Shown here: piece by piece, positions 1-61,643 of the stretch | How positions within the stretch are numbered: position 1 is the first letter of the stretch | Layout of the letters: each line of letters starts with the position of its first letter | From: a virus | Lineage: Duplodnaviria > Caudoviricetes | Strand: one strand, 5' to 3' | Length of the DNA: 61,643 bases | Virus record (IMG/VR): IMGVR_UViG_3300037486_000465 | Coordinates: 1-61,643 of that record | Notes under the pieces: generated by a model | Seen by the model: only the letters and a program-made list of their open reading frames with translations | Told to the model about the DNA's origin: nothing | The model's database searches: none | Made by a program: the position numbers and the translations under genes

Positions 1-2
1 TT

Positions 3-1049
3 CCTGATTCAGTTCTTGATGCAACTTTAGGTGGTTTCGTTAATTATTATCCTTCACTTATTTCAACTCTTGAAGATCAAGTTCAAGGTTTTGTAGGTGC
101 TGGAGAAAATGATGACGAAGATTGGTCAGGTACATTCGTAAATGGCGCAGTTCTTTATGAACCAATGGAAAGAGGCGTTGGTGAAGTTGAATATCCTAAA
201 GCATTAGGTCTTCAAGTATTCACTAAATTCGTTGCAGTTGGTACTTATCAAGTATCAGTTTCTGTTACTCAGGAACAAATTCAAGACCTTAACAAACAAT
301 GGGGTATTGATGTTATTGCAATGGTTGAAAACGCTGGTATTAATGAAATTTCTCAGGCTATTAACAAAAACATCCTTTCAAGATTATTTGCTCATGGTTG
401 GGATAACCACATTAAAGCTAACACCGTTGAAGGAATTAACCTTAACTTAGACCTTACTTCAGGTAGTGCATCAACAACTCCTTCATACGCTTATATGGCA
501 GGTGGAGCAGTTACTACCAGTACTATGGTCCTTCCTGGATTCCCAGTTTATGCTCCTGCTAGTACTACAGCATTTGAAAACCAAGACACTGTAATAAAAA
601 GAGTTATGGCTCTTATACTTTCAGCTGGTAATGTTGTAATGCAAAGAGGAAGAAGAGGTCCTGCAAACTTTATCGTTACAAACCTTAAACTTGCTACAGC
701 TCTTCAAAGCAATGCAGCTTATGCATTCTCACCAATGACCAATACATTTACTCAATCAAACGGTTCATTATACCCACTTGGTACAATCGCCGGAATGACA
801 CTCTATGTAGATCCTAACATGCTCTACACTGATACCAGAGTACTTGTAGGACGTAAGGGTGCTATTGATGAACCCGGAACAGTATTCTGTCCTTATTTAA
901 TGGCAGAAAGCGTTAAGCTTATTACTGAAGGTACAGGCGCTCCTAAAGTTATCATCAAAACTAGATACGCTTTAGTAGATGCAGGTTTCCATCCAGAAAC
1001 TCAGTATTTAACACTTTACATTAAAACTAATACAGGCGCAATAATTTAA
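3..1049 (+). CDS. Major capsid protein, T4 gp23-like (5'-truncated by window edge)
   Basis: Frame is open from position 3 (PDSVLDATLGG...EPMERG). C-terminal GRRGPANFIV, G-x-L-x-G-x-x-x-YVDP, VFCPY and PKVIIKTRYAL match gp23-family hallmarks. Followed by a strong terminator. Confidence 0.9.
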   Translation, partial: PDSVLDATLGGFVNYYPSLISTLEDQVQGFVGAGENDDEDWSGTFVNGAVLYEPMERGVGEVEYPKALGLQVFTKFVAVGTYQVSVSVTQEQIQDLNKQWGIDVIAMVENAGINEISQAINKNILSRLFAHGWDNHIKANTVEGINLNLDLTSGSASTTPSYAYMAGGAVTTSTMVLPGFPVYAPASTTAFENQDTVIKRVMALILSAGNVVMQRGRRGPANFIVTNLKLATALQSNAAYAFSPMTNTFTQSNGSLYPLGTIAGMTLYVDPNMLYTDTRVLVGRKGAIDEPGTVFCPYLMAESVKLITEGTGAPKVIIKTRYALVDAGFHPETQYLTLYIKTNTGAII

Positions 1050-1072
1050 TTGTAACTAAATTAGTTAATAAC

Positions 1073-1103
1073 AAAAAAGAGGAATTTAAATTCCTCTTTT
1101 TTT
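1073..1103. terminator. Bidirectional rho-independent terminator
   Basis: Perfect palindrome AAAAAAGAGGAATTT/AAATTCCTCTTTTTT between the convergent capsid gene and the island. Confidence 0.9.
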
Positions 1104-1107
1104 ATGT

Positions 1108-1854
1108 TTAAATGTTTCCTCTGTGATGATAAAAAAGTTGTCCGTATGGCGAATTTGTAAATTGATTTCTAAAATTATTACCGAATTGCGTAGGATCACA
1201 AAATAATTGAATATCATACCTTACTGATAAAATTGTTAAAACAGATTGATCATGTCTATGATCTTTAAATTCCGCAAAATTAGGACGTCCACACATATTA
1301 GGATCATCAGTAACAATTCTTGGATCTCTTAAATATTTAAGCCACTCTTTTAAAAATTCAATATTTTTATCAGTTTTCATCCATAATGAAACTGCTCCAT
1401 TAGTCATATTTGCATTCCAATATTTTTGTTCATCAGCATTTGTTAAAACAAAGCAATCTCTTTTAGTCCAAGTCTTTGCAATATGACTAGGTACATCAAC
1501 TGGTGGTAATTTAAATATCATCTTTCCATCACACGTGTCTCTTTGAGTCACTTCAAACAAAGGAGTAAGGGTATCTATTACTTTTAAACCTGCGTCACTA
1601 TAAAGAACCACATCACCTTCTTCAAGTTTTTCAAAGGTTTTTAATATAAGATAGGGCTTCCATATCCAATAACCAGCTCCTCGCGGTTTACTTAAAATGT
1701 AGCTATTTTTTATCCAAAATTCTTCATTTTTTAACTGATCTTGTTTATAACAAATAACCTCATCTACTTTTCCAATTTCTATAGAAGTTTTTTCAAGTAA
1801 TTCTAGACTTTTGAAGAATTTTTGATTTCCGAATGATATATGGACTTTTTTCAT
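1108..1854 (-). CDS. Putative glycosyltransferase (GT-A-like)
   Basis: RGAGYWIWKP, YSDAG and HRHDQSVL motifs typical of putative GTs in viral and bacterial glycan clusters. Confidence 0.6.
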   Translation of the reverse strand: MKKVHISFGNQKFFKSLELLEKTSIEIGKVDEVICYKQDQLKNEEFWIKNSYILSKPRGAGYWIWKPYLILKTFEKLEEGDVVLYSDAGLKVIDTLTPLFEVTQRDTCDGKMIFKLPPVDVPSHIAKTWTKRDCFVLTNADEQKYWNANMTNGAVSLWMKTDKNIEFLKEWLKYLRDPRIVTDDPNMCGRPNFAEFKDHRHDQSVLTILSVRYDIQLFCDPTQFGNNFRNQFTNSPYGQLFYHHRGNI

Positions 1855-2468
1855 ATTCTTGTAATTATATCTATACCAACATATATGGAAATATTGAATA
1901 TATTATATTTCATAAAATTGTTAATTTTATCTAATAAAAAATCATCATAACTTATTTTTCTATTGTCATATTCGATGTCGTTTTTATTATAAGACATTCC
2001 TGGCCATTGTTTAGAACACTGTGTTAAATCAACATTCACACAGTGTGTATCTTCAATAATATAAATTCCCTTTGAAGCTAACATCGGCCAATATAATTCA
2101 AAAGACGCAAACGTAAATTGGTTTACATGACTGCCATCATCTATTACAATATTTAAATTGCCATATTTATTTTGAATATTATTTTTAATATTTACATCAT
2201 CCTGAGAACCTATAAATATTTCTATTCTTTCAGATTCTTCTTTTTTACATGTTGGATCAATATCTAGACCAATAATATTAGCATTTGGAAAATAATCTCT
2301 CCACATTTTAATAGATTTTCCTCCAAGTACGCCTATTTCTAAAATATTTATTGAAGCTTCTCTCATTTGTTCTAAATGAGGTTGGTATCTAGTTAAATAT
2401 GTTATGCCTGCGTGCTGATGTCTACTTTTATCTGTACCATATTTTAATCCTATTTCTTGTAAATCCAT
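1851..2468 (-). CDS. Sugar O-methyltransferase (MycE/TylE-like class I SAM MTase)
   Basis: GTDK, LEIGV..G.S, GLDID, IDDGSH, YIIED motifs. Confidence 0.85.
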   Translation of the reverse strand: MDLQEIGLKYGTDKSRHQHAGITYLTRYQPHLEQMREASINILEIGVLGGKSIKMWRDYFPNANIIGLDIDPTCKKEESERIEIFIGSQDDVNIKNNIQNKYGNLNIVIDDGSHVNQFTFASFELYWPMLASKGIYIIEDTHCVNVDLTQCSKQWPGMSYNKNDIEYDNRKISYDDFLLDKINNFMKYNIFNISIYVGIDIITRI

Positions 2469-2476
2469 TGTAATTT

Positions 2477-3109
2477 TTATTTTAAGTTATTTATAAATGC
2501 ATCATCTATTCCTAATCTTTTATAAAACGAAAAATTTTTTGTTTTGAGAAAATCTCGTATAAATGATTCGCCTTCTCCGTTTTCGTATATTATTACTTTT
2601 ATATGAAATTTATCATAATCAATACTTTTAAGTATTTTTAATTCAGAGCCTTCAGTATCAACAGATAAAAAATCTATATCATATATTTTATTTTCTTCAA
2701 GAATTTCATTTAATATTCGAGTATGCACTTCAATAACTTTTCTTTTTGCTCCAATTCTTTGACTTTCAGATAATATGTTTGACATGTGTTTAAATGTAAT
2801 GTCTTTTGCAATGCCGCTTAACATATCGGGATAACCATCAAATTCTACTAATGTAAATTTTTCTATTCCATTAGTTTCATAACATGCACAATTATATGTA
2901 ATGCAGGATCTATTTTCAATTAATTTTTTATATTCATATTCTATTGGCTCTATACATATTCCCGTCCATTCTAATTCTTTTTCTAGTACATATGTATTTG
3001 AAAGATCTATACCATCATGAGCTCCTATATCTATAAATACACCATTTCGTTTTCCTTTAAAATAATTTACTATAAATTGATCTTGTTTATGTTGGCTTTT
3101 ATATTCCAT
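2477..3109 (-). CDS. FkbM-family methyltransferase
   Basis: SQ..QD, FIDIGAHDG..SNT, W.G..IEP, SVDTEGSE. Confidence 0.9.
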   Translation of the reverse strand: MEYKSQHKQDQFIVNYFKGKRNGVFIDIGAHDGIDLSNTYVLEKELEWTGICIEPIEYEYKKLIENRSCITYNCACYETNGIEKFTLVEFDGYPDMLSGIAKDITFKHMSNILSESQRIGAKRKVIEVHTRILNEILEENKIYDIDFLSVDTEGSELKILKSIDYDKFHIKVIIYENGEGESFIRDFLKTKNFSFYKRLGIDDAFINNLK

Positions 3110-3111
3110 TT

Positions 3112-3762
3112 TTATTTTATATTTATTGGTTGTCCAATATATTCATTATTAATTCTTAAGTGAGGTATTTTTCTCGCTCCTTCGTTATATCTATCTTGGT
3201 CATCATGAATGCAAGCAGAATCTTTAATTAATGGATATATCATTCTTGCAAGAAATTCTTGATCTGTTGCATAAGTATTAATATATTTAATATTATTAAA
3301 TTGCAATATAAGATCATCATAATTAATACGAGAAATAAAATCATATGTTGCACCCCACATTCCCCCCATTATTTTTGTATTATGCATAGGATGATCTCGT
3401 ATAATGTGAAATTCTTTTTTACTTCTCTCCCAATCTATTATACAATTTTTTTCTCGCTGTGTTAGTCTTCCATCAGTATCTCTAACTATAAATCTTTCAA
3501 CGTCTTTATCTTTTAAAACTTCAAATCTCCAAAACATACCCGGGGCATCCATATGTTTAATAAAAGGGTTTTCTAATTTCTTAACTACTTCGCAGTTTTC
3601 TTCTTTTATTTTATTACATATATCTTCAGATACTAAGTCATGAATATAGAATCTACAAATCCATTCAGGATATATAAGTTTTTGTAACTTAATATTTTCC
3701 AGTGCTCCAATAATATACTTTTGATCATTTCCCCAAAGAGAAAATGATATGATTTTTTTCAT
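3112..3762 (-). CDS. Conserved glycan-cluster protein, putative glycosyltransferase
   Basis: IISFSLWG, MFWRF, RDTD (DxD), RDHP.H, GGMWG, DQEFL. Confidence 0.55.
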   Translation of the reverse strand: MKKIISFSLWGNDQKYIIGALENIKLQKLIYPEWICRFYIHDLVSEDICNKIKEENCEVVKKLENPFIKHMDAPGMFWRFEVLKDKDVERFIVRDTDGRLTQREKNCIIDWERSKKEFHIIRDHPMHNTKIMGGMWGATYDFISRINYDDLILQFNNIKYINTYATDQEFLARMIYPLIKDSACIHDDQDRYNEGARKIPHLRINNEYIGQPINIK

Positions 3763-3773
3763 CGTTAAAAAAA

Positions 3774-4751
3774 TTAATCGCCATCAGTGCATCTTTTACA
3801 AATTGGATCTATTTTATAATCGCCATTTTTATGTATTTCTCGTAAATACTTAATTTTATCAGAATTCCATGCTTCTTTCAATGTTATATCTGAAATATTT
3901 CCAATTTTATGTCTTAATCCATACATTGTACAGCAGGGAAGAATATCTCCTTCTGATGTAATTACTATTTGCTTAAAGGGGAATGAGCAATGGAATTCTT
4001 TTTCTGGCTCTTTTATTGTTAATCCTGTATGAACATCTAAAATTTCATTCATTTTTTGAACAATAACCATATCGGCTTTATCTTTCCAATAATCTACAAA
4101 TAGTTGTTCTTCATCTTTATTAATTGCAGTTCTAAGGAAATTTACACGAACAACAGGATATCTTAATCCCATTTCATTACGAATCTTTATAAAGTTTTCA
4201 GTATTTTCAATTATTTTATCAAAACCATTTGAGTTACGAAGAGCATTATAAGTTTCTGCTTTAACCGCATCTATGCTAACAAATATTTTTGTAAGGCCAC
4301 TCTCTATTAAGCTTTTTGATCGTGAGGGCGTAAGAAGAACTGCATTTGTACTTAAAGAAATGTTTATCATTCCTTTTTCTTTAGCAAATTCAATATATCT
4401 TTCAAGATCTTTTACAAGAAGAGGTTCATTTAAATAATTAAGTTTTAAACTTCTTGTGCCAAATTTAATAGCTTGTTCAATCACAAAGATAAATTGATCA
4501 AAAGTCAAAGATGACATTTTACGTTTAGTAATCCCATGAATACAAAAAGCGCAATGATGATTACAATTGCTATTAAGTTCTATATCAATTTGAGCAGGAT
4601 TAAGATTTATTTTTAAATTTGCTGCATCATTATATTGTTTACGAAATTTTTTCCATTCTTTAGAATTAAGTCCATCAGGCGTTTGTTCATAAAATTTTCT
4701 ATGAAGAGACTGCGCAGTTTCATTTTTTCTTTTGATAAATTTATAACTCAT
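3774..4751 (-). CDS. Radical SAM protein with SPASM/twitch domain
   Basis: CNHHCAFC (CxxxCxxC), NEPLL, C-terminal CSFPF...PCC...CKRC. Confidence 0.9.
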   Translation of the reverse strand: MSYKFIKRKNETAQSLHRKFYEQTPDGLNSKEWKKFRKQYNDAANLKINLNPAQIDIELNSNCNHHCAFCIHGITKRKMSSLTFDQFIFVIEQAIKFGTRSLKLNYLNEPLLVKDLERYIEFAKEKGMINISLSTNAVLLTPSRSKSLIESGLTKIFVSIDAVKAETYNALRNSNGFDKIIENTENFIKIRNEMGLRYPVVRVNFLRTAINKDEEQLFVDYWKDKADMVIVQKMNEILDVHTGLTIKEPEKEFHCSFPFKQIVITSEGDILPCCTMYGLRHKIGNISDITLKEAWNSDKIKYLREIHKNGDYKIDPICKRCTDGD

Positions 4752-4765
4752 ATTTTATAATTATT

Positions 4766-5401
4766 TTATAAATTAAATACTTGATCAATTTTATATTGTG
4801 TTTCTATATTTTTGCCAGTAAGAATATAATGCCATGTCCATTCAAATATATGCGCTGGATTATTTCCTGCAGGATTAATTGGATCTTTTGCAAAATTTAC
4901 CCAAACTAAGCATTTACTATAAAAATCTCGTGAATGATGTAATATTAATGATTTACTTACAACAAATTGAGAGCTTCCATACATTGTAAATTTATCCGGC
5001 AATATCATTTCATTTCCAAATATTTCATTCCAATAATTTTTTATTAAATTGTATGGTCTAGCGTGAGGAGGACTTATCATTGAAATTTCTTGATATGTTT
5101 CTCTCTTATTTACAGAAAAATAATCATCTAATTCCCAATTAACATGATTACATATAAAGTCAGCATCATAATCTTGATGCCAATTGTTTCTATGACCATG
5201 TAAAAATAAAATTTTATCAGGTAATTTATTATAATTATCAATAATAAATTTTAAATATCCGTTTGTATCATTACCCTGAATCACGGGGTAATAAATAAAT
5301 CGAGTATCTGATTTAGAATAAACATATATACTTACATCGGGATTAATATTTTTAACCCAATCTATATTTTCTTTATAATGTGTTATTACAACTGCGTTCA
5401 T
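4766..5401 (-). CDS. DUF3431-like protein (putative glycosyltransferase)
   Basis: HYKENIDW, YLKFIIDNYNKLPD..LFLHGH..WH, SQFVVS, FEWTWH. Confidence 0.75.
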   Translation of the reverse strand: MNAVVITHYKENIDWVKNINPDVSIYVYSKSDTRFIYYPVIQGNDTNGYLKFIIDNYNKLPDKILFLHGHRNNWHQDYDADFICNHVNWELDDYFSVNKRETYQEISMISPPHARPYNLIKNYWNEIFGNEMILPDKFTMYGSSQFVVSKSLILHHSRDFYSKCLVWVNFAKDPINPAGNNPAHIFEWTWHYILTGKNIETQYKIDQVFNL

Positions 5402-6063
5402 TTTAAAAATTTTTTATTTATCCAAATACTTTCAGATTGCGAAACTATATTATTAATAAATCTAAAATAAAGTTGTTTAAAATCATTTTCTTCAAGAAGT
5501 TTTTTAACATCTGCATACAATTTTTGATTTTGCCATATTTGTCGATGTTCACACTCTATATGAATACTTTTTATTTTTTTAATTGATTCTTTAAAACTTT
5601 TTAACGCTTCATAAGCAGCACCTTCTACATCTATTTGACATATATCTATTTCTTCTATATTATAATCTTCCATTATTTTTTTACCCGTAAATGCAGAAAC
5701 ATCAATAATTTCAGTATAATTTTCATGATAAAAATTATCATATCTATCTAAAACTGAACTAGTGCCTGCTGCTACACTACAATTAAATTTTACATTTTTA
5801 TTTTCATTAAATATTGCACATCTTATTAAATTATATTGAGGATAATTATGCGCTATATTTTTTTGTTCTTCTGGATGTGGTTCTATAATAAAAACATTAT
5901 TTGGAGATATATTAAATATTTCTGCAAAATAATTAGAATCATCTCCGGTTGCGCCACCTATTTCTACAATATTTTTAGGTATTATAATAGTTTGATTAGT
6001 AATTAAATTAACATAATTTTTTAATTCTTCTATTTCTGGAAGTCCAGGCTGGTTAATTTTCAT
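5398..6063 (-). CDS. FkbM-family methyltransferase
   Basis: VEIGG..G, IEPHP, IDVEGAAYE. Confidence 0.8.
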   Translation of the reverse strand: MKINQPGLPEIEELKNYVNLITNQTIIIPKNIVEIGGATGDDSNYFAEIFNISPNNVFIIEPHPEEQKNIAHNYPQYNLIRCAIFNENKNVKFNCSVAAGTSSVLDRYDNFYHENYTEIIDVSAFTGKKIMEDYNIEEIDICQIDVEGAAYEALKSFKESIKKIKSIHIECEHRQIWQNQKLYADVKKLLEENDFKQLYFRFINNIVSQSESIWINKKFLK

Positions 6064-6773
6064 AAAATATAATTTATTAATTTATCTATTTCATTTTTAT
6101 ACGTGTTATAAGGTCGTATAGAATGACAGTCATAATACATTCCTAATTTTAATTTTTCTACACTGTACGGCCAATAATTATAATTATAATGACTTCTATC
6201 TATTCTAGATTCTGAAGGACGAATAAGTCTCATAATTGATTTATTTTTTAATTTATTTGCTAAATAAATTTCATCGCTGCCCCAATATATTTCTCCATTT
6301 ATTTGATAAATAGAGTCTTTTAAAATATAAATTTGTTCTTCCCATGTATTTTTTAATTCTAAATATTTTTTGAAAATAGAGCCTTTTGCTATATTATAAC
6401 AAATACTTATAGTAGTTTCATCTACTCCTGATAAAATATATTCGTCATCATCTATATTTTCTATAGCAGTTTTAAATGGATATGAAGACAACGGAATCAT
6501 GTCCATATCAGTTGTAATGCAAACGTCTTTTGGAAAAAATTGAAGATACCATAATCTTGCAAATTGAGATTGAGAAACTGTAGAAATATTTAAAATTGGC
6601 GTAAGTTTAATAACTGTTCCATAAGTATCATCAATATCTATATTTTTTTCATCAACATAAAGTAAAATCGGTTCAATATCAAATTTTAATTTCCAAACTC
6701 TTGAAACACATGGCCAAAAATCTAAATACATTGGATTTGAATTACATGACATTATAGCGTATTTTATCTTCAT
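6060..6773 (-). CDS. Putative glycosyltransferase
   Basis: YLDFWP, Q.ARL, TDMDM (DxD), W.SDE, RIDR, DCHS.RP. Confidence 0.55.
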   Translation of the reverse strand: MKIKYAIMSCNSNPMYLDFWPCVSRVWKLKFDIEPILLYVDEKNIDIDDTYGTVIKLTPILNISTVSQSQFARLWYLQFFPKDVCITTDMDMIPLSSYPFKTAIENIDDDEYILSGVDETTISICYNIAKGSIFKKYLELKNTWEEQIYILKDSIYQINGEIYWGSDEIYLANKLKNKSIMRLIRPSESRIDRSHYNYNYWPYSVEKLKLGMYYDCHSIRPYNTYKNEIDKLINYIL

Positions 6774-7468
6774 GATTTTCTTAAATCTTGTCTATCTATT
6801 ACTCTTCTATCTAATTCCGAAAAATCTGTGATTTGAAATGCTGTTTTTGGAAGATACATATATGCTCTTAAAGGATCTACTTCTCTAAACATTATATCAT
6901 TCATGGAATCATCATTTGTTGTTTTAAATGAAAGCATTGCATCAGAAATTTTATTAAAACCATTTCCTCTAACTAAATACGCATGCAATCCATCTGTAAA
7001 ACTTGTAGTATATAAATGTTCTGTAACCTTTTCCATTTTCTTATAAACAAAATTTCGAACTGCACCGCCAAGATAAATGTGTTCCCAATCAAGATTTTTA
7101 CTTTCATTTTCAATATTTATAAATACTTCCTGTATATTTTCTGGAAATTCTACATCATCTTCTACAATAAAAGCTGTTTTTGCGTTTAGCATTTTAGCAA
7201 ATTTTAATGCTCCAATATGAGACATCGTGCACGCAATTTGAAATCGATTCATTTTATTTGTGGGTATTCTTGATAATTCATCTTTAAATGAAAAATAAGA
7301 TCTATGCGGAGGAATTACTGATACAATTCCCGGAGTTATTTTTTCACCATCATAAGCTGGTAAATAATAAACATCTTTAAACCCACGTTCAGATAAATGA
7401 GATTCTAATCTCGTTCTTCTATCTTTTCTTCTTTCTAAGCTAATCGCTATTATAATATCATAAAGCAT
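6770..7468 (-). CDS. Glycosyltransferase family 25
   Basis: ISLERRKDRR, AYDG, AC.MSH, EDDV, YLG, HAY. Start moved to the ATG at 7468, which overlaps the upstream stop region. Confidence 0.85.
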   Translation of the reverse strand: MLYDIIIAISLERRKDRRTRLESHLSERGFKDVYYLPAYDGEKITPGIVSVIPPHRSYFSFKDELSRIPTNKMNRFQIACTMSHIGALKFAKMLNAKTAFIVEDDVEFPENIQEVFINIENESKNLDWEHIYLGGAVRNFVYKKMEKVTEHLYTTSFTDGLHAYLVRGNGFNKISDAMLSFKTTNDDSMNDIMFREVDPLRAYMYLPKTAFQITDFSELDRRVIDRQDLRKS

Positions 7469-8189
7469 TTCTATATATTTTTTGCACTTCTTCAGGAACA
7501 GGAGCTTTATAAGTTTTATCATCAGCTACTCCTGGCAAATTTGCAGCTAAACAATGTTCAGCATCTACTATAAATAAAGGCTTTATTTTTAATCCTTTTT
7601 CTTTAGCGTTTTCTCCCATAAAAGTTTCTGAATGATATTGTATGCCACAATCATACAATCTTCTATAATCTCTTCCTACATATGAAAATTTTCTAACACT
7701 TTCTGATTTTCCTATCGCAAACCAATCACAAGCAGAAAACCATCTTCCATCTATAAGTGGATTGTACATTGCAGTAGATGATATAATTTCATCGTCTGTT
7801 GTTAAAATTCTATTAATATCTAAAGGTTTATAAAAAATATGATCAATTCTACTTAAAATAAAATAATCATATCGTTTTTCAACAATACTCACAGCCTTAT
7901 ACATTGAAAAAAGCAAACATTGAACATTAAATGGCTTATTTACACAATATCGTTTTCGTTCTGGATTTTCAATCCATTGAGCAGATTCTTTAACATCATC
8001 ATAAGATGTTAAAAGCATTCTTTTAGGCTTATAAAGTTCGGTATATTCAGATATATTTTCTTGTTCAATCCAAGTATGAGAATAAATATCTTTTATATTC
8101 AAAGGATCAATCACATTTTGTTTCCATACTAAATAACACAATTTAATATGCCTTAATTGCCCATAAAATATTAAAGCAATATTACTCAT
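7458..8189 (-). CDS. Glycan-cluster hypothetical protein (putative transferase)
   Basis: IALIFYGQLR, HTW, YD..I.SR.D and DWFA motifs recur in viral glycosylation clusters. Confidence 0.5.
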   Translation of the reverse strand: MSNIALIFYGQLRHIKLCYLVWKQNVIDPLNIKDIYSHTWIEQENISEYTELYKPKRMLLTSYDDVKESAQWIENPERKRYCVNKPFNVQCLLFSMYKAVSIVEKRYDYFILSRIDHIFYKPLDINRILTTDDEIISSTAMYNPLIDGRWFSACDWFAIGKSESVRKFSYVGRDYRRLYDCGIQYHSETFMGENAKEKGLKIKPLFIVDAEHCLAANLPGVADDKTYKAPVPEEVQKIYRNAL

Positions 8190-8917
8190 TATAATAAATT
8201 TTTAGTTCTTAATTCATTTTCTGATGCTTGGGGATTCCAAGCATTTCTTCCTATAATATTATAAGGTTTAAAAAGATGTCTACTCGACATATTTCTTGGC
8301 ATACTTTCTGTTTTAAATCTTCTATTCAAGTAACCTTCGGCATTCCAAATATCATTATACATAAAATATGCTTTATCATATACTTGTTTAACAATATCAA
8401 TAGAAGCTATATAAGAAGAATCATCCATATTATAAATGTGTTCATAATTCATACAGTTATTTTCGTATATAGCAAAATTGTTAAAAGTTTTTAAAGATTT
8501 TAGATTATCTTTTGGAATTCTTAAATGCATACAATATCCAGCGCAAAATGAAAGCATAAATTGGTTTTTTTGTTCTTTTATATAATTAACGAGTTCTTCA
8601 AAATTTATATCATCATTATCATCGCTGAATGCATCATCTTGAATAAAAAAAAGATGCGTACATTTTAAATTTTCTAATATTTGTAAAAGATTTTTGACGC
8701 ATTGCGTGTATGAAATTCCATTGAATCGTAAAATTTGAGTATTTTTAACAGGATTTTTATCAATAAAGTAATTTACGATATCATCATTACTATTATGAAA
8801 AGAATAAAAATTTATATCGCATAAATTTTTAAATTCATGTAGTTTTTTATCTCGAAAATAAATGTCCAGAAGTCTTTTTCTGTCATTTCCATAGGTTTGT
8901 GTAAAAGATATTAACAT
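8189..8917 (-). CDS. Hypothetical protein, possibly GT-A fold
   Basis: Coupled ORF; FFIQDD motif, W.AE. Confidence 0.45.
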   Translation of the reverse strand: MLISFTQTYGNDRKRLLDIYFRDKKLHEFKNLCDINFYSFHNSNDDIVNYFIDKNPVKNTQILRFNGISYTQCVKNLLQILENLKCTHLFFIQDDAFSDDNDDINFEELVNYIKEQKNQFMLSFCAGYCMHLRIPKDNLKSLKTFNNFAIYENNCMNYEHIYNMDDSSYIASIDIVKQVYDKAYFMYNDIWNAEGYLNRRFKTESMPRNMSSRHLFKPYNIIGRNAWNPQASENELRTKNLL

Positions 8918-9354
8918 AGTATTTTATAATTTATAACATAATCGCTACATATTCCGTAGCATTTTTCTATATTTTCAAACTTCTTAACTTCTGGCAAAAC
9001 TGCTATAGAATATTTAGTGAGATATTTTCCAGGAAGTGTCCATAAATATCCGTTTGATGTTAATGTTACATCATCATATTGATGCCAAAAATATTCTCCA
9101 TTAAATTTTATATGCTTTAAATACTCTAAAGTTTCAATTGATTTGCAATGTATCCACAAATTATCTGCTTTTATAAATTCTTGATCTATTTCGTATTCTT
9201 TTTTATCGTGTCCTAAAAATAAATGGCCATAAATATATCGTAAATCTATTTCACAATTATATCCTAAAGATAAAGCTTTAATTATGTAATCGGGGTTATT
9301 TTCTAATTTTAAATTTTTGCCGTTAATATTTCCTCTATGCGATATTAGTATCAT
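8911..9354 (-). CDS. Small phosphodiesterase-like (GDPD/PLC-like) protein
   Basis: ISHRGN, EN, EIDL, LGHD, WIHCK, GICSD; lies next to a nucleotidyltransferase. Confidence 0.65.
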   Translation of the reverse strand: MILISHRGNINGKNLKLENNPDYIIKALSLGYNCEIDLRYIYGHLFLGHDKKEYEIDQEFIKADNLWIHCKSIETLEYLKHIKFNGEYFWHQYDDVTLTSNGYLWTLPGKYLTKYSIAVLPEVKKFENIEKCYGICSDYVINYKILC

Positions 9355-10072
9355 ATTTTTCTACATATTTATTAAAAATTTCAACATCTTTAGGTGTACC
9401 AATTACGTGAACTTCTTCAACCTCTCGAGTTTTTACTATTAATCCATCTCTAATGAGTAGATTATATATAGGACATATATAAAATTCATTTTTATGTGTT
9501 ATCTTTTTATCTAATAATTCTTCAGCATATTTTACAAACATCTTTCCTGTTCTAAAATAATATAATCCTATTGTTGCATTATTACTTATTACTTCTTTTT
9601 CTGCTGTTTCAACCACATTTCCATTTTTTCCTAATTTAACATAACTATGAGCAGGGCAATCTGACCAATATGTTAAAAGAAAGCCATCTTCTAATTCTAT
9701 AGAAGCGGGATTAAAAACTGGCTTCCAACAAACATCTAATGTATATGTAAACAAAGGGATTTCATTATCAATATATTTTTTAGCATATAGGCATGTTTCT
9801 ACACTTCCACGTGTATCGCCATCAATAGAAATTATAACGATGTCTTCTCCAAATTTTTGTTTTAAAATTTTATCAATATTATAATTATCTATATGTTCTT
9901 TTCTTACTATAAATATTAAATTACATTCTTGTAAATTTATTGCTCCCAATGACCAATCAATTGATTGCTTATTCGCTACAGATATTAGAGGTTTAGGAGT
10001 ATCAAATCCTTGATTTAAAAATCGAGATCCTTTTCCTGCCATAGGTATTAATAAATTATACTTTTTATTCAT
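9335..10072 (-). CDS. Sugar-phosphate nucleotidyltransferase
   Basis: IPMAGKGSRF...PKPL, AEK, GLYYF, NEFYI.P.YN, GTP. Confidence 0.88.
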   Translation of the reverse strand: MNKKYNLLIPMAGKGSRFLNQGFDTPKPLISVANKQSIDWSLGAINLQECNLIFIVRKEHIDNYNIDKILKQKFGEDIVIISIDGDTRGSVETCLYAKKYIDNEIPLFTYTLDVCWKPVFNPASIELEDGFLLTYWSDCPAHSYVKLGKNGNVVETAEKEVISNNATIGLYYFRTGKMFVKYAEELLDKKITHKNEFYICPIYNLLIRDGLIVKTREVEEVHVIGTPKDVEIFNKYVEKYDTNIA

Positions 10073-10748
10073 GTTGTTTAATTTTAATTAATTCCGTTGT
10101 ATTAATATGAGAATTTTCTATTATTTCTTTCACGTCATTATTCTTAAAAGATTCTATGATAAAGGCTGCTGCAAAAGAATCTCCTGCTCCTAAAACATTT
10201 ACATCTTCTAAATATAAATCATTTGGCAAAGCATATTCGTATGTTTCTTCACCATTACTGCAAATGCTGCCATGAGAATCATGAGCTATTACCCATCCTT
10301 TTGTTTTTTTGCCGATTTCAATTACATCATCAAACAAATCTTCTTTTGAAATAAAAAGATAATCTATCATTGACAAATAAGGCACGCAATTTTCTGGACA
10401 TTCTTTTGTAATATCTGCACTTATTATTCCACTAAGTTTATTTATAAATTCTATATCTATATTGGGTATTTGATTTATATATGCTAAATGATTCCAATCT
10501 GCTTTCATTACTCTTGGTTGTATTATTGTTTTATTCAATATTGCTCTTCCTACTTTTTCTGTTTTTTTAATATTGACAACAATTATAGCTTCTCCAATTG
10601 AAGTGGGCTGCATATTAATGAGTGTTTTTCCGTTTAATTTCATTAAACTATCCCATACATTTGCTATTCCTCCTAAAGTTTCTCTATATCCAGTATCAAA
10701 AAATATCCTATCTACCGTTAAGTGTCCATATAAATTTATTATTTTCAT
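10065..10748 (-). CDS. PfkB-family carbohydrate kinase
   Basis: G...D, GG..N, D..VLGAGDSFAAAF signature. Confidence 0.85.
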   Translation of the reverse strand: MKIINLYGHLTVDRIFFDTGYRETLGGIANVWDSLMKLNGKTLINMQPTSIGEAIIVVNIKKTEKVGRAILNKTIIQPRVMKADWNHLAYINQIPNIDIEFINKLSGIISADITKECPENCVPYLSMIDYLFISKEDLFDDVIEIGKKTKGWVIAHDSHGSICSNGEETYEYALPNDLYLEDVNVLGAGDSFAAAFIIESFKNNDVKEIIENSHINTTELIKIKQHE

Positions 10749-10757
10749 ATAGTTTTA

Positions 10758-11315
10758 TTATTTCATTTCTTCACTTGTAATTTCATTTTTATCTAAATTA
10801 GCTACATCTTCTTCAGATGCATCTTTCAAATATCCAAACTCTTCAAACAAATCATACAATTCAACTAATACACCTTCCCCGCCTTTATTTTTTAATATAA
10901 ATTTTGCAGCCTTTTTAATTATATTAGGAGAATCTACTGTACAAAAGGTTAATTCTAATTTTTTAAACATTGATAAATCAAAATAATCATCACCAATAAA
11001 AGCTATTTCATTAATATTGCATTTGTATTTTTCAAAAAATATATCTACAAATCTACTTTTATCCAAACTTAGATCAGAATTTCTACTACAATAAAATTCT
11101 ATGTTTCTTTTAGCAGCCATCTTTTTATTAAAATTATCTCCTGATAATAAAATAATTTTAATTCCTGCTGCTGTAAATCTTTTAATTGCAGTAAAATCTT
11201 TACACATAAATCTCTTAGTTAATACATGGTGATTTTCATCATACACCTTTGTTCCATCTGTCAAAACACCATCTACATCTACTATTAATAATTTAATTTT
11301 TCCTATATTATTCAT
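10758..11315 (-). CDS. KdsC-like HAD phosphatase
   Basis: DVDGVLTDG, SG, K, IGDD.FD, GGEG. Confidence 0.88.
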   Translation of the reverse strand: MNNIGKIKLLIVDVDGVLTDGTKVYDENHHVLTKRFMCKDFTAIKRFTAAGIKIILLSGDNFNKKMAAKRNIEFYCSRNSDLSLDKSRFVDIFFEKYKCNINEIAFIGDDYFDLSMFKKLELTFCTVDSPNIIKKAAKFILKNKGGEGVLVELYDLFEEFGYLKDASEEDVANLDKNEITSEEMK

Positions 11316-11794
11316 CTTGATAAATTTAAATAAACCGGCATATTATTAAATAATATTTCTTTAAAGTTATTTTCCATATCTTCATCACTAATAGGCCAAT
11401 ATTGTTTGATATTTTTAAATCCACTCATATGATCTTTATCATCAGTTGCCCAATGTGACCATCCTAACCATTCATAATCTTTTCCTCTACCACTTCCAAC
11501 TAATTTAACTGGAATTGATTCATGATCTACATAATTTCTAATAAATTCAAATGGTCTATAAATCACAAATGGCGTGATAGAATAACAAATAGGTATCTTT
11601 TTCTCCATTGCTAAACCAATTCCTATGCCTAGCATTAATTGCTCCGCGGCTCCAACATTTATAAATCTTTTTTTAAAATTATTCTTAAAATCATCAAAAA
11701 GGTTATAACCTAAATCCCCTGTCACAAGATATATATTATCATCTTCTTGCATATGTTCATATAACAATCGTATAAATGTTTTTCTTACACTCAT
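11312..11794 (-). CDS. Transketolase pyrimidine-binding subunit (split enzyme)
   Basis: TGDLG, FINVGAAEQ, R.FE.IRN, G.SH. Confidence 0.88.
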   Translation of the reverse strand: MSVRKTFIRLLYEHMQEDDNIYLVTGDLGYNLFDDFKNNFKKRFINVGAAEQLMLGIGIGLAMEKKIPICYSITPFVIYRPFEFIRNYVDHESIPVKLVGSGRGKDYEWLGWSHWATDDKDHMSGFKNIKQYWPISDEDMENNFKEILFNNMPVYLNLSR

Positions 11795-12426
11795 AATAAA
11801 TTTGTTAAAATTTTCATGCCTAATTCGTATTGTTCTTTATTAATTTTAATATAATGCGCAGATAATCCACTTAAAAAGGGCAATATTTCTGTAGAAGTTC
11901 TATGAAAAATAATATTCGGTAAAAAACTTTTTAATCTTTTTTCAAGATAATCAAGATCAATAGTATCATAACATGACCATCCATTTGCGTTAACATGTAT
12001 TTCTATATTACAAATATTTTGATTTTTTATAAATGCTAATGATTCCCATATGCTTCCTTCAGCGCATTCACCATCAGAAATGGTAACATATACTTTTCTT
12101 TTTTGATCAATTAATGCTCTGCCTATTGCGATTGGCAAGCCACTGCCTAAACTACCAGTTGAACAATATATATAATTTTCTTCTTCTCGATTTGGATGTC
12201 CCCCGTGTCTACGTACTAAATCATCTGCATTAATATTATAATATTTTTCTAATGTAGCATATAATGCATATGCTGCATGCCCATTAGATAAAATAAAAAT
12301 ATCGTTTTCTTTTTTATTTTTAAAAATTTCGTCAATTATATCTATACAACTAAAACAACTCCCTACATGTTCTTCATTATGATCATATAAAAGTTTAAGT
12401 AATCTAGCCTTTAAGTTAAATTCCAT
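11791..12426 (-). CDS. Transketolase ThDP-binding subunit (split enzyme)
   Basis: H.GS, LSNGH, GHP, STGSLG.G, SDGE..EGS.WE..N. Confidence 0.9.
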   Translation of the reverse strand: MEFNLKARLLKLLYDHNEEHVGSCFSCIDIIDEIFKNKKENDIFILSNGHAAYALYATLEKYYNINADDLVRRHGGHPNREEENYIYCSTGSLGSGLPIAIGRALIDQKRKVYVTISDGECAEGSIWESLAFIKNQNICNIEIHVNANGWSCYDTIDLDYLEKRLKSFLPNIIFHRTSTEILPFLSGLSAHYIKINKEQYELGMKILTNLL

Positions 12427-12428
12427 AA

Positions 12429-13295
12429 TTATTTTTTAAGTATTTCTATAAGCCAATTTTCAAATCCATCTATATTATTTGCATTACGTTCTCGCTGTTC
12501 ATCTGTAAATATTGGTTGTGTATACATTTGCATATATAAATTATTATCGACTTCCATTTTTTTTATTAAATTTATTGCTTCATTTATACCAAGTTTCATA
12601 GTGTTTATAAAAGCGTTAGTATTCCAATCTTTTCCAACGTCAGGATCTCCCCAATATATTGGAATACTACCTACTAAAAAAGCGTCCATTAATTTTTCGG
12701 TAGTATATCCTGGATAAGAATTATTTTCGAATGTAATAGAATATTTGTGCTTATTTTGCTGAAAAAATTCATCCTTTGCTTCTCTCCAGTATTTTCCGTG
12801 TGAAGCTTTAATTAAACTAAAATCATTTGTTTTAAATTTTCCATACGAATGAATTTTTCCTAATGATTGCATATTTAATTTTTCATAAAATGCATTTCTA
12901 AAAAAATTATTCGGATTTGATACTATAAAAGAACAAAATCTGTCAAATTTTTCATAATTAAGACGATGACTAAATACTCTTTCTCGTAATTTTGGCCACA
13001 ATAAACAATAAATTTGCCATAACGGAAGTCTATAGTTAGTTTCGCTTTGAGGATCAAAACTAATACTATAATTACTTGCAAACTGTGAAGACCTCCAATT
13101 TTCTGCTAATATTAAAACCTTTTTGCATTTATATTTCGGAGTTTCTTGCATTCTATTGAAAATAGAATGAAATATAACATCAGGGTTGTGATTGTTATAC
13201 TCAACATCGAAATATTTTTTAAGAATAGGAGAAATAAAATCTTCTAAATTCCACTCTGGCCAAAAATCTGCAAAGGCTATACATAATTTATCCAT
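12429..13295 (-). CDS. Alpha-1,3/4-fucosyltransferase (GT10)
   Basis: FCSFIVSN, K...ITFENNSYPGYTTEK, IPIYWG. Confidence 0.9.
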   Translation of the reverse strand: MDKLCIAFADFWPEWNLEDFISPILKKYFDVEYNNHNPDVIFHSIFNRMQETPKYKCKKVLILAENWRSSQFASNYSISFDPQSETNYRLPLWQIYCLLWPKLRERVFSHRLNYEKFDRFCSFIVSNPNNFFRNAFYEKLNMQSLGKIHSYGKFKTNDFSLIKASHGKYWREAKDEFFQQNKHKYSITFENNSYPGYTTEKLMDAFLVGSIPIYWGDPDVGKDWNTNAFINTMKLGINEAINLIKKMEVDNNLYMQMYTQPIFTDEQRERNANNIDGFENWLIEILKK

Positions 13296-13819
13296 CAAGT
13301 TATTCTTTTAAGTATTGTTAATCCATTATTATTGATAAATGTTTGATGTATTTTCCAATTACTGTTTATTGCTAAAAACACATTTATAGCTGGGCCCAAT
13401 TGAAAACGACATGAATAAGTATCATGTAATATAATATATTTTTTGGCTTTTGATCCTAATTTACTTAATTCTTTATTAAGTTGTTCCATTGTATGTAAAG
13501 TATCTATAAAAAGTAAATCGGTTTCTTCTAATGAAATTTTAAGATCATCCCCTAAAATAAATTTAAAATCGACATTTATTTCTTTAGCAGCATCATATAC
13601 TTCTTGCAAATTTCCATCAAAGGTTTCGGGATATACTATATCTACTGAAACTAATTTTTTGGGTTTTGCTGCTAAAAATGCCCAAGTAGAAACAATTCCT
13701 CGTACACCCAATTCAGTAACATGCTCGCATTCTTTGGCATACTTTTTAAGTATAGGCATATGTTCATTTATATCGCTCGATAAAGTGCAAAAATATTCGT
13801 ATTTTTCTTGTGCAATCAT
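13295..13819 (-). CDS. Class I SAM-dependent methyltransferase
   Basis: SDINEH, ELGVR..VST, DLLFIDTLH, ILHDT, NNGL. Confidence 0.85.
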   Translation of the reverse strand: MIAQEKYEYFCTLSSDINEHMPILKKYAKECEHVTELGVRGIVSTWAFLAAKPKKLVSVDIVYPETFDGNLQEVYDAAKEINVDFKFILGDDLKISLEETDLLFIDTLHTMEQLNKELSKLGSKAKKYIILHDTYSCRFQLGPAINVFLAINSNWKIHQTFINNNGLTILKRIT

Positions 13820-13829
13820 TGTAACTTAA

Positions 13830-14576
13830 TTATTTGTAAAATATGTTATATAAATATTCCATTTTTTCAGTATCATTTCTGAATCTGGGATTCATTAATA
13901 AAAAATTTTGTGTAAGATTTGTAAAATTTAATTGTTCTGTTTTACATCTAAAAAATATGTATTTTTCTAAAATACTTTTTGGCGTATTTTTTAAAAAATC
14001 TAAATTATAATCAACAAAAGGAATGTGTGGTACTTTTTCTGTCATTAAAACGTCAGAACGTTGGAAATATAATCCTATATCAAAATCATCGCCATATCCG
14101 CTGTATTTAATTTCATTTTTATTACTAACAATATTTTCAATCATATCTCTTGAATACATCATAGCAGTGCCTGAAGGATATTTTACTTGTTTAGTTTTAA
14201 AATATAATTCTTCGTTAGGTTTTAAATTTATAATTATTTCATGACCTGCATAGTAATTTTTTCTGGGCTTATCTTCTAAATATTTGTATAAAGCATCTAA
14301 GCGAACAAATGTACTAGCATTTGGCCTAATAAGATAATCAAATTCAAAATTTTTTAAACAGAATTCAAAGGCCTTTATAGTTTTTGTTAATAAATTTGTG
14401 TCATCTTCAGATAAATGTAATTCATTATCAATCATTTCTTCTTTAGAATAACCTCCAAAATATGCAAATACTTTAATATTTGGAATATTTAAAGATCCCC
14501 AAGTTTTAAATGCACCTTTAATTATCGAAGGAAAAGAATTATTTTTTGATGCTAAAATAGGCAGTATAAGTTTCAT
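13830..14576 (-). CDS. Putative glycosyltransferase (GT31-like)
   Basis: KTW, KT.KAF, FDYLIR.N.S.F, SG, DD..IG. Confidence 0.6.
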   Translation of the reverse strand: MKLILPILASKNNSFPSIIKGAFKTWGSLNIPNIKVFAYFGGYSKEEMIDNELHLSEDDTNLLTKTIKAFEFCLKNFEFDYLIRPNASTFVRLDALYKYLEDKPRKNYYAGHEIIINLKPNEELYFKTKQVKYPSGTAMMYSRDMIENIVSNKNEIKYSGYGDDFDIGLYFQRSDVLMTEKVPHIPFVDYNLDFLKNTPKSILEKYIFFRCKTEQLNFTNLTQNFLLMNPRFRNDTEKMEYLYNIFYK

Positions 14577-15565
14577 TTCCAATAGCTATATAAGTTTTTA
14601 TCAATTTCATAATCCATATTTTTTACTTTTCTTTGTGGTTGTTCTTTTGCCCACAAAAACATTTTTTCTAAAAGATCGTATACGTTTGTATTATCTTTAA
14701 ATCCTAACATTTTTTTTGCCTTTGAATGATCTGAATAAGCAAATTTAACTTCATGACGAGGTTCTGCGTGTTTAATATCGCAATCATACCCATGTTGTTT
14801 AACAACACTTTTAAGAATATCTGCAATTTCATTTAATTTATATTCTTTATCTGCGCCAATATTAAAAGTTTCATTATTAAAGTCATTCATCAATGTTTCA
14901 AGGGGTTCCATATAATAATATATGTCAGAAAAAGCCCTTTTTTGTAATCCATCTCCATAAATTAATATGGGCTTATTATTTAAAACATTATAAATCCATA
15001 TGCCTATGACGTTTCTATATCGATCCCATATGTTTTGATATACTCCTATAATATTATGCGGACGAACAATAGTATAATTTAATCCGAATTGTTCATGCGC
15101 ACATCTTAAATCACTTTCAACTGCATTTTTTGCAATTCCATAGGGGTCAATTGGTTTAAGCTCATCATCTTCTTTAAACGGTGGTTTTCCTATTCCGTAT
15201 ACAGACATAGAAGAAGTAAATATTATTTTTTTAACATCATATTTAATACAATTATTAATAATATTGGCTGATCCTAAGATATTATTAGTATAATTATATT
15301 TCCTAATAAACGGAGAAAGACATTCTGCTGCATATGCAGCAAAATGATAAACAATATCTGGATGATGTTTTTCAAAAATATTTGTCAAATCATTAACAAT
15401 ATCTGAAGTATATAAATTTTGATTATTTATTATTCTATTATCTACATATTCTATGTATCCACCCGACAAATTATCAATTCCTAACACTTCATATCTTTTA
15501 TCTACTAAATATTTAGAAAAATTTGCGCCAATTAAACCAGCAATGCCTGTAATTAAAATTTTCAT
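14573..15565 (-). CDS. NAD-dependent NDP-sugar epimerase/dehydratase
   Basis: TGIAGLIG, DNLSGG, SS.SVYG, YGIAK (YxxxK). Confidence 0.92.
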   Translation of the reverse strand: MKILITGIAGLIGANFSKYLVDKRYEVLGIDNLSGGYIEYVDNRIINNQNLYTSDIVNDLTNIFEKHHPDIVYHFAAYAAECLSPFIRKYNYTNNILGSANIINNCIKYDVKKIIFTSSMSVYGIGKPPFKEDDELKPIDPYGIAKNAVESDLRCAHEQFGLNYTIVRPHNIIGVYQNIWDRYRNVIGIWIYNVLNNKPILIYGDGLQKRAFSDIYYYMEPLETLMNDFNNETFNIGADKEYKLNEIADILKSVVKQHGYDCDIKHAEPRHEVKFAYSDHSKAKKMLGFKDNTNVYDLLEKMFLWAKEQPQRKVKNMDYEIDKNLYSYWK

Positions 15566-15580
15566 AAAATTATAATATTT

Positions 15581-16306
15581 TTATATTATATTTCTATTTA
15601 AAGTATTAGTTTTATTTAATTTAGCTTTTAATTTATCTAAATTCATCGTAACATCATAAGGTCTTTCAAATTTATGATCATCTAATATAGGGATACAATC
15701 TTTTTGAGTTTCTTTTGCTAAATCGTATAATGTTTTAATTTCTGTTCCTACATTATAAACTCCACAAGCATCCAACATTATTAATTGAATAATTAGATCA
15801 GCGATAACTTCTACGTAATCTAAATTACTAATTAAATCTATCCAGCCGGTTTTCCATGGAAACGGACGGGGTTTAAAAGAGTTTCTTGCTATTAAATATT
15901 TTTTTGATATAGCCTGTATATATCCATCAGACAACAATTTTGTATATGTATACCAGTTATTAATATGTACAGGAACATCATCTTCACTTGCGCAAGATTT
16001 AGAATTTCCGTAAATATAATCTGTACTTATATGAACTAATTTTTTATCAAATGTATTGCATAAATCAGCTAAATAAATTACGCCCAAATAATTTATATTC
16101 CAATGACGTTCTTTAGTATTATCAATAGTATTAGTATATCCAATACAATTAATTATTGTATCATAATCATCTTTCATTATAAAATCTGCATATGACGCAG
16201 GAGAAAGAAAATCTATATTATTTTTTTTTCTACTTATGTAATCCCAGGAGGTTTGTTTAACTATTTCTGTTCCCAACAAGCCATCACCTAATATTAAAGG
16301 TTTCAT
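15581..16306 (-). CDS. RmlD-like NDP-4-keto-6-deoxyhexose reductase
   Basis: GDGLLG, INC, HISTDY, YTYTK. Confidence 0.8.
   Translation of the reverse strand: MKPLILGDGLLGTEIVKQTSWDYISRKKNNIDFLSPASYADFIMKDDYDTIINCIGYTNTIDNTKERHWNINYLGVIYLADLCNTFDKKLVHISTDYIYGNSKSCASEDDVPVHINNWYTYTKLLSDGYIQAISKKYLIARNSFKPRPFPWKTGWIDLISNLDYVEVIADLIIQLIMLDACGVYNVGTEIKTLYDLAKETQKDCIPILDDHKFERPYDVTMNLDKLKAKLNKTNTLNRNII
15585..15613 (-). promoter_or_regulatory. Phage promoter AAACT-N17-TATAA (internal to island)
   Basis: Minus strand AAAACT-aatactttaaatagaaa-TATAAT, 20 nt before the ATG at 15565. Confidence 0.6.
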
Positions 16307-17592
16307 AATTGAATGTTTTTTGTAATGTTGTCAATATATTCAAATGTTTTTTCTGTATAATTTGGAGAACACCCCAAGAAAAATACTTTCTCTAAAACTT
16401 GGTTAGAATTAGGATATTTTTCCCAATCATCTAAATTTTTATAAGCTGGATGCAACAAGATATTTCCTGCAAAATAATTTCTTGTTTGTATTTTATTTTT
16501 TTCTAGTTGTTCAACTAAACTTACCTTTATATTTTTAGATTTGCATATAATTGGTATTCCAAACCAAGATACAAAGGAACCTTCATTTTCATCTATAACT
16601 CTAATTCCTTTTAAATTTTTTTCTAAAATATTTTGTATTATTTTTTTGTGTCTAATTCTTCTTTCAATAATATTTTCAACTTTATCTAATTGGCATAATC
16701 CGATTGCGCCCTGAAAATCCATTGGTTTTAAATTATATCCAACATTTGTAAAAATATATTTATGATCTAATAAAATATCTTGTTCTGGAAGCCATTTACT
16801 AAATCTTTTTTTGCAAGATCCATTAGATAATAAATTTTCAACACCAACACATGTACAATCTCTGCCCCATGTTGCCATACTTTTAGCAATCTTAATAATT
16901 TCATATACATTTGAAGAAATCATTCCGCCTTCTCCTGTTGTAATATGGTGAGCAGGATAGAATGAACAGCTAGATGCAATTGAATATTCAGATAAATATC
17001 TATCTTTCCATTTTGATCCCAAACTATCACAATTATCCAATATTAATTCAATATTATATTTACGACACAGACTTAATAAAAAATCGATATCAGGTGGATT
17101 TCCTAATACAGGAGAAACAAAAATACCTTTAGTTTTTTCAGTTATTTTAGCCCCAATATCATATATATTGAAATTTAAAGTTTCAAATTCTATATCAATA
17201 AAAACTGGCTTTAAATTGTTTATAGTTATTGCTGATAATGTTGTTGGAAATCCCACAGCAGATAAAATTATTTCATCATTATCATTCCAATTAAAATATT
17301 TTTTAAGAGCAGCTATCATAATTAAATTAGCAGAACTGCCAGAATTAACCATAACAGAATAATCTAATTTAAATTTTTTAGAAAAAGCTTTTTCAAAATC
17401 ATGAACACTCGTTCCGCTTGAAAACCAATTTCCTAATATTAAAGATTCTATTATAGTATATAATTCTTTTTCATCATAATATGGACCAGAATAATACACA
17501 TTATCATCGCTTAAATGCATGAATTTTGGAATTTTTCCATAAATTCTATTCATATTAATTAAAAAGTCAGTTATATAAGCAGAAGGTTCCAT
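16303..17592 (-). CDS. rfbH: RfbH/DdhC-type CDP-4-keto-6-deoxyglucose 3-dehydratase (DegT family)
   Basis: NSGSSANL; SFYPAHHITTGEGG has His in place of the PLP-Lys; WGRDCTC..SC Fe-S motif; DHKY; GYNLKP. Confidence 0.85.
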   Translation of the reverse strand: MEPSAYITDFLINMNRIYGKIPKFMHLSDDNVYYSGPYYDEKELYTIIESLILGNWFSSGTSVHDFEKAFSKKFKLDYSVMVNSGSSANLIMIAALKKYFNWNDNDEIILSAVGFPTTLSAITINNLKPVFIDIEFETLNFNIYDIGAKITEKTKGIFVSPVLGNPPDIDFLLSLCRKYNIELILDNCDSLGSKWKDRYLSEYSIASSCSFYPAHHITTGEGGMISSNVYEIIKIAKSMATWGRDCTCVGVENLLSNGSCKKRFSKWLPEQDILLDHKYIFTNVGYNLKPMDFQGAIGLCQLDKVENIIERRIRHKKIIQNILEKNLKGIRVIDENEGSFVSWFGIPIICKSKNIKVSLVEQLEKNKIQTRNYFAGNILLHPAYKNLDDWEKYPNSNQVLEKVFFLGCSPNYTEKTFEYIDNITKNIQL

Positions 17593-17600
17593 AAATTTAT

Positions 17601-18407
17601 TTAATCATTTTTATATTCTTTTCTAACTTTAAGATTTTTTTTCCATGTTGCTTCAAGCATAATAGGATCTACATCATATAATTTAAAGTGATAAATCATT
17701 GCATTAACATCTTTTGGGAAACATGCGCCGCCAAAACCAAAATCTCCGTCAGGCCCAGGAACTGCCCAATGAGTTTTTCCAAGTCTTTTATCAAGCATCG
17801 TATATTTCGCAACTTCATCATAATCAATCTCAGCTTCTTTACAAAATTCGTAAATTTCATTAGCGTAACTTACTTTCATTGCTAAAAATGTATTTGCTAC
17901 ATATTTAACCATTTCAGCAATTCTATTAGTAGTATATACAATTTTAACCTTTGGAAATAATACTTTATAAAGTTTCCCCACTAATTTTGCATATGTTTTA
18001 ATTCCTCCTATTATTATTCTATCTTGATTAGCAAAATCTTCAACTGCGTTAGCAGCAGTTAAAAATTCAGGATTAAAGCATATATAAACGTTTGAAGTTA
18101 TAACATTCCATGAATCAGTTTTGCCAGGAGGAATAGTTGATTTTAAAATAATAATTTTTAATGATTTTGCTATATATGATATTTCTCGCAATACATCTTC
18201 AACTATAAATGTATTACATTTTCCTTCATCTCCCATCGGTGTAGGAAGACAAAGAAAAATAAATTCGCATTGATCTACAACTTCTTTAAATGTTGAATTA
18301 CATTTATCTTTGATTAAATCATATGTTAAAACTTCATATGCTTCTTTAAATTTCTGGTATACTGCGTTTCCTACAAAACCTTGACCAATTATTCCTATTT
18401 TTTCCAT
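17601..18407 (-). CDS. ugd: UDP-glucose/NDP-sugar 6-dehydrogenase (short form)
   Basis: GQGFVG, LPTP, KST, NPEFL, AEMVKY..N, GFGGACFPKD. Confidence 0.85.
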   Translation of the reverse strand: MEKIGIIGQGFVGNAVYQKFKEAYEVLTYDLIKDKCNSTFKEVVDQCEFIFLCLPTPMGDEGKCNTFIVEDVLREISYIAKSLKIIILKSTIPPGKTDSWNVITSNVYICFNPEFLTAANAVEDFANQDRIIIGGIKTYAKLVGKLYKVLFPKVKIVYTTNRIAEMVKYVANTFLAMKVSYANEIYEFCKEAEIDYDEVAKYTMLDKRLGKTHWAVPGPDGDFGFGGACFPKDVNAMIYHFKLYDVDPIMLEATWKKNLKVRKEYKND

Positions 18408-19183
18408 ATTTTAATATCGTTTAATGTATCTTTTAATAAATCGTTATAACTATATTTAATTTCTTTTGATTTAAGATATAAAATTTTTTTAGTTGCTACA
18501 TTATGAATAGTATTTTCGACTACATAATCTTCGTAACTTAATTTACTTTTTTTATATAATTCTCTAATAAAATCGTTTATAAAAGTAAGTCTCCCAGATC
18601 CTACAATTTCATCAGACATTGCTAACAAAGATCTTTCGACTAGATATTTTGGATGTATTAAATCTCTATAGAAATACGTGTCCCCTATTTCTATTTTTTT
18701 CTTATTTATTATTGAATCAAATATTTTAGAAAATAAAAAATCTGGTTTGCGATACGGAGAATTAAAATTAAATGGATGAAGAACAAAAACGTTTTTAACT
18801 TTTGATTCATGTATATCATCAGCCATTAAGTGTTTTGATAAACAATATGCAGCATAAGGAGACCTTTCATCATAATCAAATTTATCTTTTATATCAATCG
18901 CGCCTATATAATTATTCCACAATTCGCATGAACCATATACAATTAGGTAATTTGCTTTATTTTTAAAAAATTCAACTAATTCTAATATCAATGTAGTGTT
19001 AATGTCAGCGTATGCAGTTAATTCTTTTATTGTATGAATTCGCTGTTCGGCAAATGTTAGAAACACGCGATCGTAAAAACTATCTTTATAAAGTTTTAAA
19101 TTAATATTTCGTGAAGATATTTTTTCAAAATCTTTTGGAAAATAATGAGATAATTGTGATGTGCCTATTACTAAACTATTCAT
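18395..19183 (-). CDS. Divergent NAD-dependent epimerase/reductase
   Basis: YCLSK (YxxxK), FNFNSPYR, IGD..FYRD. Confidence 0.7.
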   Translation of the reverse strand: MNSLVIGTSQLSHYFPKDFEKISSRNINLKLYKDSFYDRVFLTFAEQRIHTIKELTAYADINTTLILELVEFFKNKANYLIVYGSCELWNNYIGAIDIKDKFDYDERSPYAAYCLSKHLMADDIHESKVKNVFVLHPFNFNSPYRKPDFLFSKIFDSIINKKKIEIGDTYFYRDLIHPKYLVERSLLAMSDEIVGSGRLTFINDFIRELYKKSKLSYEDYVVENTIHNVATKKILYLKSKEIKYSYNDLLKDTLNDIKIWKK

Positions 19184-19553
19184 ATTTTTTATATGATTTT
19201 TCCTCTATAATATCTGAATCATATTTTAAATTAATTTCTTTTTTAATTTCTGAACGTTTATCATTTAAATGATATATTTCTCTAGCATATAAAATAAAAT
19301 TCTCATCAAACTCTTCATTTCTTTCTTTTTCACGAATCATGTCTTCAACATTCCATAGTTGAAAATTAACATTTAAAAGTTTAGAATACAGCTTATCGTC
19401 AATAGGAAAATCTTCAGCAGCAGGCTTTAGTAATTCCATTTCTTTTATAATATTGACTAATTTAGTTATATCAGATATATGTCCACTCTTAATATCAAGA
19501 ATAGAAATCTTATCGTACAATTCACCTAACGATACGGGTATCAATATTTTCAT
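19176..19553 (-). CDS. DUF6165-like protein
   Basis: PVSLGELYDKISIL.IK, LW.VED.IR, ND.R..IK..IN, EEKSY. Confidence 0.8.
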   Translation of the reverse strand: MKILIPVSLGELYDKISILDIKSGHISDITKLVNIIKEMELLKPAAEDFPIDDKLYSKLLNVNFQLWNVEDMIREKERNEEFDENFILYAREIYHLNDKRSEIKKEINLKYDSDIIEEKSYKKYE

Positions 19554-19557
19554 AATT

Positions 19558-20838
19558 TTATATTATTTCAAATTTGGGACAAGGTATAATAAAATGCCCA
19601 CCATTTTCTAAATATTCTTTTTCTCTTTCTACAAATTCATTAATAAAATGCCACGGAAGAACAAGTAAATAATCTGGTTTAACCATTCTCATAGTTTCTT
19701 CTGAATGTATAGGAATATTAGTTCCGATTGTTTTTAATCCAAATTTATATGGACTTCGTTCTGCTGCACCATCAATTAGTTTATTATCTAATCCAAACCA
19801 TTGTAATAACGTATTTCCTTTTGTAGATGCCCCATAAACCCAAATACTTTTTCCTTGATTATGAGCATCTTTAATAAATTCTGCAGTTTTCATTTTAAGT
19901 AATTGTATTTTACTAGAAAAATCCATGTACGCATCTTGTTTATCAAGCTTTAAAGTTTTTTCGTATTCTCTTAATGCTTGTATTCTCATATTAGCTACAT
20001 CTCTATATGGAGAGGATCCAAAAGAATGTACGTTAGCTTTTTTCTTTTGAATATAAGTACGAAAGCTTCCTCCATTAATATCATTTAATTGTACATCAAC
20101 TACTTTAAATTTTGTTTTATCTAACATATATTCCATTGAATACAGCGAATGATAGAATACGTGTTCGTGGCAAATATTATCAAACGCTAATTGTTTTATC
20201 ATTAACGGCATGTAACTTTGCTGAATAACAAATAAACCGTCATCTTCCATTATATCATAGACATCTTTAAGAAATTCAATAGGATCATCAAGATCATAGA
20301 ACATTGCGATGCATGTAACTATAGAAGCTTTAGGTAATGGAGTAGTTCTATTACTAATATCTGGCCACATAGCTATATTTTCATAAACCTCTTTAGAAAA
20401 GAAATATTGATTGGCGCTTTCACTATTTTTTCTAGCTTTTTCTTGAAATACGCCTTCAGCAGGATCGATCGCAACTCGATAATAACTTTCCGGAGAAACA
20501 AAGCTTAATAGTGTTCCATCGTTAGAAGCAATATCTAAAAATACTTTTTGTTCAACTGTTTTAACTTTTGATAACTTTACTGCTGATTCAGCAATATCCT
20601 TTAATTCATTAGTCATTGAAGCATTAGTGCCGGAATGATACCAATATTTTCCATACATTAGATGTTTATCGGCGCTTTCTTTAAGTTGTAAACATTGAGT
20701 TTCTGAAGATAACATTAACGTTAAATCCCATTTTTTTACACCTTTATAATCTCCTTCTGTTTTAATAAAATCTGATATATAAAGATCTCCCAATGACAAT
20801 ATTTCAGTCATAGGTTTTTTAGTTATTCTGCAGTTCAT
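19558..20838 (-). CDS. NDP-hexose C-methyltransferase
   Basis: DIASNDG, FD.ICHEH, NGGS, YGASTKGNTLLQ, PDYLLVLPWHF. Confidence 0.88.
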   Translation of the reverse strand: MNCRITKKPMTEILSLGDLYISDFIKTEGDYKGVKKWDLTLMLSSETQCLQLKESADKHLMYGKYWYHSGTNASMTNELKDIAESAVKLSKVKTVEQKVFLDIASNDGTLLSFVSPESYYRVAIDPAEGVFQEKARKNSESANQYFFSKEVYENIAMWPDISNRTTPLPKASIVTCIAMFYDLDDPIEFLKDVYDIMEDDGLFVIQQSYMPLMIKQLAFDNICHEHVFYHSLYSMEYMLDKTKFKVVDVQLNDINGGSFRTYIQKKKANVHSFGSSPYRDVANMRIQALREYEKTLKLDKQDAYMDFSSKIQLLKMKTAEFIKDAHNQGKSIWVYGASTKGNTLLQWFGLDNKLIDGAAERSPYKFGLKTIGTNIPIHSEETMRMVKPDYLLVLPWHFINEFVEREKEYLENGGHFIIPCPKFEII

Positions 20839-20859
20839 TTTAATATAAATTTATATAGA

Positions 20860-22251
20860 TTATATGCTCGCAAGAACATTTGTTTCAACTAAATTTAACT
20901 TTTTAATCTCTTTTTCCATCAATAATCGTTCTTTAACGATTTGATCAGGAGATAAAGTTTCTGTTGAAACATATGAAGCATATTCATTAGATTTACTTTT
21001 ATAGAAATTAGATTGATTTAAAAAATCTATATTTTGAATGAGTAAAAAATCATTTGTTTCAGGATTTGTATATTTGAGTAAATTTTTATTAATTGCTATT
21101 GCTTTATCAAAATAATATGAGCCCGGATAAATAGAAACAATAGTTATATCTGTTTCGTCTGGCTTAACTAATTTTAACCAATTAATACTCTCTTTAATTG
21201 TTTTGTGCGATTCTCCGGGATGTCCTATAGACATAAGAGCTTTTATTTTTAAATTACTTTCTCTGGCTATTTCAAAGCATTTTGAATTATCTTGAACTGT
21301 ACAACCTTTATTCATATTTTTTAATATGCGATCTGATCCAGACTCAAATCCAACTAATAGCCATCTGAATCCTGCTTTATACATTAATTCTGCTTGATAT
21401 TTAGAAAGTAAATTACTTCTTGTAAAAGCTCTTAAATTAAATTCTACTTTATTATCTTTTTGATATTTTATTAATTCTAATAAAAAGTTTTCAAAATAAA
21501 TTTTGTTTAAGTTTATTTCATCATCATAGAACATAAATCCTTCATATCCATATTTTTTATGTAATATGTCAATTTCTTTTATTATATTTGGTATGCTTCT
21601 TTTTCTAATATGATTAAAAGATTTTGAATCTCTTCCACTACAAAAACCACATTGATATGGACATCCTATTTGCGAAATAATATTTGTAGATTTTTTTCCG
21701 TCAATAAAATAATGATAAGAATTTACATCTAAAAAATCACGATTAGCTATAGCAACATCGTCATAATTTTTTGATACAAACAACGTTTCATCTTCTTCAG
21801 CATTAATTACTTTTTCATTTGTATGAATCGCTTTATGTATAGCAAATTCGCCATCTCCGATAACCAATGTGTCAATATATTTAAGAAGGTTTTTTATGTG
21901 TTTTTTACAAATTTTTTTTATATCTGGTGTTCCATGTTGTAATGAAGAATACATCAAAGTAATATGCGGACCGCCTAATATTATTTTTATATTGAAATTC
22001 TCTTTTATAAATTTTGCAAACTTAAAAACAATTTCAATATGAGGCGTAGTTGCAGTTAAGCAAATAATATTTAAAGAATTTTCTTTTATGAAATTATAAA
22101 TTAAAGAATTATAATCTTTTTCATTTGATAAATCTAAAAATTTAACATTTTCATTTTTTAATTGCGTTGCAACACGAAGAATTCCTAAAGATATAAATAC
22201 TCTTTGATCTGTTAAAAATTCAGAAGGTGGATTTATAAAACCTATATTCAT
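20860..22251 (-). CDS. Cobalamin-binding radical SAM protein
   Basis: N-terminal B12 domain (LG, GGPH, GDGE), CPYQCGFC, FYDD, GFESGS, GHPGE. Confidence 0.88.
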   Translation of the reverse strand: MNIGFINPPSEFLTDQRVFISLGILRVATQLKNENVKFLDLSNEKDYNSLIYNFIKENSLNIICLTATTPHIEIVFKFAKFIKENFNIKIILGGPHITLMYSSLQHGTPDIKKICKKHIKNLLKYIDTLVIGDGEFAIHKAIHTNEKVINAEEDETLFVSKNYDDVAIANRDFLDVNSYHYFIDGKKSTNIISQIGCPYQCGFCSGRDSKSFNHIRKRSIPNIIKEIDILHKKYGYEGFMFYDDEINLNKIYFENFLLELIKYQKDNKVEFNLRAFTRSNLLSKYQAELMYKAGFRWLLVGFESGSDRILKNMNKGCTVQDNSKCFEIARESNLKIKALMSIGHPGESHKTIKESINWLKLVKPDETDITIVSIYPGSYYFDKAIAINKNLLKYTNPETNDFLLIQNIDFLNQSNFYKSKSNEYASYVSTETLSPDQIVKERLLMEKEIKKLNLVETNVLASI

Positions 22252-22937
22252 TTTAATAACTTATCTATATCGTCGTTAAATAATTGTTCTCTGTACATCC
22301 ATACTACACTCCAAGCATTTGGACCCAAAAAATCATCATTAACTATATGTAATTCTATTTCGTCTTCCCAAAAGAATCCTAAATTTTGACAATATGGATC
22401 ATTTTTTCCCAATTTGCAAAGTATAGGATCTATTTCTATAAAGGAAAGTTTTGGAAATCCTATAAACTCTCCGTTTTTAAATGAAAAAATCCATCTATGA
22501 TGTATAAAGCCCTTAAGCCAATAATATTCTGGCGTTGTATCATAATTATTTAATTCAGCATATTTACTTGGCACTGCAATATATCCTGATTTAGAAATTT
22601 TTGTTAACTGATCGCATACATATTTTGGATTTGAAATATCTTCAAGAGTATGACTACAAATACAAAAATCGAATTTTCCCTTTTCATTTACATATTCTTC
22701 TATTTCTTTCCAGCCGTTTGGATAATTAATATTAAATGAAAAATGTTTTATTTTACCGCCATCAGTTGGAGCATTTAAATCTACAATAGCATCTACATAT
22801 GGATATGACCAACCATCATATGAACCACCTACATCAATTACAGTAAATTTTTCATTTATCTTTTTTTGACTATTAATATAATCAATCGTGGTGCTTATTC
22901 TATCTGGCATAGATGATAAGCGTATATCTTTTATCAT
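22248..22937 (-). CDS. Methyltransferase-domain protein
   Basis: VIDVGG, FDF.ICSHTLED, GYI.VPS, HHRW. Confidence 0.75.
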   Translation of the reverse strand: MIKDIRLSSMPDRISTTIDYINSQKKINEKFTVIDVGGSYDGWSYPYVDAIVDLNAPTDGGKIKHFSFNINYPNGWKEIEEYVNEKGKFDFCICSHTLEDISNPKYVCDQLTKISKSGYIAVPSKYAELNNYDTTPEYYWLKGFIHHRWIFSFKNGEFIGFPKLSFIEIDPILCKLGKNDPYCQNLGFFWEDEIELHIVNDDFLGPNAWSVVWMYREQLFNDDIDKLLK

Positions 22938-23593
22938 TTCCAAAATATTATATCTTCTTGAAATATATCTCCCTGCCTAATATCTCCAACTGGATCTAAA
23001 CATGGCCAAATATGATTATCAATTACTTCATAGTTATTATATGACATTTTTGCCATAAAGTTTATGATATCATCTTTAAGTGGAACTTCGCCATCATTAT
23101 AATGTTTTAATGATACTTCTATAATAATATATTTACAAGTTGATAAAGTTTCTTTTCCACCTTTTATGATATCTAATTCTGAACCTTGCGTATCTAATTT
23201 TGCGAAATCAAAAATAATATTTTTATCTTTGAATAAACTATCTAAAGTAATCATTCTTTTTTTTACTTCTATAAGACTTTCATCTCTATAAAAATTCGTT
23301 TTTTCTTTATATATAGAATTTCCTGTATTCGCAAAGATTTCTTTAGTTTTATAAAAAGATACTATTTTATTATCTTCATCACCTAATAAATGCATGTAAA
23401 TATTAAAACCAGTAGTTAACAAATTAAGATAATTATCTTCATCAGCCTCAATTAAATGAAAATTATCTAATGATAATTCTGGCCAAATTTCTTTTAGTTG
23501 AATAGAAAAGTATCCCTGATTTGCACCAATGTCTAATATATTTTTTGGAATAAATCCTTTATTTTTTAAATTGTTTATATATGTAAATATCAT
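22934..23593 (-). CDS. FkbM-family methyltransferase
   Basis: LDIGANQG, IEA, TGNS.Y.E, KLDTQGSELDI. Confidence 0.9.
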   Translation of the reverse strand: MIFTYINNLKNKGFIPKNILDIGANQGYFSIQLKEIWPELSLDNFHLIEADEDNYLNLLTTGFNIYMHLLGDEDNKIVSFYKTKEIFANTGNSIYKEKTNFYRDESLIEVKKRMITLDSLFKDKNIIFDFAKLDTQGSELDIIKGGKETLSTCKYIIIEVSLKHYNDGEVPLKDDIINFMAKMSYNNYEVIDNHIWPCLDPVGDIRQGDIFQEDIIFWK

Positions 23594-24528
23594 AAAAATA
23601 CAGTTTCAAATTGCTTCATTGTAATTTCTGGAGTATATATCTTAGAATATACATCCCAATTTTTTTCTGGCTCTGGGAAGAAATTATATATTTTGCTAAA
23701 TAATTCATTTTCATTATTATAAATTATAGCTTTATCTTTTAAAATCTCTATGTGGCATGTTTCTGGAGACAATCCATATGTAAATATTTGTTTATTTTTT
23801 GATGAGAATTCTGCGCAAGCCATTCCAAAAGTTTCTCCCCGATAACGTGCATGTAATAGAGCATCGCAAGTATTTATAAATTTAACTTTTTCTCTTAAAT
23901 CTGCTATAGTATCTAAATATATGATATTAGGGTGTTCATAAAATTTTGAATTACCCATAAACAAAAAATAAATATCTTTTCGCACGTCTACTATTCTTCT
24001 TATTACATCTCGTACAAATGGTATATCAAAGCCGTAATCTCCTCCATATCTTCCAAAAACAATTGCTTTTTTTGGAATATTTAAAGCACTACGTAAATCG
24101 CCATTTTCTTTTGGCAAATTAATCATATATTGTACCCATGGATATGTATTATTAGTGACTGTTCTTGATAGCCATTCAGATACGTATGCATAGACATTTC
24201 CATGTGGTTCAAACGCGCCAAACACAGCATGTATTACAGTTTTTCTGCCAGGCGATATGCATCCATCATTATATCCATATTTCGCAGCATAAAAAATATC
24301 TACTTTATTATTATCTAAGTGTTTTTCTATTTCTGAAAAATCATTATATCTAATAGTTTTAAATTGTTTACTAAATTTTTCAACTACTTTAGGATCATCC
24401 ATAGGGCTGTATTTGGCGATTATTAATGATTCATTGCCTAATAGAAGTTGATTAAAAAAAGCATAATCATATAAAGATACTTCTACTCCACCAATAGATA
24501 ACTGAGTTATGTGAAAGGCTATTTTCAT
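23590..24528 (-). CDS. GT-B fold glycosyltransferase
   Basis: GG.EV.LYDYA, FGRYGG, LHAR..GETFG...AEF. Confidence 0.75.
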   Translation of the reverse strand: MKIAFHITQLSIGGVEVSLYDYAFFNQLLLGNESLIIAKYSPMDDPKVVEKFSKQFKTIRYNDFSEIEKHLDNNKVDIFYAAKYGYNDGCISPGRKTVIHAVFGAFEPHGNVYAYVSEWLSRTVTNNTYPWVQYMINLPKENGDLRSALNIPKKAIVFGRYGGDYGFDIPFVRDVIRRIVDVRKDIYFLFMGNSKFYEHPNIIYLDTIADLREKVKFINTCDALLHARYRGETFGMACAEFSSKNKQIFTYGLSPETCHIEILKDKAIIYNNENELFSKIYNFFPEPEKNWDVYSKIYTPEITMKQFETVFL

Positions 24529-25298
24529 TCTTTAAAATCTCTTATAACTTCTGGTAACAGGCCTTCATATATTTCACAATGAGACCAAACTTTGGGCCAG
24601 ATTGGATGTAAATTTTTTGATTCTAAAGTCCAAGGTAGCCAAACTTCATTGTACCATTTATCTGTATCAAAATTTACAAAATGGGCCCATGTTTTTATTT
24701 TTTTATATGTTTCTCTATCAGATAATACATATGCGCCGTGATAACAAATAATTTCTGGCATAGTTAAGCGTACGCAAACACGTTTTACATTTCTTGTATC
24801 TTCGTATTTTTCAATTGTATGTAAGTTTATTATTGATTGCGATATCATGCCAATTTTAGTTCCTTCAGAGTTTATTATGATATATTTAAGTGATTTCCAA
24901 AAAACATAATTATTAATATGAAAAATGTCAATGTCTTTACATATCTTTACTAAACTTATTATTTTTTCAAAATCGTCGTGAAAATAAAATTCATCTGCAT
25001 CATGAACCATTAAATAATCAAATCCATCTGCTTTAGCACGTTGAAGACAAAAATTTCGCTCTTCTACCTCGTTATCCCAATCTCCTTCAATAATGGATAT
25101 TTTATCCATATATTTTGATCGTTTAATGATATTAAGATCAAAACTATTTGTAAATGTTTGTTTTGCATTAGGATTATAATTCCAAGGTAAGCGACTATAC
25201 ATTACATAAATACGATCAACATGCTGATATGAGTTTTCAAGATTTCTCATAATCCACTTATTTTGATCAAATACCATTACATATGTTGCAAATTTCAT
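24525..25298 (-). CDS. GT2-like glycosyltransferase, paralog A
   Basis: E..RN, HDADEFY (DxD), CYH..YV; tandem duplicate of the next gene. Confidence 0.7.
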   Translation of the reverse strand: MKFATYVMVFDQNKWIMRNLENSYQHVDRIYVMYSRLPWNYNPNAKQTFTNSFDLNIIKRSKYMDKISIIEGDWDNEVEERNFCLQRAKADGFDYLMVHDADEFYFHDDFEKIISLVKICKDIDIFHINNYVFWKSLKYIIINSEGTKIGMISQSIINLHTIEKYEDTRNVKRVCVRLTMPEIICYHGAYVLSDRETYKKIKTWAHFVNFDTDKWYNEVWLPWTLESKNLHPIWPKVWSHCEIYEGLLPEVIRDFKE

Positions 25299-26068
25299 TC
25301 TTTAAAATCTTTTATAACTTCTGGTAGCAAATCTTTATATATTTCGCAATGAGACCAAACTTCAGGCCACATTGGATGTAAATTTTTTGATTCTAAAGTC
25401 CAAGGAAGCCAAACTTCGTAATACCATTTATCTGTGTTAAAATCTCCGAAATGACTCCAAGTTTTTATTTTTTTGTATGCTTCTTGATCAGATAACACAT
25501 AAGAACCATGATAACAAATAACATCGGGTATAGTTAATTGTTTACAAAAAATTTCTACATCTCTTAAATAATCATATTTTTCAATTGTATGTAAATTTAC
25601 AATTGATTGCGCTACTGCACCAATTTTAGTTCCTTCAGAATTTATTATGATATATTTAAAGGATTTCCAAAAAACATATTCATTAATATGAAACACATCA
25701 GCATCTTTATATTTTTTTACTATACTTATTATTTTTTCAAAATCATCATGAAAATAAAATTCGTCGGCATCATGAACCATCAAATAATCAAAGCCATCTG
25801 CTTTAGCACATTGCAAACAAAAATTTCGTTGTTCTGTATCACTATCCCAATTACCTTCAATAATGGATATTTTATCCATATATTTTGATTGTTTAATGAT
25901 ATTAAGATCAAAGCTGTTTGTAAATGTTTTTCTTGCTTCAGGATTATGAGTAAATGGTAATTTGCTATACATTACATAAATACGATCAACATGCGGATAT
26001 GCATTTTCAAGATTTCGCATAATCCATTTATTTTGATCAAATACCATTACATATGTTGCAAATTTCAT
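25295..26068 (-). CDS. GT2-like glycosyltransferase, paralog B
   Basis: Same length (257 aa) as paralog A with near-identical N- and C-termini. Confidence 0.7.
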   Translation of the reverse strand: MKFATYVMVFDQNKWIMRNLENAYPHVDRIYVMYSKLPFTHNPEARKTFTNSFDLNIIKQSKYMDKISIIEGNWDSDTEQRNFCLQCAKADGFDYLMVHDADEFYFHDDFEKIISIVKKYKDADVFHINEYVFWKSFKYIIINSEGTKIGAVAQSIVNLHTIEKYDYLRDVEIFCKQLTIPDVICYHGSYVLSDQEAYKKIKTWSHFGDFNTDKWYYEVWLPWTLESKNLHPMWPEVWSHCEIYKDLLPEVIKDFKE

Positions 26069-26072
26069 TTTG

Positions 26073-26642
26073 TTATTTTTTTATAAATATTCCCCATAAA
26101 ACTGATTTAAAATCTTGATATAATTCATGTTTTGATAAACTATGTTTTTCAATGCTATCTTTTATCATTAGATATGAAGAATCTGGTAAAGATGGCCATT
26201 CTATTGGATCTGTAAATGAATGCCATTCTTCATAACTTTCTGCATAATCATGAACCATAATAACATCATTGGATTTTAAATATTCACTAAAAGTGTTAAA
26301 TTCCCATTCTTTATAACCACCATCACATAACAATAAAACTCTTTTAGGCGTAACTGAAATTAATTCTCGAAGTTCTTTTTGTATTTCTTCTGTAAAATAG
26401 TTTCCTTGTCTAATATCTATGCCATATTCTTTTGGTACTTGACATAAACTTGCATCAATATCATAAGATATTAAATCACAATTAGATTTTTTAATTCTAT
26501 ATAAATATAAAGTTAAACCTCCTGCATATGTTCCAATTTCAATTATTCTATCAAAATTATTTATAATCTTTTCAAAATGTCTATTAATATCAGGATGTTG
26601 TAATATACTGATTCCTTCAAAATTGTGTGGTACGTATTTCAT
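26073..26642 (-). CDS. CmcI-like class I SAM methyltransferase
   Basis: IIEIGTYAGG, YDI, CDGG.K..EF, D.I..HDY; ATGA overlap start at 26642. Confidence 0.7.
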   Translation of the reverse strand: MKYVPHNFEGISILQHPDINRHFEKIINNFDRIIEIGTYAGGLTLYLYRIKKSNCDLISYDIDASLCQVPKEYGIDIRQGNYFTEEIQKELRELISVTPKRVLLLCDGGYKEWEFNTFSEYLKSNDVIMVHDYAESYEEWHSFTDPIEWPSLPDSSYLMIKDSIEKHSLSKHELYQDFKSVLWGIFIKK

Positions 26643-27370
26643 GTTATTATATTCCAATTTAGTCGTAATGCTGGCTGATCAAATGGCATAGGCCTTACAT
26701 ATTTATGATAATTTAAATTATTATGCTGTATATTCATTAAATCTATAAAAGTTAAAGTTCCTGTATTAAATGTATGTACTTCTTTAGACTTTTCAACTAT
26801 ATATAATACATCTAAAATATTTATGTCTTGTAATTTAGAAAACTCAACTAATTTTATATTAGGATTAATATATTTTCTATCAATTGACATATTTCTTGAT
26901 GTATCTTCATGTAAAAATATGAATTCTTCTTTATCTTTTAAATCTAGCATGTCATAAAAAATTTCCTTTTCTTTTTTTAAATCTCTATCAAAATAGAAAT
27001 TATCCCATTTAAGAGAAAGAGGAAAGCCTGCATTAAAATACCATTGCCTATCAAATATCCAACTTTCATCAAACCAATCTGGCGCAGGTAAAGAATTATC
27101 TAAAAGCCAAGGCATAACTTGATTAAACCACATACAAGTATGCGCTATAGCATGATCTGCTTTATGAATTTCTTCTACGTATTGTTCTGGAAATAATACA
27201 ACTTCTTTAATACCTGAATATAATCTTTTGTTAGTATTAAATGTATTTTCATCAGTTGCATCTGAATAGCATTCTATTCTATCATACCATTTCGTCCATT
27301 CTTTTATAATTCCGAAACATACGCAATGATCTCCAAATTTATGATATGTATATGTTTTAACTGTAGGCAT
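26639..27370 (-). CDS. Putative glycosyltransferase-like protein
   Basis: H..GDH, FDR..Y, FLHED..R, A/S.EVH motifs of phage glycan clusters. Confidence 0.5.
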   Translation of the reverse strand: MPTVKTYTYHKFGDHCVCFGIIKEWTKWYDRIECYSDATDENTFNTNKRLYSGIKEVVLFPEQYVEEIHKADHAIAHTCMWFNQVMPWLLDNSLPAPDWFDESWIFDRQWYFNAGFPLSLKWDNFYFDRDLKKEKEIFYDMLDLKDKEEFIFLHEDTSRNMSIDRKYINPNIKLVEFSKLQDINILDVLYIVEKSKEVHTFNTGTLTFIDLMNIQHNNLNYHKYVRPMPFDQPALRLNWNIIT

Positions 27371-27372
27371 TT

Positions 27373-27561
27373 TTAATCTGTAAGAGAACTTACATATCCT
27401 TCTGAACGAACTTCTTCTAATATTTTTACAAATTCCAATTGCTGTTGTTTATTTAATTCTGTATTAGATAAAAATAAATCAATCTTATTTAAAAGACTCT
27501 CAGATAAATCTAAATATAAAGACGAACCTTCTATAATTTGTTTATTAGTTAATTTTTCCAT
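27373..27561 (-). CDS. Small hypothetical protein
   Basis: In-operon ORF with A-rich leader. Confidence 0.6.
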   Translation of the reverse strand: MEKLTNKQIIEGSSLYLDLSESLLNKIDLFLSNTELNKQQQLEFVKILEEVRSEGYVSSLTD

Positions 27562-27579
27562 GATTATTTATTTTTTTAT

Positions 27580-28332
27580 TTAACCAAGATCACTTATAAC
27601 TTCTGGCAATGGACCTTCATAGATTTCACAATTTGACCAATGTTCTGGTTTAACTGGATGTAAATTTCTTGATTCTAAAGTCCAAGGAAGCCAAACTTCA
27701 TTATACCAATTATCCGTATCAAAATCCGCATAATTGCGCCAAGTTTTTATTTTTTGATATACTTCTGCATCTGTTAAAACATATGAACCGTGATAACAAA
27801 TAATATCATTTAAAAGAGCGCTGCCTCGATCTGATAAATTTAAATTAATAATTTTAGATTTAAGTTCAGTATTTTTCATAGTAGGCGCATGATTTAACGT
27901 TGGCATAACTATGACATTTTTGAAAGATTTCCAAAAAGTACGTGTAAATATTTCGTAATATGAATATTGAATATCATTATTTAATATCCATATTATTTTG
28001 CTAAAATCTTCGTTGGTGTAAAATTCATCTGGATCATGAATCATAAGATAAGTAATATTATCCTGTCTAGCGCGTTCAACACACGCATTTCTTGCTTCTT
28101 CTTCAGTTGGCCAATCTCCTTCTATGATAGTAACTTTCGCCATATATGGAGATTCTCGAATTGTATTTAAATCAAAGGTATTTACATAAGCTGTTCTTGC
28201 AGCAGAATTATATGCAAAAGGTAACATACTATGTAATACATATATTTTATCTACGTATGGCCAAGCATTTTGAATATTTCTCATTATCCATTTATCTGCG
28301 CCAAATGTCATTAAATAGGTTGCAGTGCTCAT
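27580..28332 (-). CDS. GT2-like glycosyltransferase, paralog C
   Basis: KWIMRN, HDPDEFY, CYHGSYVL, WYNEVWLPWTLES.NLHP shared with paralogs A and B. Confidence 0.7.
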   Translation of the reverse strand: MSTATYLMTFGADKWIMRNIQNAWPYVDKIYVLHSMLPFAYNSAARTAYVNTFDLNTIRESPYMAKVTIIEGDWPTEEEARNACVERARQDNITYLMIHDPDEFYTNEDFSKIIWILNNDIQYSYYEIFTRTFWKSFKNVIVMPTLNHAPTMKNTELKSKIINLNLSDRGSALLNDIICYHGSYVLTDAEVYQKIKTWRNYADFDTDNWYNEVWLPWTLESRNLHPVKPEHWSNCEIYEGPLPEVISDLG

Positions 28333-28334
28333 AA

Positions 28335-28547
28335 TTATTTAGTTTTTTTAGTTGTTGTATCTTCTTCTCGTGGAACAATTATCCACATAAGTAAATAAAT
28401 AAATATTCCAGGAAAAAATCCTGATAATATAGTTCCAAATATGAATACTAATCTCCATATAATGGGATCATCGCCAAAATATTCACCGATACCGGCGCAT
28501 ATTCCCGCAATAGCTGCATTTCTTTTTCTTAATAATTTTCTTTTCAT
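28335..28547 (-). CDS. PspC-domain membrane protein
   Basis: IAGICAGIGEYFG.DP...RL.F...Y...WIIVP. Confidence 0.9.
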   Translation of the reverse strand: MKRKLLRKRNAAIAGICAGIGEYFGDDPIIWRLVFIFGTILSGFFPGIFIYLLMWIIVPREEDTTTKKTK

Positions 28548-28565
28548 ACTTTTACTTTTATTAGT

Positions 28566-28709
28566 TTATATTTTCGATTTTATCCATTTTTTCTTTTTAT
28601 TATCCCATATATATGTATAATAATAAACAGATTCGTCTTCAATATAAGTTGAAACATCGATTGTTTCTCTTAATATATCTATAGTTTGTTCTTTTTCTTC
28701 TTTATTCAT
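28566..28709 (-). CDS. Small hypothetical protein (47 aa, not in ORF track)
   Basis: MNKEEKEQTIDILRETIDVSTYIEDESVYYYTYIWDNKRKKWIKSKI fills the gap and overlaps the upstream stop. Confidence 0.6.
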   Translation of the reverse strand: MNKEEKEQTIDILRETIDVSTYIEDESVYYYTYIWDNKKKKWIKSKI

Positions 28710-29436
28710 AATCATTTGAATTAACGCCTAGCATAAATACGTTTCCTCCTAAAAATTGTGTTTTTTCATAATTTTTATTTTCTCCTCGAATTGAAGAACT
28801 AAGAGATTTAGAAGGAATAACAAGAGGAGGGCTTGCACTATAAAAATTATATCCTAATTGTGTCATCATAATCCAGGATGCTTTATCTGCAATCATGGGT
28901 TGAGAATCTTGTAATTTAATATATCCTTCCATTGCTCTTTTATTCAATCCATATGCTAAAAATGACCAACTGGCAAAGCCTTTAGTCCATCTCGGATTAA
29001 CTCTAACATTTTCTGGTAATAATCTATCCATATATGAATAGAGCAATATTCCGTCAGCATTTTCTGGAATAGTATCAAAATATTTTGGTAATAATTCATC
29101 CCATTTTTTATGAAATGCGCAGTCATCTTCAAATACAAAAATATTTTTTGCACCATCGAGTAATGCAGATTTAATTATTGTATAATGTGATTGCATTGCG
29201 CCCAATTCGTTTGGAAATTCTTTATTAAATAAACGATGATTTATACTAAGATCATTATATTTATCTGCATAAAGTTCTATTAATTTATAAGCATATCCAG
29301 GAATTACTGGTCTATAAAATTCAACTTGTATGTCATGCCTTATAAATTGAGAAAATGCATATTTATATTTGTCTTCTCGTTCTTTGAGACAAATACACAC
29401 CACTGTATCATAACGTTCGTTAATTAAATTCCCCAT
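28702..29436 (-). CDS. Glycosyltransferase family 25
   Basis: ICLKEREDK, ELGA.QSH, FEDD, AY. Confidence 0.75.
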   Translation of the reverse strand: MGNLINERYDTVVCICLKEREDKYKYAFSQFIRHDIQVEFYRPVIPGYAYKLIELYADKYNDLSINHRLFNKEFPNELGAMQSHYTIIKSALLDGAKNIFVFEDDCAFHKKWDELLPKYFDTIPENADGILLYSYMDRLLPENVRVNPRWTKGFASWSFLAYGLNKRAMEGYIKLQDSQPMIADKASWIMMTQLGYNFYSASPPLVIPSKSLSSSIRGENKNYEKTQFLGGNVFMLGVNSNDYE

Positions 29437-29729
29437 TTTGTTATTTCTTGCATAAGTGTGTAACCTTTAACTCTTCTATCTTCAAGCCATTCTTTATAAC
29501 CATCTGTATAATCAATACTGTAATAATCTTGAATAACTGCATAATGTCCAGTATCTTTTTTATATTTTTCACGCCAATGCGTAGCATTTCCTTCAAGCCA
29601 TTGCACATATTCATTTGTTAATTCGCCTTGATAATTATAAAATTCTTGTGTTTTAGAAGAATCCATTCCAAGTGTAGGTGTAAAACCAGTCTCAAACTTG
29701 TATTTAATTCTCAATTGCAGCGCTGTCAT
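29424..29729 (-). CDS. Hypothetical protein
   Basis: Coupled ORF with internal repeat (KY..ETG/KY..DTG ... Y.QWLE/Y.EWLE). Confidence 0.6.
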   Translation of the reverse strand: MTALQLRIKYKFETGFTPTLGMDSSKTQEFYNYQGELTNEYVQWLEGNATHWREKYKKDTGHYAVIQDYYSIDYTDGYKEWLEDRRVKGYTLMQEITKWGI

Positions 29730-30114
29730 TTTCTATAACTTTTAATTGTTCTTGTAATAAATTTAATTTTGAAAATATATCTTCATCTGGTTCCTTTGGA
29801 TAAATACATTCTAACTTTATATTTTCAGTTTCGTGACTAGGAACAAATACAGTTTTTATTATTGTATTGGTTTTCTCTTGAAGTTCTAAAGTAAATATTT
29901 CTTCTATAGAAGTTTTTAATCCTGCTGCTCTTTCTCGTATTTTGCTAAGAGACAAATTTGATATTCCAAAATAACACACTAAAATAATTAAGTTTTTCAT
30001 ATTATTTTTAATATTAATCGATTGACTTCCTGATGATCCGTTTTCTCCTATAATATCTTCACATAGTTGTCCATGGTGCGTAAAATGTGCGATATTTTTA
30101 TTTTTTAGCGCCAT
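29704..30114 (-). CDS. Hypothetical protein
   Basis: In-operon ORF; start may be at 30000. Confidence 0.55.
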   Translation of the reverse strand: MALKNKNIAHFTHHGQLCEDIIGENGSSGSQSINIKNNMKNLIILVCYFGISNLSLSKIRERAAGLKTSIEEIFTLELQEKTNTIIKTVFVPSHETENIKLECIYPKEPDEDIFSKLNLLQEQLKVIENDSAAIEN

Positions 30115-30115
30115 A

Positions 30116-31357
30116 TTAAAATAATGATTTAGATTTAATAATTTTTGCTTTTTCTAATTTCATAACATCATCTATAAGATTTTGAAATATAAATTGACTA
30201 TCACAATGATTTCTCGTTATTTCAAAACTACATTCTAAATATTGTTTTTTGAGCGTTGGTTTATTATATATATCGTTTATTTTTTCTACTATTTCACCGA
30301 CATTTGCTAAATCTTTTTTTACAAATAAGCCATATGTATCTAAATCAACAAAATGCTTAGCTGTTTTTTTGCCATTTTCCCAAATATAACAATTTTGTGC
30401 CCAATGATAATCAAACATTGGAACTACCCCTACACCAATTATTTCACATTGAGCATATTCGAAATTGTCTCCATAAGCATCCGCAGAAAGATGATAAAAA
30501 TCTGCACCTACTAAAGATGTGCTTAAGGTTTCCATTCCATCAACATAATCATAAGGTCCAAAGACATAAATATGTTCATAACTTCTATCTGCATTTAGAG
30601 CTGACATTCCAGTTGAAAAGAAATTTTTATCTACCTGAATAATATCATGCTTGGGTATTCTTTTTTTAATATCATCATAAAAGATGTTAAGGGCACCAAG
30701 TGATCTCTCGACACCTTTCATTTCAAGTAATATGTTATTTTGTTTAGCATATGGAAGGAATCCAAACAGTCTATCAGGTTGCTTGAATGTGGCATATCTA
30801 CCAAGGTAGGTAATCTTTTTTACATGATCAGTCTTTCTATATTTTTCTAATTGAGAAAAGTTAAAGCCTACTTGTAATTGTATAAATTTTGATTTAATAT
30901 CGGTTCCAAAAATTTCTACAAGTTTATTATAGAATGGCGATGTAATGCTATGAGAAACTATACCATCACATAAATTACAAAGTTCAAAGAAATTTGCGTT
31001 TCTATGTATTGATGCTATTTTGTGATCATTTTGAAATATAATTTTTTTAGTTTTAATATTTTTCACCATATTAAGAAAGCCATCAATTGCCCATTGAGAA
31101 TGCTTAATACTTGGGACACTATTTATAAAAACATAGTCAAATTCATTTAACACAGTTCCAAATGTACTTATGTTATCTTTTGTTATAACGCTAAATTTGG
31201 GCAAATTTTGCATATTTCTTCTACCCCATTTTTTATCGTCTAGATCATAAACAGTATATTCAATTCCTTTACTTGTAAAAAACTCTGAAAGCTCGATAAT
31301 ATATCTAGTTACACCGGCACCTTCAAAAGATCTTCCTACTACAATTGCTATTTTCAT
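30116..31357 (-). CDS. agt: DNA alpha-glucosyltransferase (T4 AGT-like)
   Basis: GR.FEGAGVT, DKKW.R, INSVP, Q.DH...S..RN, SHS, GR....K, G.ERS and EY..E..G.VP.F are collinear with T4 alpha-gt as recalled. Confidence 0.85.
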   Translation of the reverse strand: MKIAIVVGRSFEGAGVTRYIIELSEFFTSKGIEYTVYDLDDKKWGRRNMQNLPKFSVITKDNISTFGTVLNEFDYVFINSVPSIKHSQWAIDGFLNMVKNIKTKKIIFQNDHKIASIHRNANFFELCNLCDGIVSHSITSPFYNKLVEIFGTDIKSKFIQLQVGFNFSQLEKYRKTDHVKKITYLGRYATFKQPDRLFGFLPYAKQNNILLEMKGVERSLGALNIFYDDIKKRIPKHDIIQVDKNFFSTGMSALNADRSYEHIYVFGPYDYVDGMETLSTSLVGADFYHLSADAYGDNFEYAQCEIIGVGVVPMFDYHWAQNCYIWENGKKTAKHFVDLDTYGLFVKKDLANVGEIVEKINDIYNKPTLKKQYLECSFEITRNHCDSQFIFQNLIDDVMKLEKAKIIKSKSLF

Positions 31358-32127
31358 ATTTGTTGTGTTTTACGTTTCCAATATTCTTTTCTTTTATTAC
31401 TTTGTTTTAAACGTGTTTCTTCAGATATGGGTTTTCTTTTTCTTTGTGATTGTCTTCCTATCTCCCAACCCTCTGATATATAATTTTCTAATTCTTCTTG
31501 TTTAATCTGTTTACTTTTATTTACTTTTACATTTCTAACCCAAACCCTATTTGTTTTATTTTTCTTATATTCTTCTATTTTTTTATCAGCTATTTCTTTT
31601 CCATATTTTATAAACCATATATCATAAAAAGATTTATTTGCCATAGGATTATTTTCTCCTGCGGATTTTTCACCAAGTTTTCGCTTCATTTCATCTGCTT
31701 TTTCTTTTCCATATCTTTCTTCGTAGTTTCCTAAATTTGATATTCTATTTTTTTCTATAGATTTTTTAGAGTGCTTCTTGCCGTACATTGTATTTTTTTC
31801 ACCTCTATGATCTACTGGAATACTTCTAAATAATTCTATGGCGTATTCATAATCTCTTGAACTTATTTCATATTTTCTTTTATTCATAAATGCCATAAAA
31901 TGAAACGCATGATATATTTTATAATTTCCCTGATAAATATATGTTAGTAATTTATGACAAACAAAGTGTTCTCTTGCAGTTAATAAAACTTTATTTTTAA
32001 TACTATCATCGCCTCCTATACATCGAGGAATTATATGATGATCTTCATAATAATTTTCATTGTTTCTAATTCTATTTTGTTTTCTGGCGTTTTCGATTAT
32101 AGAATTATAAACTTGTTGGTGATTCAT
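31354..32127 (-). mobile_element. Free-standing HNH homing endonuclease (Mob-like, NUMOD repeats)
   Basis: EDHHIIPRC.GG.D...N.V.LTAREH...H.LL; G.KN.MYGKKHS, GENNPM, SEETR.K.S; likely start at 32127. Confidence 0.88.
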
Positions 32128-32149
32128 CTTTTTAATAAATTTATTATTT

Positions 32150-32335
32150 TTAATCTTTACTATCAATTAAGTATTCTGCTAAATATATAAGTCCAAGCGT
32201 TACTCCGGCTGCTCCTATTATTAATAAAACTGTTGTTATATCAATAAGAAAAGATAAGGCAGTAAATAAAGCACCTATTATTAATATAAGTATAAACCAT
32301 CCGATAATTTTTTTGATTTTAGTTTTAGTTTTCAT
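32150..32335 (-). CDS. Small two-helix membrane protein
   Basis: Basic N-terminus followed by two hydrophobic segments. Confidence 0.65.
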   Translation of the reverse strand: MKTKTKIKKIIGWFILILIIGALFTALSFLIDITTVLLIIGAAGVTLGLIYLAEYLIDSKD

Positions 32336-32738
32336 TTTTATCTTTTGTTAATAATTCTGGATTTTCATAAATATTTCCGATAACTTCAGGTAATATATTT
32401 TCATTATACGTCCATTTTTCTATATTTACACCATGTGGTCCAAATGTAACAGGATATATTCTTAAATATTCTCCGGCGGGCCCAAAATCTACCATTGCTG
32501 CGACTATATCTTTTTCATAAATTTCTTTATCATTTTTATCATGTAATCCAGTATATTGCATTATATCATAATGCTCTATGTTTTCATCCATTTCTGCTGG
32601 CCACACGTCCCATTTTTCTTCCCATTCTTTTCTGGTAAAGCATAAACTATTGTATTCACCACATAGCCATAAATGATCTAAAAATGTCATTTGCTTTCGT
32701 ATTTTATCCCAAACTCTAAATTTAATCTCTCGATTCAT
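32325..32738 (-). CDS. YopX-family protein
   Basis: REIKFRVWD, MQYTGL.DKN.KEIYE.DI, EVIGNIYENPELL. Confidence 0.92.
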   Translation of the reverse strand: MNREIKFRVWDKIRKQMTFLDHLWLCGEYNSLCFTRKEWEEKWDVWPAEMDENIEHYDIMQYTGLHDKNDKEIYEKDIVAAMVDFGPAGEYLRIYPVTFGPHGVNIEKWTYNENILPEVIGNIYENPELLTKDKNEN

Positions 32739-33132
32739 TTTTGTATTTTTCTCTTAATTCTATTTCAATTTCTGCTGCTCTCTTTAATATTTCTTCCTTC
32801 TTTTCAGGGTATTCTTTTAATTCATAAGAATTACCCAATATTTCACTTTCTTCTGGAAAAGAAGGGTCTATATCATTACAAAAGGGGTGAAATCCTGCAT
32901 CAAAAAATATCACAGTTTCTATACCACGTCTTCCAAATATTATATCGCTTTCGTATATCTCTTTTCCTTTTTTATCTTTTAATCCTGTATATTGAAGCAA
33001 TTCATAGTTATCATTGCCCTCGCCATTTTGCAAATTATATACGTTTCCATTTATATCTATAGATATGTGTGGAGAGTATATAACGAAGCGTTTAAACTCT
33101 TTATCCCAAACTTTAAATTTAATCTCTCTCAT
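32722..33132 (-). CDS. YopX-family protein (second copy)
   Basis: REIKFKVWD, LQYTGLKDKKGKEIYESDI, EILGN.YE. Confidence 0.9.
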   Translation of the reverse strand: MREIKFKVWDKEFKRFVIYSPHISIDINGNVYNLQNGEGNDNYELLQYTGLKDKKGKEIYESDIIFGRRGIETVIFFDAGFHPFCNDIDPSFPEESEILGNSYELKEYPEKKEEILKRAAEIEIELREKYKNESRD

Positions 33133-33133
33133 A

Positions 33134-33436
33134 TTATATTCTTTTAAAGTATCTTTTGTATTTTATTTTTTCGCATTTTGAACATTTCCATTCACTTTTT
33201 GGTGTTTTGCTTTCATAAACATTCCTTATAAATACTAATTCGTGTTTGTCGCACTTAACTTCTTCACCATAATCTATTAAATCACACCAATTAGGAATTT
33301 CATGAACTTTTGTTTCGGACTCAATAGGAACGGGTTTCATAAATGCCTTTCTGCACGATTCTTTACAATTTTCTGCCCAAGAAGGAATAAAAAAAGGACA
33401 TTCATCGCAATTTTTAATTACTATATGTTTATTCAT
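33134..33436 (-). CDS. Cys-rich hypothetical protein
   Basis: CDECPF, IPNWC.L, CSKC. Confidence 0.65.
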   Translation of the reverse strand: MNKHIVIKNCDECPFFIPSWAENCKESCRKAFMKPVPIESETKVHEIPNWCDLIDYGEEVKCDKHELVFIRNVYESKTPKSEWKCSKCEKIKYKRYFKRI

Positions 33437-34242
33437 TATAATAATGGTTTTGATTTAATAGTTTTTTCGTAACTGTACTCTGATTTTATATCTTTGATAT
33501 TAGTTTTTGTTTTACGATCATATCCACACATATTATCAAAATTACTATCAGGAGAATATAATGTCTTAGTATAATTTAAAGATTTGCTTTTTCCGTCTAT
33601 ATCTGAAGTTCCTCCTATTTGATATACACAAAATGGAAAAAGCCCATATCCTTTATATTTTCCTTCAACTATGCCTTCTGGTAATAATCCATCACATGTA
33701 TCATCAAAATCCATTAATTTATCTAAAACTGGTTTATACCCTGCTTTAGTTATTATATATGAATGCATGCCATAAAAACCCATTTTAGAAACATCCCATA
33801 TATGTTCAGATATTTGATATTTTTTATTTAATTTTTGTTCATATGCTATTGCACCTAAATAAATAACCTGCGCATCTTCTGGAACTTCATCTAAAAGTTT
33901 CAATCTATCTGCAAAATCTGGAGATAATATAACATCATCTTCTAATATTAAAATGCCATTTAAATTCATCATCTGAGCATATTTAATAGCAGCCGAATGA
34001 GATATGGCACAACACAATGCACCTACGCTAAAACGAGCTCTTGCATCTTTTCCAAATGAAAAAGCTTTCATTGGTCTTCTGGTTAATGATTTAAGTGCTG
34101 GGTTGTTTATCAATTTGCCGTCAAAGGCAGGAAAAAAATGATATTTAATATTATGTTTTTGTAATTGTTCTTCAACCATAGATTTTCGTTGTGTACTTCT
34201 TTCCAAATTAATCACAACTATCTCATCGAAAAATCTGTTCAT
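33436..34242 (-). CDS. Glycosyltransferase family 25 with C-terminal tail
   Basis: VINLERS..R, FPAFDG, CCAISH, ILEDD, YLG, HSY; ends EKTIKSKPLL. Confidence 0.88.
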   Translation of the reverse strand: MNRFFDEIVVINLERSTQRKSMVEEQLQKHNIKYHFFPAFDGKLINNPALKSLTRRPMKAFSFGKDARARFSVGALCCAISHSAAIKYAQMMNLNGILILEDDVILSPDFADRLKLLDEVPEDAQVIYLGAIAYEQKLNKKYQISEHIWDVSKMGFYGMHSYIITKAGYKPVLDKLMDFDDTCDGLLPEGIVEGKYKGYGLFPFCVYQIGGTSDIDGKSKSLNYTKTLYSPDSNFDNMCGYDRKTKTNIKDIKSEYSYEKTIKSKPLL

Positions 34243-34267
34243 GTGTAAATATATTTAATATTTTTAT

Positions 34268-34296
34268 ATTATACGCATAAGTATGGTTAAAGTTTT
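34268..34296 (-). promoter_or_regulatory. Phage promoter AAACT-N17-TATAA heading the island
   Basis: Minus strand AAAACT-ttaaccatacttatgcg-TATAAT, 26 nt before the ATG at 34242. Confidence 0.7.
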
Positions 34297-34300
34297 GTTA

Positions 34301-34330
34301 AAAACAAAAGGGAATCGAAATTCCCTTTTT
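34301..34330 (-). terminator. Rho-independent terminator
   Basis: Minus strand AAAAGGGAAT-TTCG-ATTCCCTTTTGTTTT right after the stop at 34336. Confidence 0.88.
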
Positions 34331-34335
34331 ATAAT

Positions 34336-35226
34336 TTAGTTATCACCTAAGAATTTTTTAACCTTATTTGCTTTTTCAGTTTCTTTCTTAGCTTTTTCAG
34401 CCTTTTCGGCTTCAATTTTTTCTTGTTCTTTTTTCTGCTTATATTGTGCTATTACTTCTTTCATTGATCCTTTAAACGTATCATTATAAAAAGAATTAAA
34501 ACCCTTTACAACATTATTAGATCCGCATCTAAAAATTTCTTCTCTTCCATCACCAGCTAAATCATAAACTACTAGATAAGTCTGTGGAGATGTAAGATCT
34601 GCAGTAGGCTGTACTGGTTCTTCTAATGGTGTTTCAGTGGGAGCTTCCATAGAATCTTCTGCTGGAGGAGTAGATAAATCTTGCGCCGGAGCGTTTTCGG
34701 CAGGTGTATCTGTAGGTTCTTTAGTAAGAAGATCTTCTTTTTCATCGCCTAAATTACCAAGATCTAAAGCAGGATCTTCAGTTTCTTTAGCTTCAGTAAC
34801 AGGAGTAGTAGGCAAAGCTGTTTGTTCAACTTTAGGAGTAATTTCCTTTCCTTCTATAATTTCTTCTTCTGGTTCTTCTGACGCGCCCGTTCCTCCTTCT
34901 ATACTACCATCTGATAGTGTTTGCGGCGGTAATTCCATAACACCCACAACATAATCACTATTAAATAATTTATATATGTTTCCACCCTGTGTAAAGCTTT
35001 GTTTAGTTTGTTGGTTTTCATCCCAAAATTCCTTAAATTTAAGAATTTCGCCGCCAGCAGCCTTTTTAAATTGATCAAAGTTCTTAGTAATCTTATCTAT
35101 AATAGCTAAGCCATCTTTTTCCTTTGATTGTAATGTCTCTTTATCCATTCCAGCCTTTTCTTCTTCAAATAAGCTAAAAAATTTGTAATCTTCAAATTCT
35201 TGCAGAGATTCACGTACGTGTTTCAT
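34336..35226 (-). CDS. Acidic hypothetical protein, probable virion/internal head protein
   Basis: N-terminal VRESLQEF; Pro/Glu/Thr-rich linker; late-type motif upstream. Confidence 0.7.
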   Translation of the reverse strand: MKHVRESLQEFEDYKFFSLFEEEKAGMDKETLQSKEKDGLAIIDKITKNFDQFKKAAGGEILKFKEFWDENQQTKQSFTQGGNIYKLFNSDYVVGVMELPPQTLSDGSIEGGTGASEEPEEEIIEGKEITPKVEQTALPTTPVTEAKETEDPALDLGNLGDEKEDLLTKEPTDTPAENAPAQDLSTPPAEDSMEAPTETPLEEPVQPTADLTSPQTYLVVYDLAGDGREEIFRCGSNNVVKGFNSFYNDTFKGSMKEVIAQYKQKKEQEKIEAEKAEKAKKETEKANKVKKFLGDN

Positions 35227-35233
35227 AATTCAC

Positions 35234-35255
35234 TATTTTATTTTATATATTCAAA
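35234..35255 (-). promoter_or_regulatory. Putative late promoter motif
   Basis: TTTGAATATATAAAATAAAATA, identical over 22 nt to 54260-54281. Confidence 0.7.
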
Positions 35256-35280
35256 CTTTTTCTATCAGAATATATATAAA
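35253..35280 (+). promoter_or_regulatory. Phage promoter AAACT-N17-TATAA
   Basis: AAACT-ttttctatcagaatata-TATAAA before the ATG at 35299; overlaps a GAATATATA motif. Confidence 0.6.
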
Positions 35281-35298
35281 AAAATAAACATCAATACT

Positions 35299-36072
35299 AT
35301 GAAATATAGCGAGTTTTTACAATTAGATCAATTATTAGAATCTAAAGGAACAACTTTAGTAAAGGAACTAAAGGAGCTAAATGAAGCTACTCCTCAATTA
35401 CCAACCGCACCACAAAAACTTGATACTGAAAGAGGAGGAATTTTTACAAATTGGGGCAGATTGAAAACAAAATTGAATAACATAGCTAAAAATACACAAA
35501 AGCAATTACTTGTAAAAGTTTTAAATAAATATTTGCCAAATATTCTTCAAACAGAAAAACAAATGGTAGAAAAAATGCAAAAACCTAATAATACTGTACA
35601 ATTACAAAAAGTAGCTAACGATAATTATGCTGCGATTAAAAGTAATCAAAATAAACAAATAAACACTATCATTACAGTAATGGATCAATTTATTGATAAT
35701 ATAACACAAGAAATGTATAAAAAAATAAATGCGAGTAATGTAACTAATGAAAATAAACTTAAGTTAAAAAATTATTGGCTATTATTAACTACACAAATTT
35801 CTATGAATGCATTATCTTATATAATTAACGAACGCGGAAAAATAATAGATTCTATTTTTGGAAATGATAAAAAGGCAAGCGAACCGGTAAAAAAGGCAGC
35901 CAATCAAGATCTTATTCAAGCAAGAGATAAACAGGGGAAATTTGTAAGTGCAAAAAAACAGGAATTTACAACTAGCCAAAAAAATCCAAGTGAGCCTAAA
36001 CCTACAGTACCTGCTCCTGCGCCAGCTACTACTCCAGCACCCGCTATTACTCCAGCACCGGCTACAAAATAA
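35299..36072 (+). CDS. Hypothetical helical protein with Pro/Ala/Thr tail
   Basis: True start at 35299 (MKYSEF); C-terminal PAPAPATTPAPAITPAPATK. Confidence 0.75.
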   Translation: MKYSEFLQLDQLLESKGTTLVKELKELNEATPQLPTAPQKLDTERGGIFTNWGRLKTKLNNIAKNTQKQLLVKVLNKYLPNILQTEKQMVEKMQKPNNTVQLQKVANDNYAAIKSNQNKQINTIITVMDQFIDNITQEMYKKINASNVTNENKLKLKNYWLLLTTQISMNALSYIINERGKIIDSIFGNDKKASEPVKKAANQDLIQARDKQGKFVSAKKQEFTTSQKNPSEPKPTVPAPAPATTPAPAITPAPATK

Positions 36073-36084
36073 TATAATTATAAT

Positions 36085-37044
36085 ATGTCAGAAAAAAAAT
36101 TAGTTTGTGAATCATTAGAAGAGTTTAATTTTCTTGTAGAGGCCAAAGAAGGAGAACATGGAATTGGTAGTGGCGTATGGAAAGCCGTTAAAACTGCTCC
36201 AGGTCGTATATTGAGAAAATCAAGAGCAAGAAACATTATACAAAAATATCAAAAGAAATTAACTCAAAGGATTAATGCCATTGTTCCTAAATATGAACCA
36301 AATATTGCAAAATTAGTTGAAAAAATCAAAAATAGAATAGCTCAAATTAATCCTACAGCATCAGAAGAAATTCAGAAAAATCAAAAAGAAGATATTCTTG
36401 ATGACATGAAAGATAATATGAAAAGCTTGCTAGATTCAATGAAAACTGCGATGGAAGAACAATTAAAAATTTACGCAGAAAGTTTGCATGATAGGTTAAC
36501 TAGAACAGGAACGATAACAGGTGTGGACTTCTTCCCCGAAGAAAAAACCGCTCTTTTATCAGAATGGAAAGTTGTAGAAGAAAATATAAATAAATTAATT
36601 CAAGAAAAACTTATTAATTTATTAGACAACGTTAATATTAAAGACTTTCAAGAAATGAAAGCTGAATTAGAAGAGTATATAAATAATGCAAAGGGTTGGT
36701 TTTCGCCTACATTATTAACAACAGGAACAGTAGATGATTTAGATCCTAAATCAGATGAATACAAATTATGGGATTATATTTTTAATAAAGCAGGATATAC
36801 TTTTAATCAGCCTTATTTAATAAATGATACTAGTAGATTTCCTATAAGAACTTTTTCTCGACATATTGAATTTAAAATAGATGCCAATAAAGCAAAAGTA
36901 GGATATTTATTCGTACAAAAAGATAGAAAACGAGGTTGGATACCAGTTTTAGATCACCCTGATATAATTCATTTAATTAAGCCCAAAGAAACTTTTGCAG
37001 AAGGTTTAGAGGTAGTAAAAGCTATAGATAGTGCATTAAAATAA
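36085..37044 (+). CDS. Hypothetical protein, probable internal head protein
   Basis: N-terminal KKLVCESLEEF..LVE; coiled-coil-like. Confidence 0.7.
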   Translation: MSEKKLVCESLEEFNFLVEAKEGEHGIGSGVWKAVKTAPGRILRKSRARNIIQKYQKKLTQRINAIVPKYEPNIAKLVEKIKNRIAQINPTASEEIQKNQKEDILDDMKDNMKSLLDSMKTAMEEQLKIYAESLHDRLTRTGTITGVDFFPEEKTALLSEWKVVEENINKLIQEKLINLLDNVNIKDFQEMKAELEEYINNAKGWFSPTLLTTGTVDDLDPKSDEYKLWDYIFNKAGYTFNQPYLINDTSRFPIRTFSRHIEFKIDANKAKVGYLFVQKDRKRGWIPVLDHPDIIHLIKPKETFAEGLEVVKAIDSALK

Positions 37045-37053
37045 TATTTAATT

Positions 37054-37920
37054 ATGTTAGGAAGAGAAGCATACGAAGAATTTAAAAAATTAGAAAAACA
37101 GGTAAATGAAGTAAGAGCAATCTATAATCATTTAAAATCTGATATAGCTTCTATGTCTGATGGCCAAATTAAATCCCAAGTAACAAAAATATTAAACAGA
37201 ATAACAAAAATAGATTTTGATTTAATAAATGATTATTTAGAAGCTTTAAAATCTTATCTTATATATGATGACTTGAAACTAAAGGCCGAGGAAATTCTAA
37301 AAGATATAGATGAAATTAAAGAATACGTTTATTCACTTAAAAAAGAAGAAATTAAACCAGAGCCAAAGCCTGAGCCCAAACCCGAAGAAGATACAACTGT
37401 TCCGCATGCTAATAAATTAGATATAATTAGAGATAAATATACATTTCTTCAAAAAGAAATAGATGCATCAGATACTGATGCAGTCATTAAAGATGCTAAA
37501 AGGCTTGATACATTATTATCAAATTTAAATTTTGAAGATCTTCCTGAAGGAGATTATGAAGAAATGTTTAAAATTAAAAATGAAGTTTCGAGAATTATAA
37601 AAAATCTCGTAGGTGTTGAAAAATCAGAAAAATATGGTCCTTATATTATGGCACCTTTAATTGAATTAATTGCCAATATTTATACTTTAGGAAATAAAGC
37701 CAAAGCAGAACAAAAGGCTGCTACACTTTTGAACTTCATAGAAGATCCAGAAAGAATAGAAATGTTTGAGCCCGCAATTAAAAGAATTATTGCAAAAAAA
37801 ATGACACCTAAAGAATTTAGAACTTTTTATGAATCTACAAAGGCAATGATACGCGGAGAAAAGAAATTTGAATCTTTTGGAAAATATAAGGAACGAAATG
37901 AATTATTTTATCTCATATAA
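37054..37920 (+). CDS. Hypothetical coiled-coil protein
   Basis: Long ORF with KPEPKPEPKPE linker. Confidence 0.7.
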   Translation: MLGREAYEEFKKLEKQVNEVRAIYNHLKSDIASMSDGQIKSQVTKILNRITKIDFDLINDYLEALKSYLIYDDLKLKAEEILKDIDEIKEYVYSLKKEEIKPEPKPEPKPEEDTTVPHANKLDIIRDKYTFLQKEIDASDTDAVIKDAKRLDTLLSNLNFEDLPEGDYEEMFKIKNEVSRIIKNLVGVEKSEKYGPYIMAPLIELIANIYTLGNKAKAEQKAATLLNFIEDPERIEMFEPAIKRIIAKKMTPKEFRTFYESTKAMIRGEKKFESFGKYKERNELFYLI

Positions 37921-38653
37921 TCAATATAAAAAACAAATAGTTTTAAACGAAACGTATGAAAGTTATCAAGAATTAAAGATTTTGGCAGAAGAAATTTCTG
38001 CAAAAATTAATATTTTCAATAGTTCTATAAATAAATTGTATCCATTATCAAAATTAGTACAAAATTCGCGTTATACAGTAATTAAAGATTTTATAACTAA
38101 TCAAGTCTGTATAATTATTACTGATCAACTTGATACTCCAGCCGCTTATGTATCAAATGATAGATACGATCTAGCTTTCGGAAACAATTTTAGGAGTAAA
38201 CATGAAAATATTTGTAAAACTGGAGTTATTTTAATACGTCCAACTTCTAAAAATTCTTCAGCTTTAATTCATGAATTAGAGCATGCGTGGGATGATTATC
38301 GTTCAAAGGGAAAACTTTTAAATACAAAATTAGGACAAAAATACAAAGAAAAAGCAGAAAAATATATATCTCAACAAACTGGAAAATCTGCAGCGTATGA
38401 TCCAGCTTTAACAACATTATATTATCGTACGCCCCACGAAATAAGTGCATATTTTGTTGAAGTATTAGAAGAAATCAATTTCTTTAGAGATGAATCAGAA
38501 ATGTATTTAAGAGATTTTAAAGATTTATACGAAGAATTCGTAGAAAAATTTCAAGGATACGAATATTTAACGCCTAAAGATAAAAAAATACTTGCTAGAA
38601 AATTTTCTCAGTATTATTATAAATTAAAGGAAAGAAATATTTACGAAGAATAA
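37898..38653 (+). CDS. Putative zincin metallopeptidase
   Basis: LIHELEHA (HExxH) plus downstream YY..P.E..AY third ligand; ATG at 37898. Confidence 0.65.
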   Translation: MNYFISYNQYKKQIVLNETYESYQELKILAEEISAKINIFNSSINKLYPLSKLVQNSRYTVIKDFITNQVCIIITDQLDTPAAYVSNDRYDLAFGNNFRSKHENICKTGVILIRPTSKNSSALIHELEHAWDDYRSKGKLLNTKLGQKYKEKAEKYISQQTGKSAAYDPALTTLYYRTPHEISAYFVEVLEEINFFRDESEMYLRDFKDLYEEFVEKFQGYEYLTPKDKKILARKFSQYYYKLKERNIYEE

Positions 38654-38671
38654 ATATAATAAAAATATTAT

Positions 38672-39373
38672 ATGAAACACAAAATTAAACCATTTGAAGA
38701 ATTCAAAAAGATAAATGAAGAATTTTATAATCCTTTTGAAGTAGATAATCCAATAGAAACAAAGCCTTCTCATATTGCAGATAAGGGTGGAGTATTGAAA
38801 ATGCGTAAAGAAATATTTAATGTTAATCGCGTTGAATACTCTAAAAAGAAAAATGGAAGTTATTGTGTTCTTGCAAAAACTCAATTTGCTAAAGGTGAAA
38901 TAGTTGAAATAGCGCCAGTTATATTTGTAGGGTTTGAGGCTAAAGCTGTTCCAAGATTAAAAGATTATATTTTTGAAATAGATAAAAACAAACAAACTTA
39001 TGGAGTTGTTTTAGGATATGGATCTTTATATGGGCATTCACCAACACCTAATATAACATTTGCTTATAATAAATCTAATCGTCAAATGTATTTTATGGCG
39101 GCTCAAACTATAAACGCTGGCGCAGAATTGACAATTGATTACGGAAAAGATTATTGGGCAGAACGTTCCGGATTCGGAACCATGGCACCCCAAGAACAAC
39201 CCGCAGTTCAGAGTGGAGAGTCAGTAGTTAAAGGAGAAACTAGCGAAAGCGCAGTACAGCCTAATTCTGAGGATATAACTAATGCAAGCGCAGCCAAACA
39301 ATTTGGTATGCATAATGATAAAGCAAACCCGGCAGTATCTGGAATTGCTATAAAAACTATTGGACAACAATAG
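38672..39373 (+). CDS. SET-domain protein-lysine methyltransferase
   Basis: A....KGE.VE..P, GYGSLYGHS..PN (NHS variant), GAELTIDYG..YW. Confidence 0.85.
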   Translation: MKHKIKPFEEFKKINEEFYNPFEVDNPIETKPSHIADKGGVLKMRKEIFNVNRVEYSKKKNGSYCVLAKTQFAKGEIVEIAPVIFVGFEAKAVPRLKDYIFEIDKNKQTYGVVLGYGSLYGHSPTPNITFAYNKSNRQMYFMAAQTINAGAELTIDYGKDYWAERSGFGTMAPQEQPAVQSGESVVKGETSESAVQPNSEDITNASAAKQFGMHNDKANPAVSGIAIKTIGQQ

Positions 39374-39374
39374 T

Positions 39375-39902
39375 ATGAAAGCCAAAAAAGTATTTGAAAA
39401 ATTTGTAGCAGATTCTGATCCTATTAAAGATATGGGTATAGGCATATTTTATAAACAATGGAGAATTGATCATAATCATAAACCAATTATTACTTATATT
39501 TTTTATTTAATAGACCCAATGAATAATAAAAAAAGATACATATTTTTTATCTATTACGCACATGAAGTAGCATTGGCAAATGAAAGAGATTCTATATATT
39601 TTAGGGGCGAACGATTAATAGGAGGATGGGAGTATGGAAGCGGAACAGGATTTGCATTAAGCAATATGCAAAATAAACCCGACAGATTTTTTGATTCTGC
39701 AGAAGATACAAGTTGGTTACATAGTAAAGTATTCGAAAAGGATGTTATTGATAATCTTAAAGATGAAAAAAGCGCAGAAAAAATGATAAATGATATTTCA
39801 AATGAATGGTTTGAAGAACCCATTTTTTTAGAAATGATGAAAAAATGGTTTAAAACTGGCGTAATGAGAATTGATCATATAGAAATGAAGATTCATAAAT
39901 GA
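39375..39902 (+). CDS. Hypothetical protein with EKF..DSDPI.DMGIG leader
   Basis: ATG at 39375; leader shared with the next gene. Confidence 0.7.
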   Translation: MKAKKVFEKFVADSDPIKDMGIGIFYKQWRIDHNHKPIITYIFYLIDPMNNKKRYIFFIYYAHEVALANERDSIYFRGERLIGGWEYGSGTGFALSNMQNKPDRFFDSAEDTSWLHSKVFEKDVIDNLKDEKSAEKMINDISNEWFEEPIFLEMMKKWFKTGVMRIDHIEMKIHK

Positions 39903-40270
39903 AGTTAGTTAGAGAACATATTAATGAAAAGTTTATTGAGGATTCAGATCCTATAAGAGATATGGGCATTGGAATATACGGAAAACCTAAAAATTTTAAA
40001 TCTACAGATGAAATAGTAGATTTTTTAATAGAATGTTTGCCAGCTATTCTTAAAACTAATAAAATTCCCAAAAATATAATTTATTTACCAGAACAAGGAA
40101 GCGCATTTAATTGGCAATATTATGAATATTTAGATAAGTATATTAAAAAATATTTAACAATTAACAATAAAGAAACTCGGTTAGAAGCATTTTTAATAAA
40201 TTTTTGGCACAGATTACTAAAGATGGGATATGGAGTATCAAACGAAGAAATGAAAAATTATAATCAATAA
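39899..40270 (+). CDS. Hypothetical protein with EKF..DSDPI.DMGIG leader
   Basis: MKLVREHINEKFIEDSDPIRDMGIG. Confidence 0.7.
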   Translation: MKLVREHINEKFIEDSDPIRDMGIGIYGKPKNFKSTDEIVDFLIECLPAILKTNKIPKNIIYLPEQGSAFNWQYYEYLDKYIKKYLTINNKETRLEAFLINFWHRLLKMGYGVSNEEMKNYNQ

Positions 40271-40278
40271 ATTAAATT

Positions 40279-40635
40279 ATGGAATTAGATAAAATTAAAA
40301 GCATTTCTTTTTCTTTAATGAAAAGAGAAACTGAAATAGATATGGAACAAGCTAAAGCAGAATATACTAAAAAGGCATCTGCAAAATTCATAGTCCCTGA
40401 AGGATATTTTCAAAATGAAGGAATGGTTGAAACAATGGTAATTGCCATGTATGATAATCTTAAAGACAATGTAGTAAATAAAGAAGATGTAGATTCATTG
40501 GGTTTATGGATAGGTTATGAAGATATAGTTACAGATAATGCTATATCATTAACCACACTAGATGCTATTGGTGAATATTCCGCAGAAAAAATAACGCCAG
40601 TTTTTGAATTCTTCAAAATGACTTTGCCAGAATAA
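40279..40635 (+). CDS. Hypothetical acidic protein
   Basis: In-operon ORF. Confidence 0.65.
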   Translation: MELDKIKSISFSLMKRETEIDMEQAKAEYTKKASAKFIVPEGYFQNEGMVETMVIAMYDNLKDNVVNKEDVDSLGLWIGYEDIVTDNAISLTTLDAIGEYSAEKITPVFEFFKMTLPE

Positions 40636-40672
40636 ATGGTTATACGGGCCCTAAAAGTAACCATAACCGGAT

Positions 40673-40742
40673 GGTTTTGTAGTTTAAACACAAAACTATA
40701 AGAGAGTTTCTTATGTTGTAGGGCGGGATCCTACCAAGACCA
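40673..40742 (+). ncRNA. tRNA-like cloverleaf RNA with non-canonical loops
   Basis: GGTTTTG/CAAGACC 7-bp acceptor stem, TA linker, GTTT/AAAC D stem, ATAAG/CTTAT and GTAGG/CCTAC 5-bp stems with 7-nt loops; lacks D-loop GG, U33 and TTC. Confidence 0.6.
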
Positions 40743-40839
40743 TCTTTTTTTCTAAAAAAATCATTAATATATACAACAATAATTTTAAAAACTAAACTAA
40801 AATAATGTATATAAACAAGTAAAATTTTTTACTTAAACA

Positions 40840-42009
40840 ATGGAAGAACTAGATTCGTCTAAAGACAGGCAGAATCAATCAGAGCAATTTGATTCTGCCG
40901 TAAACTCACACCTCGTAAGCTCATCGAAAACATTAGAATTTCGAAATAAATTTTATCCTCAAGTAACTTTATCACAATGGAACGACTGGAAATGGCAAAT
41001 ACGTAACAGTATAACTACGTATGAAGAATTGTCTCGCATTTTTGGATTATCTAATTATGAATTATCTGAAGATATAAATTTACCTCTAAGAATTACTCCT
41101 TATTATGCAAGTACAATAACTTCTATTCATCAAGGAATAGGAAAATGTGTAATTCCAACTAGTAATGAACTCATTGTTACTGAAAATGAATTAAATGATT
41201 CATTAAACGAAGAAGAACAAAGTCCAGTGCCTTGTATTGTTCATAGATACCCTGATCGTGTATTATTTCTAACTACAGACTTTTGTTCATCTTATTGTAG
41301 ATATTGTACAAGATCTCATATGGTAGGACATACCGAAATTACTAAAAAAATATGGGATAAAGGTATTCAATACATTAAAGATCATAAAGAAATTCGAGAT
41401 GTATTATTATCTGGCGGAGATCCATTAACTATGAGTGATGAAAATATTGAATATTTACTTAAAGAATTAAGATCAATAGAACATGTTGAATTTTTAAGAA
41501 TAGGAACTAAAATGCCTGTAGTATGTCCTCAACGAATTACGACTGAACTTGTTTCAAAATTAAACAAGTTTCACCCCTTGTTTCTAAGTATTCACTTTAG
41601 TCATCCCGATGAATTAACGCCTGAAGTTAAAGAAGCGTGTGAAAGACTTGCAAATGCAGGTATTCCATTAGGTTCTCAAACCGTATTACTTAAAAATGTT
41701 AATGATGATGTAGATACTATGAAAAAGCTTATGCACGGTTTACTTAAAATTCGTGTCAGACCTTATTATATATACCAGTGCGATCGCGTCGTGGGAACAT
41801 CACATTTTAGGACTCCTATAAGTAAAGGATTAGAAATAATAGAAGGATTGCGAGGATGGACAACTGGATATGCTGTGCCTCAGTTTATTATAGATACTCC
41901 CGGAGGAAAAATTCCGTTATTACCAAACTATTTTGTTGAGAAAGAAGGAAATTGTATAAAACTAAGAAATTATCAAAATAAAGAATTTACATACTATGAA
42001 GAACTTTAA
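40840..42009 (+). CDS. KamA-family radical SAM amino-acid 2,3-aminomutase
   Basis: QWNDWKWQ, HRYPDR, CSSYCRYCTR, SGGDPL, Q.VLL..VND, PYY.YQCD, D.PGGKIP (PLP Lys). Confidence 0.92.
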   Translation: MEELDSSKDRQNQSEQFDSAVNSHLVSSSKTLEFRNKFYPQVTLSQWNDWKWQIRNSITTYEELSRIFGLSNYELSEDINLPLRITPYYASTITSIHQGIGKCVIPTSNELIVTENELNDSLNEEEQSPVPCIVHRYPDRVLFLTTDFCSSYCRYCTRSHMVGHTEITKKIWDKGIQYIKDHKEIRDVLLSGGDPLTMSDENIEYLLKELRSIEHVEFLRIGTKMPVVCPQRITTELVSKLNKFHPLFLSIHFSHPDELTPEVKEACERLANAGIPLGSQTVLLKNVNDDVDTMKKLMHGLLKIRVRPYYIYQCDRVVGTSHFRTPISKGLEIIEGLRGWTTGYAVPQFIIDTPGGKIPLLPNYFVEKEGNCIKLRNYQNKEFTYYEEL

Positions 42010-42052
42010 CAAAAAAATAACATATTTCATGTATAATTTCATAATTTATAAT

Positions 42053-42060
42053 TATATTTG
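42053..42060 (+). promoter_or_regulatory. Bacteroidota-type -7 promoter element (TAnnTTTG)
   Basis: TATATTTG(C) about 40 nt upstream of the ATG at 42102. Confidence 0.55.
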
Positions 42061-42101
42061 CTTTACATTTTAAAATGTATTATTAACAAAATTAAAACAG
42101 T

Positions 42102-42404
42102 ATGAAAAAAGTAAGTAAAGACAAAAAGGTTAAATCTAAATCTCCTATGCCCAAGAAGAGCGTAAAAAAGATTAAATCCAATTTACCAAGTTTCACTCAG
42201 CGAATGTATAATATGGCGGAAAGCTTGGAAGTAGATAAGTATTTTTATGTTAACGTTGCTAAAGAAAAATTGAGCGTTAATACTCTTCAAGATAGAATTA
42301 CTGCTGCTATTTGGAGACGTTATACTTTAAAAAATTCAAACAAAAAATTTGCAACACATCAAAGTACTACTGGTACTCTTGTACGTGTAAAGAGAATGGC
42401 ATAG
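42102..42404 (+). CDS. Basic hypothetical protein (possible nucleic-acid binding)
   Basis: Lys-rich N-terminus; stand-alone transcription unit. Confidence 0.7.
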   Translation: MKKVSKDKKVKSKSPMPKKSVKKIKSNLPSFTQRMYNMAESLEVDKYFYVNVAKEKLSVNTLQDRITAAIWRRYTLKNSNKKFATHQSTTGTLVRVKRMA

Positions 42405-42432
42405 GTTCCATAACTATAATTATCATCCCCTT

Positions 42433-42465
42433 AAAAGCATACAAATTTAGTTTGTATGCTTTTTT
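42433..42465 (+). terminator. Rho-independent terminator
   Basis: AAAAGCATACAAA-TTTAG-TTTGTATGCTTTTTT. Confidence 0.88.
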
Positions 42466-42479
42466 GTTGTTAATAAATA

Positions 42480-42494
42480 AATATATAAAATAAA
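42480..42494 (+). promoter_or_regulatory. Putative late promoter motif
   Basis: AATATATAAAATAAA 9 nt before the ATG at 42503. Confidence 0.6.
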
Positions 42495-42502
42495 TATACG
42501 TT

Positions 42503-42832
42503 ATGGCAAAAAAATTAGTAGAAGAATCTTTATACGAATATTTAGGAGTACCTTCAGATAAAGAGGTTCTTAAAAAAGAAAAAAAAGTAGGAATAACTCT
42601 AGAAGATGTTGATTCTAAAGAATTTTTAATTGGTATGGAAATTGAAAAAGAACATTCTGCAGATTTGGCTATTCAAAAGACTCTTACTCTTCAGCATTTA
42701 GCAGATAATCCTAAATATTATAGCGAAGGCATGAAAAAGGGGTTTTTTGATAATCCATCTGCTATAAATTTATATAAAAAATATTTTATAGATAAAGAAA
42801 AGCCCGAAGAAACAAATGAACCTATTGTATGA
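42503..42832 (+). CDS. DUF5661-like protein
   Basis: G..IE.EH ... HL.DNP.YY; N-terminal KKLVEESL. Confidence 0.7.
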   Translation: MAKKLVEESLYEYLGVPSDKEVLKKEKKVGITLEDVDSKEFLIGMEIEKEHSADLAIQKTLTLQHLADNPKYYSEGMKKGFFDNPSAINLYKKYFIDKEKPEETNEPIV

Positions 42833-43080
42833 AAAAGAAAGCAATTATTTTAATTTTAATATGCATTACATTTATATCATGTAATAAACATATTATGCCT
42901 ACACAAAAAATAGATGATTCGGCATCAACTCAAATTATAGCAGTTAAAAGTGATCCTATAATTGAAAAAAATATTGAAGCAATTGAAATTGATACAATCT
43001 GGAAAACTAGACAACATATAAATTACAATTCTCCAAAAATAGATGAAATAATGAATGTAGTTGTATTAGAACGTAAATAA
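42829..43080 (+). CDS. Putative lipoprotein
   Basis: MKKK + hydrophobic stretch + FISC lipobox. Confidence 0.7.
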   Translation: MKKKAIILILICITFISCNKHIMPTQKIDDSASTQIIAVKSDPIIEKNIEAIEIDTIWKTRQHINYNSPKIDEIMNVVVLERK

Positions 43081-43107
43081 CATCGCTTAAGATAGTATCT
43101 TTTGCCC

Positions 43108-43135
43108 GACGCTCCTTCTGGAGCGTTTCTTTTTT
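43108..43135 (+). terminator. Rho-independent terminator
   Basis: GACGCTCC-TTCT-GGAGCGTT followed by a T tract. Confidence 0.85.
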
Positions 43136-43145
43136 GTTAAAAATG

Positions 43146-43174
43146 AAAACTTTTATAGCTCTTAAAAATATAAT
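43146..43174 (+). promoter_or_regulatory. Phage promoter AAACT-N17-TATAA heading the DNA-modification operon
   Basis: AAAACT-tttatagctcttaaaaa-TATAAT before the ATG at 43196. Confidence 0.7.
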
Positions 43175-43195
43175 ACTAAATTACAATAATTTAAC

Positions 43196-44410
43196 ATGAG
43201 ATACATTACACATATCCCGTTGGCCGGCGGGTTTGGTTTAGGAAATATGAACATAACTGGAACTGCACCTTTAGCAATTACTTCTTATTCTGCATTTGAA
43301 TCTAATGATAATCTTTTTCGTCGATATTTAAGTAAAAAAGGGTTTGATATCCCATATTATCAAATAGATAAATTAGATTATCATCAAAGTAGATTTCTTT
43401 TAGAAAAATATACCGATATTGATTTTATAACTGCTGTTCCTCCTTGCAACGCGCTTTCGCAAGCTGCTTGTAGAGCTAAAGGTTCTCGAGGTACTGCTGC
43501 ACCAAATGAATGGATGTATAAATCAGCAGAAGTTATTTTACATCATATACGGCCAACAATATACGCCTTTGAAAACGCGCCAGGACTTTTTACATGTAGT
43601 GGAGATGTAGTTCGCGAAAAACTTATAGATATAGGCGAAAATAATGGATATTCAATAACTTTTTATAAAACTAATACCATAAAACACGGTATTCCTCAGT
43701 TTAGACCTCGTACATTTGGAATATTCTTAAAGGGCTTTGGCGCGCCTATTTTGAATTATTATAATAAACCAATGCCTCATATAATAGATTATTTAAAACA
43801 AATTCCTAAAGAAGCAAGTTATCAAGATAAATATATGAATCCTGATTCAAATATAAACGAATATGAAATAACTAAGTTCTTTAAAAAGAAATATGGAGAA
43901 GATTGGAGAAACGAAATCTATAAAACATATAAATTTCATTTAACGTCTTACGATTATTTGAAAAGACAACACTTATTATATGAATTTAAAGATTTTCTTG
44001 AAACACTACCAAATGCATCAATAATAGTTAAAAAGAATCTTGATCACGTTATTAAAAAAACTGATATAGGCAAAAATTTTAGATTAGGATATAGAGTTCT
44101 TGGATTAGATAAAGATCATGTTTATGCAGTTATATCAGAAATGATGAATAGAACTTTACATCCAATTGAAGATAGACTCATTAATATAAGAGAATATATG
44201 CACTTAATGGGATTACCACATGATTATGAACTTGAAAGTGCAAAAGAATATCCTAAAATAACTCAAAATGTACCCGTTAGTACATGCGAAGATATAACGA
44301 CAGAAATAATAGAAATAATAAATGGCAATAGAAAAATATCAAATAGACAAGTTTTAATGCAAGACAATACAAAAGAAACTGAAAATTCAAAAACTATAGC
44401 ATTATTTTAA
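43196..44410 (+). CDS. C5-cytosine DNA methyltransferase-like protein (atypical SAM motifs)
   Basis: PPCN (motif IV), FENAPGL (VI), G.PQ.RPRTF (VIII), HP...R..N.RE; motif I reads IPLAGG and motif X reads ITQNVP. Confidence 0.8.
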   Translation: MRYITHIPLAGGFGLGNMNITGTAPLAITSYSAFESNDNLFRRYLSKKGFDIPYYQIDKLDYHQSRFLLEKYTDIDFITAVPPCNALSQAACRAKGSRGTAAPNEWMYKSAEVILHHIRPTIYAFENAPGLFTCSGDVVREKLIDIGENNGYSITFYKTNTIKHGIPQFRPRTFGIFLKGFGAPILNYYNKPMPHIIDYLKQIPKEASYQDKYMNPDSNINEYEITKFFKKKYGEDWRNEIYKTYKFHLTSYDYLKRQHLLYEFKDFLETLPNASIIVKKNLDHVIKKTDIGKNFRLGYRVLGLDKDHVYAVISEMMNRTLHPIEDRLINIREYMHLMGLPHDYELESAKEYPKITQNVPVSTCEDITTEIIEIINGNRKISNRQVLMQDNTKETENSKTIALF

Positions 44411-44421
44411 ATTATAAGAAT

Positions 44422-44838
44422 ATGGAAGAAACTTATCACAATACTAAAAATTCAGATAGAAATTATGGAAAAAAACGAGAACCGTTAGCATTAGAAAAAT
44501 TCTGTAAAGAAAAATCTCTTTCTTATATACAATCTTCTCATGATGATGATACAAAAAATAAATTTGATGCATACATTAATGACTACCCAACTAGCGTAAA
44601 ATGTTCAGAGAGATGGCCCAATGGAAGTTTTCCTAAAAAGGATTTGATTCCTGAAAATAAATCTGTATATGTTTTATTTGAAAATAACGTATATGAAAAC
44701 TATTTAGTTTGGTTTGAATCATTAAAAGAATTCATCAATGAAGGAAAGGCGGTTGATCGGGGAGCTTATTATGTAATAGATCAAAAAGATTTATACGATT
44801 TACAGGAATTAACAAAAAAATTACATCCTATAATATAA
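44422..44838 (+). CDS. Hypothetical protein, possibly PD-(D/E)xK-like
   Basis: E...D....D......SVK pattern; weak. Confidence 0.55.
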   Translation: MEETYHNTKNSDRNYGKKREPLALEKFCKEKSLSYIQSSHDDDTKNKFDAYINDYPTSVKCSERWPNGSFPKKDLIPENKSVYVLFENNVYENYLVWFESLKEFINEGKAVDRGAYYVIDQKDLYDLQELTKKLHPII

Positions 44839-44850
44839 AAATACTTTCTA

Positions 44851-45444
44851 ATGAATAAATTAATAGTTATCTGCGGAGGCGACCGCCTCGGAAAAGGAAC
44901 ATTAATTAAAGGTTTATGCGAAACTTTTGATTATAAAAATATAACTATTCGTCATTGCGATAAACCGCCCAAAGATCTATTAAATGATCAAATTTTAGAT
45001 TATCAATTAAAAGCGTTTGAACAAGAATTTGAATTAATACATTATGTTCAAACAATGAATAGAAAATTTATGTATCATGATAATATAATTATTTATGATA
45101 GATTTCATCTAGGAGAATTTGTATATGGGCAATTATTTAGAAATTATGATGCAAATTTATTGAAAACTAAAATATTAGCGTTAGAAGAAAAAAATTTAAG
45201 AAACAATATATGGTTTGAGCCGTATCTTATAACTTTAACTGCTGACTCTGAATTCTTTTTAAATAAAGAAGATGGAAATTCATTTTCAAAAAATTTAGAA
45301 GAGAAAACAAAAGAGCTTCAATTATTTAAAGAAACTCATGATTTTAGTGTAATTAAAAATAAATTGTTAGTTAAAGTTGATGAAAATGGTTCTTTTAGAT
45401 CAAAAGAAGAAATATTAAATGAAGTAATAAATTTTATAAAATGA
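44851..45444 (+). CDS. dNMP/thymidylate kinase-like protein
   Basis: GGDRLGKGT P-loop; DRFHLGE.VYG. Confidence 0.85.
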   Translation: MNKLIVICGGDRLGKGTLIKGLCETFDYKNITIRHCDKPPKDLLNDQILDYQLKAFEQEFELIHYVQTMNRKFMYHDNIIIYDRFHLGEFVYGQLFRNYDANLLKTKILALEEKNLRNNIWFEPYLITLTADSEFFLNKEDGNSFSKNLEEKTKELQLFKETHDFSVIKNKLLVKVDENGSFRSKEEILNEVINFIK

Positions 45445-45523
45445 ACAAATTTATAGTAAAAGATAATGTGCCTACCTGCGCAAAGAAAGGGCTACCGCCA
45501 AAACCTATAAAAAACAATAAAAT

Positions 45524-46600
45524 ATGGTTGCTGAAAATAATAAAATAGCACTAATTTCAGGCATAACAGGGCAAGATGGTTCGTATTTAGCTGAATTACT
45601 TCTTTCAAAGGGATATAAAGTTCATGGAATAATTCGTAGAGCATCTACATTTAATACTGCTAGATTAGAACACATTTATGAAGATCCTCATATTCCAGAT
45701 CATCACTTAACGTTACATTATGGAGATGTATCGGATATATTATCGGTAGAACAAATAATGATGAACGTTAAGCCCGATGAAATATATCATTTAGGCGCAC
45801 AATCTCATGTTAAAGTTTCTTTTGAATTACCTGCTTATACAGCGCAAGTAGATGCATTTGGCACGTTGAATATGCTTGAAGCTATGAGAAAACACTGTCC
45901 CAATGCTAGATTTTATAATGCAGCAACATCAGAATTATTTGGAAAAGCTGAACAGATTCCACAAAATGAAAATACACCAATACATCCGCGAAGTCCTTAT
46001 GGAGTAGCAAAAGTATATGCTTATTGGATAACTAAAAATTATCGAGAAGCATATAATATGTTTGCTGTAAATGGAATTCTTTTTAATCATGAAAGCGAAA
46101 GACGAGGAGGCACATTTGTAACTGCAAAAATTATAAACGGCTTAATAGATTATCTTAAAAATGGTACACCGTTTTATTTGGGAAATATTTACGCAAAACG
46201 AGATTGGGGATATGCTCCAGAATATGTTGAATGTATGTGGAGAATGCTACAACAAGATAGTCCAGAAGATTTTGTAATTGGAACCGGCGAAACACATACA
46301 ATAAAAGAATTTGTAGATGAATGCTTAGAATATTTGCCTAAGCTAGAAATTTCTATTAATTATTCATATAAAAGATTTAGGTGGAGAGAAGACGAAAAAA
46401 ATAGATGGATTCTTTGGGATGTAAAAGATTGGAAATTAGTAATTGGTATTGATGAAAAATATTATAGACCGGCAGAAGTAGACGTATTACAAGCAGATTC
46501 TTCAAAAGCAAAAGAAAAATTAGGTTGGGCCCCAAAAACAACATTCAAAGATCTTGTTAAAATTATGATTGAATATAGAATTAAACACGGTAAAATTTAA
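45524..46600 (+). CDS. gmd: GDP-mannose 4,6-dehydratase
   Basis: [51 protein letters not shown]. Confidence 0.96.
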
Positions 46601-46605
46601 CAACA

Positions 46606-47055
46606 ATGGACAAAAAACAAGTTATTTACTTAATTGGGAGTTTGAGAAATGAAAAAATTCCGTTTATTGCTAATAATATTAGAAAATTAGGATTCGAAGT
46701 TTTTGATGATTGGTTCTCTCCCGGTCCTGAAGCTGATGAATTTTGGAGAACATATGAAAAAAACAGGGGAAGCTCATATAAACAGGCGTTAAATAATTGG
46801 GCCGGAAAACATATATATGAATTTGATAAACATCATATTGATAGAGCAGATATTGGTGTTTTATATATGCCGGCGGGTAAAAGTGGACATCTAGAATTAG
46901 GATATATGATAGGACAAGGCAAAAAATGCTTTGTATTATTTGATGAAGAGCCCGAAAGATGGGACGTGATGTACCAGTTTGCAGAAGCGGTGTGCTTTTC
47001 ATTTGACGAATTAAAAGAAGAACTAATAAAATTTACTAGTGATGCAAAAAAATAG
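46606..47055 (+). CDS. Nucleoside 2-deoxyribosyltransferase-fold protein (possible dNMP glycosidase)
   Basis: IYL.GS, D...I..AD, P.GKSGHLELGY..G.GK. Confidence 0.7.
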   Translation: MDKKQVIYLIGSLRNEKIPFIANNIRKLGFEVFDDWFSPGPEADEFWRTYEKNRGSSYKQALNNWAGKHIYEFDKHHIDRADIGVLYMPAGKSGHLELGYMIGQGKKCFVLFDEEPERWDVMYQFAEAVCFSFDELKEELIKFTSDAKK

Positions 47056-48019
47056 TAAAATATACGTAACAGGTTGTGATGGATTAGTAGGTTCAGCGGT
47101 AGTTCGCGAACTGCAAAAACAAGGATACACAGATATTCTTCGTTCATCAAAACATAAAGCTTATCATAATGGAACAGTTTATGAAGACGATTATGATTTA
47201 CGTTACGAAGAAAATGTAACTAAATTGTTTATTCAATTTGGTCCAGAATATGTTATAAATTGCGCTGGAAAAGTAGGAGGAATTAATGCAAATAATACTC
47301 AAAGTGCAGAATTTATTCGAGATAATATTATGATACAAACAAATATCATTAATATGTGTTATACGTATAGTGTTAAAAAACTATTGTTTCTTGGAAGCTC
47401 CTGTATTTATCCTAAATTATGTCCACAACCAATTAAAGAAGAATATTTATTAACATCATCATTAGAAGAAAGTAATATTGGGTACGCCATTGCAAAAATA
47501 TCTGGTCTTATAATGTGTCGTATGTATAATAAACAATATGGAAGTAATTTCATCTCGGCAATGCCTACAAATCTTTACGGTCCTAATGATAATTTTAATT
47601 TAAAGAATTCTCATGTTTTGCCGGCGCTAATACGAAAATTTCATGAAGCAAAAATTCGTGGTGATGAAAGTATTGAATTATGGGGAACTGGAACCGCAAA
47701 AAGAGAATTTTTATTTGTTGATGATTTATCCGAAGCACTAGTATTTTTAATGAATAATTATAACGATTGCAAAGAACACATTAATATTGGAATGGGTGAA
47801 GATATAATTATTAAAGATTTAGCCAATTTAATTAAAGAAATAGTTGATTATGATGGTAAAATTTTCTGGAATGTAGATTATCCAGACGGAACTCCTCAAA
47901 AATTATTAGATGTATCTAAAATTAATAATCTTGGTTGGAAGGCAAAAATTCCATTAGAAGATGGATTAAGAAAAACATACAAGTGGTTCGTTGAAAATTA
48001 TGAAAATATAAGAAAATGA
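47042..48019 (+). CDS. fcl: GDP-L-fucose synthase
   Basis: G..GLVGS, AGKVGGI.AN, LGSSCIYP, YAIAK, PTNLYGP.DNF, SHV.PAL, WGTG...REF. Confidence 0.95.
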   Translation: MQKNSKIYVTGCDGLVGSAVVRELQKQGYTDILRSSKHKAYHNGTVYEDDYDLRYEENVTKLFIQFGPEYVINCAGKVGGINANNTQSAEFIRDNIMIQTNIINMCYTYSVKKLLFLGSSCIYPKLCPQPIKEEYLLTSSLEESNIGYAIAKISGLIMCRMYNKQYGSNFISAMPTNLYGPNDNFNLKNSHVLPALIRKFHEAKIRGDESIELWGTGTAKREFLFVDDLSEALVFLMNNYNDCKEHINIGMGEDIIIKDLANLIKEIVDYDGKIFWNVDYPDGTPQKLLDVSKINNLGWKAKIPLEDGLRKTYKWFVENYENIRK

Positions 48020-48216
48020 AAACAGCAAAAGATTTGGCATATAAAGCATATTGTGACTCTATTAAAGAAATAGGTACAATAACAGATGAAGGAAAAATTA
48101 AAGAACGATTTGAAAATTGGTGGAAGGAATGGTATCATAGAGAAGATCATAAAGATAGTTTTCATCATGTGCATTCAGTCTTTATAGATCTTAAATCTTA
48201 TATACAAGCAGAATAA
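48016..48216 (+). CDS. Small hypothetical protein
   Basis: ATGA-coupled ORF. Confidence 0.65.
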   Translation: MKTAKDLAYKAYCDSIKEIGTITDEGKIKERFENWWKEWYHREDHKDSFHHVHSVFIDLKSYIQAE

Positions 48217-48227
48217 AAATTAAAAAA

Positions 48228-48491
48228 ATGAAAATTCTAAACAATTGGAAATTTAAAAGACATTTTAGTAATAATTTTTGGTATCGATACGGAATAATGT
48301 TTCCGTGGGAACGTAGAAAATATTTGCAAATAGGAATATTTGGGTTTATATATATGTTTCAGTGGGGTAGTTATGAAAATATCTATACTACAATATTATG
48401 TCCTGCTTGTGGCACGGTTGAAAATAAAAGAATTAAACTTTCTTGCGCATGTTGCAAAGGAGAAGGATATATTAAAAAATATAAAAAATGA
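48228..48491 (+). CDS. Hypothetical protein with CxxCG...CxxCxGxG zinc motif
   Basis: CPACG, CACCKGEG. Confidence 0.6.
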   Translation: MKILNNWKFKRHFSNNFWYRYGIMFPWERRKYLQIGIFGFIYMFQWGSYENIYTTILCPACGTVENKRIKLSCACCKGEGYIKKYKK

Positions 48492-48991
48492 GCTTAACCA
48501 CAAACAAAAATGACCCGAGATTAAAAGAAGGTCAGAAAAACGAAACAGGCCAACACGAAATATATTTAGTGCTTTCGGAAGAAGAAAGAGCAAAGGGATT
48601 TCTTCGTCCAGTGAGAGATTCTTATGTGCATGTTGGCAGAAAACAACGTGGATTGGAAATTCATGAAATACTTAGTGAAGAAGACAAAAAAGAAATGAAA
48701 GAAAAATATCCCGAAGATAAAAGGGACTATGTGGCGATATTAACTGTTATGAAAAAAGAAGATGGTAGTTTTCTTGGTGGATCGTATGTTACGCAGGAAG
48801 AATTGGACTCCTGGAAATCTGGCACGCTAATAGATGGTTGTGGAACTGTAACGATAATGGGAAGAGAGCTAGCTGAAACATACGCATGTTTTCCAAACTT
48901 TTATAGCGCAACATATTGCTGCGGTTGCGGAAAACATTTACCTGTTGAAGAATTTGTATGGGAAGGAACAAATGAAATAGTAGGATCATAA
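48488..48991 (+). CDS. Conserved phage hypothetical protein
   Basis: YLVLSEEERAKGF.RPVR..YVH ... CG..T.M...AETYA..P.FY.ATYC..C..H.PV.EF.W. Confidence 0.75.
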   Translation: MSLTTNKNDPRLKEGQKNETGQHEIYLVLSEEERAKGFLRPVRDSYVHVGRKQRGLEIHEILSEEDKKEMKEKYPEDKRDYVAILTVMKKEDGSFLGGSYVTQEELDSWKSGTLIDGCGTVTIMGRELAETYACFPNFYSATYCCGCGKHLPVEEFVWEGTNEIVGS

Positions 48992-49012
48992 AAATTATAA
49001 AGGTATATAAAA

Positions 49013-49171
49013 ATGAAAAAAATTACACTCATCGTTGAGGATGAAAACGGAAAACAAGTAACTGCTTATTTCGATTCTGAAAAAATAAAAGTTATGAAAG
49101 ATACATACGGTACAAATGTACTTGAACAAATGTATAATGTGTTGATAGAAGAATTAAAACAAATTAAATGA
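49013..49171 (+). CDS. Small hypothetical protein (52 aa, not in ORF track)
   Basis: MKKITLIVEDENGKQVTAYFDSEKIKVMKDTYGTNVLEQMYNVLIEELKQIK; ATGA overlap with the next gene. Confidence 0.7.
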   Translation: MKKITLIVEDENGKQVTAYFDSEKIKVMKDTYGTNVLEQMYNVLIEELKQIK

Positions 49172-49506
49172 AAAAATATTTCAATACGGAAGAAAAAGCA
49201 ATTAAGCATCTGGAATATAGAAAACAGTATGCCTATTCTCGTATTGAAAAAAGTGGAGATAAAATTTTAGGAGACGCATCATTCATATATAAAAATAAAA
49301 ATAATAAATGGGTAGTTTTCGTACAGATATTAACAGATAAAATGATGCATGATATTGAAGAAGTACAATCTATGTTTGATTCTATTCATCCATTAATTCC
49401 ATTTACATCAGACGAACAGATACTTAAAAGTGAACAACGAATTAAAAAATTAGGCAAGAAATATAAAACTCTTGACATTGAAGATTATACAATAAATATA
49501 TGGTAA
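49168..49506 (+). CDS. Hypothetical protein
   Basis: Coupled ORF. Confidence 0.65.
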   Translation: MKKYFNTEEKAIKHLEYRKQYAYSRIEKSGDKILGDASFIYKNKNNKWVVFVQILTDKMMHDIEEVQSMFDSIHPLIPFTSDEQILKSEQRIKKLGKKYKTLDIEDYTINIW

Positions 49507-49796
49507 AAGAAGAAAAAATATTAACGCAAACAACTAAATATCGCAAATATTGTGATGACTGCGGAAAAGAAATTACAAGAGGATTGGCTTGTAGTGTCGC
49601 TTTATGCGAATATTGCAAAAAAGATTTATGTGAAAAATGTATAGGCTACGAAGAAGAAACTTGGGGAGATTTTAGAACAGTTTATTGTAAAACCTGTTGG
49701 GAATTAGGTAATGAATATAGGCCTAAAATTGAAGAATTACATAATGAAATTGATAAATTATATAAAGAATGGCAAGATAAATGTAAAAATAAATGA
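49500..49796 (+). CDS. Zinc-finger hypothetical protein
   Basis: CDDC, CEYC, CEKC, CKTC. Confidence 0.7.
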   Translation: MVKEEKILTQTTKYRKYCDDCGKEITRGLACSVALCEYCKKDLCEKCIGYEEETWGDFRTVYCKTCWELGNEYRPKIEELHNEIDKLYKEWQDKCKNK

Positions 49797-50461
49797 AAGT
49801 AAAAGACATTAGACAACAATTTGTACAAAAGTACATAGATAAAGATTTTGAAGTAGATAAATATGGGGGCAAAACTATAGATTTAAATTGCGTTCAATTT
49901 GAAGCTGATGAAAATTATATTTTTGGAGAACCGAATGATGATTACATTAGACGAGAATTGACATGGTATTTATCTCAATCTTTGAATGTTAATGACATTG
50001 AAAACACTCCTAAAATTTGGAAGAAAGTAGCAGATCCAGATGGATTTATAAATTCAAATTATGGTTGGTGTATCTTTAGTAAAGAAAACGGAAACCAATA
50101 TGATAACTGCTTAAATGAACTTAAAAATAATAGAAGTTCAAGAAGAGGAACAATGATTTATAATCGTCCTGAAATGTGGATAGATTATAACAAGAATGGA
50201 CGTAGTGACTTCATGTGTACCTACGCAGTACAATTTTTAATAAGACATAATATCCTATGGTCATATGTTTTGATGCGCTCGAATGACGCCTGGGCTGGAT
50301 ATCGCAATGATTACGCTTGGCACAAATATGTGCTTAATAAACTAGCGAATGATTTAGAAATAGAAAAAACTATGATGATATGGAACTCTGGTAGTTTACA
50401 TTTATATGATAGGCAATTCTATTTATTAGATCAATATATTGTTGCAAATAAAACTATTTAG
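49793..50461 (+). CDS. dCMP hydroxymethyltransferase (T4 gp42-like)
   Basis: DF.VDK.G.KT, REL.WY.S.SL.V.DI..TPKIW, INSNYGW, SRRG.MIY.RP, DFMCT, MRSND...G.RNDYAW (Asp specifies dCMP), GSLH.Y. Confidence 0.92.
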   Translation: MKVKDIRQQFVQKYIDKDFEVDKYGGKTIDLNCVQFEADENYIFGEPNDDYIRRELTWYLSQSLNVNDIENTPKIWKKVADPDGFINSNYGWCIFSKENGNQYDNCLNELKNNRSSRRGTMIYNRPEMWIDYNKNGRSDFMCTYAVQFLIRHNILWSYVLMRSNDAWAGYRNDYAWHKYVLNKLANDLEIEKTMMIWNSGSLHLYDRQFYLLDQYIVANKTI

Positions 50462-50478
50462 GTTATTAACAATATAAA
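50450..50478 (+). promoter_or_regulatory. Phage promoter AAACT-N17-TATAA
   Basis: AAAACT-atttaggttattaacaa-TATAAA before the ATG at 50497. Confidence 0.6.
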
Positions 50479-50496
50479 TTAATAATACTTAAAATT

Positions 50497-50889
50497 ATGA
50501 CACATACATATTTAGATTGGACGCATAAAGGTACAATAATCACAGACATAAGAAAACTTAATAAATCAAAATTATATGTTATTAAAGTAATAGATGGCGA
50601 AACATCAGTCCAAATAGATTCTGCATTATTTGTAAGAGATATCATTTTTGAAGAAAGATTAAAATCTTATTTTATTAAAGATATATCAAGAATATCGAGA
50701 GAAGAAATTCTTGCAGTTAAATGGAATATGTATATTACAAAGGGATATTATATTAAAATAAATAAAATGGGTGTAGTTGATGAATTTAAACATGATCCAG
50801 ATAAATGGTATATAAGTTATTTAGAAATAGATGGGCCGTTAGGATTATTTACATCTATATTTAGGGAAAACGACGAAGAAACAAAATAA
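50497..50889 (+). CDS. Hypothetical protein
   Basis: ORF after the promoter motif. Confidence 0.65.
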   Translation: MTHTYLDWTHKGTIITDIRKLNKSKLYVIKVIDGETSVQIDSALFVRDIIFEERLKSYFIKDISRISREEILAVKWNMYITKGYYIKINKMGVVDEFKHDPDKWYISYLEIDGPLGLFTSIFRENDEETK

Positions 50890-50897
50890 AATAAAAT

Positions 50898-51197
50898 ATG
50901 AATACAGAACAAAGACAACCAGGGGGAGCTCGTGTTAACGTTACTCCTGAAATGATGAAAAGTTTTAAAACCGTTACATGTGATTGCGGCGGTCAATTAT
51001 TCCACGCAGGATTTGTAATTAAGAAAATTTCTCCATTAATTTCTCCTACAGGAAAAGAAGAATTATATCCTATAGAAGTTATTGTATGCGAAGAATGCGG
51101 AAAAGTTCCTTCAGAATTTGTTGCGGCAGATATGCTACCTAATAACGTCGTAGCAAAAACTTCAGAGATTATAAAAGAATTAAAAAAACAAAAATAA
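50898..51197 (+). CDS. Zn-ribbon hypothetical protein
   Basis: CDCG..F...KKIS...SPTG...P..V..CEECG. Confidence 0.7.
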   Translation: MNTEQRQPGGARVNVTPEMMKSFKTVTCDCGGQLFHAGFVIKKISPLISPTGKEELYPIEVIVCEECGKVPSEFVAADMLPNNVVAKTSEIIKELKKQK

Positions 51198-51216
51198 ACT
51201 AAAAATAATAAAAACT

Positions 51217-51414
51217 ATGAATCAATATTACAAAGTATCAGTAAAATCTTCATTTGAAGATAAAAAAGGAAATCTTAAATACAAAAAAGATTCTTATATT
51301 GTATATGCTATGAATCCGACAGATGTTGAAGCTAAAATGGCGCAACATTTAGGAGTAGAAGATTATGAAATTATAGGCATAAATGTAACTAATATTGTGG
51401 ATATAGTTAAATAA
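51217..51414 (+). CDS. DUF4494-like protein
   Basis: Y...V....E...G..K.....Y.V.A...T..EA....I..I..T.IVD. Confidence 0.7.
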   Translation: MNQYYKVSVKSSFEDKKGNLKYKKDSYIVYAMNPTDVEAKMAQHLGVEDYEIIGINVTNIVDIVK

Positions 51415-51470
51415 ATATCCCGCAGTGCCTTATAATATTAATAATATATAAATTAAAAATAATTATTAAT

Positions 51471-51812
51471 ATGGAAAAATTTACTAATAAGAAGTTTGTT
51501 TTTCATGAAACTTTCATGAACATTAACGGAAAGGCTAGTGGTTCAGGCTTCATTGGTGTTGTTTTAGGATTAATTGCAGGCGTAGCGTTTATTGCTACAA
51601 TAGTTGGGTATTTTTATAAAATGCCCAATACAGTTGAAGTAATGGGTGAAATTTTAAAATTAGTTGCTGCTGCCACATTGTTATTGGGTGTTAGAAAAGT
51701 TGCAGGCGCAGTTAATAAAAAAACTGCTGCTGACGATGAAGGTATAACACCCACAGTTCAAAAAACAGAACCATATCCTGGCAATATACTAGAAACTCCC
51801 GATAAAGGATGA
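51471..51812 (+). CDS. Two-TM membrane protein (holin candidate)
   Basis: NGK.S followed by two hydrophobic helices and a charged tail; AATATATAAA upstream. Confidence 0.6.
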   Translation: MEKFTNKKFVFHETFMNINGKASGSGFIGVVLGLIAGVAFIATIVGYFYKMPNTVEVMGEILKLVAAATLLLGVRKVAGAVNKKTAADDEGITPTVQKTEPYPGNILETPDKG

Positions 51813-51816
51813 AAAT

Positions 51817-52155
51817 ATGCCACATAACTTTGATTTTTCAAAACTTGAAAATGTTAAAACTATTGAAGTAAATCCAGAAGGCTGGGTTACTCCATTGTAT
51901 ATTGAATACGGAATTGCAATAAATTTAGAAATAAGCGGAACGTTAGATTATTATTGGAAAGTTAAGGGAACACAGCATACATTTACGATACCAGTAATAA
52001 GAATGGATTATTTGAGTGCTGGAGATTATAAAAAGCTTTTTGAAAATGTATTGGAAATTTTTAGAGAAGATTATATTTCATGGAAAAATGAAGGATTCGT
52101 CACTCAATGGTCAAACGAATATCGTGAACAATACTCAAGATTCATCATTATATAA
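51817..52155 (+). CDS. Hypothetical protein
   Basis: In-operon ORF. Confidence 0.65.
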   Translation: MPHNFDFSKLENVKTIEVNPEGWVTPLYIEYGIAINLEISGTLDYYWKVKGTQHTFTIPVIRMDYLSAGDYKKLFENVLEIFREDYISWKNEGFVTQWSNEYREQYSRFIII

Positions 52156-52203
52156 TATTAAAATTAAAAATATTAAAAATATAGTAATTAAAAATACAAT
52201 TAA

Positions 52204-52887
52204 ATGAGTGATTTAAAATTTTTTCAGTGGATTGCAGGAGATAGAAAAGGCGAAGTAATGGTATTCGATAAAATTGAATCTGAAGCTCCAGATATTTTTA
52301 TAGTATTTAAAGATGGCTCACGAATAAATGAAAATTTTGTAGCTCCTATAAATCAAAGAGATCTTACTGGAAAATACATGGTTGAAATTGATAGTCCTAC
52401 TAATGTGTGGACATTTAAAGAAGAGTGGGTTGGAAGAGAAGAGGAACGCTGGGAATGGCGTGATGAAACAAATCCTACAGAAAAAGTTTGTGTTCAACCA
52501 CTAGTTGAAGGAAGAAAAGTAATTAAGTTGATTCCACCTAAACCTACACCTAAAACTAGTTCTAAATTTGGACAGATAGATAATATTTCACCTGCATTAA
52601 TAGTAACACCGGAATCACTACAAGGAAAAGTTGGAAGCAATATAATACCAACCAGAGAAAATACCGATCCTGTTTATATTTTAATGTCAAAATCTAAAAA
52701 AATAGATAGCGAAATTTCTATGGACATCACGATTTCGTTACCATCTAAAAACTTATATGATATTGCAAAAGAATCCTTTGATGAAGGGCACAAAAAATTC
52801 ATTGAATATATAATTCAAGAAATAGCAGACGATGAAATAAAAGAAGCTCTTAAGATCGCAATAACAAAATGGTATGAGGATCAATAG
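52204..52887 (+). CDS. Hypothetical protein
   Basis: 227-aa ORF. Confidence 0.7.
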   Translation: MSDLKFFQWIAGDRKGEVMVFDKIESEAPDIFIVFKDGSRINENFVAPINQRDLTGKYMVEIDSPTNVWTFKEEWVGREEERWEWRDETNPTEKVCVQPLVEGRKVIKLIPPKPTPKTSSKFGQIDNISPALIVTPESLQGKVGSNIIPTRENTDPVYILMSKSKKIDSEISMDITISLPSKNLYDIAKESFDEGHKKFIEYIIQEIADDEIKEALKIAITKWYEDQ

Positions 52888-52916
52888 AGTTTATTATCTA
52901 AAATGATAAATTTATA

Positions 52917-53465
52917 ATGGAAGATAAAAAAATAGAAAAGAAAGTTGTATTTGAAGGAAAATATGAAGATATTATTGAAATAAAAGAACATTTCTATCTT
53001 ATTTCTAAAAAACGCCAAGTTGCGGTGCTTCCTTATACAATTGATACTCGAGGTCTTCTTGACAAAGTTGGTGTAATAAAAGACTATAATTTTGTATTTG
53101 AAGATTATGATTATACTTTGATAAATGGTTATATATCACAAGATGACGGAACTAATTTAGTTGCAGCAAACAGAGTTTTATATGAAGTAATTGGATTGAA
53201 TTTAACTAATGCAGATGACTGGATGTATTTGGGTAGTTTATATAATACATTAACATCTGATTCTCCTATAGATTTATATTGTGTAGATCTTACTGGAAAA
53301 AATGTTATAGAAAACGAAGAAGCTACGGAACGTGGAAATAAAATTATATTTAAAATGATAGATTCTAGTTATGTTATAACTTCAGATGATTCTCTGCTTT
53401 TAAGTTCATATTTAAGATTATTCAATTATTTTTATGTAAACTCACTTAATAGTAGTAATAAATAA
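52917..53465 (+). CDS. Degenerate Nudix-fold protein
   Basis: VAVLPY; G.....D.....AA.R.L.E..G Nudix-box variant; LG.....S. Confidence 0.6.
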   Translation: MEDKKIEKKVVFEGKYEDIIEIKEHFYLISKKRQVAVLPYTIDTRGLLDKVGVIKDYNFVFEDYDYTLINGYISQDDGTNLVAANRVLYEVIGLNLTNADDWMYLGSLYNTLTSDSPIDLYCVDLTGKNVIENEEATERGNKIIFKMIDSSYVITSDDSLLLSSYLRLFNYFYVNSLNSSNK

Positions 53466-53477
53466 TAAATTTATATC

Positions 53478-53771
53478 ATGAATCGTAAAGAACGCAGAAA
53501 AATGTCTCATAATTTAGGCATCATGCAATATCAACAGAAACTTCCTCTTGAAAAAAAGTTTGAAATAATAAGAGAAAATATTATTACAGGTAAAAAACAA
53601 CAGCAAGAATTTACTGAAGAAATAAGAAGACAGCAAAATCTAACAAAAGAACAACGAGAAAATGAAGCCATACAATATATGGCAGCAAATATTGCTAAAA
53701 CAAAGGAAATACCATTGATAGATGCACTAGAAGAAGCTCAACAAATATTCCAAAAAAATACGAAAAAATAG
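53478..53771 (+). CDS. Hypothetical protein
   Basis: MNRKERRK N-terminus, helical. Confidence 0.65.
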   Translation: MNRKERRKMSHNLGIMQYQQKLPLEKKFEIIRENIITGKKQQQEFTEEIRRQQNLTKEQRENEAIQYMAANIAKTKEIPLIDALEEAQQIFQKNTKK

Positions 53772-53774
53772 TTT

Positions 53775-54224
53775 ATGAAGTTCTATGTAACAGTAGAGAA
53801 TACTCAGAGGCTTAAAAAATCATTCCTCAATTTAAAATTATTTTCTATAATCTATATTCCTGAAATTATTGAAGAATATGGGTATACTTATGATACTATA
53901 GATGATTATGGTTCTTTTATTATAAGCAATCAAATTGATAATTTAATAAAAGTATACGCAAAATCAAAAAGAATAAGAGGAATAATTTATTCTAATCCAT
54001 TAATAACGGAAAAAATTCTTCCAAATTTATTTGAAACTCTCGTTAACGTAGACACAATAAATGAAGTAGTATTATTAGATGATTATAACGTACCTAAATT
54101 AACTCATTTATATTCAAATTTTGATGAAATTGCTTTCTTTCCTTCTATTAAAAAAATACGATTAATTGAATGCACAAAAATTTCAAATCTAAATAATATA
54201 GATTGGCGAACTAAGAAAGTTTAA
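53775..54224 (+). CDS. Hypothetical protein
   Basis: In-operon ORF. Confidence 0.65.
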   Translation: MKFYVTVENTQRLKKSFLNLKLFSIIYIPEIIEEYGYTYDTIDDYGSFIISNQIDNLIKVYAKSKRIRGIIYSNPLITEKILPNLFETLVNVDTINEVVLLDDYNVPKLTHLYSNFDEIAFFPSIKKIRLIECTKISNLNNIDWRTKKV

Positions 54225-54228
54225 GAAG

Positions 54229-54258
54229 AAAGCCTGATCGAATGATCAGGCTTTTTTT
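54229..54258 (+). terminator. Rho-independent terminator
   Basis: AAAGCCTGATC-GAAT-GATCAGGCTTTTTTT. Confidence 0.9.
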
Positions 54259-54259
54259 A

Positions 54260-54281
54260 TTTGAATATATAAAATAAAATA
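54260..54281 (+). promoter_or_regulatory. Putative late promoter motif
   Basis: TTTGAATATATAAAATAAAATA directly before the baseplate operon. Confidence 0.7.
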
Positions 54282-54286
54282 CTAAT

Positions 54287-56662
54287 ATGGGCTGGACAAA
54301 TGTTACATCATTAACAAAAATTTGGCAAAAACAGGCTAAAACTTCTTTAGGTTTTCAGCAACTTGCTGTAGCATACCCTACTGTACAGGCTGGCGTTGTT
54401 AAAAAATATACAGATATTAAAATTTCAGAAACCATTGATAAAGATGCACAAACTGCATTTAATAATTATTTAAATTCTTATAATAATGGTACATTATCGT
54501 TAACTTCAGAAGAAACAAAAAAATTAGCTTCGGCTGTTTGGTCGAAAAAAAGAACAGAAGTAGGTGCTTTAATAGGATTATCGGCAGAAAAGCAAATAGC
54601 TTTATTAAATTCTCAATTATTTAAAGGAACAACTAGATTATCAGAAAATGCTATATCAGAATTACCTGACAAAAAACCATTTGATAGAAGATTAGATAGA
54701 TATGAAATATACATAGGAGGAAAAGAAAATTTAGTTGTGCCATTAAATACTGCACAAGCTGATGTTGCAACATCAGGATATTTAATGTCTTCTGTAACAT
54801 TAAATGCTATAGATGATAAAGTTTTAACTAATAAACAAGAATTTGTAGATAGAAGAGAAATATTATATAAACAAATGGAGCATGACGAAATGTATTATGG
54901 CGTGCCAGCTTTACAAAATTCATATGCTCTTATAAATCTTTATGGATCTAAAGCAGGATCACTATTGATTAATGAAAAAAATAAAAGGAGATGGTATGAA
55001 ATTGATGTTGCTCAAGATTCATTTGGCACACCTGTATATAATTTCGCAAGTACTCCTACTACATCTGCTATAATAGATTGGGGCAAGGGTGATCCCTATG
55101 GAAGAACTCCTTATCATTTTACAGATTTTGTATTTTCTAAATATTGGAAAAAAATAGAAAATAATAGAATGATAACACTAAGAAGATATCCTGCTCCTAT
55201 GTATGATAACTTAAGATTTCCTGGAATGGGAGGATCAACCGATAATAAAGAAATTACTACATTACCGCCAATGGCTTCAGCAGTAACATATTTTGGTGGA
55301 GATACAGAAAATTCAATAAGTTCAATACTTAAATTTACTACAGGATATAATTGGGGAGAAGTACAAGGAGACGTATGGGGTGTTACAGTAGAAGGTGGAG
55401 TTCCTGATAATATGGCTGGCATAGGAAAATTATTCGGAGGTACAATAGGAGCTTTAGCAGAAATGCTAAACGTGGCAACTGGAAGATTTACTCCAGCATT
55501 TATAGCAAATGAAGGACAACTTCCTCCCGATCCTTATCAAGATGGTCCCTTTGAAAATAGAATTCAGGGCCCTGTTAATCGTATTGATAAAGTAGCAAAA
55601 AGAGATCCAGGTCTAAAATTTCAAATGGACGGATTAAAACTTGTATTTGAGTATGTTGCAAGACCTATAGGAGGAATAAATACTAAGGCAATTTTATTAG
55701 ATATTTTAAGTAATTTTTTAGTTATTGGTTCTGCAAGTGCAGTATTTTTTGGAGGTGCACACAGATTTATGGCAGATCCAGCAAAATATCCTTTTATTGG
55801 TGGAGATAACACGATGGAAAAATTGTATACCGGGAATGTAATTGGATATAGTGCCGATGTACTTACTTCTTTTGTAGGAAAAGGCGGATTGCTAGGAGAC
55901 GCATTTGGTGATATATGGAATGATATGAAAGGCGCAGCTCTAGATGCTCTTAGATCTATTCTTCATATGGATGGAACTGGAGCTTTAAATTCAGTAAAAT
56001 CATTAATTGCAGGAGATAATAATACTAAGGGTGTTTTGGGAAATTTTATTAAAAATAAAGTTGCTAAATCAGCTGGTCATGTTCCTTATCTTAAAGGTAT
56101 GAAAGCAATTTTAACAGGAGAGCCCGTAGGAGAATGGCATGTAACTATTGGAAATCCATTAAATCCAATTGCAATGATTGGAAATTTAATTTGTGATGAT
56201 ATAAATGTAGAATTTAATGAAGAACTTGGCCCCGATGATTTTCCCACAGAAATGAAGATAACTGTAAACTTAAAACATGCAATGGCAAGAGATAAAGATG
56301 CTATAGAATCAATATTTAATAGGGGTATGGGCAGAATTTATAATCTTCCTGATTCATTTCTTGGCTCTGGTGATTATCAAACATCTGTGGATAAAAACAC
56401 ACAAGGTAAATATAAAACAGGAACAATGCCAGGAGGAGCAGCAGGATTTTATTATCGTAGAGGAATGGATAGTAGAGCTGTTAGTGCAAAAGAAATGAAT
56501 GGTAGTAGTCTTTCAAATCATGGCGTTACAAGTGTTTGGGATAGATATGCATTTCATGTTGGAATATCTGAAAATTCACGAATTGATGATATTAAAAATT
56601 CAGATATATTTAAAAGCGCATATAGAACAGCTGATTGGGTTGCGCAAAGAGCATTATTATAA
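54287..56662 (+). CDS. Putative baseplate/tail-tube-associated structural protein
   Basis: 791 aa; N.MITLRRY..P and GEWHVTIGNPLNPIAMIGNL...GPDDFPTE motifs; upstream of a gp53-like gene. Confidence 0.6.
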   Translation: MGWTNVTSLTKIWQKQAKTSLGFQQLAVAYPTVQAGVVKKYTDIKISETIDKDAQTAFNNYLNSYNNGTLSLTSEETKKLASAVWSKKRTEVGALIGLSAEKQIALLNSQLFKGTTRLSENAISELPDKKPFDRRLDRYEIYIGGKENLVVPLNTAQADVATSGYLMSSVTLNAIDDKVLTNKQEFVDRREILYKQMEHDEMYYGVPALQNSYALINLYGSKAGSLLINEKNKRRWYEIDVAQDSFGTPVYNFASTPTTSAIIDWGKGDPYGRTPYHFTDFVFSKYWKKIENNRMITLRRYPAPMYDNLRFPGMGGSTDNKEITTLPPMASAVTYFGGDTENSISSILKFTTGYNWGEVQGDVWGVTVEGGVPDNMAGIGKLFGGTIGALAEMLNVATGRFTPAFIANEGQLPPDPYQDGPFENRIQGPVNRIDKVAKRDPGLKFQMDGLKLVFEYVARPIGGINTKAILLDILSNFLVIGSASAVFFGGAHRFMADPAKYPFIGGDNTMEKLYTGNVIGYSADVLTSFVGKGGLLGDAFGDIWNDMKGAALDALRSILHMDGTGALNSVKSLIAGDNNTKGVLGNFIKNKVAKSAGHVPYLKGMKAILTGEPVGEWHVTIGNPLNPIAMIGNLICDDINVEFNEELGPDDFPTEMKITVNLKHAMARDKDAIESIFNRGMGRIYNLPDSFLGSGDYQTSVDKNTQGKYKTGTMPGGAAGFYYRRGMDSRAVSAKEMNGSSLSNHGVTSVWDRYAFHVGISENSRIDDIKNSDIFKSAYRTADWVAQRALL

Positions 56663-56677
56663 AATAACAATTAAGAT

Positions 56678-57259
56678 ATGTTTCCAAATAGTTTAGATAA
56701 AAAGGCAATATTTGTTAAAGATGACGGCACACAAGTTAAAGATTTAACTGAATCTATGTTTAATTTAGGTAATACATCTTATGCTAAATATAATGTATAT
56801 CGTGTACCAAAAGAATATGCAATGAGACCAGATTTAATAGCAGCTGCTGTGTATAACAGTGCTTCATACGCTGAAATTATTTTAAAGTATAATGGTATTT
56901 CAAATCCATTTTCTATTAATGAGGGTGATTTAATATTGGTACCGGCTTTAGATTCTGCTAAAGATAATATAAAAACACCACAAGGAACTGCTTTTGATGC
57001 AGCTAAATTAATTAGAGATAGTTATAAATATATTGATCCTACTAAAATTCCAAAATATAATAACGCATTTGACAAAAGACAAATTGTTGGTGGCGCAAAA
57101 GATGGCGCTCTTCCACCTAATATTGCAAAAGAAGGCGAGCCTCAAATAACTTATAGAAACGGTAGAGTATATTTTGGACCAGGCGTAGACACATGTTTGC
57201 AAAATGGAATGACGTCTAGCGAATTTTTAGCAAATATAATAAAAAGTAAAAAGGTATAA
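56678..57259 (+). CDS. Baseplate wedge protein, gp53/LysM-like
   Basis: Y.MRPDLIA..VY......IL.YNGISNPFSI.EG..I.VP. Confidence 0.8.
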   Translation: MFPNSLDKKAIFVKDDGTQVKDLTESMFNLGNTSYAKYNVYRVPKEYAMRPDLIAAAVYNSASYAEIILKYNGISNPFSINEGDLILVPALDSAKDNIKTPQGTAFDAAKLIRDSYKYIDPTKIPKYNNAFDKRQIVGGAKDGALPPNIAKEGEPQITYRNGRVYFGPGVDTCLQNGMTSSEFLANIIKSKKV

Positions 57260-58890
57260 TGGCAATAGTATTTAAACCAAGTACATCAACAGTTTCTCAG
57301 CAACCTTCTGATAATACAGGATCTAAATATAGAATATTAACTATATTTGAATCTACTATACAATTGGACGAATTAGCTATAATTAGCGATGAAACCGCTG
57401 ACAGTAAAAAACATAAAATTGAAGATGTAGCTGGTACAGAATTTCCTTTAATAAAAATAAATGATTATCTTTTTAATAGAAAAGAAATTACATCAATGTC
57501 AATTGATGTCACGAATTTTTTACCAAAAATTACATTAACGGTTAATCTTATAGATCAAGTATTTTTAGTAAGAGAAATGCCAAAGGATGGCGATATAATT
57601 TCATTAGCTATAAGAAGCAAAAGCGATATTCTAAAAATTATTCGTAATGATTATGTAATAACTGGAGTTCATGTAGCGGTTACTTCAACAGATGTAAAAG
57701 CGCCTACTATAATAACCTTTTACGGAGAATTATTTGTTCCCGGTTTAAAAAGCCAAGCTAATGATTTTTCTTTTTTAGGGACATCATTTGAAGCATTACA
57801 AGATTTTGCTAAAAGATATGGATTGGGTTTTGCTACTAATGAAGAAAATACTGATGATAAACAAGTATGGTTAAAGGCCAATGTTGCAGCAGATATCTAC
57901 GCAAATGATATTGTTAATAGAGCATGGAAAGATCCTACATCTTTTTATACTTGTTGGATAGATTTATATTATAATTTGAATTTTATTAATGTAAATAAAC
58001 AATTATTGTCTACAGAAGATGAGATAGATCCTGCCGCATTGATAAATAATATTGATAAAGCATGGACATTTGGAGAAAAAAATAAGCCTGAAGAAACTAT
58101 ACCTATGCTTAAATTATTTTCAAATTATGCTAAATTTAAAAATACATCTTTTTATATAAGTGCTTGGCAACCTATAAATAGAGCATCTGAAATTACTTTT
58201 TACGTGGGAACATCAATGATTTGTGAATTATTTGAACACAATAAAAATATATATGAAAATCCTAAAACTAACGAAAATAAAAATTATTGGGCAGTAAAAG
58301 AAGAGCCAATATACGATGAGGCTAAAACATTAGCGTATATTTTACTTAGAGGTAGAGCATCAGGAAAAGTACCAACAGATATAGCAAAAACATTACCACC
58401 AGATGAAAGTAATACATATTCTGCAAAAGCACACAACAGTTTTAAAGATTTATATGAAAAACACCCCTGGCTAGGCACTCAATATACTGTATCAAACCCT
58501 GATGCTGATCATTCTCAATGGGATGGAAATCATCATCGTCAGTATCAACGAGCTAAAGGACATAATTTAATAAATTTAAAAGAATTAGATAAATTAAATA
58601 TTCATATAGAAGTTTATGGAAATAATTTTAATATCATAAAAGGAGATAAAATACCCGTACTTTTATTTAGAACAAACACATTTGAAAATATTATGGTTAG
58701 CGCTGAAACTGGACCACATAGTTATTTGGATTTTTTTTATAGTGGATGGTATTATGTTAAAGGTTTTACAATAAATTGGGAAAATAACAGCAGACCATCT
58801 ATTTCTAGTCAATTTAGTCAAGAATTTGTTTTAACAAGAAGAGAATGGCCAACGCCTATATTAGTTGAACCTATAAAATCAAAAATATAA
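57259..58890 (+). CDS. Putative baseplate hub protein
   Basis: Position after gp53-like gene; W.D.YYNLNF, FYSGWYYV.G, L.RREWP. Confidence 0.55.
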   Translation: MAIVFKPSTSTVSQQPSDNTGSKYRILTIFESTIQLDELAIISDETADSKKHKIEDVAGTEFPLIKINDYLFNRKEITSMSIDVTNFLPKITLTVNLIDQVFLVREMPKDGDIISLAIRSKSDILKIIRNDYVITGVHVAVTSTDVKAPTIITFYGELFVPGLKSQANDFSFLGTSFEALQDFAKRYGLGFATNEENTDDKQVWLKANVAADIYANDIVNRAWKDPTSFYTCWIDLYYNLNFINVNKQLLSTEDEIDPAALINNIDKAWTFGEKNKPEETIPMLKLFSNYAKFKNTSFYISAWQPINRASEITFYVGTSMICELFEHNKNIYENPKTNENKNYWAVKEEPIYDEAKTLAYILLRGRASGKVPTDIAKTLPPDESNTYSAKAHNSFKDLYEKHPWLGTQYTVSNPDADHSQWDGNHHRQYQRAKGHNLINLKELDKLNIHIEVYGNNFNIIKGDKIPVLLFRTNTFENIMVSAETGPHSYLDFFYSGWYYVKGFTINWENNSRPSISSQFSQEFVLTRREWPTPILVEPIKSKI

Positions 58891-58899
58891 TTTTATACA

Positions 58900-61643
58900 A
58901 TGAATATTTATAAGCAATTTAGAAAAATAGACAAAACAGCGGGCCCATTTACTTTCTCAAAAAGATTTGATGAACCTACATATTTTTCTTTTAGATTAAG
59001 ATTTAGCGAAGGAGAAGATAAGTATAATAATTATGCGTCTGATGATAAAAAGAATTATGATAGAATGCCGCATCCACTTTTTTCTACAGATGAGCAAAAA
59101 GGAAAAAGTATAGATTCTGTAAACAATTATTCAGCTATTAGATATTTAAGAGATGCAAATGAACATACTAGAGCAGATATGCTTATAGATTTTATTGAAA
59201 AATTTAATACTTTACAAGATAGTTATCCATATTATTTTCAAGCTATAGAAGGCATTTCAGATTTATTAAAAATTGATACTACTAAAGGACAAAGAATATT
59301 AGATAATAAAAAAATAACGGTAACATGTCTTGAAGCTGTAGATTTAAGAATGAGTTATTTAATGAATCTTTATAGAAAAATTGTATGGGATGATGTTTAT
59401 CAAAGATGGGTACTACCTGATATGATGAGATATTTTACTTTGCAAATTTATCTTGCAGAATTTAGAACATTTCATTTACCACAAACATCTCGTACAAGTT
59501 TAATGAGTGGCTATGGACAATATCAAGATGCAGCAACTAGATCAACAAGATCTTTTGTAAATCCGGGACAAGGTTTATTGAATATGTCAGAAAAGTTCAA
59601 AGATACTCTATCTATGACTAATACGATACCATCGCAACCTCAACTTAATACTGCGCCATTATATTTAACTGTTCTTGATGATATTTTACCTACATGGGAA
59701 ATAACATGTGAAATGTGCGAATTTGATATATCTGATATAACTTTCGATCACTTAGATAATTTAACAGTTGCGGGTGATCCTGCAAAGGGCGGAATAAAAT
59801 TTGGAATAAAAGTCGGAAACATTAAAGAATTTCAAACTTATCCAGTTTTCATGCATAAATTCTTAAGCGATAGAAAATTAAATGCTATTAATAGAGCTAA
59901 AGAATATCCTTCAACTAGAGAAGACGCTAATAATAAATATAGTTATCCTACATCTTTACAAATTGCACAAAATAGAACAGAATTAAGAGAAAGCGTAACA
60001 CAAAGTAATAATCCACATACACCTGGCACACCATATGTTGAAAATGCAAATTCATATAATTTATTTGGAAAAGGTGGGCCTGGCGCAGATAGAATATGGG
60101 GAACTAAAGATGATGATGTAACAAGAGTTGATCCAATGAATCCTAATACATGGGTAGGAAATGCTATGACATGGGGATATAATTATGCTAAAAACTGGAT
60201 TAATAGAGGAATTGATAAACTTAAAATGACTTCTGTTCCTTCATTAGGAATATCTTATGAAGAAGTAAAGGCAGTATTGCAAACCAAAAATATAATTGGA
60301 GCAATAGGCATGATAAGAAAAGGAGTAAATACAGTAGCTCAACAATATGCAAATGCACCATCTTCTAAATTAGAAGAGCCTATTCAAACTGATATTATAA
60401 TGAAACAATTTTTATTAACTTTAAGGGATATACCATTATCAGAAGCTACAGATGATGAATCTCGTCAATTAATTGAAGTTGCTAATCAAATTTTATCAGA
60501 TAAATCTGCTTGGGAAAAAACAATAGAATATTCATTAGCAGAATTACCTTCTCCGGGTATTGGCAAAATTATCGAAAATGCTGATCAATATAAAGCTGCT
60601 ACTGAAAGACAAACGAAAGCATCTTCAGCTTTTGGAAATTTAGAAATTATATCAGGATTAGCTAAAGTAGATTCAAACGCAGTAGGAAGTGAAATAAATC
60701 AAGGACCTGTAATGTTAAGAGGAGTTAGTTCCGAAGATTTAGGTACCATAGTTGCAAAAACGATTGATGATCAAACACAACCATCAGAAAAACTATCATC
60801 TAAAACTGAAATTTCTGGATTAGAATCTGCAGTAGCATCAGAAAAACTATCGTCTAAAACAGAAATTTCTGGATTAGAAACAATTCAGCCTTCAGAAAAA
60901 CTATCGTCAAAGACTGAAACTTCAGGATTAGAATCTGCTGTAGCATCAGAAAAACTATCGTCTAAAACTGAAATATCGGGATTAGAATCTGCAGCAGCAT
61001 CAGAAAAACTATCTTCTAAAACAGAAACTTCTGGATTAGAAACAATTCAGCCTTCAGAAAAACTATCGTCAAAGACTGAAACTTCTGGATTAGAAACAAT
61101 TCAGCCTTCAGAAAAACTATCTTCAAGAGCTGAAACCTCAGGATTAGAATCTGCAGTGCCTTCAGAAAAACTTTCTTCAAGGACTGAAACTTCAGGATTA
61201 GAATCTGCAATGCCTTCAGAAAAACTATCGTCAAGGGCTGAAACTTCAGGATTAGAAACAATTCAGCCTTCAGAAAAATTATCATCTAAAACTGAAACTT
61301 CAGGATTAGAAACAATTCAGCCTTCAGAAAAACTATCATCTAAAACTGAAATTTCTGGATTAGAATCTGCAGTGCCTTCAGAAAAACTATCGTCAAGAAC
61401 TGAAACCTCAGGATTAGAATCTGCTGTAGCATCAGAAAAACTATCATCTAAAACTGAAATCTCAGGATTAGAATCTGCAACACCTTCAGAAAAACTATCT
61501 TCAAGAGCTGAAACTTCAGGATTAGAATCTGCAATGCCTTCAGAAAAACTATTATCAAGAGCCGAAACTTCTGGATTAGAAACAATTCAGCCTTCAGAAA
61601 AACTATCATCAAAGACTGAAACTTCTGGATTAGAATCTGCAAT
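58900..61643 (+). CDS. Large putative tail/baseplate protein with C-terminal 18-aa repeats (3'-truncated; not in ORF track)
   Basis: ATG at 58900 (MNIYKQFRK..FDEPTYFSF..YPYYFQ..CLEAVDLRM..WDD..RWVLPDMMRYF); frame stays open to the window end. Confidence 0.85.
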   Translation, partial: MNIYKQFRKIDKTAGPFTFSKRFDEPTYFSFRLRFSEGEDKYNNYASDDKKNYDRMPHPLFSTDEQKGKSIDSVNNYSAIRYLRDANEHTRADMLIDFIEKFNTLQDSYPYYFQAIEGISDLLKIDTTKGQRILDNKKITVTCLEAVDLRMSYLMNLYRKIVWDDVYQRWVLPDMMRYFTLQIYLAEFRTFHLPQTSRTSLMSGYGQYQDAATRSTRSFVNPGQGLLNMSEKFKDTLSMTNTIPSQPQLNTAPLYLTVLDDILPTWEITCEMCEFDISDITFDHLDNLTVAGDPAKGGIKFGIKVGNIKEFQTYPVFMHKFLSDRKLNAINRAKEYPSTREDANNKYSYPTSLQIAQNRTELRESVTQSNNPHTPGTPYVENANSYNLFGKGGPGADRIWGTKDDDVTRVDPMNPNTWVGNAMTWGYNYAKNWINRGIDKLKMTSVPSLGISYEEVKAVLQTKNIIGAIGMIRKGVNTVAQQYANAPSSKLEEPIQTDIIMKQFLLTLRDIPLSEATDDESRQLIEVANQILSDKSAWEKTIEYSLAELPSPGIGKIIENADQYKAATERQTKASSAFGNLEIISGLAKVDSNAVGSEINQGPVMLRGVSSEDLGTIVAKTIDDQTQPSEKLSSKTEISGLESAVASEKLSSKTEISGLETIQPSEKLSSKTETSGLESAVASEKLSSKTEISGLESAAASEKLSSKTETSGLETIQPSEKLSSKTETSGLETIQPSEKLSSRAETSGLESAVPSEKLSSRTETSGLESAMPSEKLSSRAETSGLETIQPSEKLSSKTETSGLETIQPSEKLSSKTEISGLESAVPSEKLSSRTETSGLESAVASEKLSSKTEISGLESATPSEKLSSRAETSGLESAMPSEKLLSRAETSGLETIQPSEKLSSKTETSGLESA
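60784..61643 (+). repeat. 54-bp coding tandem repeat, 16 units (last one truncated)
   Basis: Units start every 54 nt from 60784 to 61594; consensus SEKLSS[KR][TA]E[TI]SGLE(SAx[AP]|TIQP). Confidence 0.95.

What the first reader, a model, noticed from the sequence alone, without database searches (positions are those of the whole stretch)
30116..50461. Candidate multi-step hmC DNA hypermodification system beyond T4 glucosylation
Seen: a gp42-like dCMP hydroxymethylase (RND Asp), an AGT-like DNA glycosyltransferase, a dNMP kinase, an NDT-fold protein, an atypical C5-MTase and Gmd/Fcl. All except AGT lie in one co-oriented run behind the 43146 promoter, and AGT sits behind a promoter of the same class (34268). 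Established: gp42, a kinase and AGT give glucosyl-hmC in T4. Inference: this phage builds a more complex base, such as a disaccharide or fucosylated hmC, as protection against restriction and CRISPR.
Basis: partly seen in the sequence, partly recalled or inferred. Interest (0 to 1): 0.85.

Follow-up and report, generated by a model that had tools for sequence, protein, structure and literature searches.

The report
Jumbo-phage hmC DNA sugar-modification super-locus
A fragment of a roughly 400-kb uncultured phage carries the T4-type genes for putting hydroxymethylcytosine and a first sugar into its DNA, next to a very large, strain-variable sugar-building gene island that may extend that sugar into a fucose-containing chain, although the island could decorate virion proteins instead.

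Summary
The listed genes are real. They are a T4 gp42-type dCMP hydroxymethylase with every diagnostic residue, a full-length AGT homologue, three GT25 paralogues, a C5-MTase with PCN/ENA motifs, a Tmk-fold kinase, Gmd, Fcl and a weak NDT-like protein. Both promoter sites (34268, 43148) share one motif and are conserved in a complete 405-kb relative.

AGT is the head of a ~33-kb co-oriented array (1108-34242, minus strand) with at least 9 glycosyltransferase-like genes, including a GT10 fucosyltransferase, and about 25 sugar-tailoring genes. The array ends at the major capsid gene, and its content differs between relatives.

For a DNA glycan:
- 34 of 38 relatives found through GT25b have an AGT-family (30) or BGT-family (4) gene just upstream.
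- Gmd-Fcl sits between the kinase and the hydroxymethylase in two diverged lineages.
- No membrane glycan machinery was found.

Against:
- 4 of 38 relatives lack both DNA transferases.
- The complete relative has no Fcl.
- Capsid adjacency is conserved.

Glycosyl-hmC DNA is very likely (~0.85). A fucosylated oligosaccharide on DNA is plausible (~0.4). Virion glycosylation is the main rival. This is a new variant of a published kind of system.

The parts
49793..50461 (+). dCMP hydroxymethylase (T4 gp42 type; hmdCMP synthase)
   Evidence: 55-56% identical to T-even gp42. Matches 1b49 at E=2.3e-70. The alignment shows the catalytic Cys (DFMCT), Asp at the ThyA-L143 position, Asp kept at the ThyA-D169 position (MRSND) and Asp at the ThyA-N177 position (RND). 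The residue rules come from PMC13326640 sections 24 and 28.
44851..45444 (+). Tmk-fold kinase, candidate hmdCMP kinase
   Evidence: phrog_761 at 7e-9. P-loop GGDRLGKGT and a DRF motif. The model matches thymidylate kinases at TM 0.55-0.58. Conserved next to the TS homologue in relatives.
43196..44410 (+). C5-cytosine methyltransferase-like protein with PCN/ENA motifs; role unresolved
   Evidence: PF00145 at 80.6 bits. Motifs seen. 75% identical in G001. Absent at this position in G007.
43108..43174 (+). Terminator hairpin plus class-B promoter-like motif ahead of the hmC arm
   Evidence: Conserved in G001 and G007.
45524..46600 (+). GDP-mannose 4,6-dehydratase (Gmd)
   Evidence: TIGR01472 at 486 bits, above the 415 cutoff. 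Pfam 3e-130.
46606..47055 (+). NDT-like protein; not conserved in relatives; role unknown
   Evidence: phrog_12607 at 2.7e-18. Pfam below cutoff. No hit in the G001 region.
47039..48019 (+). GDP-L-fucose synthase (Fcl), probable
   Evidence: NF047922 at 421 bits, below the 500 cutoff, and by far the best hit. A 59-61% homologue holds the same position in G007.
34268..34329 (-). Terminator hairpin plus class-B promoter-like motif ahead of GT25a, AGT and the island
33436..34242 (-). GT25 glycosyltransferase a
   Evidence: PF01755 at 90.2 bits. EDD motif invariant.
30116..31357 (-). AGT-family DNA glycosyltransferase (first sugar on hmC)
   Evidence: 80% identical in G001.
28702..29436 (-). GT25 glycosyltransferase b, the most conserved island gene
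   Evidence: PF01755 at 29.2 bits. 63-85% orthologues in 39 viral contigs.
12429..13298 (-). GT10 alpha-1,3-fucosyltransferase homologue
   Evidence: FucT_N at 45 bits and GT10 at 39.5 bits. H. pylori FucT 2nzw at E=2.3e-20. Present in 5 of 5 relatives' records searched.
6770..7522 (-). GT25 glycosyltransferase c
   Evidence: PF01755 at 46.2 bits.
1108..28332 (-). Variable sugar island. It holds 3 GT2-like proteins, a galactosyltransferase-like protein, DUF3431, 3 FkbM and other methyltransferases, a sugar C-methyltransferase, B12- and SPASM-type radical SAM enzymes, a DegT aminotransferase, a UDP-sugar dehydrogenase, 4 SDR epimerase/reductases, an NTP-transferase, a PfkB kinase, a HAD phosphatase and a split transketolase.
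   Evidence: Pfam. Paralogy. Content differs from G001 and other relatives.
3..1049 (+). 3' part of the T4 gp23-type major capsid protein gene; left boundary of the island
   Evidence: PF07068 at 1e-29. Open at the 5' end. The adjacency is conserved in relatives.

Best explanation
The window is about 15% of an uncultured jumbo phage of roughly 400 kb. The finding lies in a ~50-kb block between the head and baseplate gene modules. The block consists of two divergent arms, and each arm starts with the same promoter-like motif.

Arm 1 (43196-51414, plus strand) makes the modified nucleotide. The gp42-type enzyme converts dCMP to 5-hydroxymethyl-dCMP. The Tmk-fold kinase phosphorylates it. Host enzymes and the phage polymerase then put hmC into DNA. 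The enzyme identity is shown by homology and diagnostic residues; the flux is inferred.

Arm 2 (34242 down to 1108, minus strand) starts with GT25a and the AGT homologue. The AGT homologue transfers the first hexose onto hmC in duplex DNA, as inferred from family membership.

My best reading of the next step is that the conserved neighbours act on that DNA sugar. These are GT25b, the GT10 fucosyltransferase and GT25c. GDP-fucose would come from Gmd/Fcl, which are encoded inside arm 1. The product would be a short fucose-containing oligosaccharide on hmC. The remaining, strain-variable part of the island would supply and tailor further sugars through methylation, amination and C-methylation. 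The result would be lineage-specific DNA glycans that escape modification-dependent nucleases.

My estimates are: hmC plus at least one sugar, about 0.85; two or more sugars including fucose on DNA, about 0.4; the whole island serving DNA, about 0.25.
For: Enzyme identities:
- The gp42 type carries all four diagnostic residues and is not the D169N 5-hydroxy-dCMP synthase type. The Asp residues at the D169 and N177 positions are invariant in 11 of 11 aligned clade TS homologues.
- AGT aligns with T4 AGT over its full length.
- GT10 matches H. pylori FucT at 2e-20.
- Gmd passes its equivalog cutoff and Fcl is the clear best hit.

Linkage:
- AGT lies inside the same minus-strand array as GT25a, GT25b, GT10 and GT25c.
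- Of 38 evaluable viral contigs found through GT25b alone, 30 have an AGT-family gene and 4 have a T4 BGT-family gene within about 3.3 kb upstream on the same strand.
- The BGT homologue scores 68.9 bits on PF09198 and matches 1bgt at E=4e-35.
- So two different families of hmC-DNA glucosyltransferase occupy one slot next to GT25b-GT10.

Gmd/Fcl placement:
- The order is kinase-Gmd-x-Fcl-...-TS homologue in the window and also in G007. G007's TS is only 36-39% identical, and G007 has BGT instead of AGT.

Regulation and cell location:
- The class-B motif precedes both arms here and in G001 and precedes the nucleotide arm in G007.
- None of 86 window proteins has more than two hydrophobic segments, so there is no Wzx, Wzy or WecA-like protein.

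Precedent:
- Phage gene clusters install di- and trisaccharides on 5hmC, and their secondary transferases resemble LPS enzymes (bioRxiv 10.1101/2023.12.21.572611: abstract and sections 8-9 read).
- Tri-arabosyl and tri-hexosyl cytosines with phage-encoded NDP-sugar synthesis are described (PMC13326640: abstract and sections 24, 28 read).
Against: - 4 of the 38 GT25b-ascertained contigs have GT25b-GT10-GT25c but no AGT or BGT in the covered flank (one of the four has only 2.3 kb of upstream sequence). G006 has neither in its 132 kb.
- AGT (retaining in T4, giving an alpha link) and BGT (inverting in T4, giving a beta link) would offer different anomers to a GT25b that is 64-66% identical between the lineages. 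The stereochemistry is recalled.
- The complete relative G001 has Gmd inside the island, 6 kb past GT10, and no Fcl anywhere.
- The island ends at the major capsid gene in every relative whose flank is covered.
- Several relatives carry a capsid-protein paralogue between AGT and GT25b.
- About 35 island genes far exceed any described DNA-glycan pathway.
- No paper found places fucose on DNA.
- Distant GT25 homologues in 39 other viral contigs have no TS, AGT or BGT neighbour.
- No dCTPase-like MazG gene was found in the window or in G001.
- Everything here is inferred from sequence. No chemistry was observed.
Confidence: 0.42

Rival explanations
1. Only the AGT homologue acts on DNA, giving plain hexosyl-hmC as in T4. 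The rest of the island (GT25b, GT10, GT25c, GT2-like enzymes, methyltransferases and NDP-sugar enzymes, fed by Gmd/Fcl) builds an O-glycan on virion proteins. Candidate acceptors are the major capsid protein or a Ser/Thr-repeat baseplate or fibre protein. This would resemble glycosylated mycobacteriophage and chlorovirus capsids.
For: - The island abuts the gp23-type capsid gene in the window, G001, G006 (L058/L059), L062 and G009.
- A capsid paralogue sits beside AGT in G001, G005, G009 and others.
- The capsid protein has an Ser/Thr/Ala/Gly-rich segment that varies between relatives while the rest is highly conserved.
- A protein of at least 914 aa carries about 16 copies of an 18-aa Ser/Thr-rich repeat at 60784-61641.
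- GT25b-GT10-GT25c persists in 4 of 38 contigs that lack AGT and BGT.
- There is no membrane machinery, so the acceptor is soluble.
- The size and the many O-methyltransferases fit giant-virus capsid glycans (recalled).
- Virion glycosylation in mycobacteriophages is cited in PMC12619734 (passages read).
Against: - 34 of 38 contigs have AGT or BGT in the slot just upstream of GT25b.
- Gmd-Fcl is embedded in the nucleotide arm in two lineages.
- The island's only detected upstream motif is class B, shared with the hmC arm. It is not the class-A motif found before the baseplate genes; the capsid gene carries only a class-A-like variant.
- Capsid adjacency may simply reflect that the whole 50-kb block sits between the head and baseplate modules.
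Confidence: 0.35
2. The island remodels the host cell surface (LPS, capsule or other glycans) during infection, as proposed for the 'LPS gene' clusters of T4-like cyanophages. It would be unrelated to phage DNA.
For: Gmd-Fcl shows 64-67% nucleotide similarity to the Gmd/Fcl pairs of cyanophages such as P-SSM2, S-SKS1 and S-SRM01. GT25 and GT10 are LOS/LPS-type families (Pfam descriptions).
Against: No flippase, polymerase or initiating lipid-carrier transferase was found, and no multi-pass membrane protein is among the 86 proteins scanned. The tight, conserved linkage to AGT or BGT and to the hmC genes is unexplained by this reading.
Confidence: 0.1
3. The DNA is not hmC-substituted, or only partly. 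The TS homologue or the AGT homologue would then have another substrate or product, and the C5-MTase would supply the cytosine modification.
For: No dCTPase-like (MazG) gene was found in the window or G001. A C5-MTase with an intact catalytic Cys is conserved in the AGT lineage and would be pointless on fully substituted DNA. TS homologues can have unexpected chemistry (PMC13326640).
Against: All diagnostic residues match the hydroxymethylase type and not the hydroxylase type. The protein is 55% identical to T4 gp42. No Tet/JBP hit was found, although the control genomes did not ring either, so that search is inconclusive.
Confidence: 0.06

Closest known systems
T-even phage glucosyl-hmC pathway (T4 gp42, gp1, alpha-GT, beta-GT; gentiobiosyl-hmC in T2/T6)
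   Same: The gp42-type hydroxymethylase is 55% identical with the same active-site residues. An AGT-family transferase is present here and a BGT-family transferase in a sister lineage. Modification is pre-replicative at the nucleotide level and is followed by glycosylation on DNA.
   Different: - The kinase is Tmk-fold and not T4 gp1-like; the PDB sequence search returned no nucleotide kinase other than thymidylate kinases.
- No MazG-family dCTPase candidate was found.
- The DNA transferase is embedded in a ~33-kb sugar island with GT25, GT10 and NDP-sugar genes.
- The genome is about 400 kb with 28% GC.
- I could not confirm any relation between these GT25 proteins and the second transferase of T2/T6. 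tblastn found GT25b and GT25a relatives only in Lak and other huge phages.
Phage DNA-glycan biosynthetic gene clusters of Pyle et al. (bioRxiv 10.1101/2023.12.21.572611; thymidylate-synthase- or TET-associated GT-A/GT-B clusters giving mono- to trisaccharides on 5hmC)
   Same: A ThyS homologue, a GT-B DNA transferase, secondary LPS-like transferases and epimerases lie in one neighbourhood. The idea that LPS-type transferases were repurposed for DNA also fits.
   Different: - Neither 'fucos' nor 'GT25' occurs in that text.
- This island is an order of magnitude larger.
- It varies between close relatives.
- It includes GDP-fucose synthesis.
- That paper's supplementary contig lists could not be seen, so this clade may already be in their dataset.
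Arabinosyl-5-hydroxycytosine systems of RB69 and DLP3, and hexosyl-5hoC of RL38JI (PMC13326640)
   Same: A TS homologue, a dNMP kinase, several DNA glycosyltransferases and phage-encoded NDP-sugar synthesis give up to three sugars per cytosine.
   Different: Those TS homologues carry Asn at the ThyA-D169 position and make 5-hydroxy-dCMP. Here Asp is kept (MRSND), which is the hydroxymethylase signature. The sugars and transferase families also differ.
Virion glycosylation clusters (mycobacteriophages; chlorovirus and mimivirus capsid or fibril glycans) and cyanophage 'LPS' gene clusters
   Same: They combine many glycosyltransferases, O-methyltransferases and Gmd/Fcl next to structural genes. 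The Gmd/Fcl pair here is similar at the DNA level to cyanophage pairs.
   Different: Those systems have no hmC synthase or AGT/BGT embedded in the cluster. The acceptor here is untested.

Membership tests
T4 gp42 dCMP hydroxymethylase (hmdCMP synthase) | Thymidylate-synthase fold with close sequence similarity to T4 gp42 | tested here: met
   1b49 at E=2.3e-70 over residues 2-216. 55-56% identity to T-even gp42.
T4 gp42 dCMP hydroxymethylase (hmdCMP synthase) | Catalytic Cys; Asp at the ThyA-N177 position (dCMP specificity); Asp or Glu at the ThyA-L143 position (water access, hydroxymethyl product) | tested here: met
   SDFMCT and YRNDYAW in the alignment with T4 gp42. Rules taken from PMC13326640 section 24.
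T4 gp42 dCMP hydroxymethylase (hmdCMP synthase) | Asp retained at the ThyA-D169 position (Asn marks 5-hydroxy-dCMP synthases) | tested here: met
   MRSND in the window protein. This Asp is invariant in 11 of 11 aligned clade homologues. Rule taken from PMC13326640 section 28.
T4 gp42 dCMP hydroxymethylase (hmdCMP synthase) | Makes 5-hydroxymethyl-dCMP from dCMP and methylene-tetrahydrofolate | not testable with these tools
   Needs an enzyme assay or nucleoside LC-MS.
AGT (T4 DNA alpha-glucosyltransferase, Pfam PF11440) | Family HMM above the curated cutoff and full-length alignment to T4 AGT | tested here: met
   44.7 bits against 25. 1xv5 at E=3e-18 over residues 1-398. The only PDB hits are the T4 AGT chains. 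The DH and E..E positions that align with T4 Asp115 and Glu306/311 are conserved; their catalytic role is recalled.
AGT (T4 DNA alpha-glucosyltransferase, Pfam PF11440) | Transfers glucose from UDP-glucose to hmC in duplex DNA | not testable with these tools
   Indirect support only: a BGT homologue takes its slot in a sister lineage.
T4 gp1-type dNMP kinase | Sequence similarity to T4 gp1 | tested here: not met
   The PDB sequence search returned only thymidylate kinases, at E=0.07.
Thymidylate-kinase-fold nucleotide kinase | P-loop, DR(Y/F/H) motif and Tmk fold | tested here: inconclusive
   GGDRLGKGT in the window and GKST in relatives, plus DRF. Pfam, NCBIfam and PHROG hits are all below or near cutoffs. 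The model has pLDDT 74 and matches Tmk structures at TM 0.55-0.58, E~1e-4.
C5-cytosine DNA methyltransferase (PF00145) | Family HMM above cutoff with motifs I, IV (PC), VI (E), VIII (R.R) and X | tested here: met
   80.6 bits against 22. Motifs LAGGFGLG, PPCN, ENA, QFRPR and QNVPV are present. The NCBIfam dcm model scores 52 against a cutoff of 100.
C5-cytosine DNA methyltransferase (PF00145) | Part of the hmC-glycan pathway | tested here: not met
   It is conserved only in the AGT lineage. G007 has unrelated ORFs at that position.
GDP-L-fucose pathway (Gmd + Fcl) | Equivalog-level HMM matches | tested here: met
   Gmd scores 486 bits against 415. Fcl scores 421 bits against 500, so it is below the cutoff but remains the top hit at 2e-126.
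Nucleoside 2-deoxyribosyltransferase fold | Pfam family above cutoff | tested here: not met
   PF05014 scores 22.2 against 28.8 and PF15891 scores 17.8 against 30. phrog_12607 matches at 2.7e-18 over the full length. PDB hits are insignificant.
GT25 (LOS beta-1,4-galactosyltransferase-type) glycosyltransferases | Family HMM above cutoff; acidic EDD motif | tested here: met
   90.2, 46.2 and 29.2 bits against 24. S-H and E-D-D are invariant in 10 of 10 aligned sequences. Donor and acceptor are not testable.
GT10 alpha-1,3/4-fucosyltransferase | N- and C-domain HMMs above cutoff; similarity to H. pylori FucT including the ...EN...TEK... segment | tested here: met
   45 bits against 27.2 and 39.5 against 23.9. 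2nzw at E=2.3e-20 with FEN and TEK aligned. The role of those residues is recalled.
Phage DNA-glycan gene cluster (ThyS-associated, Pyle et al.) | TS homologue, DNA-type glycosyltransferase and secondary transferases in one conserved neighbourhood | tested here: met
   Synteny is conserved over about 57 kb with G001. 34 of 38 GT25b contigs carry AGT or BGT.
Phage DNA-glycan gene cluster (ThyS-associated, Pyle et al.) | Oligosaccharide demonstrably attached to the base | not testable with these tools
   Needs LC-MS of nucleosides.

The most novel reading that the evidence does not exclude
This jumbo-phage clade carries an O-antigen-like, hypervariable 'DNA serotype' island. Every hmC would be glycosylated by AGT or BGT and then extended by a conserved GT25-GT10 pair. 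That is the same enzyme pairing that builds Lewis-x-type Gal(beta1,4)[Fuc(alpha1,3)]Glc(NAc) in Helicobacter LPS (recalled). Lineage-specific methylated, aminated and C-branched sugars would be added on top. This would be the most complex natural DNA modification known, and it would diversify under pressure from modification-dependent nucleases.
Probability: 0.25. Interest if true: 0.92.

Novelty: new variant of a known kind. Interest (0 to 1): 0.7.

Why it matters
Phage DNA glycans decide whether restriction enzymes, CRISPR nucleases and type IV (modification-dependent) systems can cut the genome. They are also sources of enzymes for labelling 5hmC.

Known systems add one to three simple sugars. 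If this island acts on DNA, it would extend DNA chemistry to fucosylated and heavily tailored oligosaccharides. It would also show that DNA glycans can vary between close relatives the way bacterial O-antigens do.

If the island instead glycosylates the capsid, it would be an unusually large protein-glycosylation system for a tailed phage, sitting beside an hmC pathway.

Either outcome can be tested with a handful of cloned genes on T4 gt-minus hmC DNA.

Tried and rejected
- Generic sigma-70 promoter scan. Sites are not enriched over shuffles (108 against 112.7), so I used conserved motif and position instead.
- Tet/JBP search in the window and G001. There was no hit, but the family rang in none of the control genomes, so this is inconclusive.
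- MazG-type dCTPase. None was found in the window or G001. The T4 gp56 family itself was not searched.
- BGT in G001. Only an 18-bit, sub-threshold hit far from the locus.
- My recollection that the T2/T6 second glucosyltransferase might be GT25-like. tblastn of GT25b and GT25a against 50,697 phage records hit only Lak and other huge phages (15 and 4 records). Not confirmed, so dropped.
- ESM Atlas for two conserved unknowns. 34336-35226 has no usable fold (pLDDT 0.42). 26639-27370 belongs to a virus-only family with no named relative.
- Isoelectric points. AGT 8.3, MTase 8.7, GT25a 8.4, GT25c 8.8, GT25b 6.1, GT10 7.6. These do not discriminate between acceptors.
- Natural experiment with G006. 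It has no AGT or BGT, and its TS homologue has Arg at the L143 position, RSCD, and Asp at the N177 position. The product cannot be read from sequence, so the test stays open.
- NDT-like protein against the PDB. Only insignificant hits (E 0.3-0.8), among them CMP/hydroxymethyl-CMP hydrolase MilB. No claim is made.
- 'Moraphage' paper (PMC12619734; abstract and passages read). It describes a different or undetermined lineage with genomes up to 307 kb and makes no hmC claim.
- Literature searches for fucose on hmC DNA found no such paper. The contig tables of Pyle et al. and the alignments of Lee et al. may already list this clade or its enzymes.
- One structure job, two protein-search tools, complex prediction, the sequencing-run tools and Rfam were not used.

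Full report
WHAT THE WINDOW IS. The window is the whole record held (61,643 bases, 28% GC, no terminal repeat). CheckV rates it about 15% complete. Its closest relative in IMG/VR is G001, a complete 405-kb phage genome with direct terminal repeats. G001 positions 248.7-305.7 kb are syntenic with window positions 58.9 kb down to 0.2 kb.

The window's left end is the 3' part of a T4 gp23-type major capsid gene (PF07068 at 1e-29). The right end holds a baseplate-wedge-like gene and large unknown proteins. The finding therefore lies in a ~50-kb block between the head and baseplate modules of a jumbo phage.

CHECK OF THE OBSERVATION. All the named genes exist.
- ORF 49793-50461 is 55-56% identical to T-even gp42 and matches T4 dCMP hydroxymethylase at E=2.3e-70.
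- A 2026 paper shows that some 'gp42 homologues' (RB69, DLP3) are flavin-dependent 5-hydroxy-dCMP synthases, marked by Asn at the ThyA-D169 position (PMC13326640, sections 24 and 28 read). I therefore checked that position. The window protein has MRSND, so Asp is kept. It also has the catalytic Cys, Asp at the L143 position and Asp at the N177 position ('RND').
- In an alignment of 11 clade homologues, the Cys and both Asp residues (D169 and N177 positions) are invariant.
- AGT (30116-31357) passes its Pfam cutoff and aligns with T4 AGT over its whole length.
- The MTase has all the C5-MTase motifs but with PCN and ENA.
- The kinase is Tmk-like only weakly by sequence. A model built from four sequences (pLDDT 74) matches thymidylate and deoxynucleoside kinases.
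- Gmd passes its equivalog cutoff. Fcl is the clear best hit but falls below its cutoff.
- The NDT-like protein is below the Pfam cutoffs but matches a PHROG.

Each copy follows a terminator hairpin, and both are conserved at the orthologous sites of G001. A copy also precedes the kinase-Gmd-Fcl-TS run of G007. The pattern was derived from these sites, so the shuffle control (mean 0.27, max 2) is weak. The positional conservation is the real evidence.

A second motif, AATATATAAAWTAAA, occurs 4 times in the window against 0.07 in shuffles. It precedes other genes, including the one at 54287 at the start of the baseplate-side genes.

AGT is not isolated. It is an early member of a gene-dense minus-strand array running from 34242 to 1108. 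Pfam scans and paralogy analysis show that the array contains:
- three GT25 paralogues;
- a GT10 alpha-1,3-fucosyltransferase homologue at 12429-13298, which matches H. pylori FucT at 2e-20;
- three GT2-like proteins, a galactosyltransferase-like protein and DUF3431;
- three FkbM and several other methyltransferases, and a sugar C-methyltransferase;
- B12- and SPASM-type radical SAM enzymes;
- a DegT aminotransferase and a UDP-sugar dehydrogenase;
- four further SDR epimerase/reductases;
- a nucleotidyltransferase, a PfkB kinase, a HAD phosphatase and a split transketolase.

None of the 86 window proteins has more than two hydrophobic segments, so no flippase, polymerase or lipid-carrier transferase is encoded. 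Gmd/Fcl therefore have an obvious client, the GT10 enzyme. The open question is what that glycan is attached to.

COMPARATIVE EVIDENCE. The island is bounded by conserved genes, but its content changes between relatives. The shared genes are AGT (80% identical in G001), GT25a (60%), GT25b (68%), a GT2-like protein, GT10 (62%; present in 5 of 5 records searched), the C-methyltransferase (74%), one SDR, Gmd (59%) and a few unknowns. Most other genes differ. The shortest island seen is in G009, with this order: AGT, capsid paralogue, small ORFs, GT25b, small ORFs, GT10, GT25c, an unknown, an FkbM methyltransferase, and then the capsid gene.

I searched viral contigs with a GT25 alignment, which does not bias the sample towards AGT. 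The results were:
- 39 contigs have a GT25b orthologue (45-85% identity), and 38 of them have a usable upstream flank.
- 30 of the 38 have an AGT-family gene within about 3.3 kb upstream on the same strand. Two of these are only 24-26% identical.
- 4 of the 38 have a T4 beta-glucosyltransferase homologue in that position instead. It scores 68.9 bits on PF09198 and matches 1bgt at E=4e-35.
- 4 of the 38 have neither. One of these four has only 2.3 kb of upstream sequence.

In the smaller GT10-ascertained set of 11 loci, the split is 5 AGT, 2 BGT, 3 none and 1 with too little flank. AGT and BGT are different families. What they have in common, in T4, is glucosylating hmC in DNA. Their exchange at one slot next to GT25b-GT10 argues that the slot is a DNA-glycosylation function tied to its neighbours.

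Distant GT25 homologues in 39 other viral contigs, several of them from giant viruses, have no TS, AGT or BGT nearby. The link is therefore specific to this clade.

GMD/FCL. In G001 the gap between the kinase and the hydroxymethylase is only 1.2 kb. Gmd lies inside the island, 6 kb past GT10, and no Fcl exists anywhere in that complete genome. Taken alone, this would make Gmd-NDT-Fcl look like a local insertion in the window.

G007 changes that reading. It is a 260-kb fragment that has BGT instead of AGT, a TS homologue only 36-39% identical but with the same Asp/Asp/Asp signature, and no MTase at this position. Its gene order is kinase, Gmd, an 84-aa ORF, Fcl, a 176-aa ORF and the TS homologue, behind a class-B motif. 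The placement of Gmd-Fcl inside the nucleotide arm thus recurs in a diverged lineage.

The NDT-like gene is not part of that conserved pattern. It has no homologue in the G001 region compared, and G007 has an unrelated 84-aa ORF in its place.

WEIGHING. The points in favour of a multi-sugar, fucose-containing DNA modification are:
- AGT shares a gene array with GT25b, GT10 and GT25c.
- AGT and BGT exchange at one slot.
- 34 of 38 GT25b contigs carry one of the two.
- Gmd-Fcl lies in the nucleotide arm in two lineages.
- The two arms share a promoter motif.
- No membrane machinery is encoded.
- Published systems show LPS-like transferases extending sugars on 5hmC and phage-encoded NDP-sugar synthesis for DNA glycans.

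The points against are:
- GT25b-GT10-GT25c persists without AGT or BGT in 4 of 38 contigs, including G006, which has neither gene in its 132 kb.
- The alpha and beta first sugars expected from AGT and BGT would be different acceptors for near-identical GT25b enzymes (recalled stereochemistry). One way out is that GT25b itself acts directly on hmC, as T4's two transferases do in parallel.
- G001 lacks Fcl.
- The island always ends at the capsid gene, and several relatives carry a capsid paralogue between AGT and GT25b.
- The capsid protein has a variable Ser/Thr/Ala/Gly-rich segment.
- A protein of at least 914 aa carries about 16 Ser/Thr-rich 18-aa repeats nearby.
- About 35 sugar genes are far more than any known DNA glycan needs.

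Capsid adjacency is weakened as an argument because the whole block sits between the head and baseplate modules.

VERDICT. My estimates are as follows:
- hmC-substituted DNA carrying at least one sugar: about 0.85.
- Two or more sugars including fucose on DNA: about 0.4.
- The whole island devoted to DNA: about 0.25.
- Virion-protein glycosylation by the island, with AGT alone acting on DNA: about 0.35.

The role of the C5-MTase is unresolved, because a C5 that already carries hydroxymethyl cannot be methylated. It may act on host DNA or on residual unmodified cytosines. It is not a conserved member across the clade.

KNOWN OR NEW. The general kind of system is published: a thymidylate-synthase homologue plus DNA glycosyltransferases plus secondary transferases. 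I found no paper that places fucose, GT10 or GT25 enzymes on DNA, or that describes a hypervariable island of this size attached to an hmC module (searches; text searches). Supplementary tables of the two key papers could not be opened and may list these contigs. I rate this a new variant of a known kind, with high interest if the DNA reading holds.

Noticed in passing
window 31354-32166 (-): An HNH/NUMOD3 homing-endonuclease-like gene sits directly upstream of AGT inside the array. Homologous copies lie at other places in relatives (G001 about 257.4, 271.1 and 295.9 kb), which suggests a mobile element.
   Followed up: partly
window 38672-39373 (+) and 40840-42009 (+): A SET-domain protein and a lysine-2,3-aminomutase-like radical SAM enzyme lie between the two arms. 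They are conserved in relatives (67-81%). Aminomutase-like radical SAM enzymes take part in thymidine hypermodification in other phages (recalled). No link was tested here.
   Followed up: no
window 35237-35251(-), 42480-42494(+), 51443-51457(+), 54264-54278(+): A second, sharper promoter-like motif, AATATATAAAWTAAA, lies a few bases upstream of start codons. It occurs 4 times here (shuffle mean 0.07) and 9 times in 100 kb of G001. It contains a T4-late-like TATAAATA-type core (recalled).
   Followed up: partly
window 58900-61641 (+), repeats 60784-61641: An ORF of at least 914 aa with an open 3' end finishes in about 16 tandem copies of an 18-residue Ser/Thr/Glu-rich unit (54-nt period). It lies next to baseplate-like genes and is a possible O-glycosylation target or fibre.
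   Followed up: partly
G001 278990-279691; L063 5877-6854; also L078, L082, L093, L094: A shortened paralogue (about 30% identity) of the major capsid protein lies between AGT and GT25b in several relatives but not in the window.
   Followed up: partly
window 3-1049 (+) and relatives' capsid genes: The gp23-type capsid protein is about 80% conserved overall, but it has an Ser/Thr/Ala/Gly-rich insertion that differs strongly between relatives.
   Followed up: partly
window 9335-12426 (-): A nucleotidyltransferase, a PfkB-like kinase, a HAD phosphatase and a split transketolase stand in a row. This looks like a self-contained route to an unusual activated (keto- or heptose-type) sugar.
   Followed up: no
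window 7458-8189 (-): A ~243-aa ORF fills what looked like a 666-nt gap in the island. It overlaps the next gene by about 65 nt and was dropped by my greedy ORF picker.
   Followed up: partly
L067 1105-1863 (G006) and L067 170-1102: The AGT/BGT-less relative G006 has a TS homologue with RLPC and RSCD motifs and Asp at the N177 position. That combination is dCMP-specific with Arg at the L143 position, so the product is unknown. It stands next to a 310-aa P-loop kinase with a long C-terminal extension.
   Followed up: partly
L062 1150-2292 and L061 8143-9285: In two AGT/BGT-less relatives a SAM synthetase gene lies directly upstream of GT25b. This fits heavy methylation of the island's product.
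   Followed up: no
window 32325-33132 (-): Two tandem YopX-family paralogues (32% identical) lie between GT25a and AGT.
   Followed up: no

Follow-up and report, generated by a model that had tools for sequence, protein, structure and literature searches.

A tRNA-like element in intrinsic-terminator form closing a gene block of a Lak-related megaphage

Results

A cloverleaf-shaped element in the first gap after a gapless gene block

The window analysed here is the whole stretch of DNA making up a single IMG/VR virus record of 61.6 kb, which is estimated to be 15% complete and has a G+C content of ~28%. The DNA is part of a megaphage genome related to Lak, and the gp23-type capsid protein that it encodes shares 55% identity with the capsid proteins of Prevotella Lak megaphages. 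Genes on the + strand overlap or follow one another without gaps from 35200 to 40635, and the element described here occupies the first intergenic gap thereafter. The features of this region are as follows.

40279..40635, + strand: 118-aa ORF, function unassigned, a homologue of which precedes the element in every element-holding contig
40636..40664, + strand: upstream hairpin beginning 1 base past the stop codon, with an 8-bp stem and a 13-nt loop containing CGGGCCCUA
40670..40679, + strand: 5' strand of the closing helix, consisting of the acceptor strand (40673-79) and a preceding GAU, with GAUG at its base; inverted repeat I4
40673-40679 paired with 40735-40741, + strand: acceptor-like helix, 7 bp with 1 G.U pair, read directly from the sequence
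40680-81, + strand: UA connector, by direct reading
40682-96, + strand: D-like arm, GUUU/AAACACA/AAAC, 4 bp with the loop AAACACA
40697, + strand: single base U between the D-like and anticodon-like arms
40698..40714, + strand: anticodon-like arm, AUAAG/AGAGUUU/CUUAU, 5 bp
40715..40717, + strand: variable region GUU, 3 nt, by direct reading
40718..40734, + strand: T-like arm, GUAGG/GCGGGAU/CCUAC, 5 bp
40735..40744, + strand: 3' strand of the closing helix, with CAUC at its end
40742, + strand: A at the discriminator position, followed by UCU... and no CCA
40745..40751, + strand: T7 tract (putative terminator tail) abutting the closing helix
40752..40839, + strand: spacer whose A tract and AT-rich block recur, as judged by eye, in L021, L029, L030 and L131
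40840..42009, + strand: lysine-2,3-aminomutase-like (LAM-like) radical SAM gene (Pfam LAM_C, Radical_SAM)

The initial annotation of this DNA described a 70-nt cloverleaf with four intact stems. Direct reading reproduces this geometry exactly, and the minimum-energy fold computed by RNAfold is the cloverleaf, both for the 70 nt alone and in a 141 nt context. The connector lengths, together with the acceptor, D, anticodon and T helices, are those of a tRNA cloverleaf and are kept across the 9 distinct sequences described below. The replaced loop bases (AAACACA, AGAGUUU and GCGGGAU) and the missing CCA that were reported for the element are likewise as described, as is a 3-bp extension of the acceptor stem (GAT/ATC), formed by GAU at 40670-72 and AUC at 40742-44 and followed by T7 at 40745-51. 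The inverted repeat I4 that underlies this extended closing helix is 10 nt long and 90% complementary. The extension and the T tract had been recorded there without their simplest consequence being drawn, namely that in every member the closing helix and its U tract are shaped like an intrinsic terminator where a gene block ends.

The 118-aa ORF that precedes the element has no Pfam or PHROG family, and its homologues (n=12) share 44-56% identity. An AF2 model of the protein (pLDDT 90.7) has no match in the PDB at E<=0.001 with Foldseek. In a VIA-wide fold comparison the best Z was 5.5, with a likeness to nucleic-acid-binding little-finger domains that lies below the meaningful level, and comparison with the Atlas gave scores of 0.76 and a TM of 0.55 and no fold assignment. 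Between this ORF and the element, a hairpin similar to the upstream hairpin of the window, with the loop CGGGCCYUA, is present in 6 family sequences (the window, L021, L026, L027, L029 and L030); in L027 this loop carries CGGGUCUUA. The stems of these hairpins are altered between members with pairing retained, and no such hairpin was found in L022-24, L025 or L131. Downstream, the AT-rich block is likely to be the promoter of the next gene. That gene is LAM-like in the window, L022 and L029 (by Pfam) and in L131 (by similarity to the window protein); L021 and L030 have ORFs of comparable length (375 and 389 aa) at this position, and the place is taken by a DUF5661 gene in L026 and by a homing endonuclease gene in L025.

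A single sequence close to chance expectation

Considered by itself, the fold energy of the element is unexceptional (z of -1.71, with 13 of 200 shuffles folding equally well for the element alone; z of -1.07 in the 141 nt context). A scanner for strict cloverleaf geometry (helices of 7/4/5/5 bp with G.U allowed, a D loop of 6-11 and a variable region of 3-5) found exactly one match in the whole window, on the + strand, while 4 of 400 dinucleotide-shuffled whole windows gave any cloverleaf on either strand (~0.01 per window). A lone cloverleaf is thus rare for one window, yet would be expected repeatedly when many windows are scanned, and it constitutes weak evidence. Since the single sequence barely beats chance, the case for anything more than chance depends on homologues.

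Neither ARAGORN, one of the checks that had been proposed for the element, nor Rfam calls the window's copy as a tRNA. ARAGORN in standard mode found 0 tRNAs within the window, nothing in the window reached an Rfam gathering score, and the Rfam tRNA model had no match at E<=10 across 40500-40900. With lowered thresholds, ARAGORN returned different and poor folds for the window. A register from its mitochondrial mode, with U33, A37 and the anticodon AAG, was dropped because relatives do not keep the pairing that it requires.

Relatives of the element in other viral contigs

A scan of viral contigs with an alignment of the 118-aa ORF identified 10 loci (L021-L030), all of which carry a homologous element 8-35 nt past the ORF stop; a single-protein scan with the same ORF found no relatives. 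We used two covariance models, R1, built from the window's element as a single sequence, and R2, a family model. R1 scores L021-L030 at 21-50 bits, with L022 reaching 30 bits when speed filters were off, and R2, run over whole contigs, places a single strong copy (71-100 bits) on every one of the 10, L025 having a weaker second one. Pattern scans filtered with R2 added the contig L131, where the element is flanked by an ORF homologue directly upstream and a LAM-like gene downstream. In total, 11 other viral contigs provide 8 further distinct sequences, with the element 6-35 nt after the ORF homologue. ORF and element are found together in 12/12 contigs, a linkage that is partly by construction, as 10 of the 12 were found through the ORF.

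A second copy in the L025 contig, L025b (61 bits with R2), is of the L131 type and has lost the 5' closing strand while keeping the three arms and the T tract; there is no same-strand gene upstream of it. Between the two L025 copies, on the other strand, lies a gene for a GIY-YIG, SegE-like homing endonuclease, which is present in 1 of the 12 contigs. We also compared Logan contigs from three DNA runs with the stretch. One run, X2, yielded a near-identical variant whose sole change within 40686-40751 is 40716 T>A, in the variable region (contig depth 2.5), and a divergent variant (30 nt seen) in which the D arm is kept and the acceptor and anticodon-like strands differ. A reading of the divergent variant as a plain hairpin lacking two arms was abandoned, as L021 has the same 5' strand within a full anticodon-like stem. 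Among the runs listed as containing the stretch there was no RNA run, which bears neither way on expression.

Other searches delimited the family. A search with R2 of three Lak genomes and of two further related contigs revealed no copy, its best matches there being true tRNAs; the three Lak genomes also lacked the 118-aa ORF. Following synteny through the downstream LAM-like gene led to 4 loci (55-58% identity) that have no upstream gene in common and do not carry the element. In viral contigs there was no exact match to the 17-mer of the T arm, and when 40279-40850 was compared with 50,697 phage records by blastn, the only matches were short chance ones outside the element. D-arm patterns scanned in viral and metagenome contigs returned unrelated matches only, for example an exact 24-mer in the 59.5% GC contig L012, and scanning genome contigs with the ORF alignment gave no relative. 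Weak matches to R1 and R2 in L014 and L015, inside a 209-aa ORF, were discarded, as were those in L020, L038, L040, L046-48 and L060 (14-19 bits) and one in L087 at the end of an unrelated coding region.

Compensatory changes point to selection on shape

Applied to a plain MAFFT alignment, RNAalifold finds all four helices unaided (closing helix 11-12 bp, D 4 bp, anticodon-like 6-7 bp, T-like 5-6 bp), with compensatory change in 22 of 29 pairs. We then made a conservative count over a 26-pair structure in the 9 distinct sequences, comparing five measures with 500 shuffles. Bases are paired in 92.7% of pair cells, versus 78.8 +/- 1.4 after shuffling, and both sides change in 19/26 pairs, versus 8.3 in shuffles; none of the 500 shuffles reached any of the five measures, although three of the 9 sequences are close to one another (L026, L029 and L030) and the tallies are cell counts, not independent events. 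Sliding the partners by 1-3 columns lowers pairing to 33-54%. In the closing helix (helix 1), 9/11 pairs change on both sides and 96% of cells are paired, and both-side changes affect 5/6 pairs of the anticodon-like helix (helix 3) and 5/5 of the T-like helix (helix 4). The D stem has no covariation and varies too little to tell. Unpaired cells in the last two helices mostly reflect a one-column MAFFT shift in three rows of the L025/L131 type. When members are folded alone, 7/8 give the closing helix and inner arms.

The alignment contains 22 G.U cells, which would be A.C mismatches on the opposite strand, implying that the RNA is read from the + strand, like the flanking genes. Moreover, as the flanking protein is just 44-56% identical between phages, a neutral spacer at this position should be unalignable. 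The initial annotation had proposed selection on shape in place of random decay, and had named decay from a tRNA without covariation as the pattern that would speak against it. This is not what the homologues display: all nine keep the helices with compensatory changes, and the loops used in decoding are absent or variable in every one. These data support a four-helix cloverleaf that has been held by selection on its shape rather than left to random decay. Selection on the inner arms means that the tRNA-like body should do something that a plain hairpin cannot.

A tRNA core without the features of a working tRNA

Scanned with the Rfam tRNA model, the L026 member scores 33.7 bits (threshold 29), and the other five of the six related loci scanned have no match at E<=10. 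With R1 as with R2, true tRNA-Lys, -Gln and -Arg of Lak phages and contig G006 are recovered at 20-36 bits, and R2 separates family members (61-100 bits) clearly from true tRNAs (at most 37 bits). Positions 8, 9, 10, 14, 15, 21, 23 and 24 build the core of a tRNA. In tRNA numbering, through a mapping made here, U8, A9, G10, A14, A15, A21, A23 and A24 are invariant in 9/9 sequences. The D arm is the stretch most conserved in sequence, and lies 2-3 changes from a common phage-tRNA D arm. Because the L026 member exceeds the Rfam threshold and the family model retrieves megaphage tRNAs, we conclude that the element family descends from a tRNA.

The D-loop GG, the T-loop UUC, the combination of U33 with a purine at 37, and CCA are missing from every member. 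In the relatives the D loop contains at most one G, and the T loop is not conserved, reading UUAAAGU or UUGAAGU in L026-L030. The anticodon-like loop is 7-9 nt long, with unlike sequences and no triplet common to the family, and the variable region measures 2-4 nt in all members. ARAGORN found 0 tRNAs in L021-L030. The window's copy is the most loop-eroded member, and its position 73 is paired, together with the next 2-4 bases. As far as primary structure can tell, none of the features that decoding or charging requires is left in the family.

A closing helix that runs into a U-rich tract

In all members the closing helix is 10-12 bp long, extending 3-5 bp beyond the 7 bp of the tRNA-like acceptor. 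Its GAUG/CAUC base is conserved (AAUG/CAUU in L025a), and a U-rich tract, T7 in the window, directly follows it in all members. A stable helix (10 bp in the window) with a U-rich tract (T7) within 0-2 nt is what an intrinsic terminator would present, and the position of the element also fits one, past the stop codon that closes a co-oriented block and before the predicted next promoter. The short loop of a simple hairpin is missing, the helix enclosing 55 nt in three arms, and a consensus terminator scanner does not call the site. Known intrinsic terminators have a loop of 3-8 nt, and a 55-nt three-arm insert is no established form.

Plain terminators of hairpin and T tract end other gene blocks of the window (42433-65, 43108-35 and 54229-58). 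In an unfiltered R2 search of the entire window the element scored 81 bits, and the next-best matches were four plain hairpin-plus-T-tract sites at 1075-1105, 54229-59, 42433-68 and 34304-36, aligned with the inner arms deleted. We also considered an antiterminator, in which the 5' closing strand would pair with the D arm (I5) or, in L026-L030, with the anticodon-like arm; this idea was dropped because the alternative partner differs between members.

Discussion

Competing readings of the element

The reading that we favour, and to which we would give about an even chance, is that the element is a tRNA-derived, branched intrinsic terminator at the end of an operon that leaves a tRNA-shaped 3' end or a small RNA. 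In this scheme the closing helix would zip up beside the U tract as its 3' strand is made by RNA polymerase, and the transcript would end. The three inner arms would hold the strands of the closing helix together and would give the operon transcript a compact 3' end shaped like a tRNA core, which might resist 3' exonucleases, or be cut by RNase P or RNase Z to yield an RNA of ~75-90 nt, or both. Several observations count against termination: the U tracts are interrupted in L026 and L029, the helix holds a 55-nt insert, and the scanner makes no call. The covariation support for this reading is also weakened by there being only 9 distinct sequences, three of them close. Nor does a terminator alone seem a sufficient explanation, given the conserved sequence of the D arm and the kept tRNA connector lengths. 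In addition, since L025b has neither the 5' closing strand nor an upstream same-strand gene, a free-standing RNA would fit that copy at least as well as a cis element.

The same selection on tRNA core geometry and D-arm sequence, in excess of what a terminator needs, would be expected of a trans-acting tRNA mimic, released from the operon transcript or transcribed by itself, that binds a host or phage protein recognising tRNA shape, with the terminator merely making the 3' end. Such a partner might be the co-conserved 118-aa protein, a nuclease acting in defence, or an enzyme that processes or modifies tRNA. We regard this reading as unlikely, though it carries the most weight among the rivals. 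The L025b copy, without an upstream same-strand gene, fits it, as does the linkage to the 118-aa ORF in all 12 contigs, although that linkage partly reflects how 10 of them were found; the weak resemblance of the 118-aa model to little-finger domains is a lead only, its fold matches lying below the meaningful level. Moreover, neither the anticodon-like loop nor the elbow (D loop/T loop) is conserved, so that any partner would have to read the core or a helix only. A related and unlikely idea is that the tRNA-shaped body is itself the product: a stable RNA of ~75-90 nt, freed from the operon's 3' end by cleavage or termination, that would form an RNP with the 118-aa protein and, by mimicking the tRNA core, would tie up or mislead a tRNA-handling enzyme of the host or a defence that senses tRNAs. 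A processing signal and a mimic were both among the roles suggested in the initial annotation, and either is possible; a decoy for anticodon nucleases, suggested alongside them, is unlikely because the anticodon-like loop is conserved in neither length nor sequence.

RNase P and RNase Z measure the acceptor-plus-T stack and stack on the elbow bases. A tRNA-shaped body that ends a transcript unit, with its acceptor-plus-T stack kept by covariation, could accordingly serve as punctuation only, a cut by one or both enzymes setting the 3' end of the upstream mRNA and the RNA having no further role. This is quite improbable in our view: in all members the leader and trailer are fully paired for 3-5 bp past position 1/73, CCA is missing, the elbow bases are changed, and such a role needs no U tract. 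That extended pairing also weighs on the proposal of a chargeable odd tRNA or aminoacyl carrier, perhaps feeding the neighbouring aminomutase-like gene or DNA-modification genes, because a helix running 3-5 bp past the 'discriminator' in all members would leave no free 3' end to carry an amino acid. This proposal could draw on the one member above the Rfam tRNA threshold and on the LAM-like next gene in the window, L022, L029 and L131, with ORFs of similar size at that place in L021 and L030, but L026 and L025 lack the LAM neighbour, CCA is not encoded, U33 and a purine at 37 are lacking in loops of 7-9 nt, ARAGORN finds 0 tRNAs in the window and L021-L030, and no synthetase-like gene is present among the 37 window ORFs scanned; we consider it very improbable. 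The mimic, punctuation and carrier readings overlap with the branched terminator that we favour. A final view, that there is no RNA function at all and that the locus holds a chance cloverleaf, a neutrally decaying tRNA pseudogene or the DNA target of a homing endonuclease, has in its favour that the single sequence lies within chance at the scale of a scan, that its fold energy is ordinary and that a GIY-YIG gene sits between the two L025 copies. It is opposed by compensatory changes in three of the four helices, by strand-specific G.U pairs, by conservation of the element beside a protein that is ~50% identical, and by the presence of the endonuclease in just 1/12 contigs, and on this comparison of homologues it appears largely refuted, with barely any chance of being correct.

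Implications

Huge phages carry many tRNAs, and annotation pipelines detect only the canonical ones; here a tRNA descendant that does not decode has gone unseen by ARAGORN and, in the window's copy, by Rfam, and yet its shape is held by selection. Were the terminator reading true, a branched structure shaped like a tRNA core could act as an intrinsic terminator, and tRNA genes could be recruited as 3'-end modules. Were the trans-acting reading true, the phage would make a tRNA mimic with a dedicated protein partner, and the RNP reading would make the element a phage counterpart of the Y-RNA or mascRNA-type mimics, built on a terminator. An RNA of ~85 nt with natural compensatory variants would offer a compact system in which to study uses of the tRNA shape outside translation, and the family covariance model can be used to annotate other megaphage genomes.

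Comparison with known systems

Among the members scanned, tRNA was the only Rfam family to give a match. A catalogue built on IMG/VR lists 8495 candidate structured RNAs, including tRNA-like and terminator-holding candidates (PMC10690425), and the element family may be listed unnamed among them; the tRNA-like examples named in the text of that paper overlap ARAGORN calls, whereas the element family does not. In PMC7824862, the sole mention of 'tRNA-like' concerns Ro/TROVE partners. Our search of the literature on Lak-type phages and megaphages found no description of a tRNA-like element in Lak-type phages, and that on Rho-independent terminators found none of a tRNA-shaped terminator.

Compared with canonical tRNA (RF00005), the element shares the four-helix cloverleaf with its connectors of 2 nt and 0-1 nt, the invariant core bases, a member above the Rfam threshold and a family model that retrieves true tRNAs. 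Unlike RF00005, the family is without the D-loop GG, the T-loop UUC, U33/purine 37, CCA and a conserved triplet; its variable region is 2-4 nt long, its closing helix runs for 10-12 bp into a U tract, it is uncalled by ARAGORN, and the window's copy has no Rfam tRNA match at E<=10.

The small RNA YrlA keeps canonical D and T loops and is accompanied by a Ro60 (TROVE) gene; by contrast, no TROVE domain is present among the 37 window ORFs scanned with Pfam. YrlA is a bacterial Y-RNA-like tRNA mimic (Chen et al. 2014, PMC4201824) and 'tRNA-Other' of Bacillus cereus is a pseudo-tRNA (PMC3399842); like these, the element is tRNA-derived or tRNA-like and stands outside decoding.

With intrinsic terminators the element has in common a helix closed at the bottom by a G-C pair, the U-rich tract that follows at once, and a position after the stop codon at the end of a block, and the phage's plain terminators match the family model once the inner arms are deleted. 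It differs in that its 'loop' is a conserved 55-nt three-arm body with covarying arms, and termination here is predicted.

The mascRNA of MALAT1 is tRNA-shaped and non-decoding and lies at the end of a longer transcript. In plant mitochondria, t-elements are non-decoding tRNA-shaped structures proposed to define where transcripts end (Forner et al. 2007, PMC1920247). The element resembles both in being a non-decoding tRNA shape at a probable transcript end, but these belong to organelles or nuclei and are handled by RNase P/Z with no U tract, whereas the element has a paired leader and trailer and a terminator-like tail, any cleavage being putative. On the strength of its homologues, we take the element to be a real structure rather than a chance fold, and an undescribed tRNA-like element fused to a predicted terminator.

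Conserved features around the element

The 118-aa ORF is followed in the window by a second conserved hairpin (40636-40664), which begins one base past the stop codon and which is also present just 3' of the ORF stop in five of the viral loci that carry a homologue of this ORF followed by a homologous element (L021, L026, L027, L029 and L030); L022-L024, L025 and L131 lack it. Its stem of 7-8 bp varies in sequence between members while the pairing is kept, and its loop of 13-16 nt includes CGGGCCYUA, replaced in L027 by CGGGUCUUA, with the palindrome GGGCCC lying within the loop in most members.

On the other side of the element, the spacer at 40752-40839 has an A tract after the U tract and then an AT-rich block (…AAACUAAAAU…UAUAUAA…). 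The same A tract and AT-rich block are common to the spacers of the window, L021, L029, L030 and L131, and a small hairpin follows the block, immediately 5' of the next gene's start codon. The spacer is probably the promoter and leader of that gene, which in the window encodes a LAM-like radical SAM protein.

The two window ORFs that precede the 118-aa ORF (39360-39902 and 39899-40270) have a common N-terminal motif, DSDPI[KR]DMGIG, which also occurs, as SDPIKDMRIG, in a 94-aa ORF of L131; the two appear to be members of a small paralogous family. The homologue of the 118-aa ORF in L030 (2501-2844) matches residues 1-97 only and is cut short by a TGA. In a different frame, 17 nt downstream of this TGA, lies the stop common to L030 and L029, and the early stop is possibly a frameshift or an assembly error.

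A homing endonuclease gene between two element copies

Within L025, positions 2880-3695 hold a homing endonuclease gene flanked by two copies of the element:

2880-2966, first element copy
2945-3589, minus strand, homing endonuclease ORF, GIY-YIG (SegE-like) with NUMOD3
3609-3695, second element copy

Of the two, the second is similar to the L131 type and has no 5' closing strand. The arrangement has the look of homing into this conserved RNA gene or next to it.

Modification genes of the window

Sugar- and DNA-modification genes are densely clustered at 1108-35226 (minus strand) and 43196-50461. They include several radical SAM and SPASM enzymes, a DegT aminotransferase, epimerases, dehydratases and glycosyltransferases, together with DNA alpha-glucosyltransferase-like, C5 cytosine methylase, thymidylate-synthase-like and thymidylate-kinase-like proteins, a content which suggests that the megaphage makes hypermodified DNA, glycans or both.

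Short matches and other tRNA-like sequences

An exact match to the element's 5' acceptor strand and D arm (its first 24 bases) lies at 2407-2430 of L012, an unrelated metagenome contig of 59.5% G+C, where these bases form a plain hairpin 5' of a terminator; near copies occur in L011 and L013. The L012 match may reflect chance or a small mobile hairpin.

Another tRNA look-alike, not called by ARAGORN, lies at 4182-4253 of L110, on an unrelated 154-kb viral contig, with a real tRNA-Leu ~100 nt downstream. Its D arm lacks GG, and its 'anticodon' arm has 6 bp but a loop of only 4 nt; an acceptor, a T-like arm and a terminal ACCA complete it. In the Lak megaphage Lak-B5 (MK250024.1, near 196.5 kb; L054, 1510-1584), ARAGORN calls a tRNA with the four-base anticodon tttt in an 8-nt anticodon loop, adjoining a tRNA-Asn.
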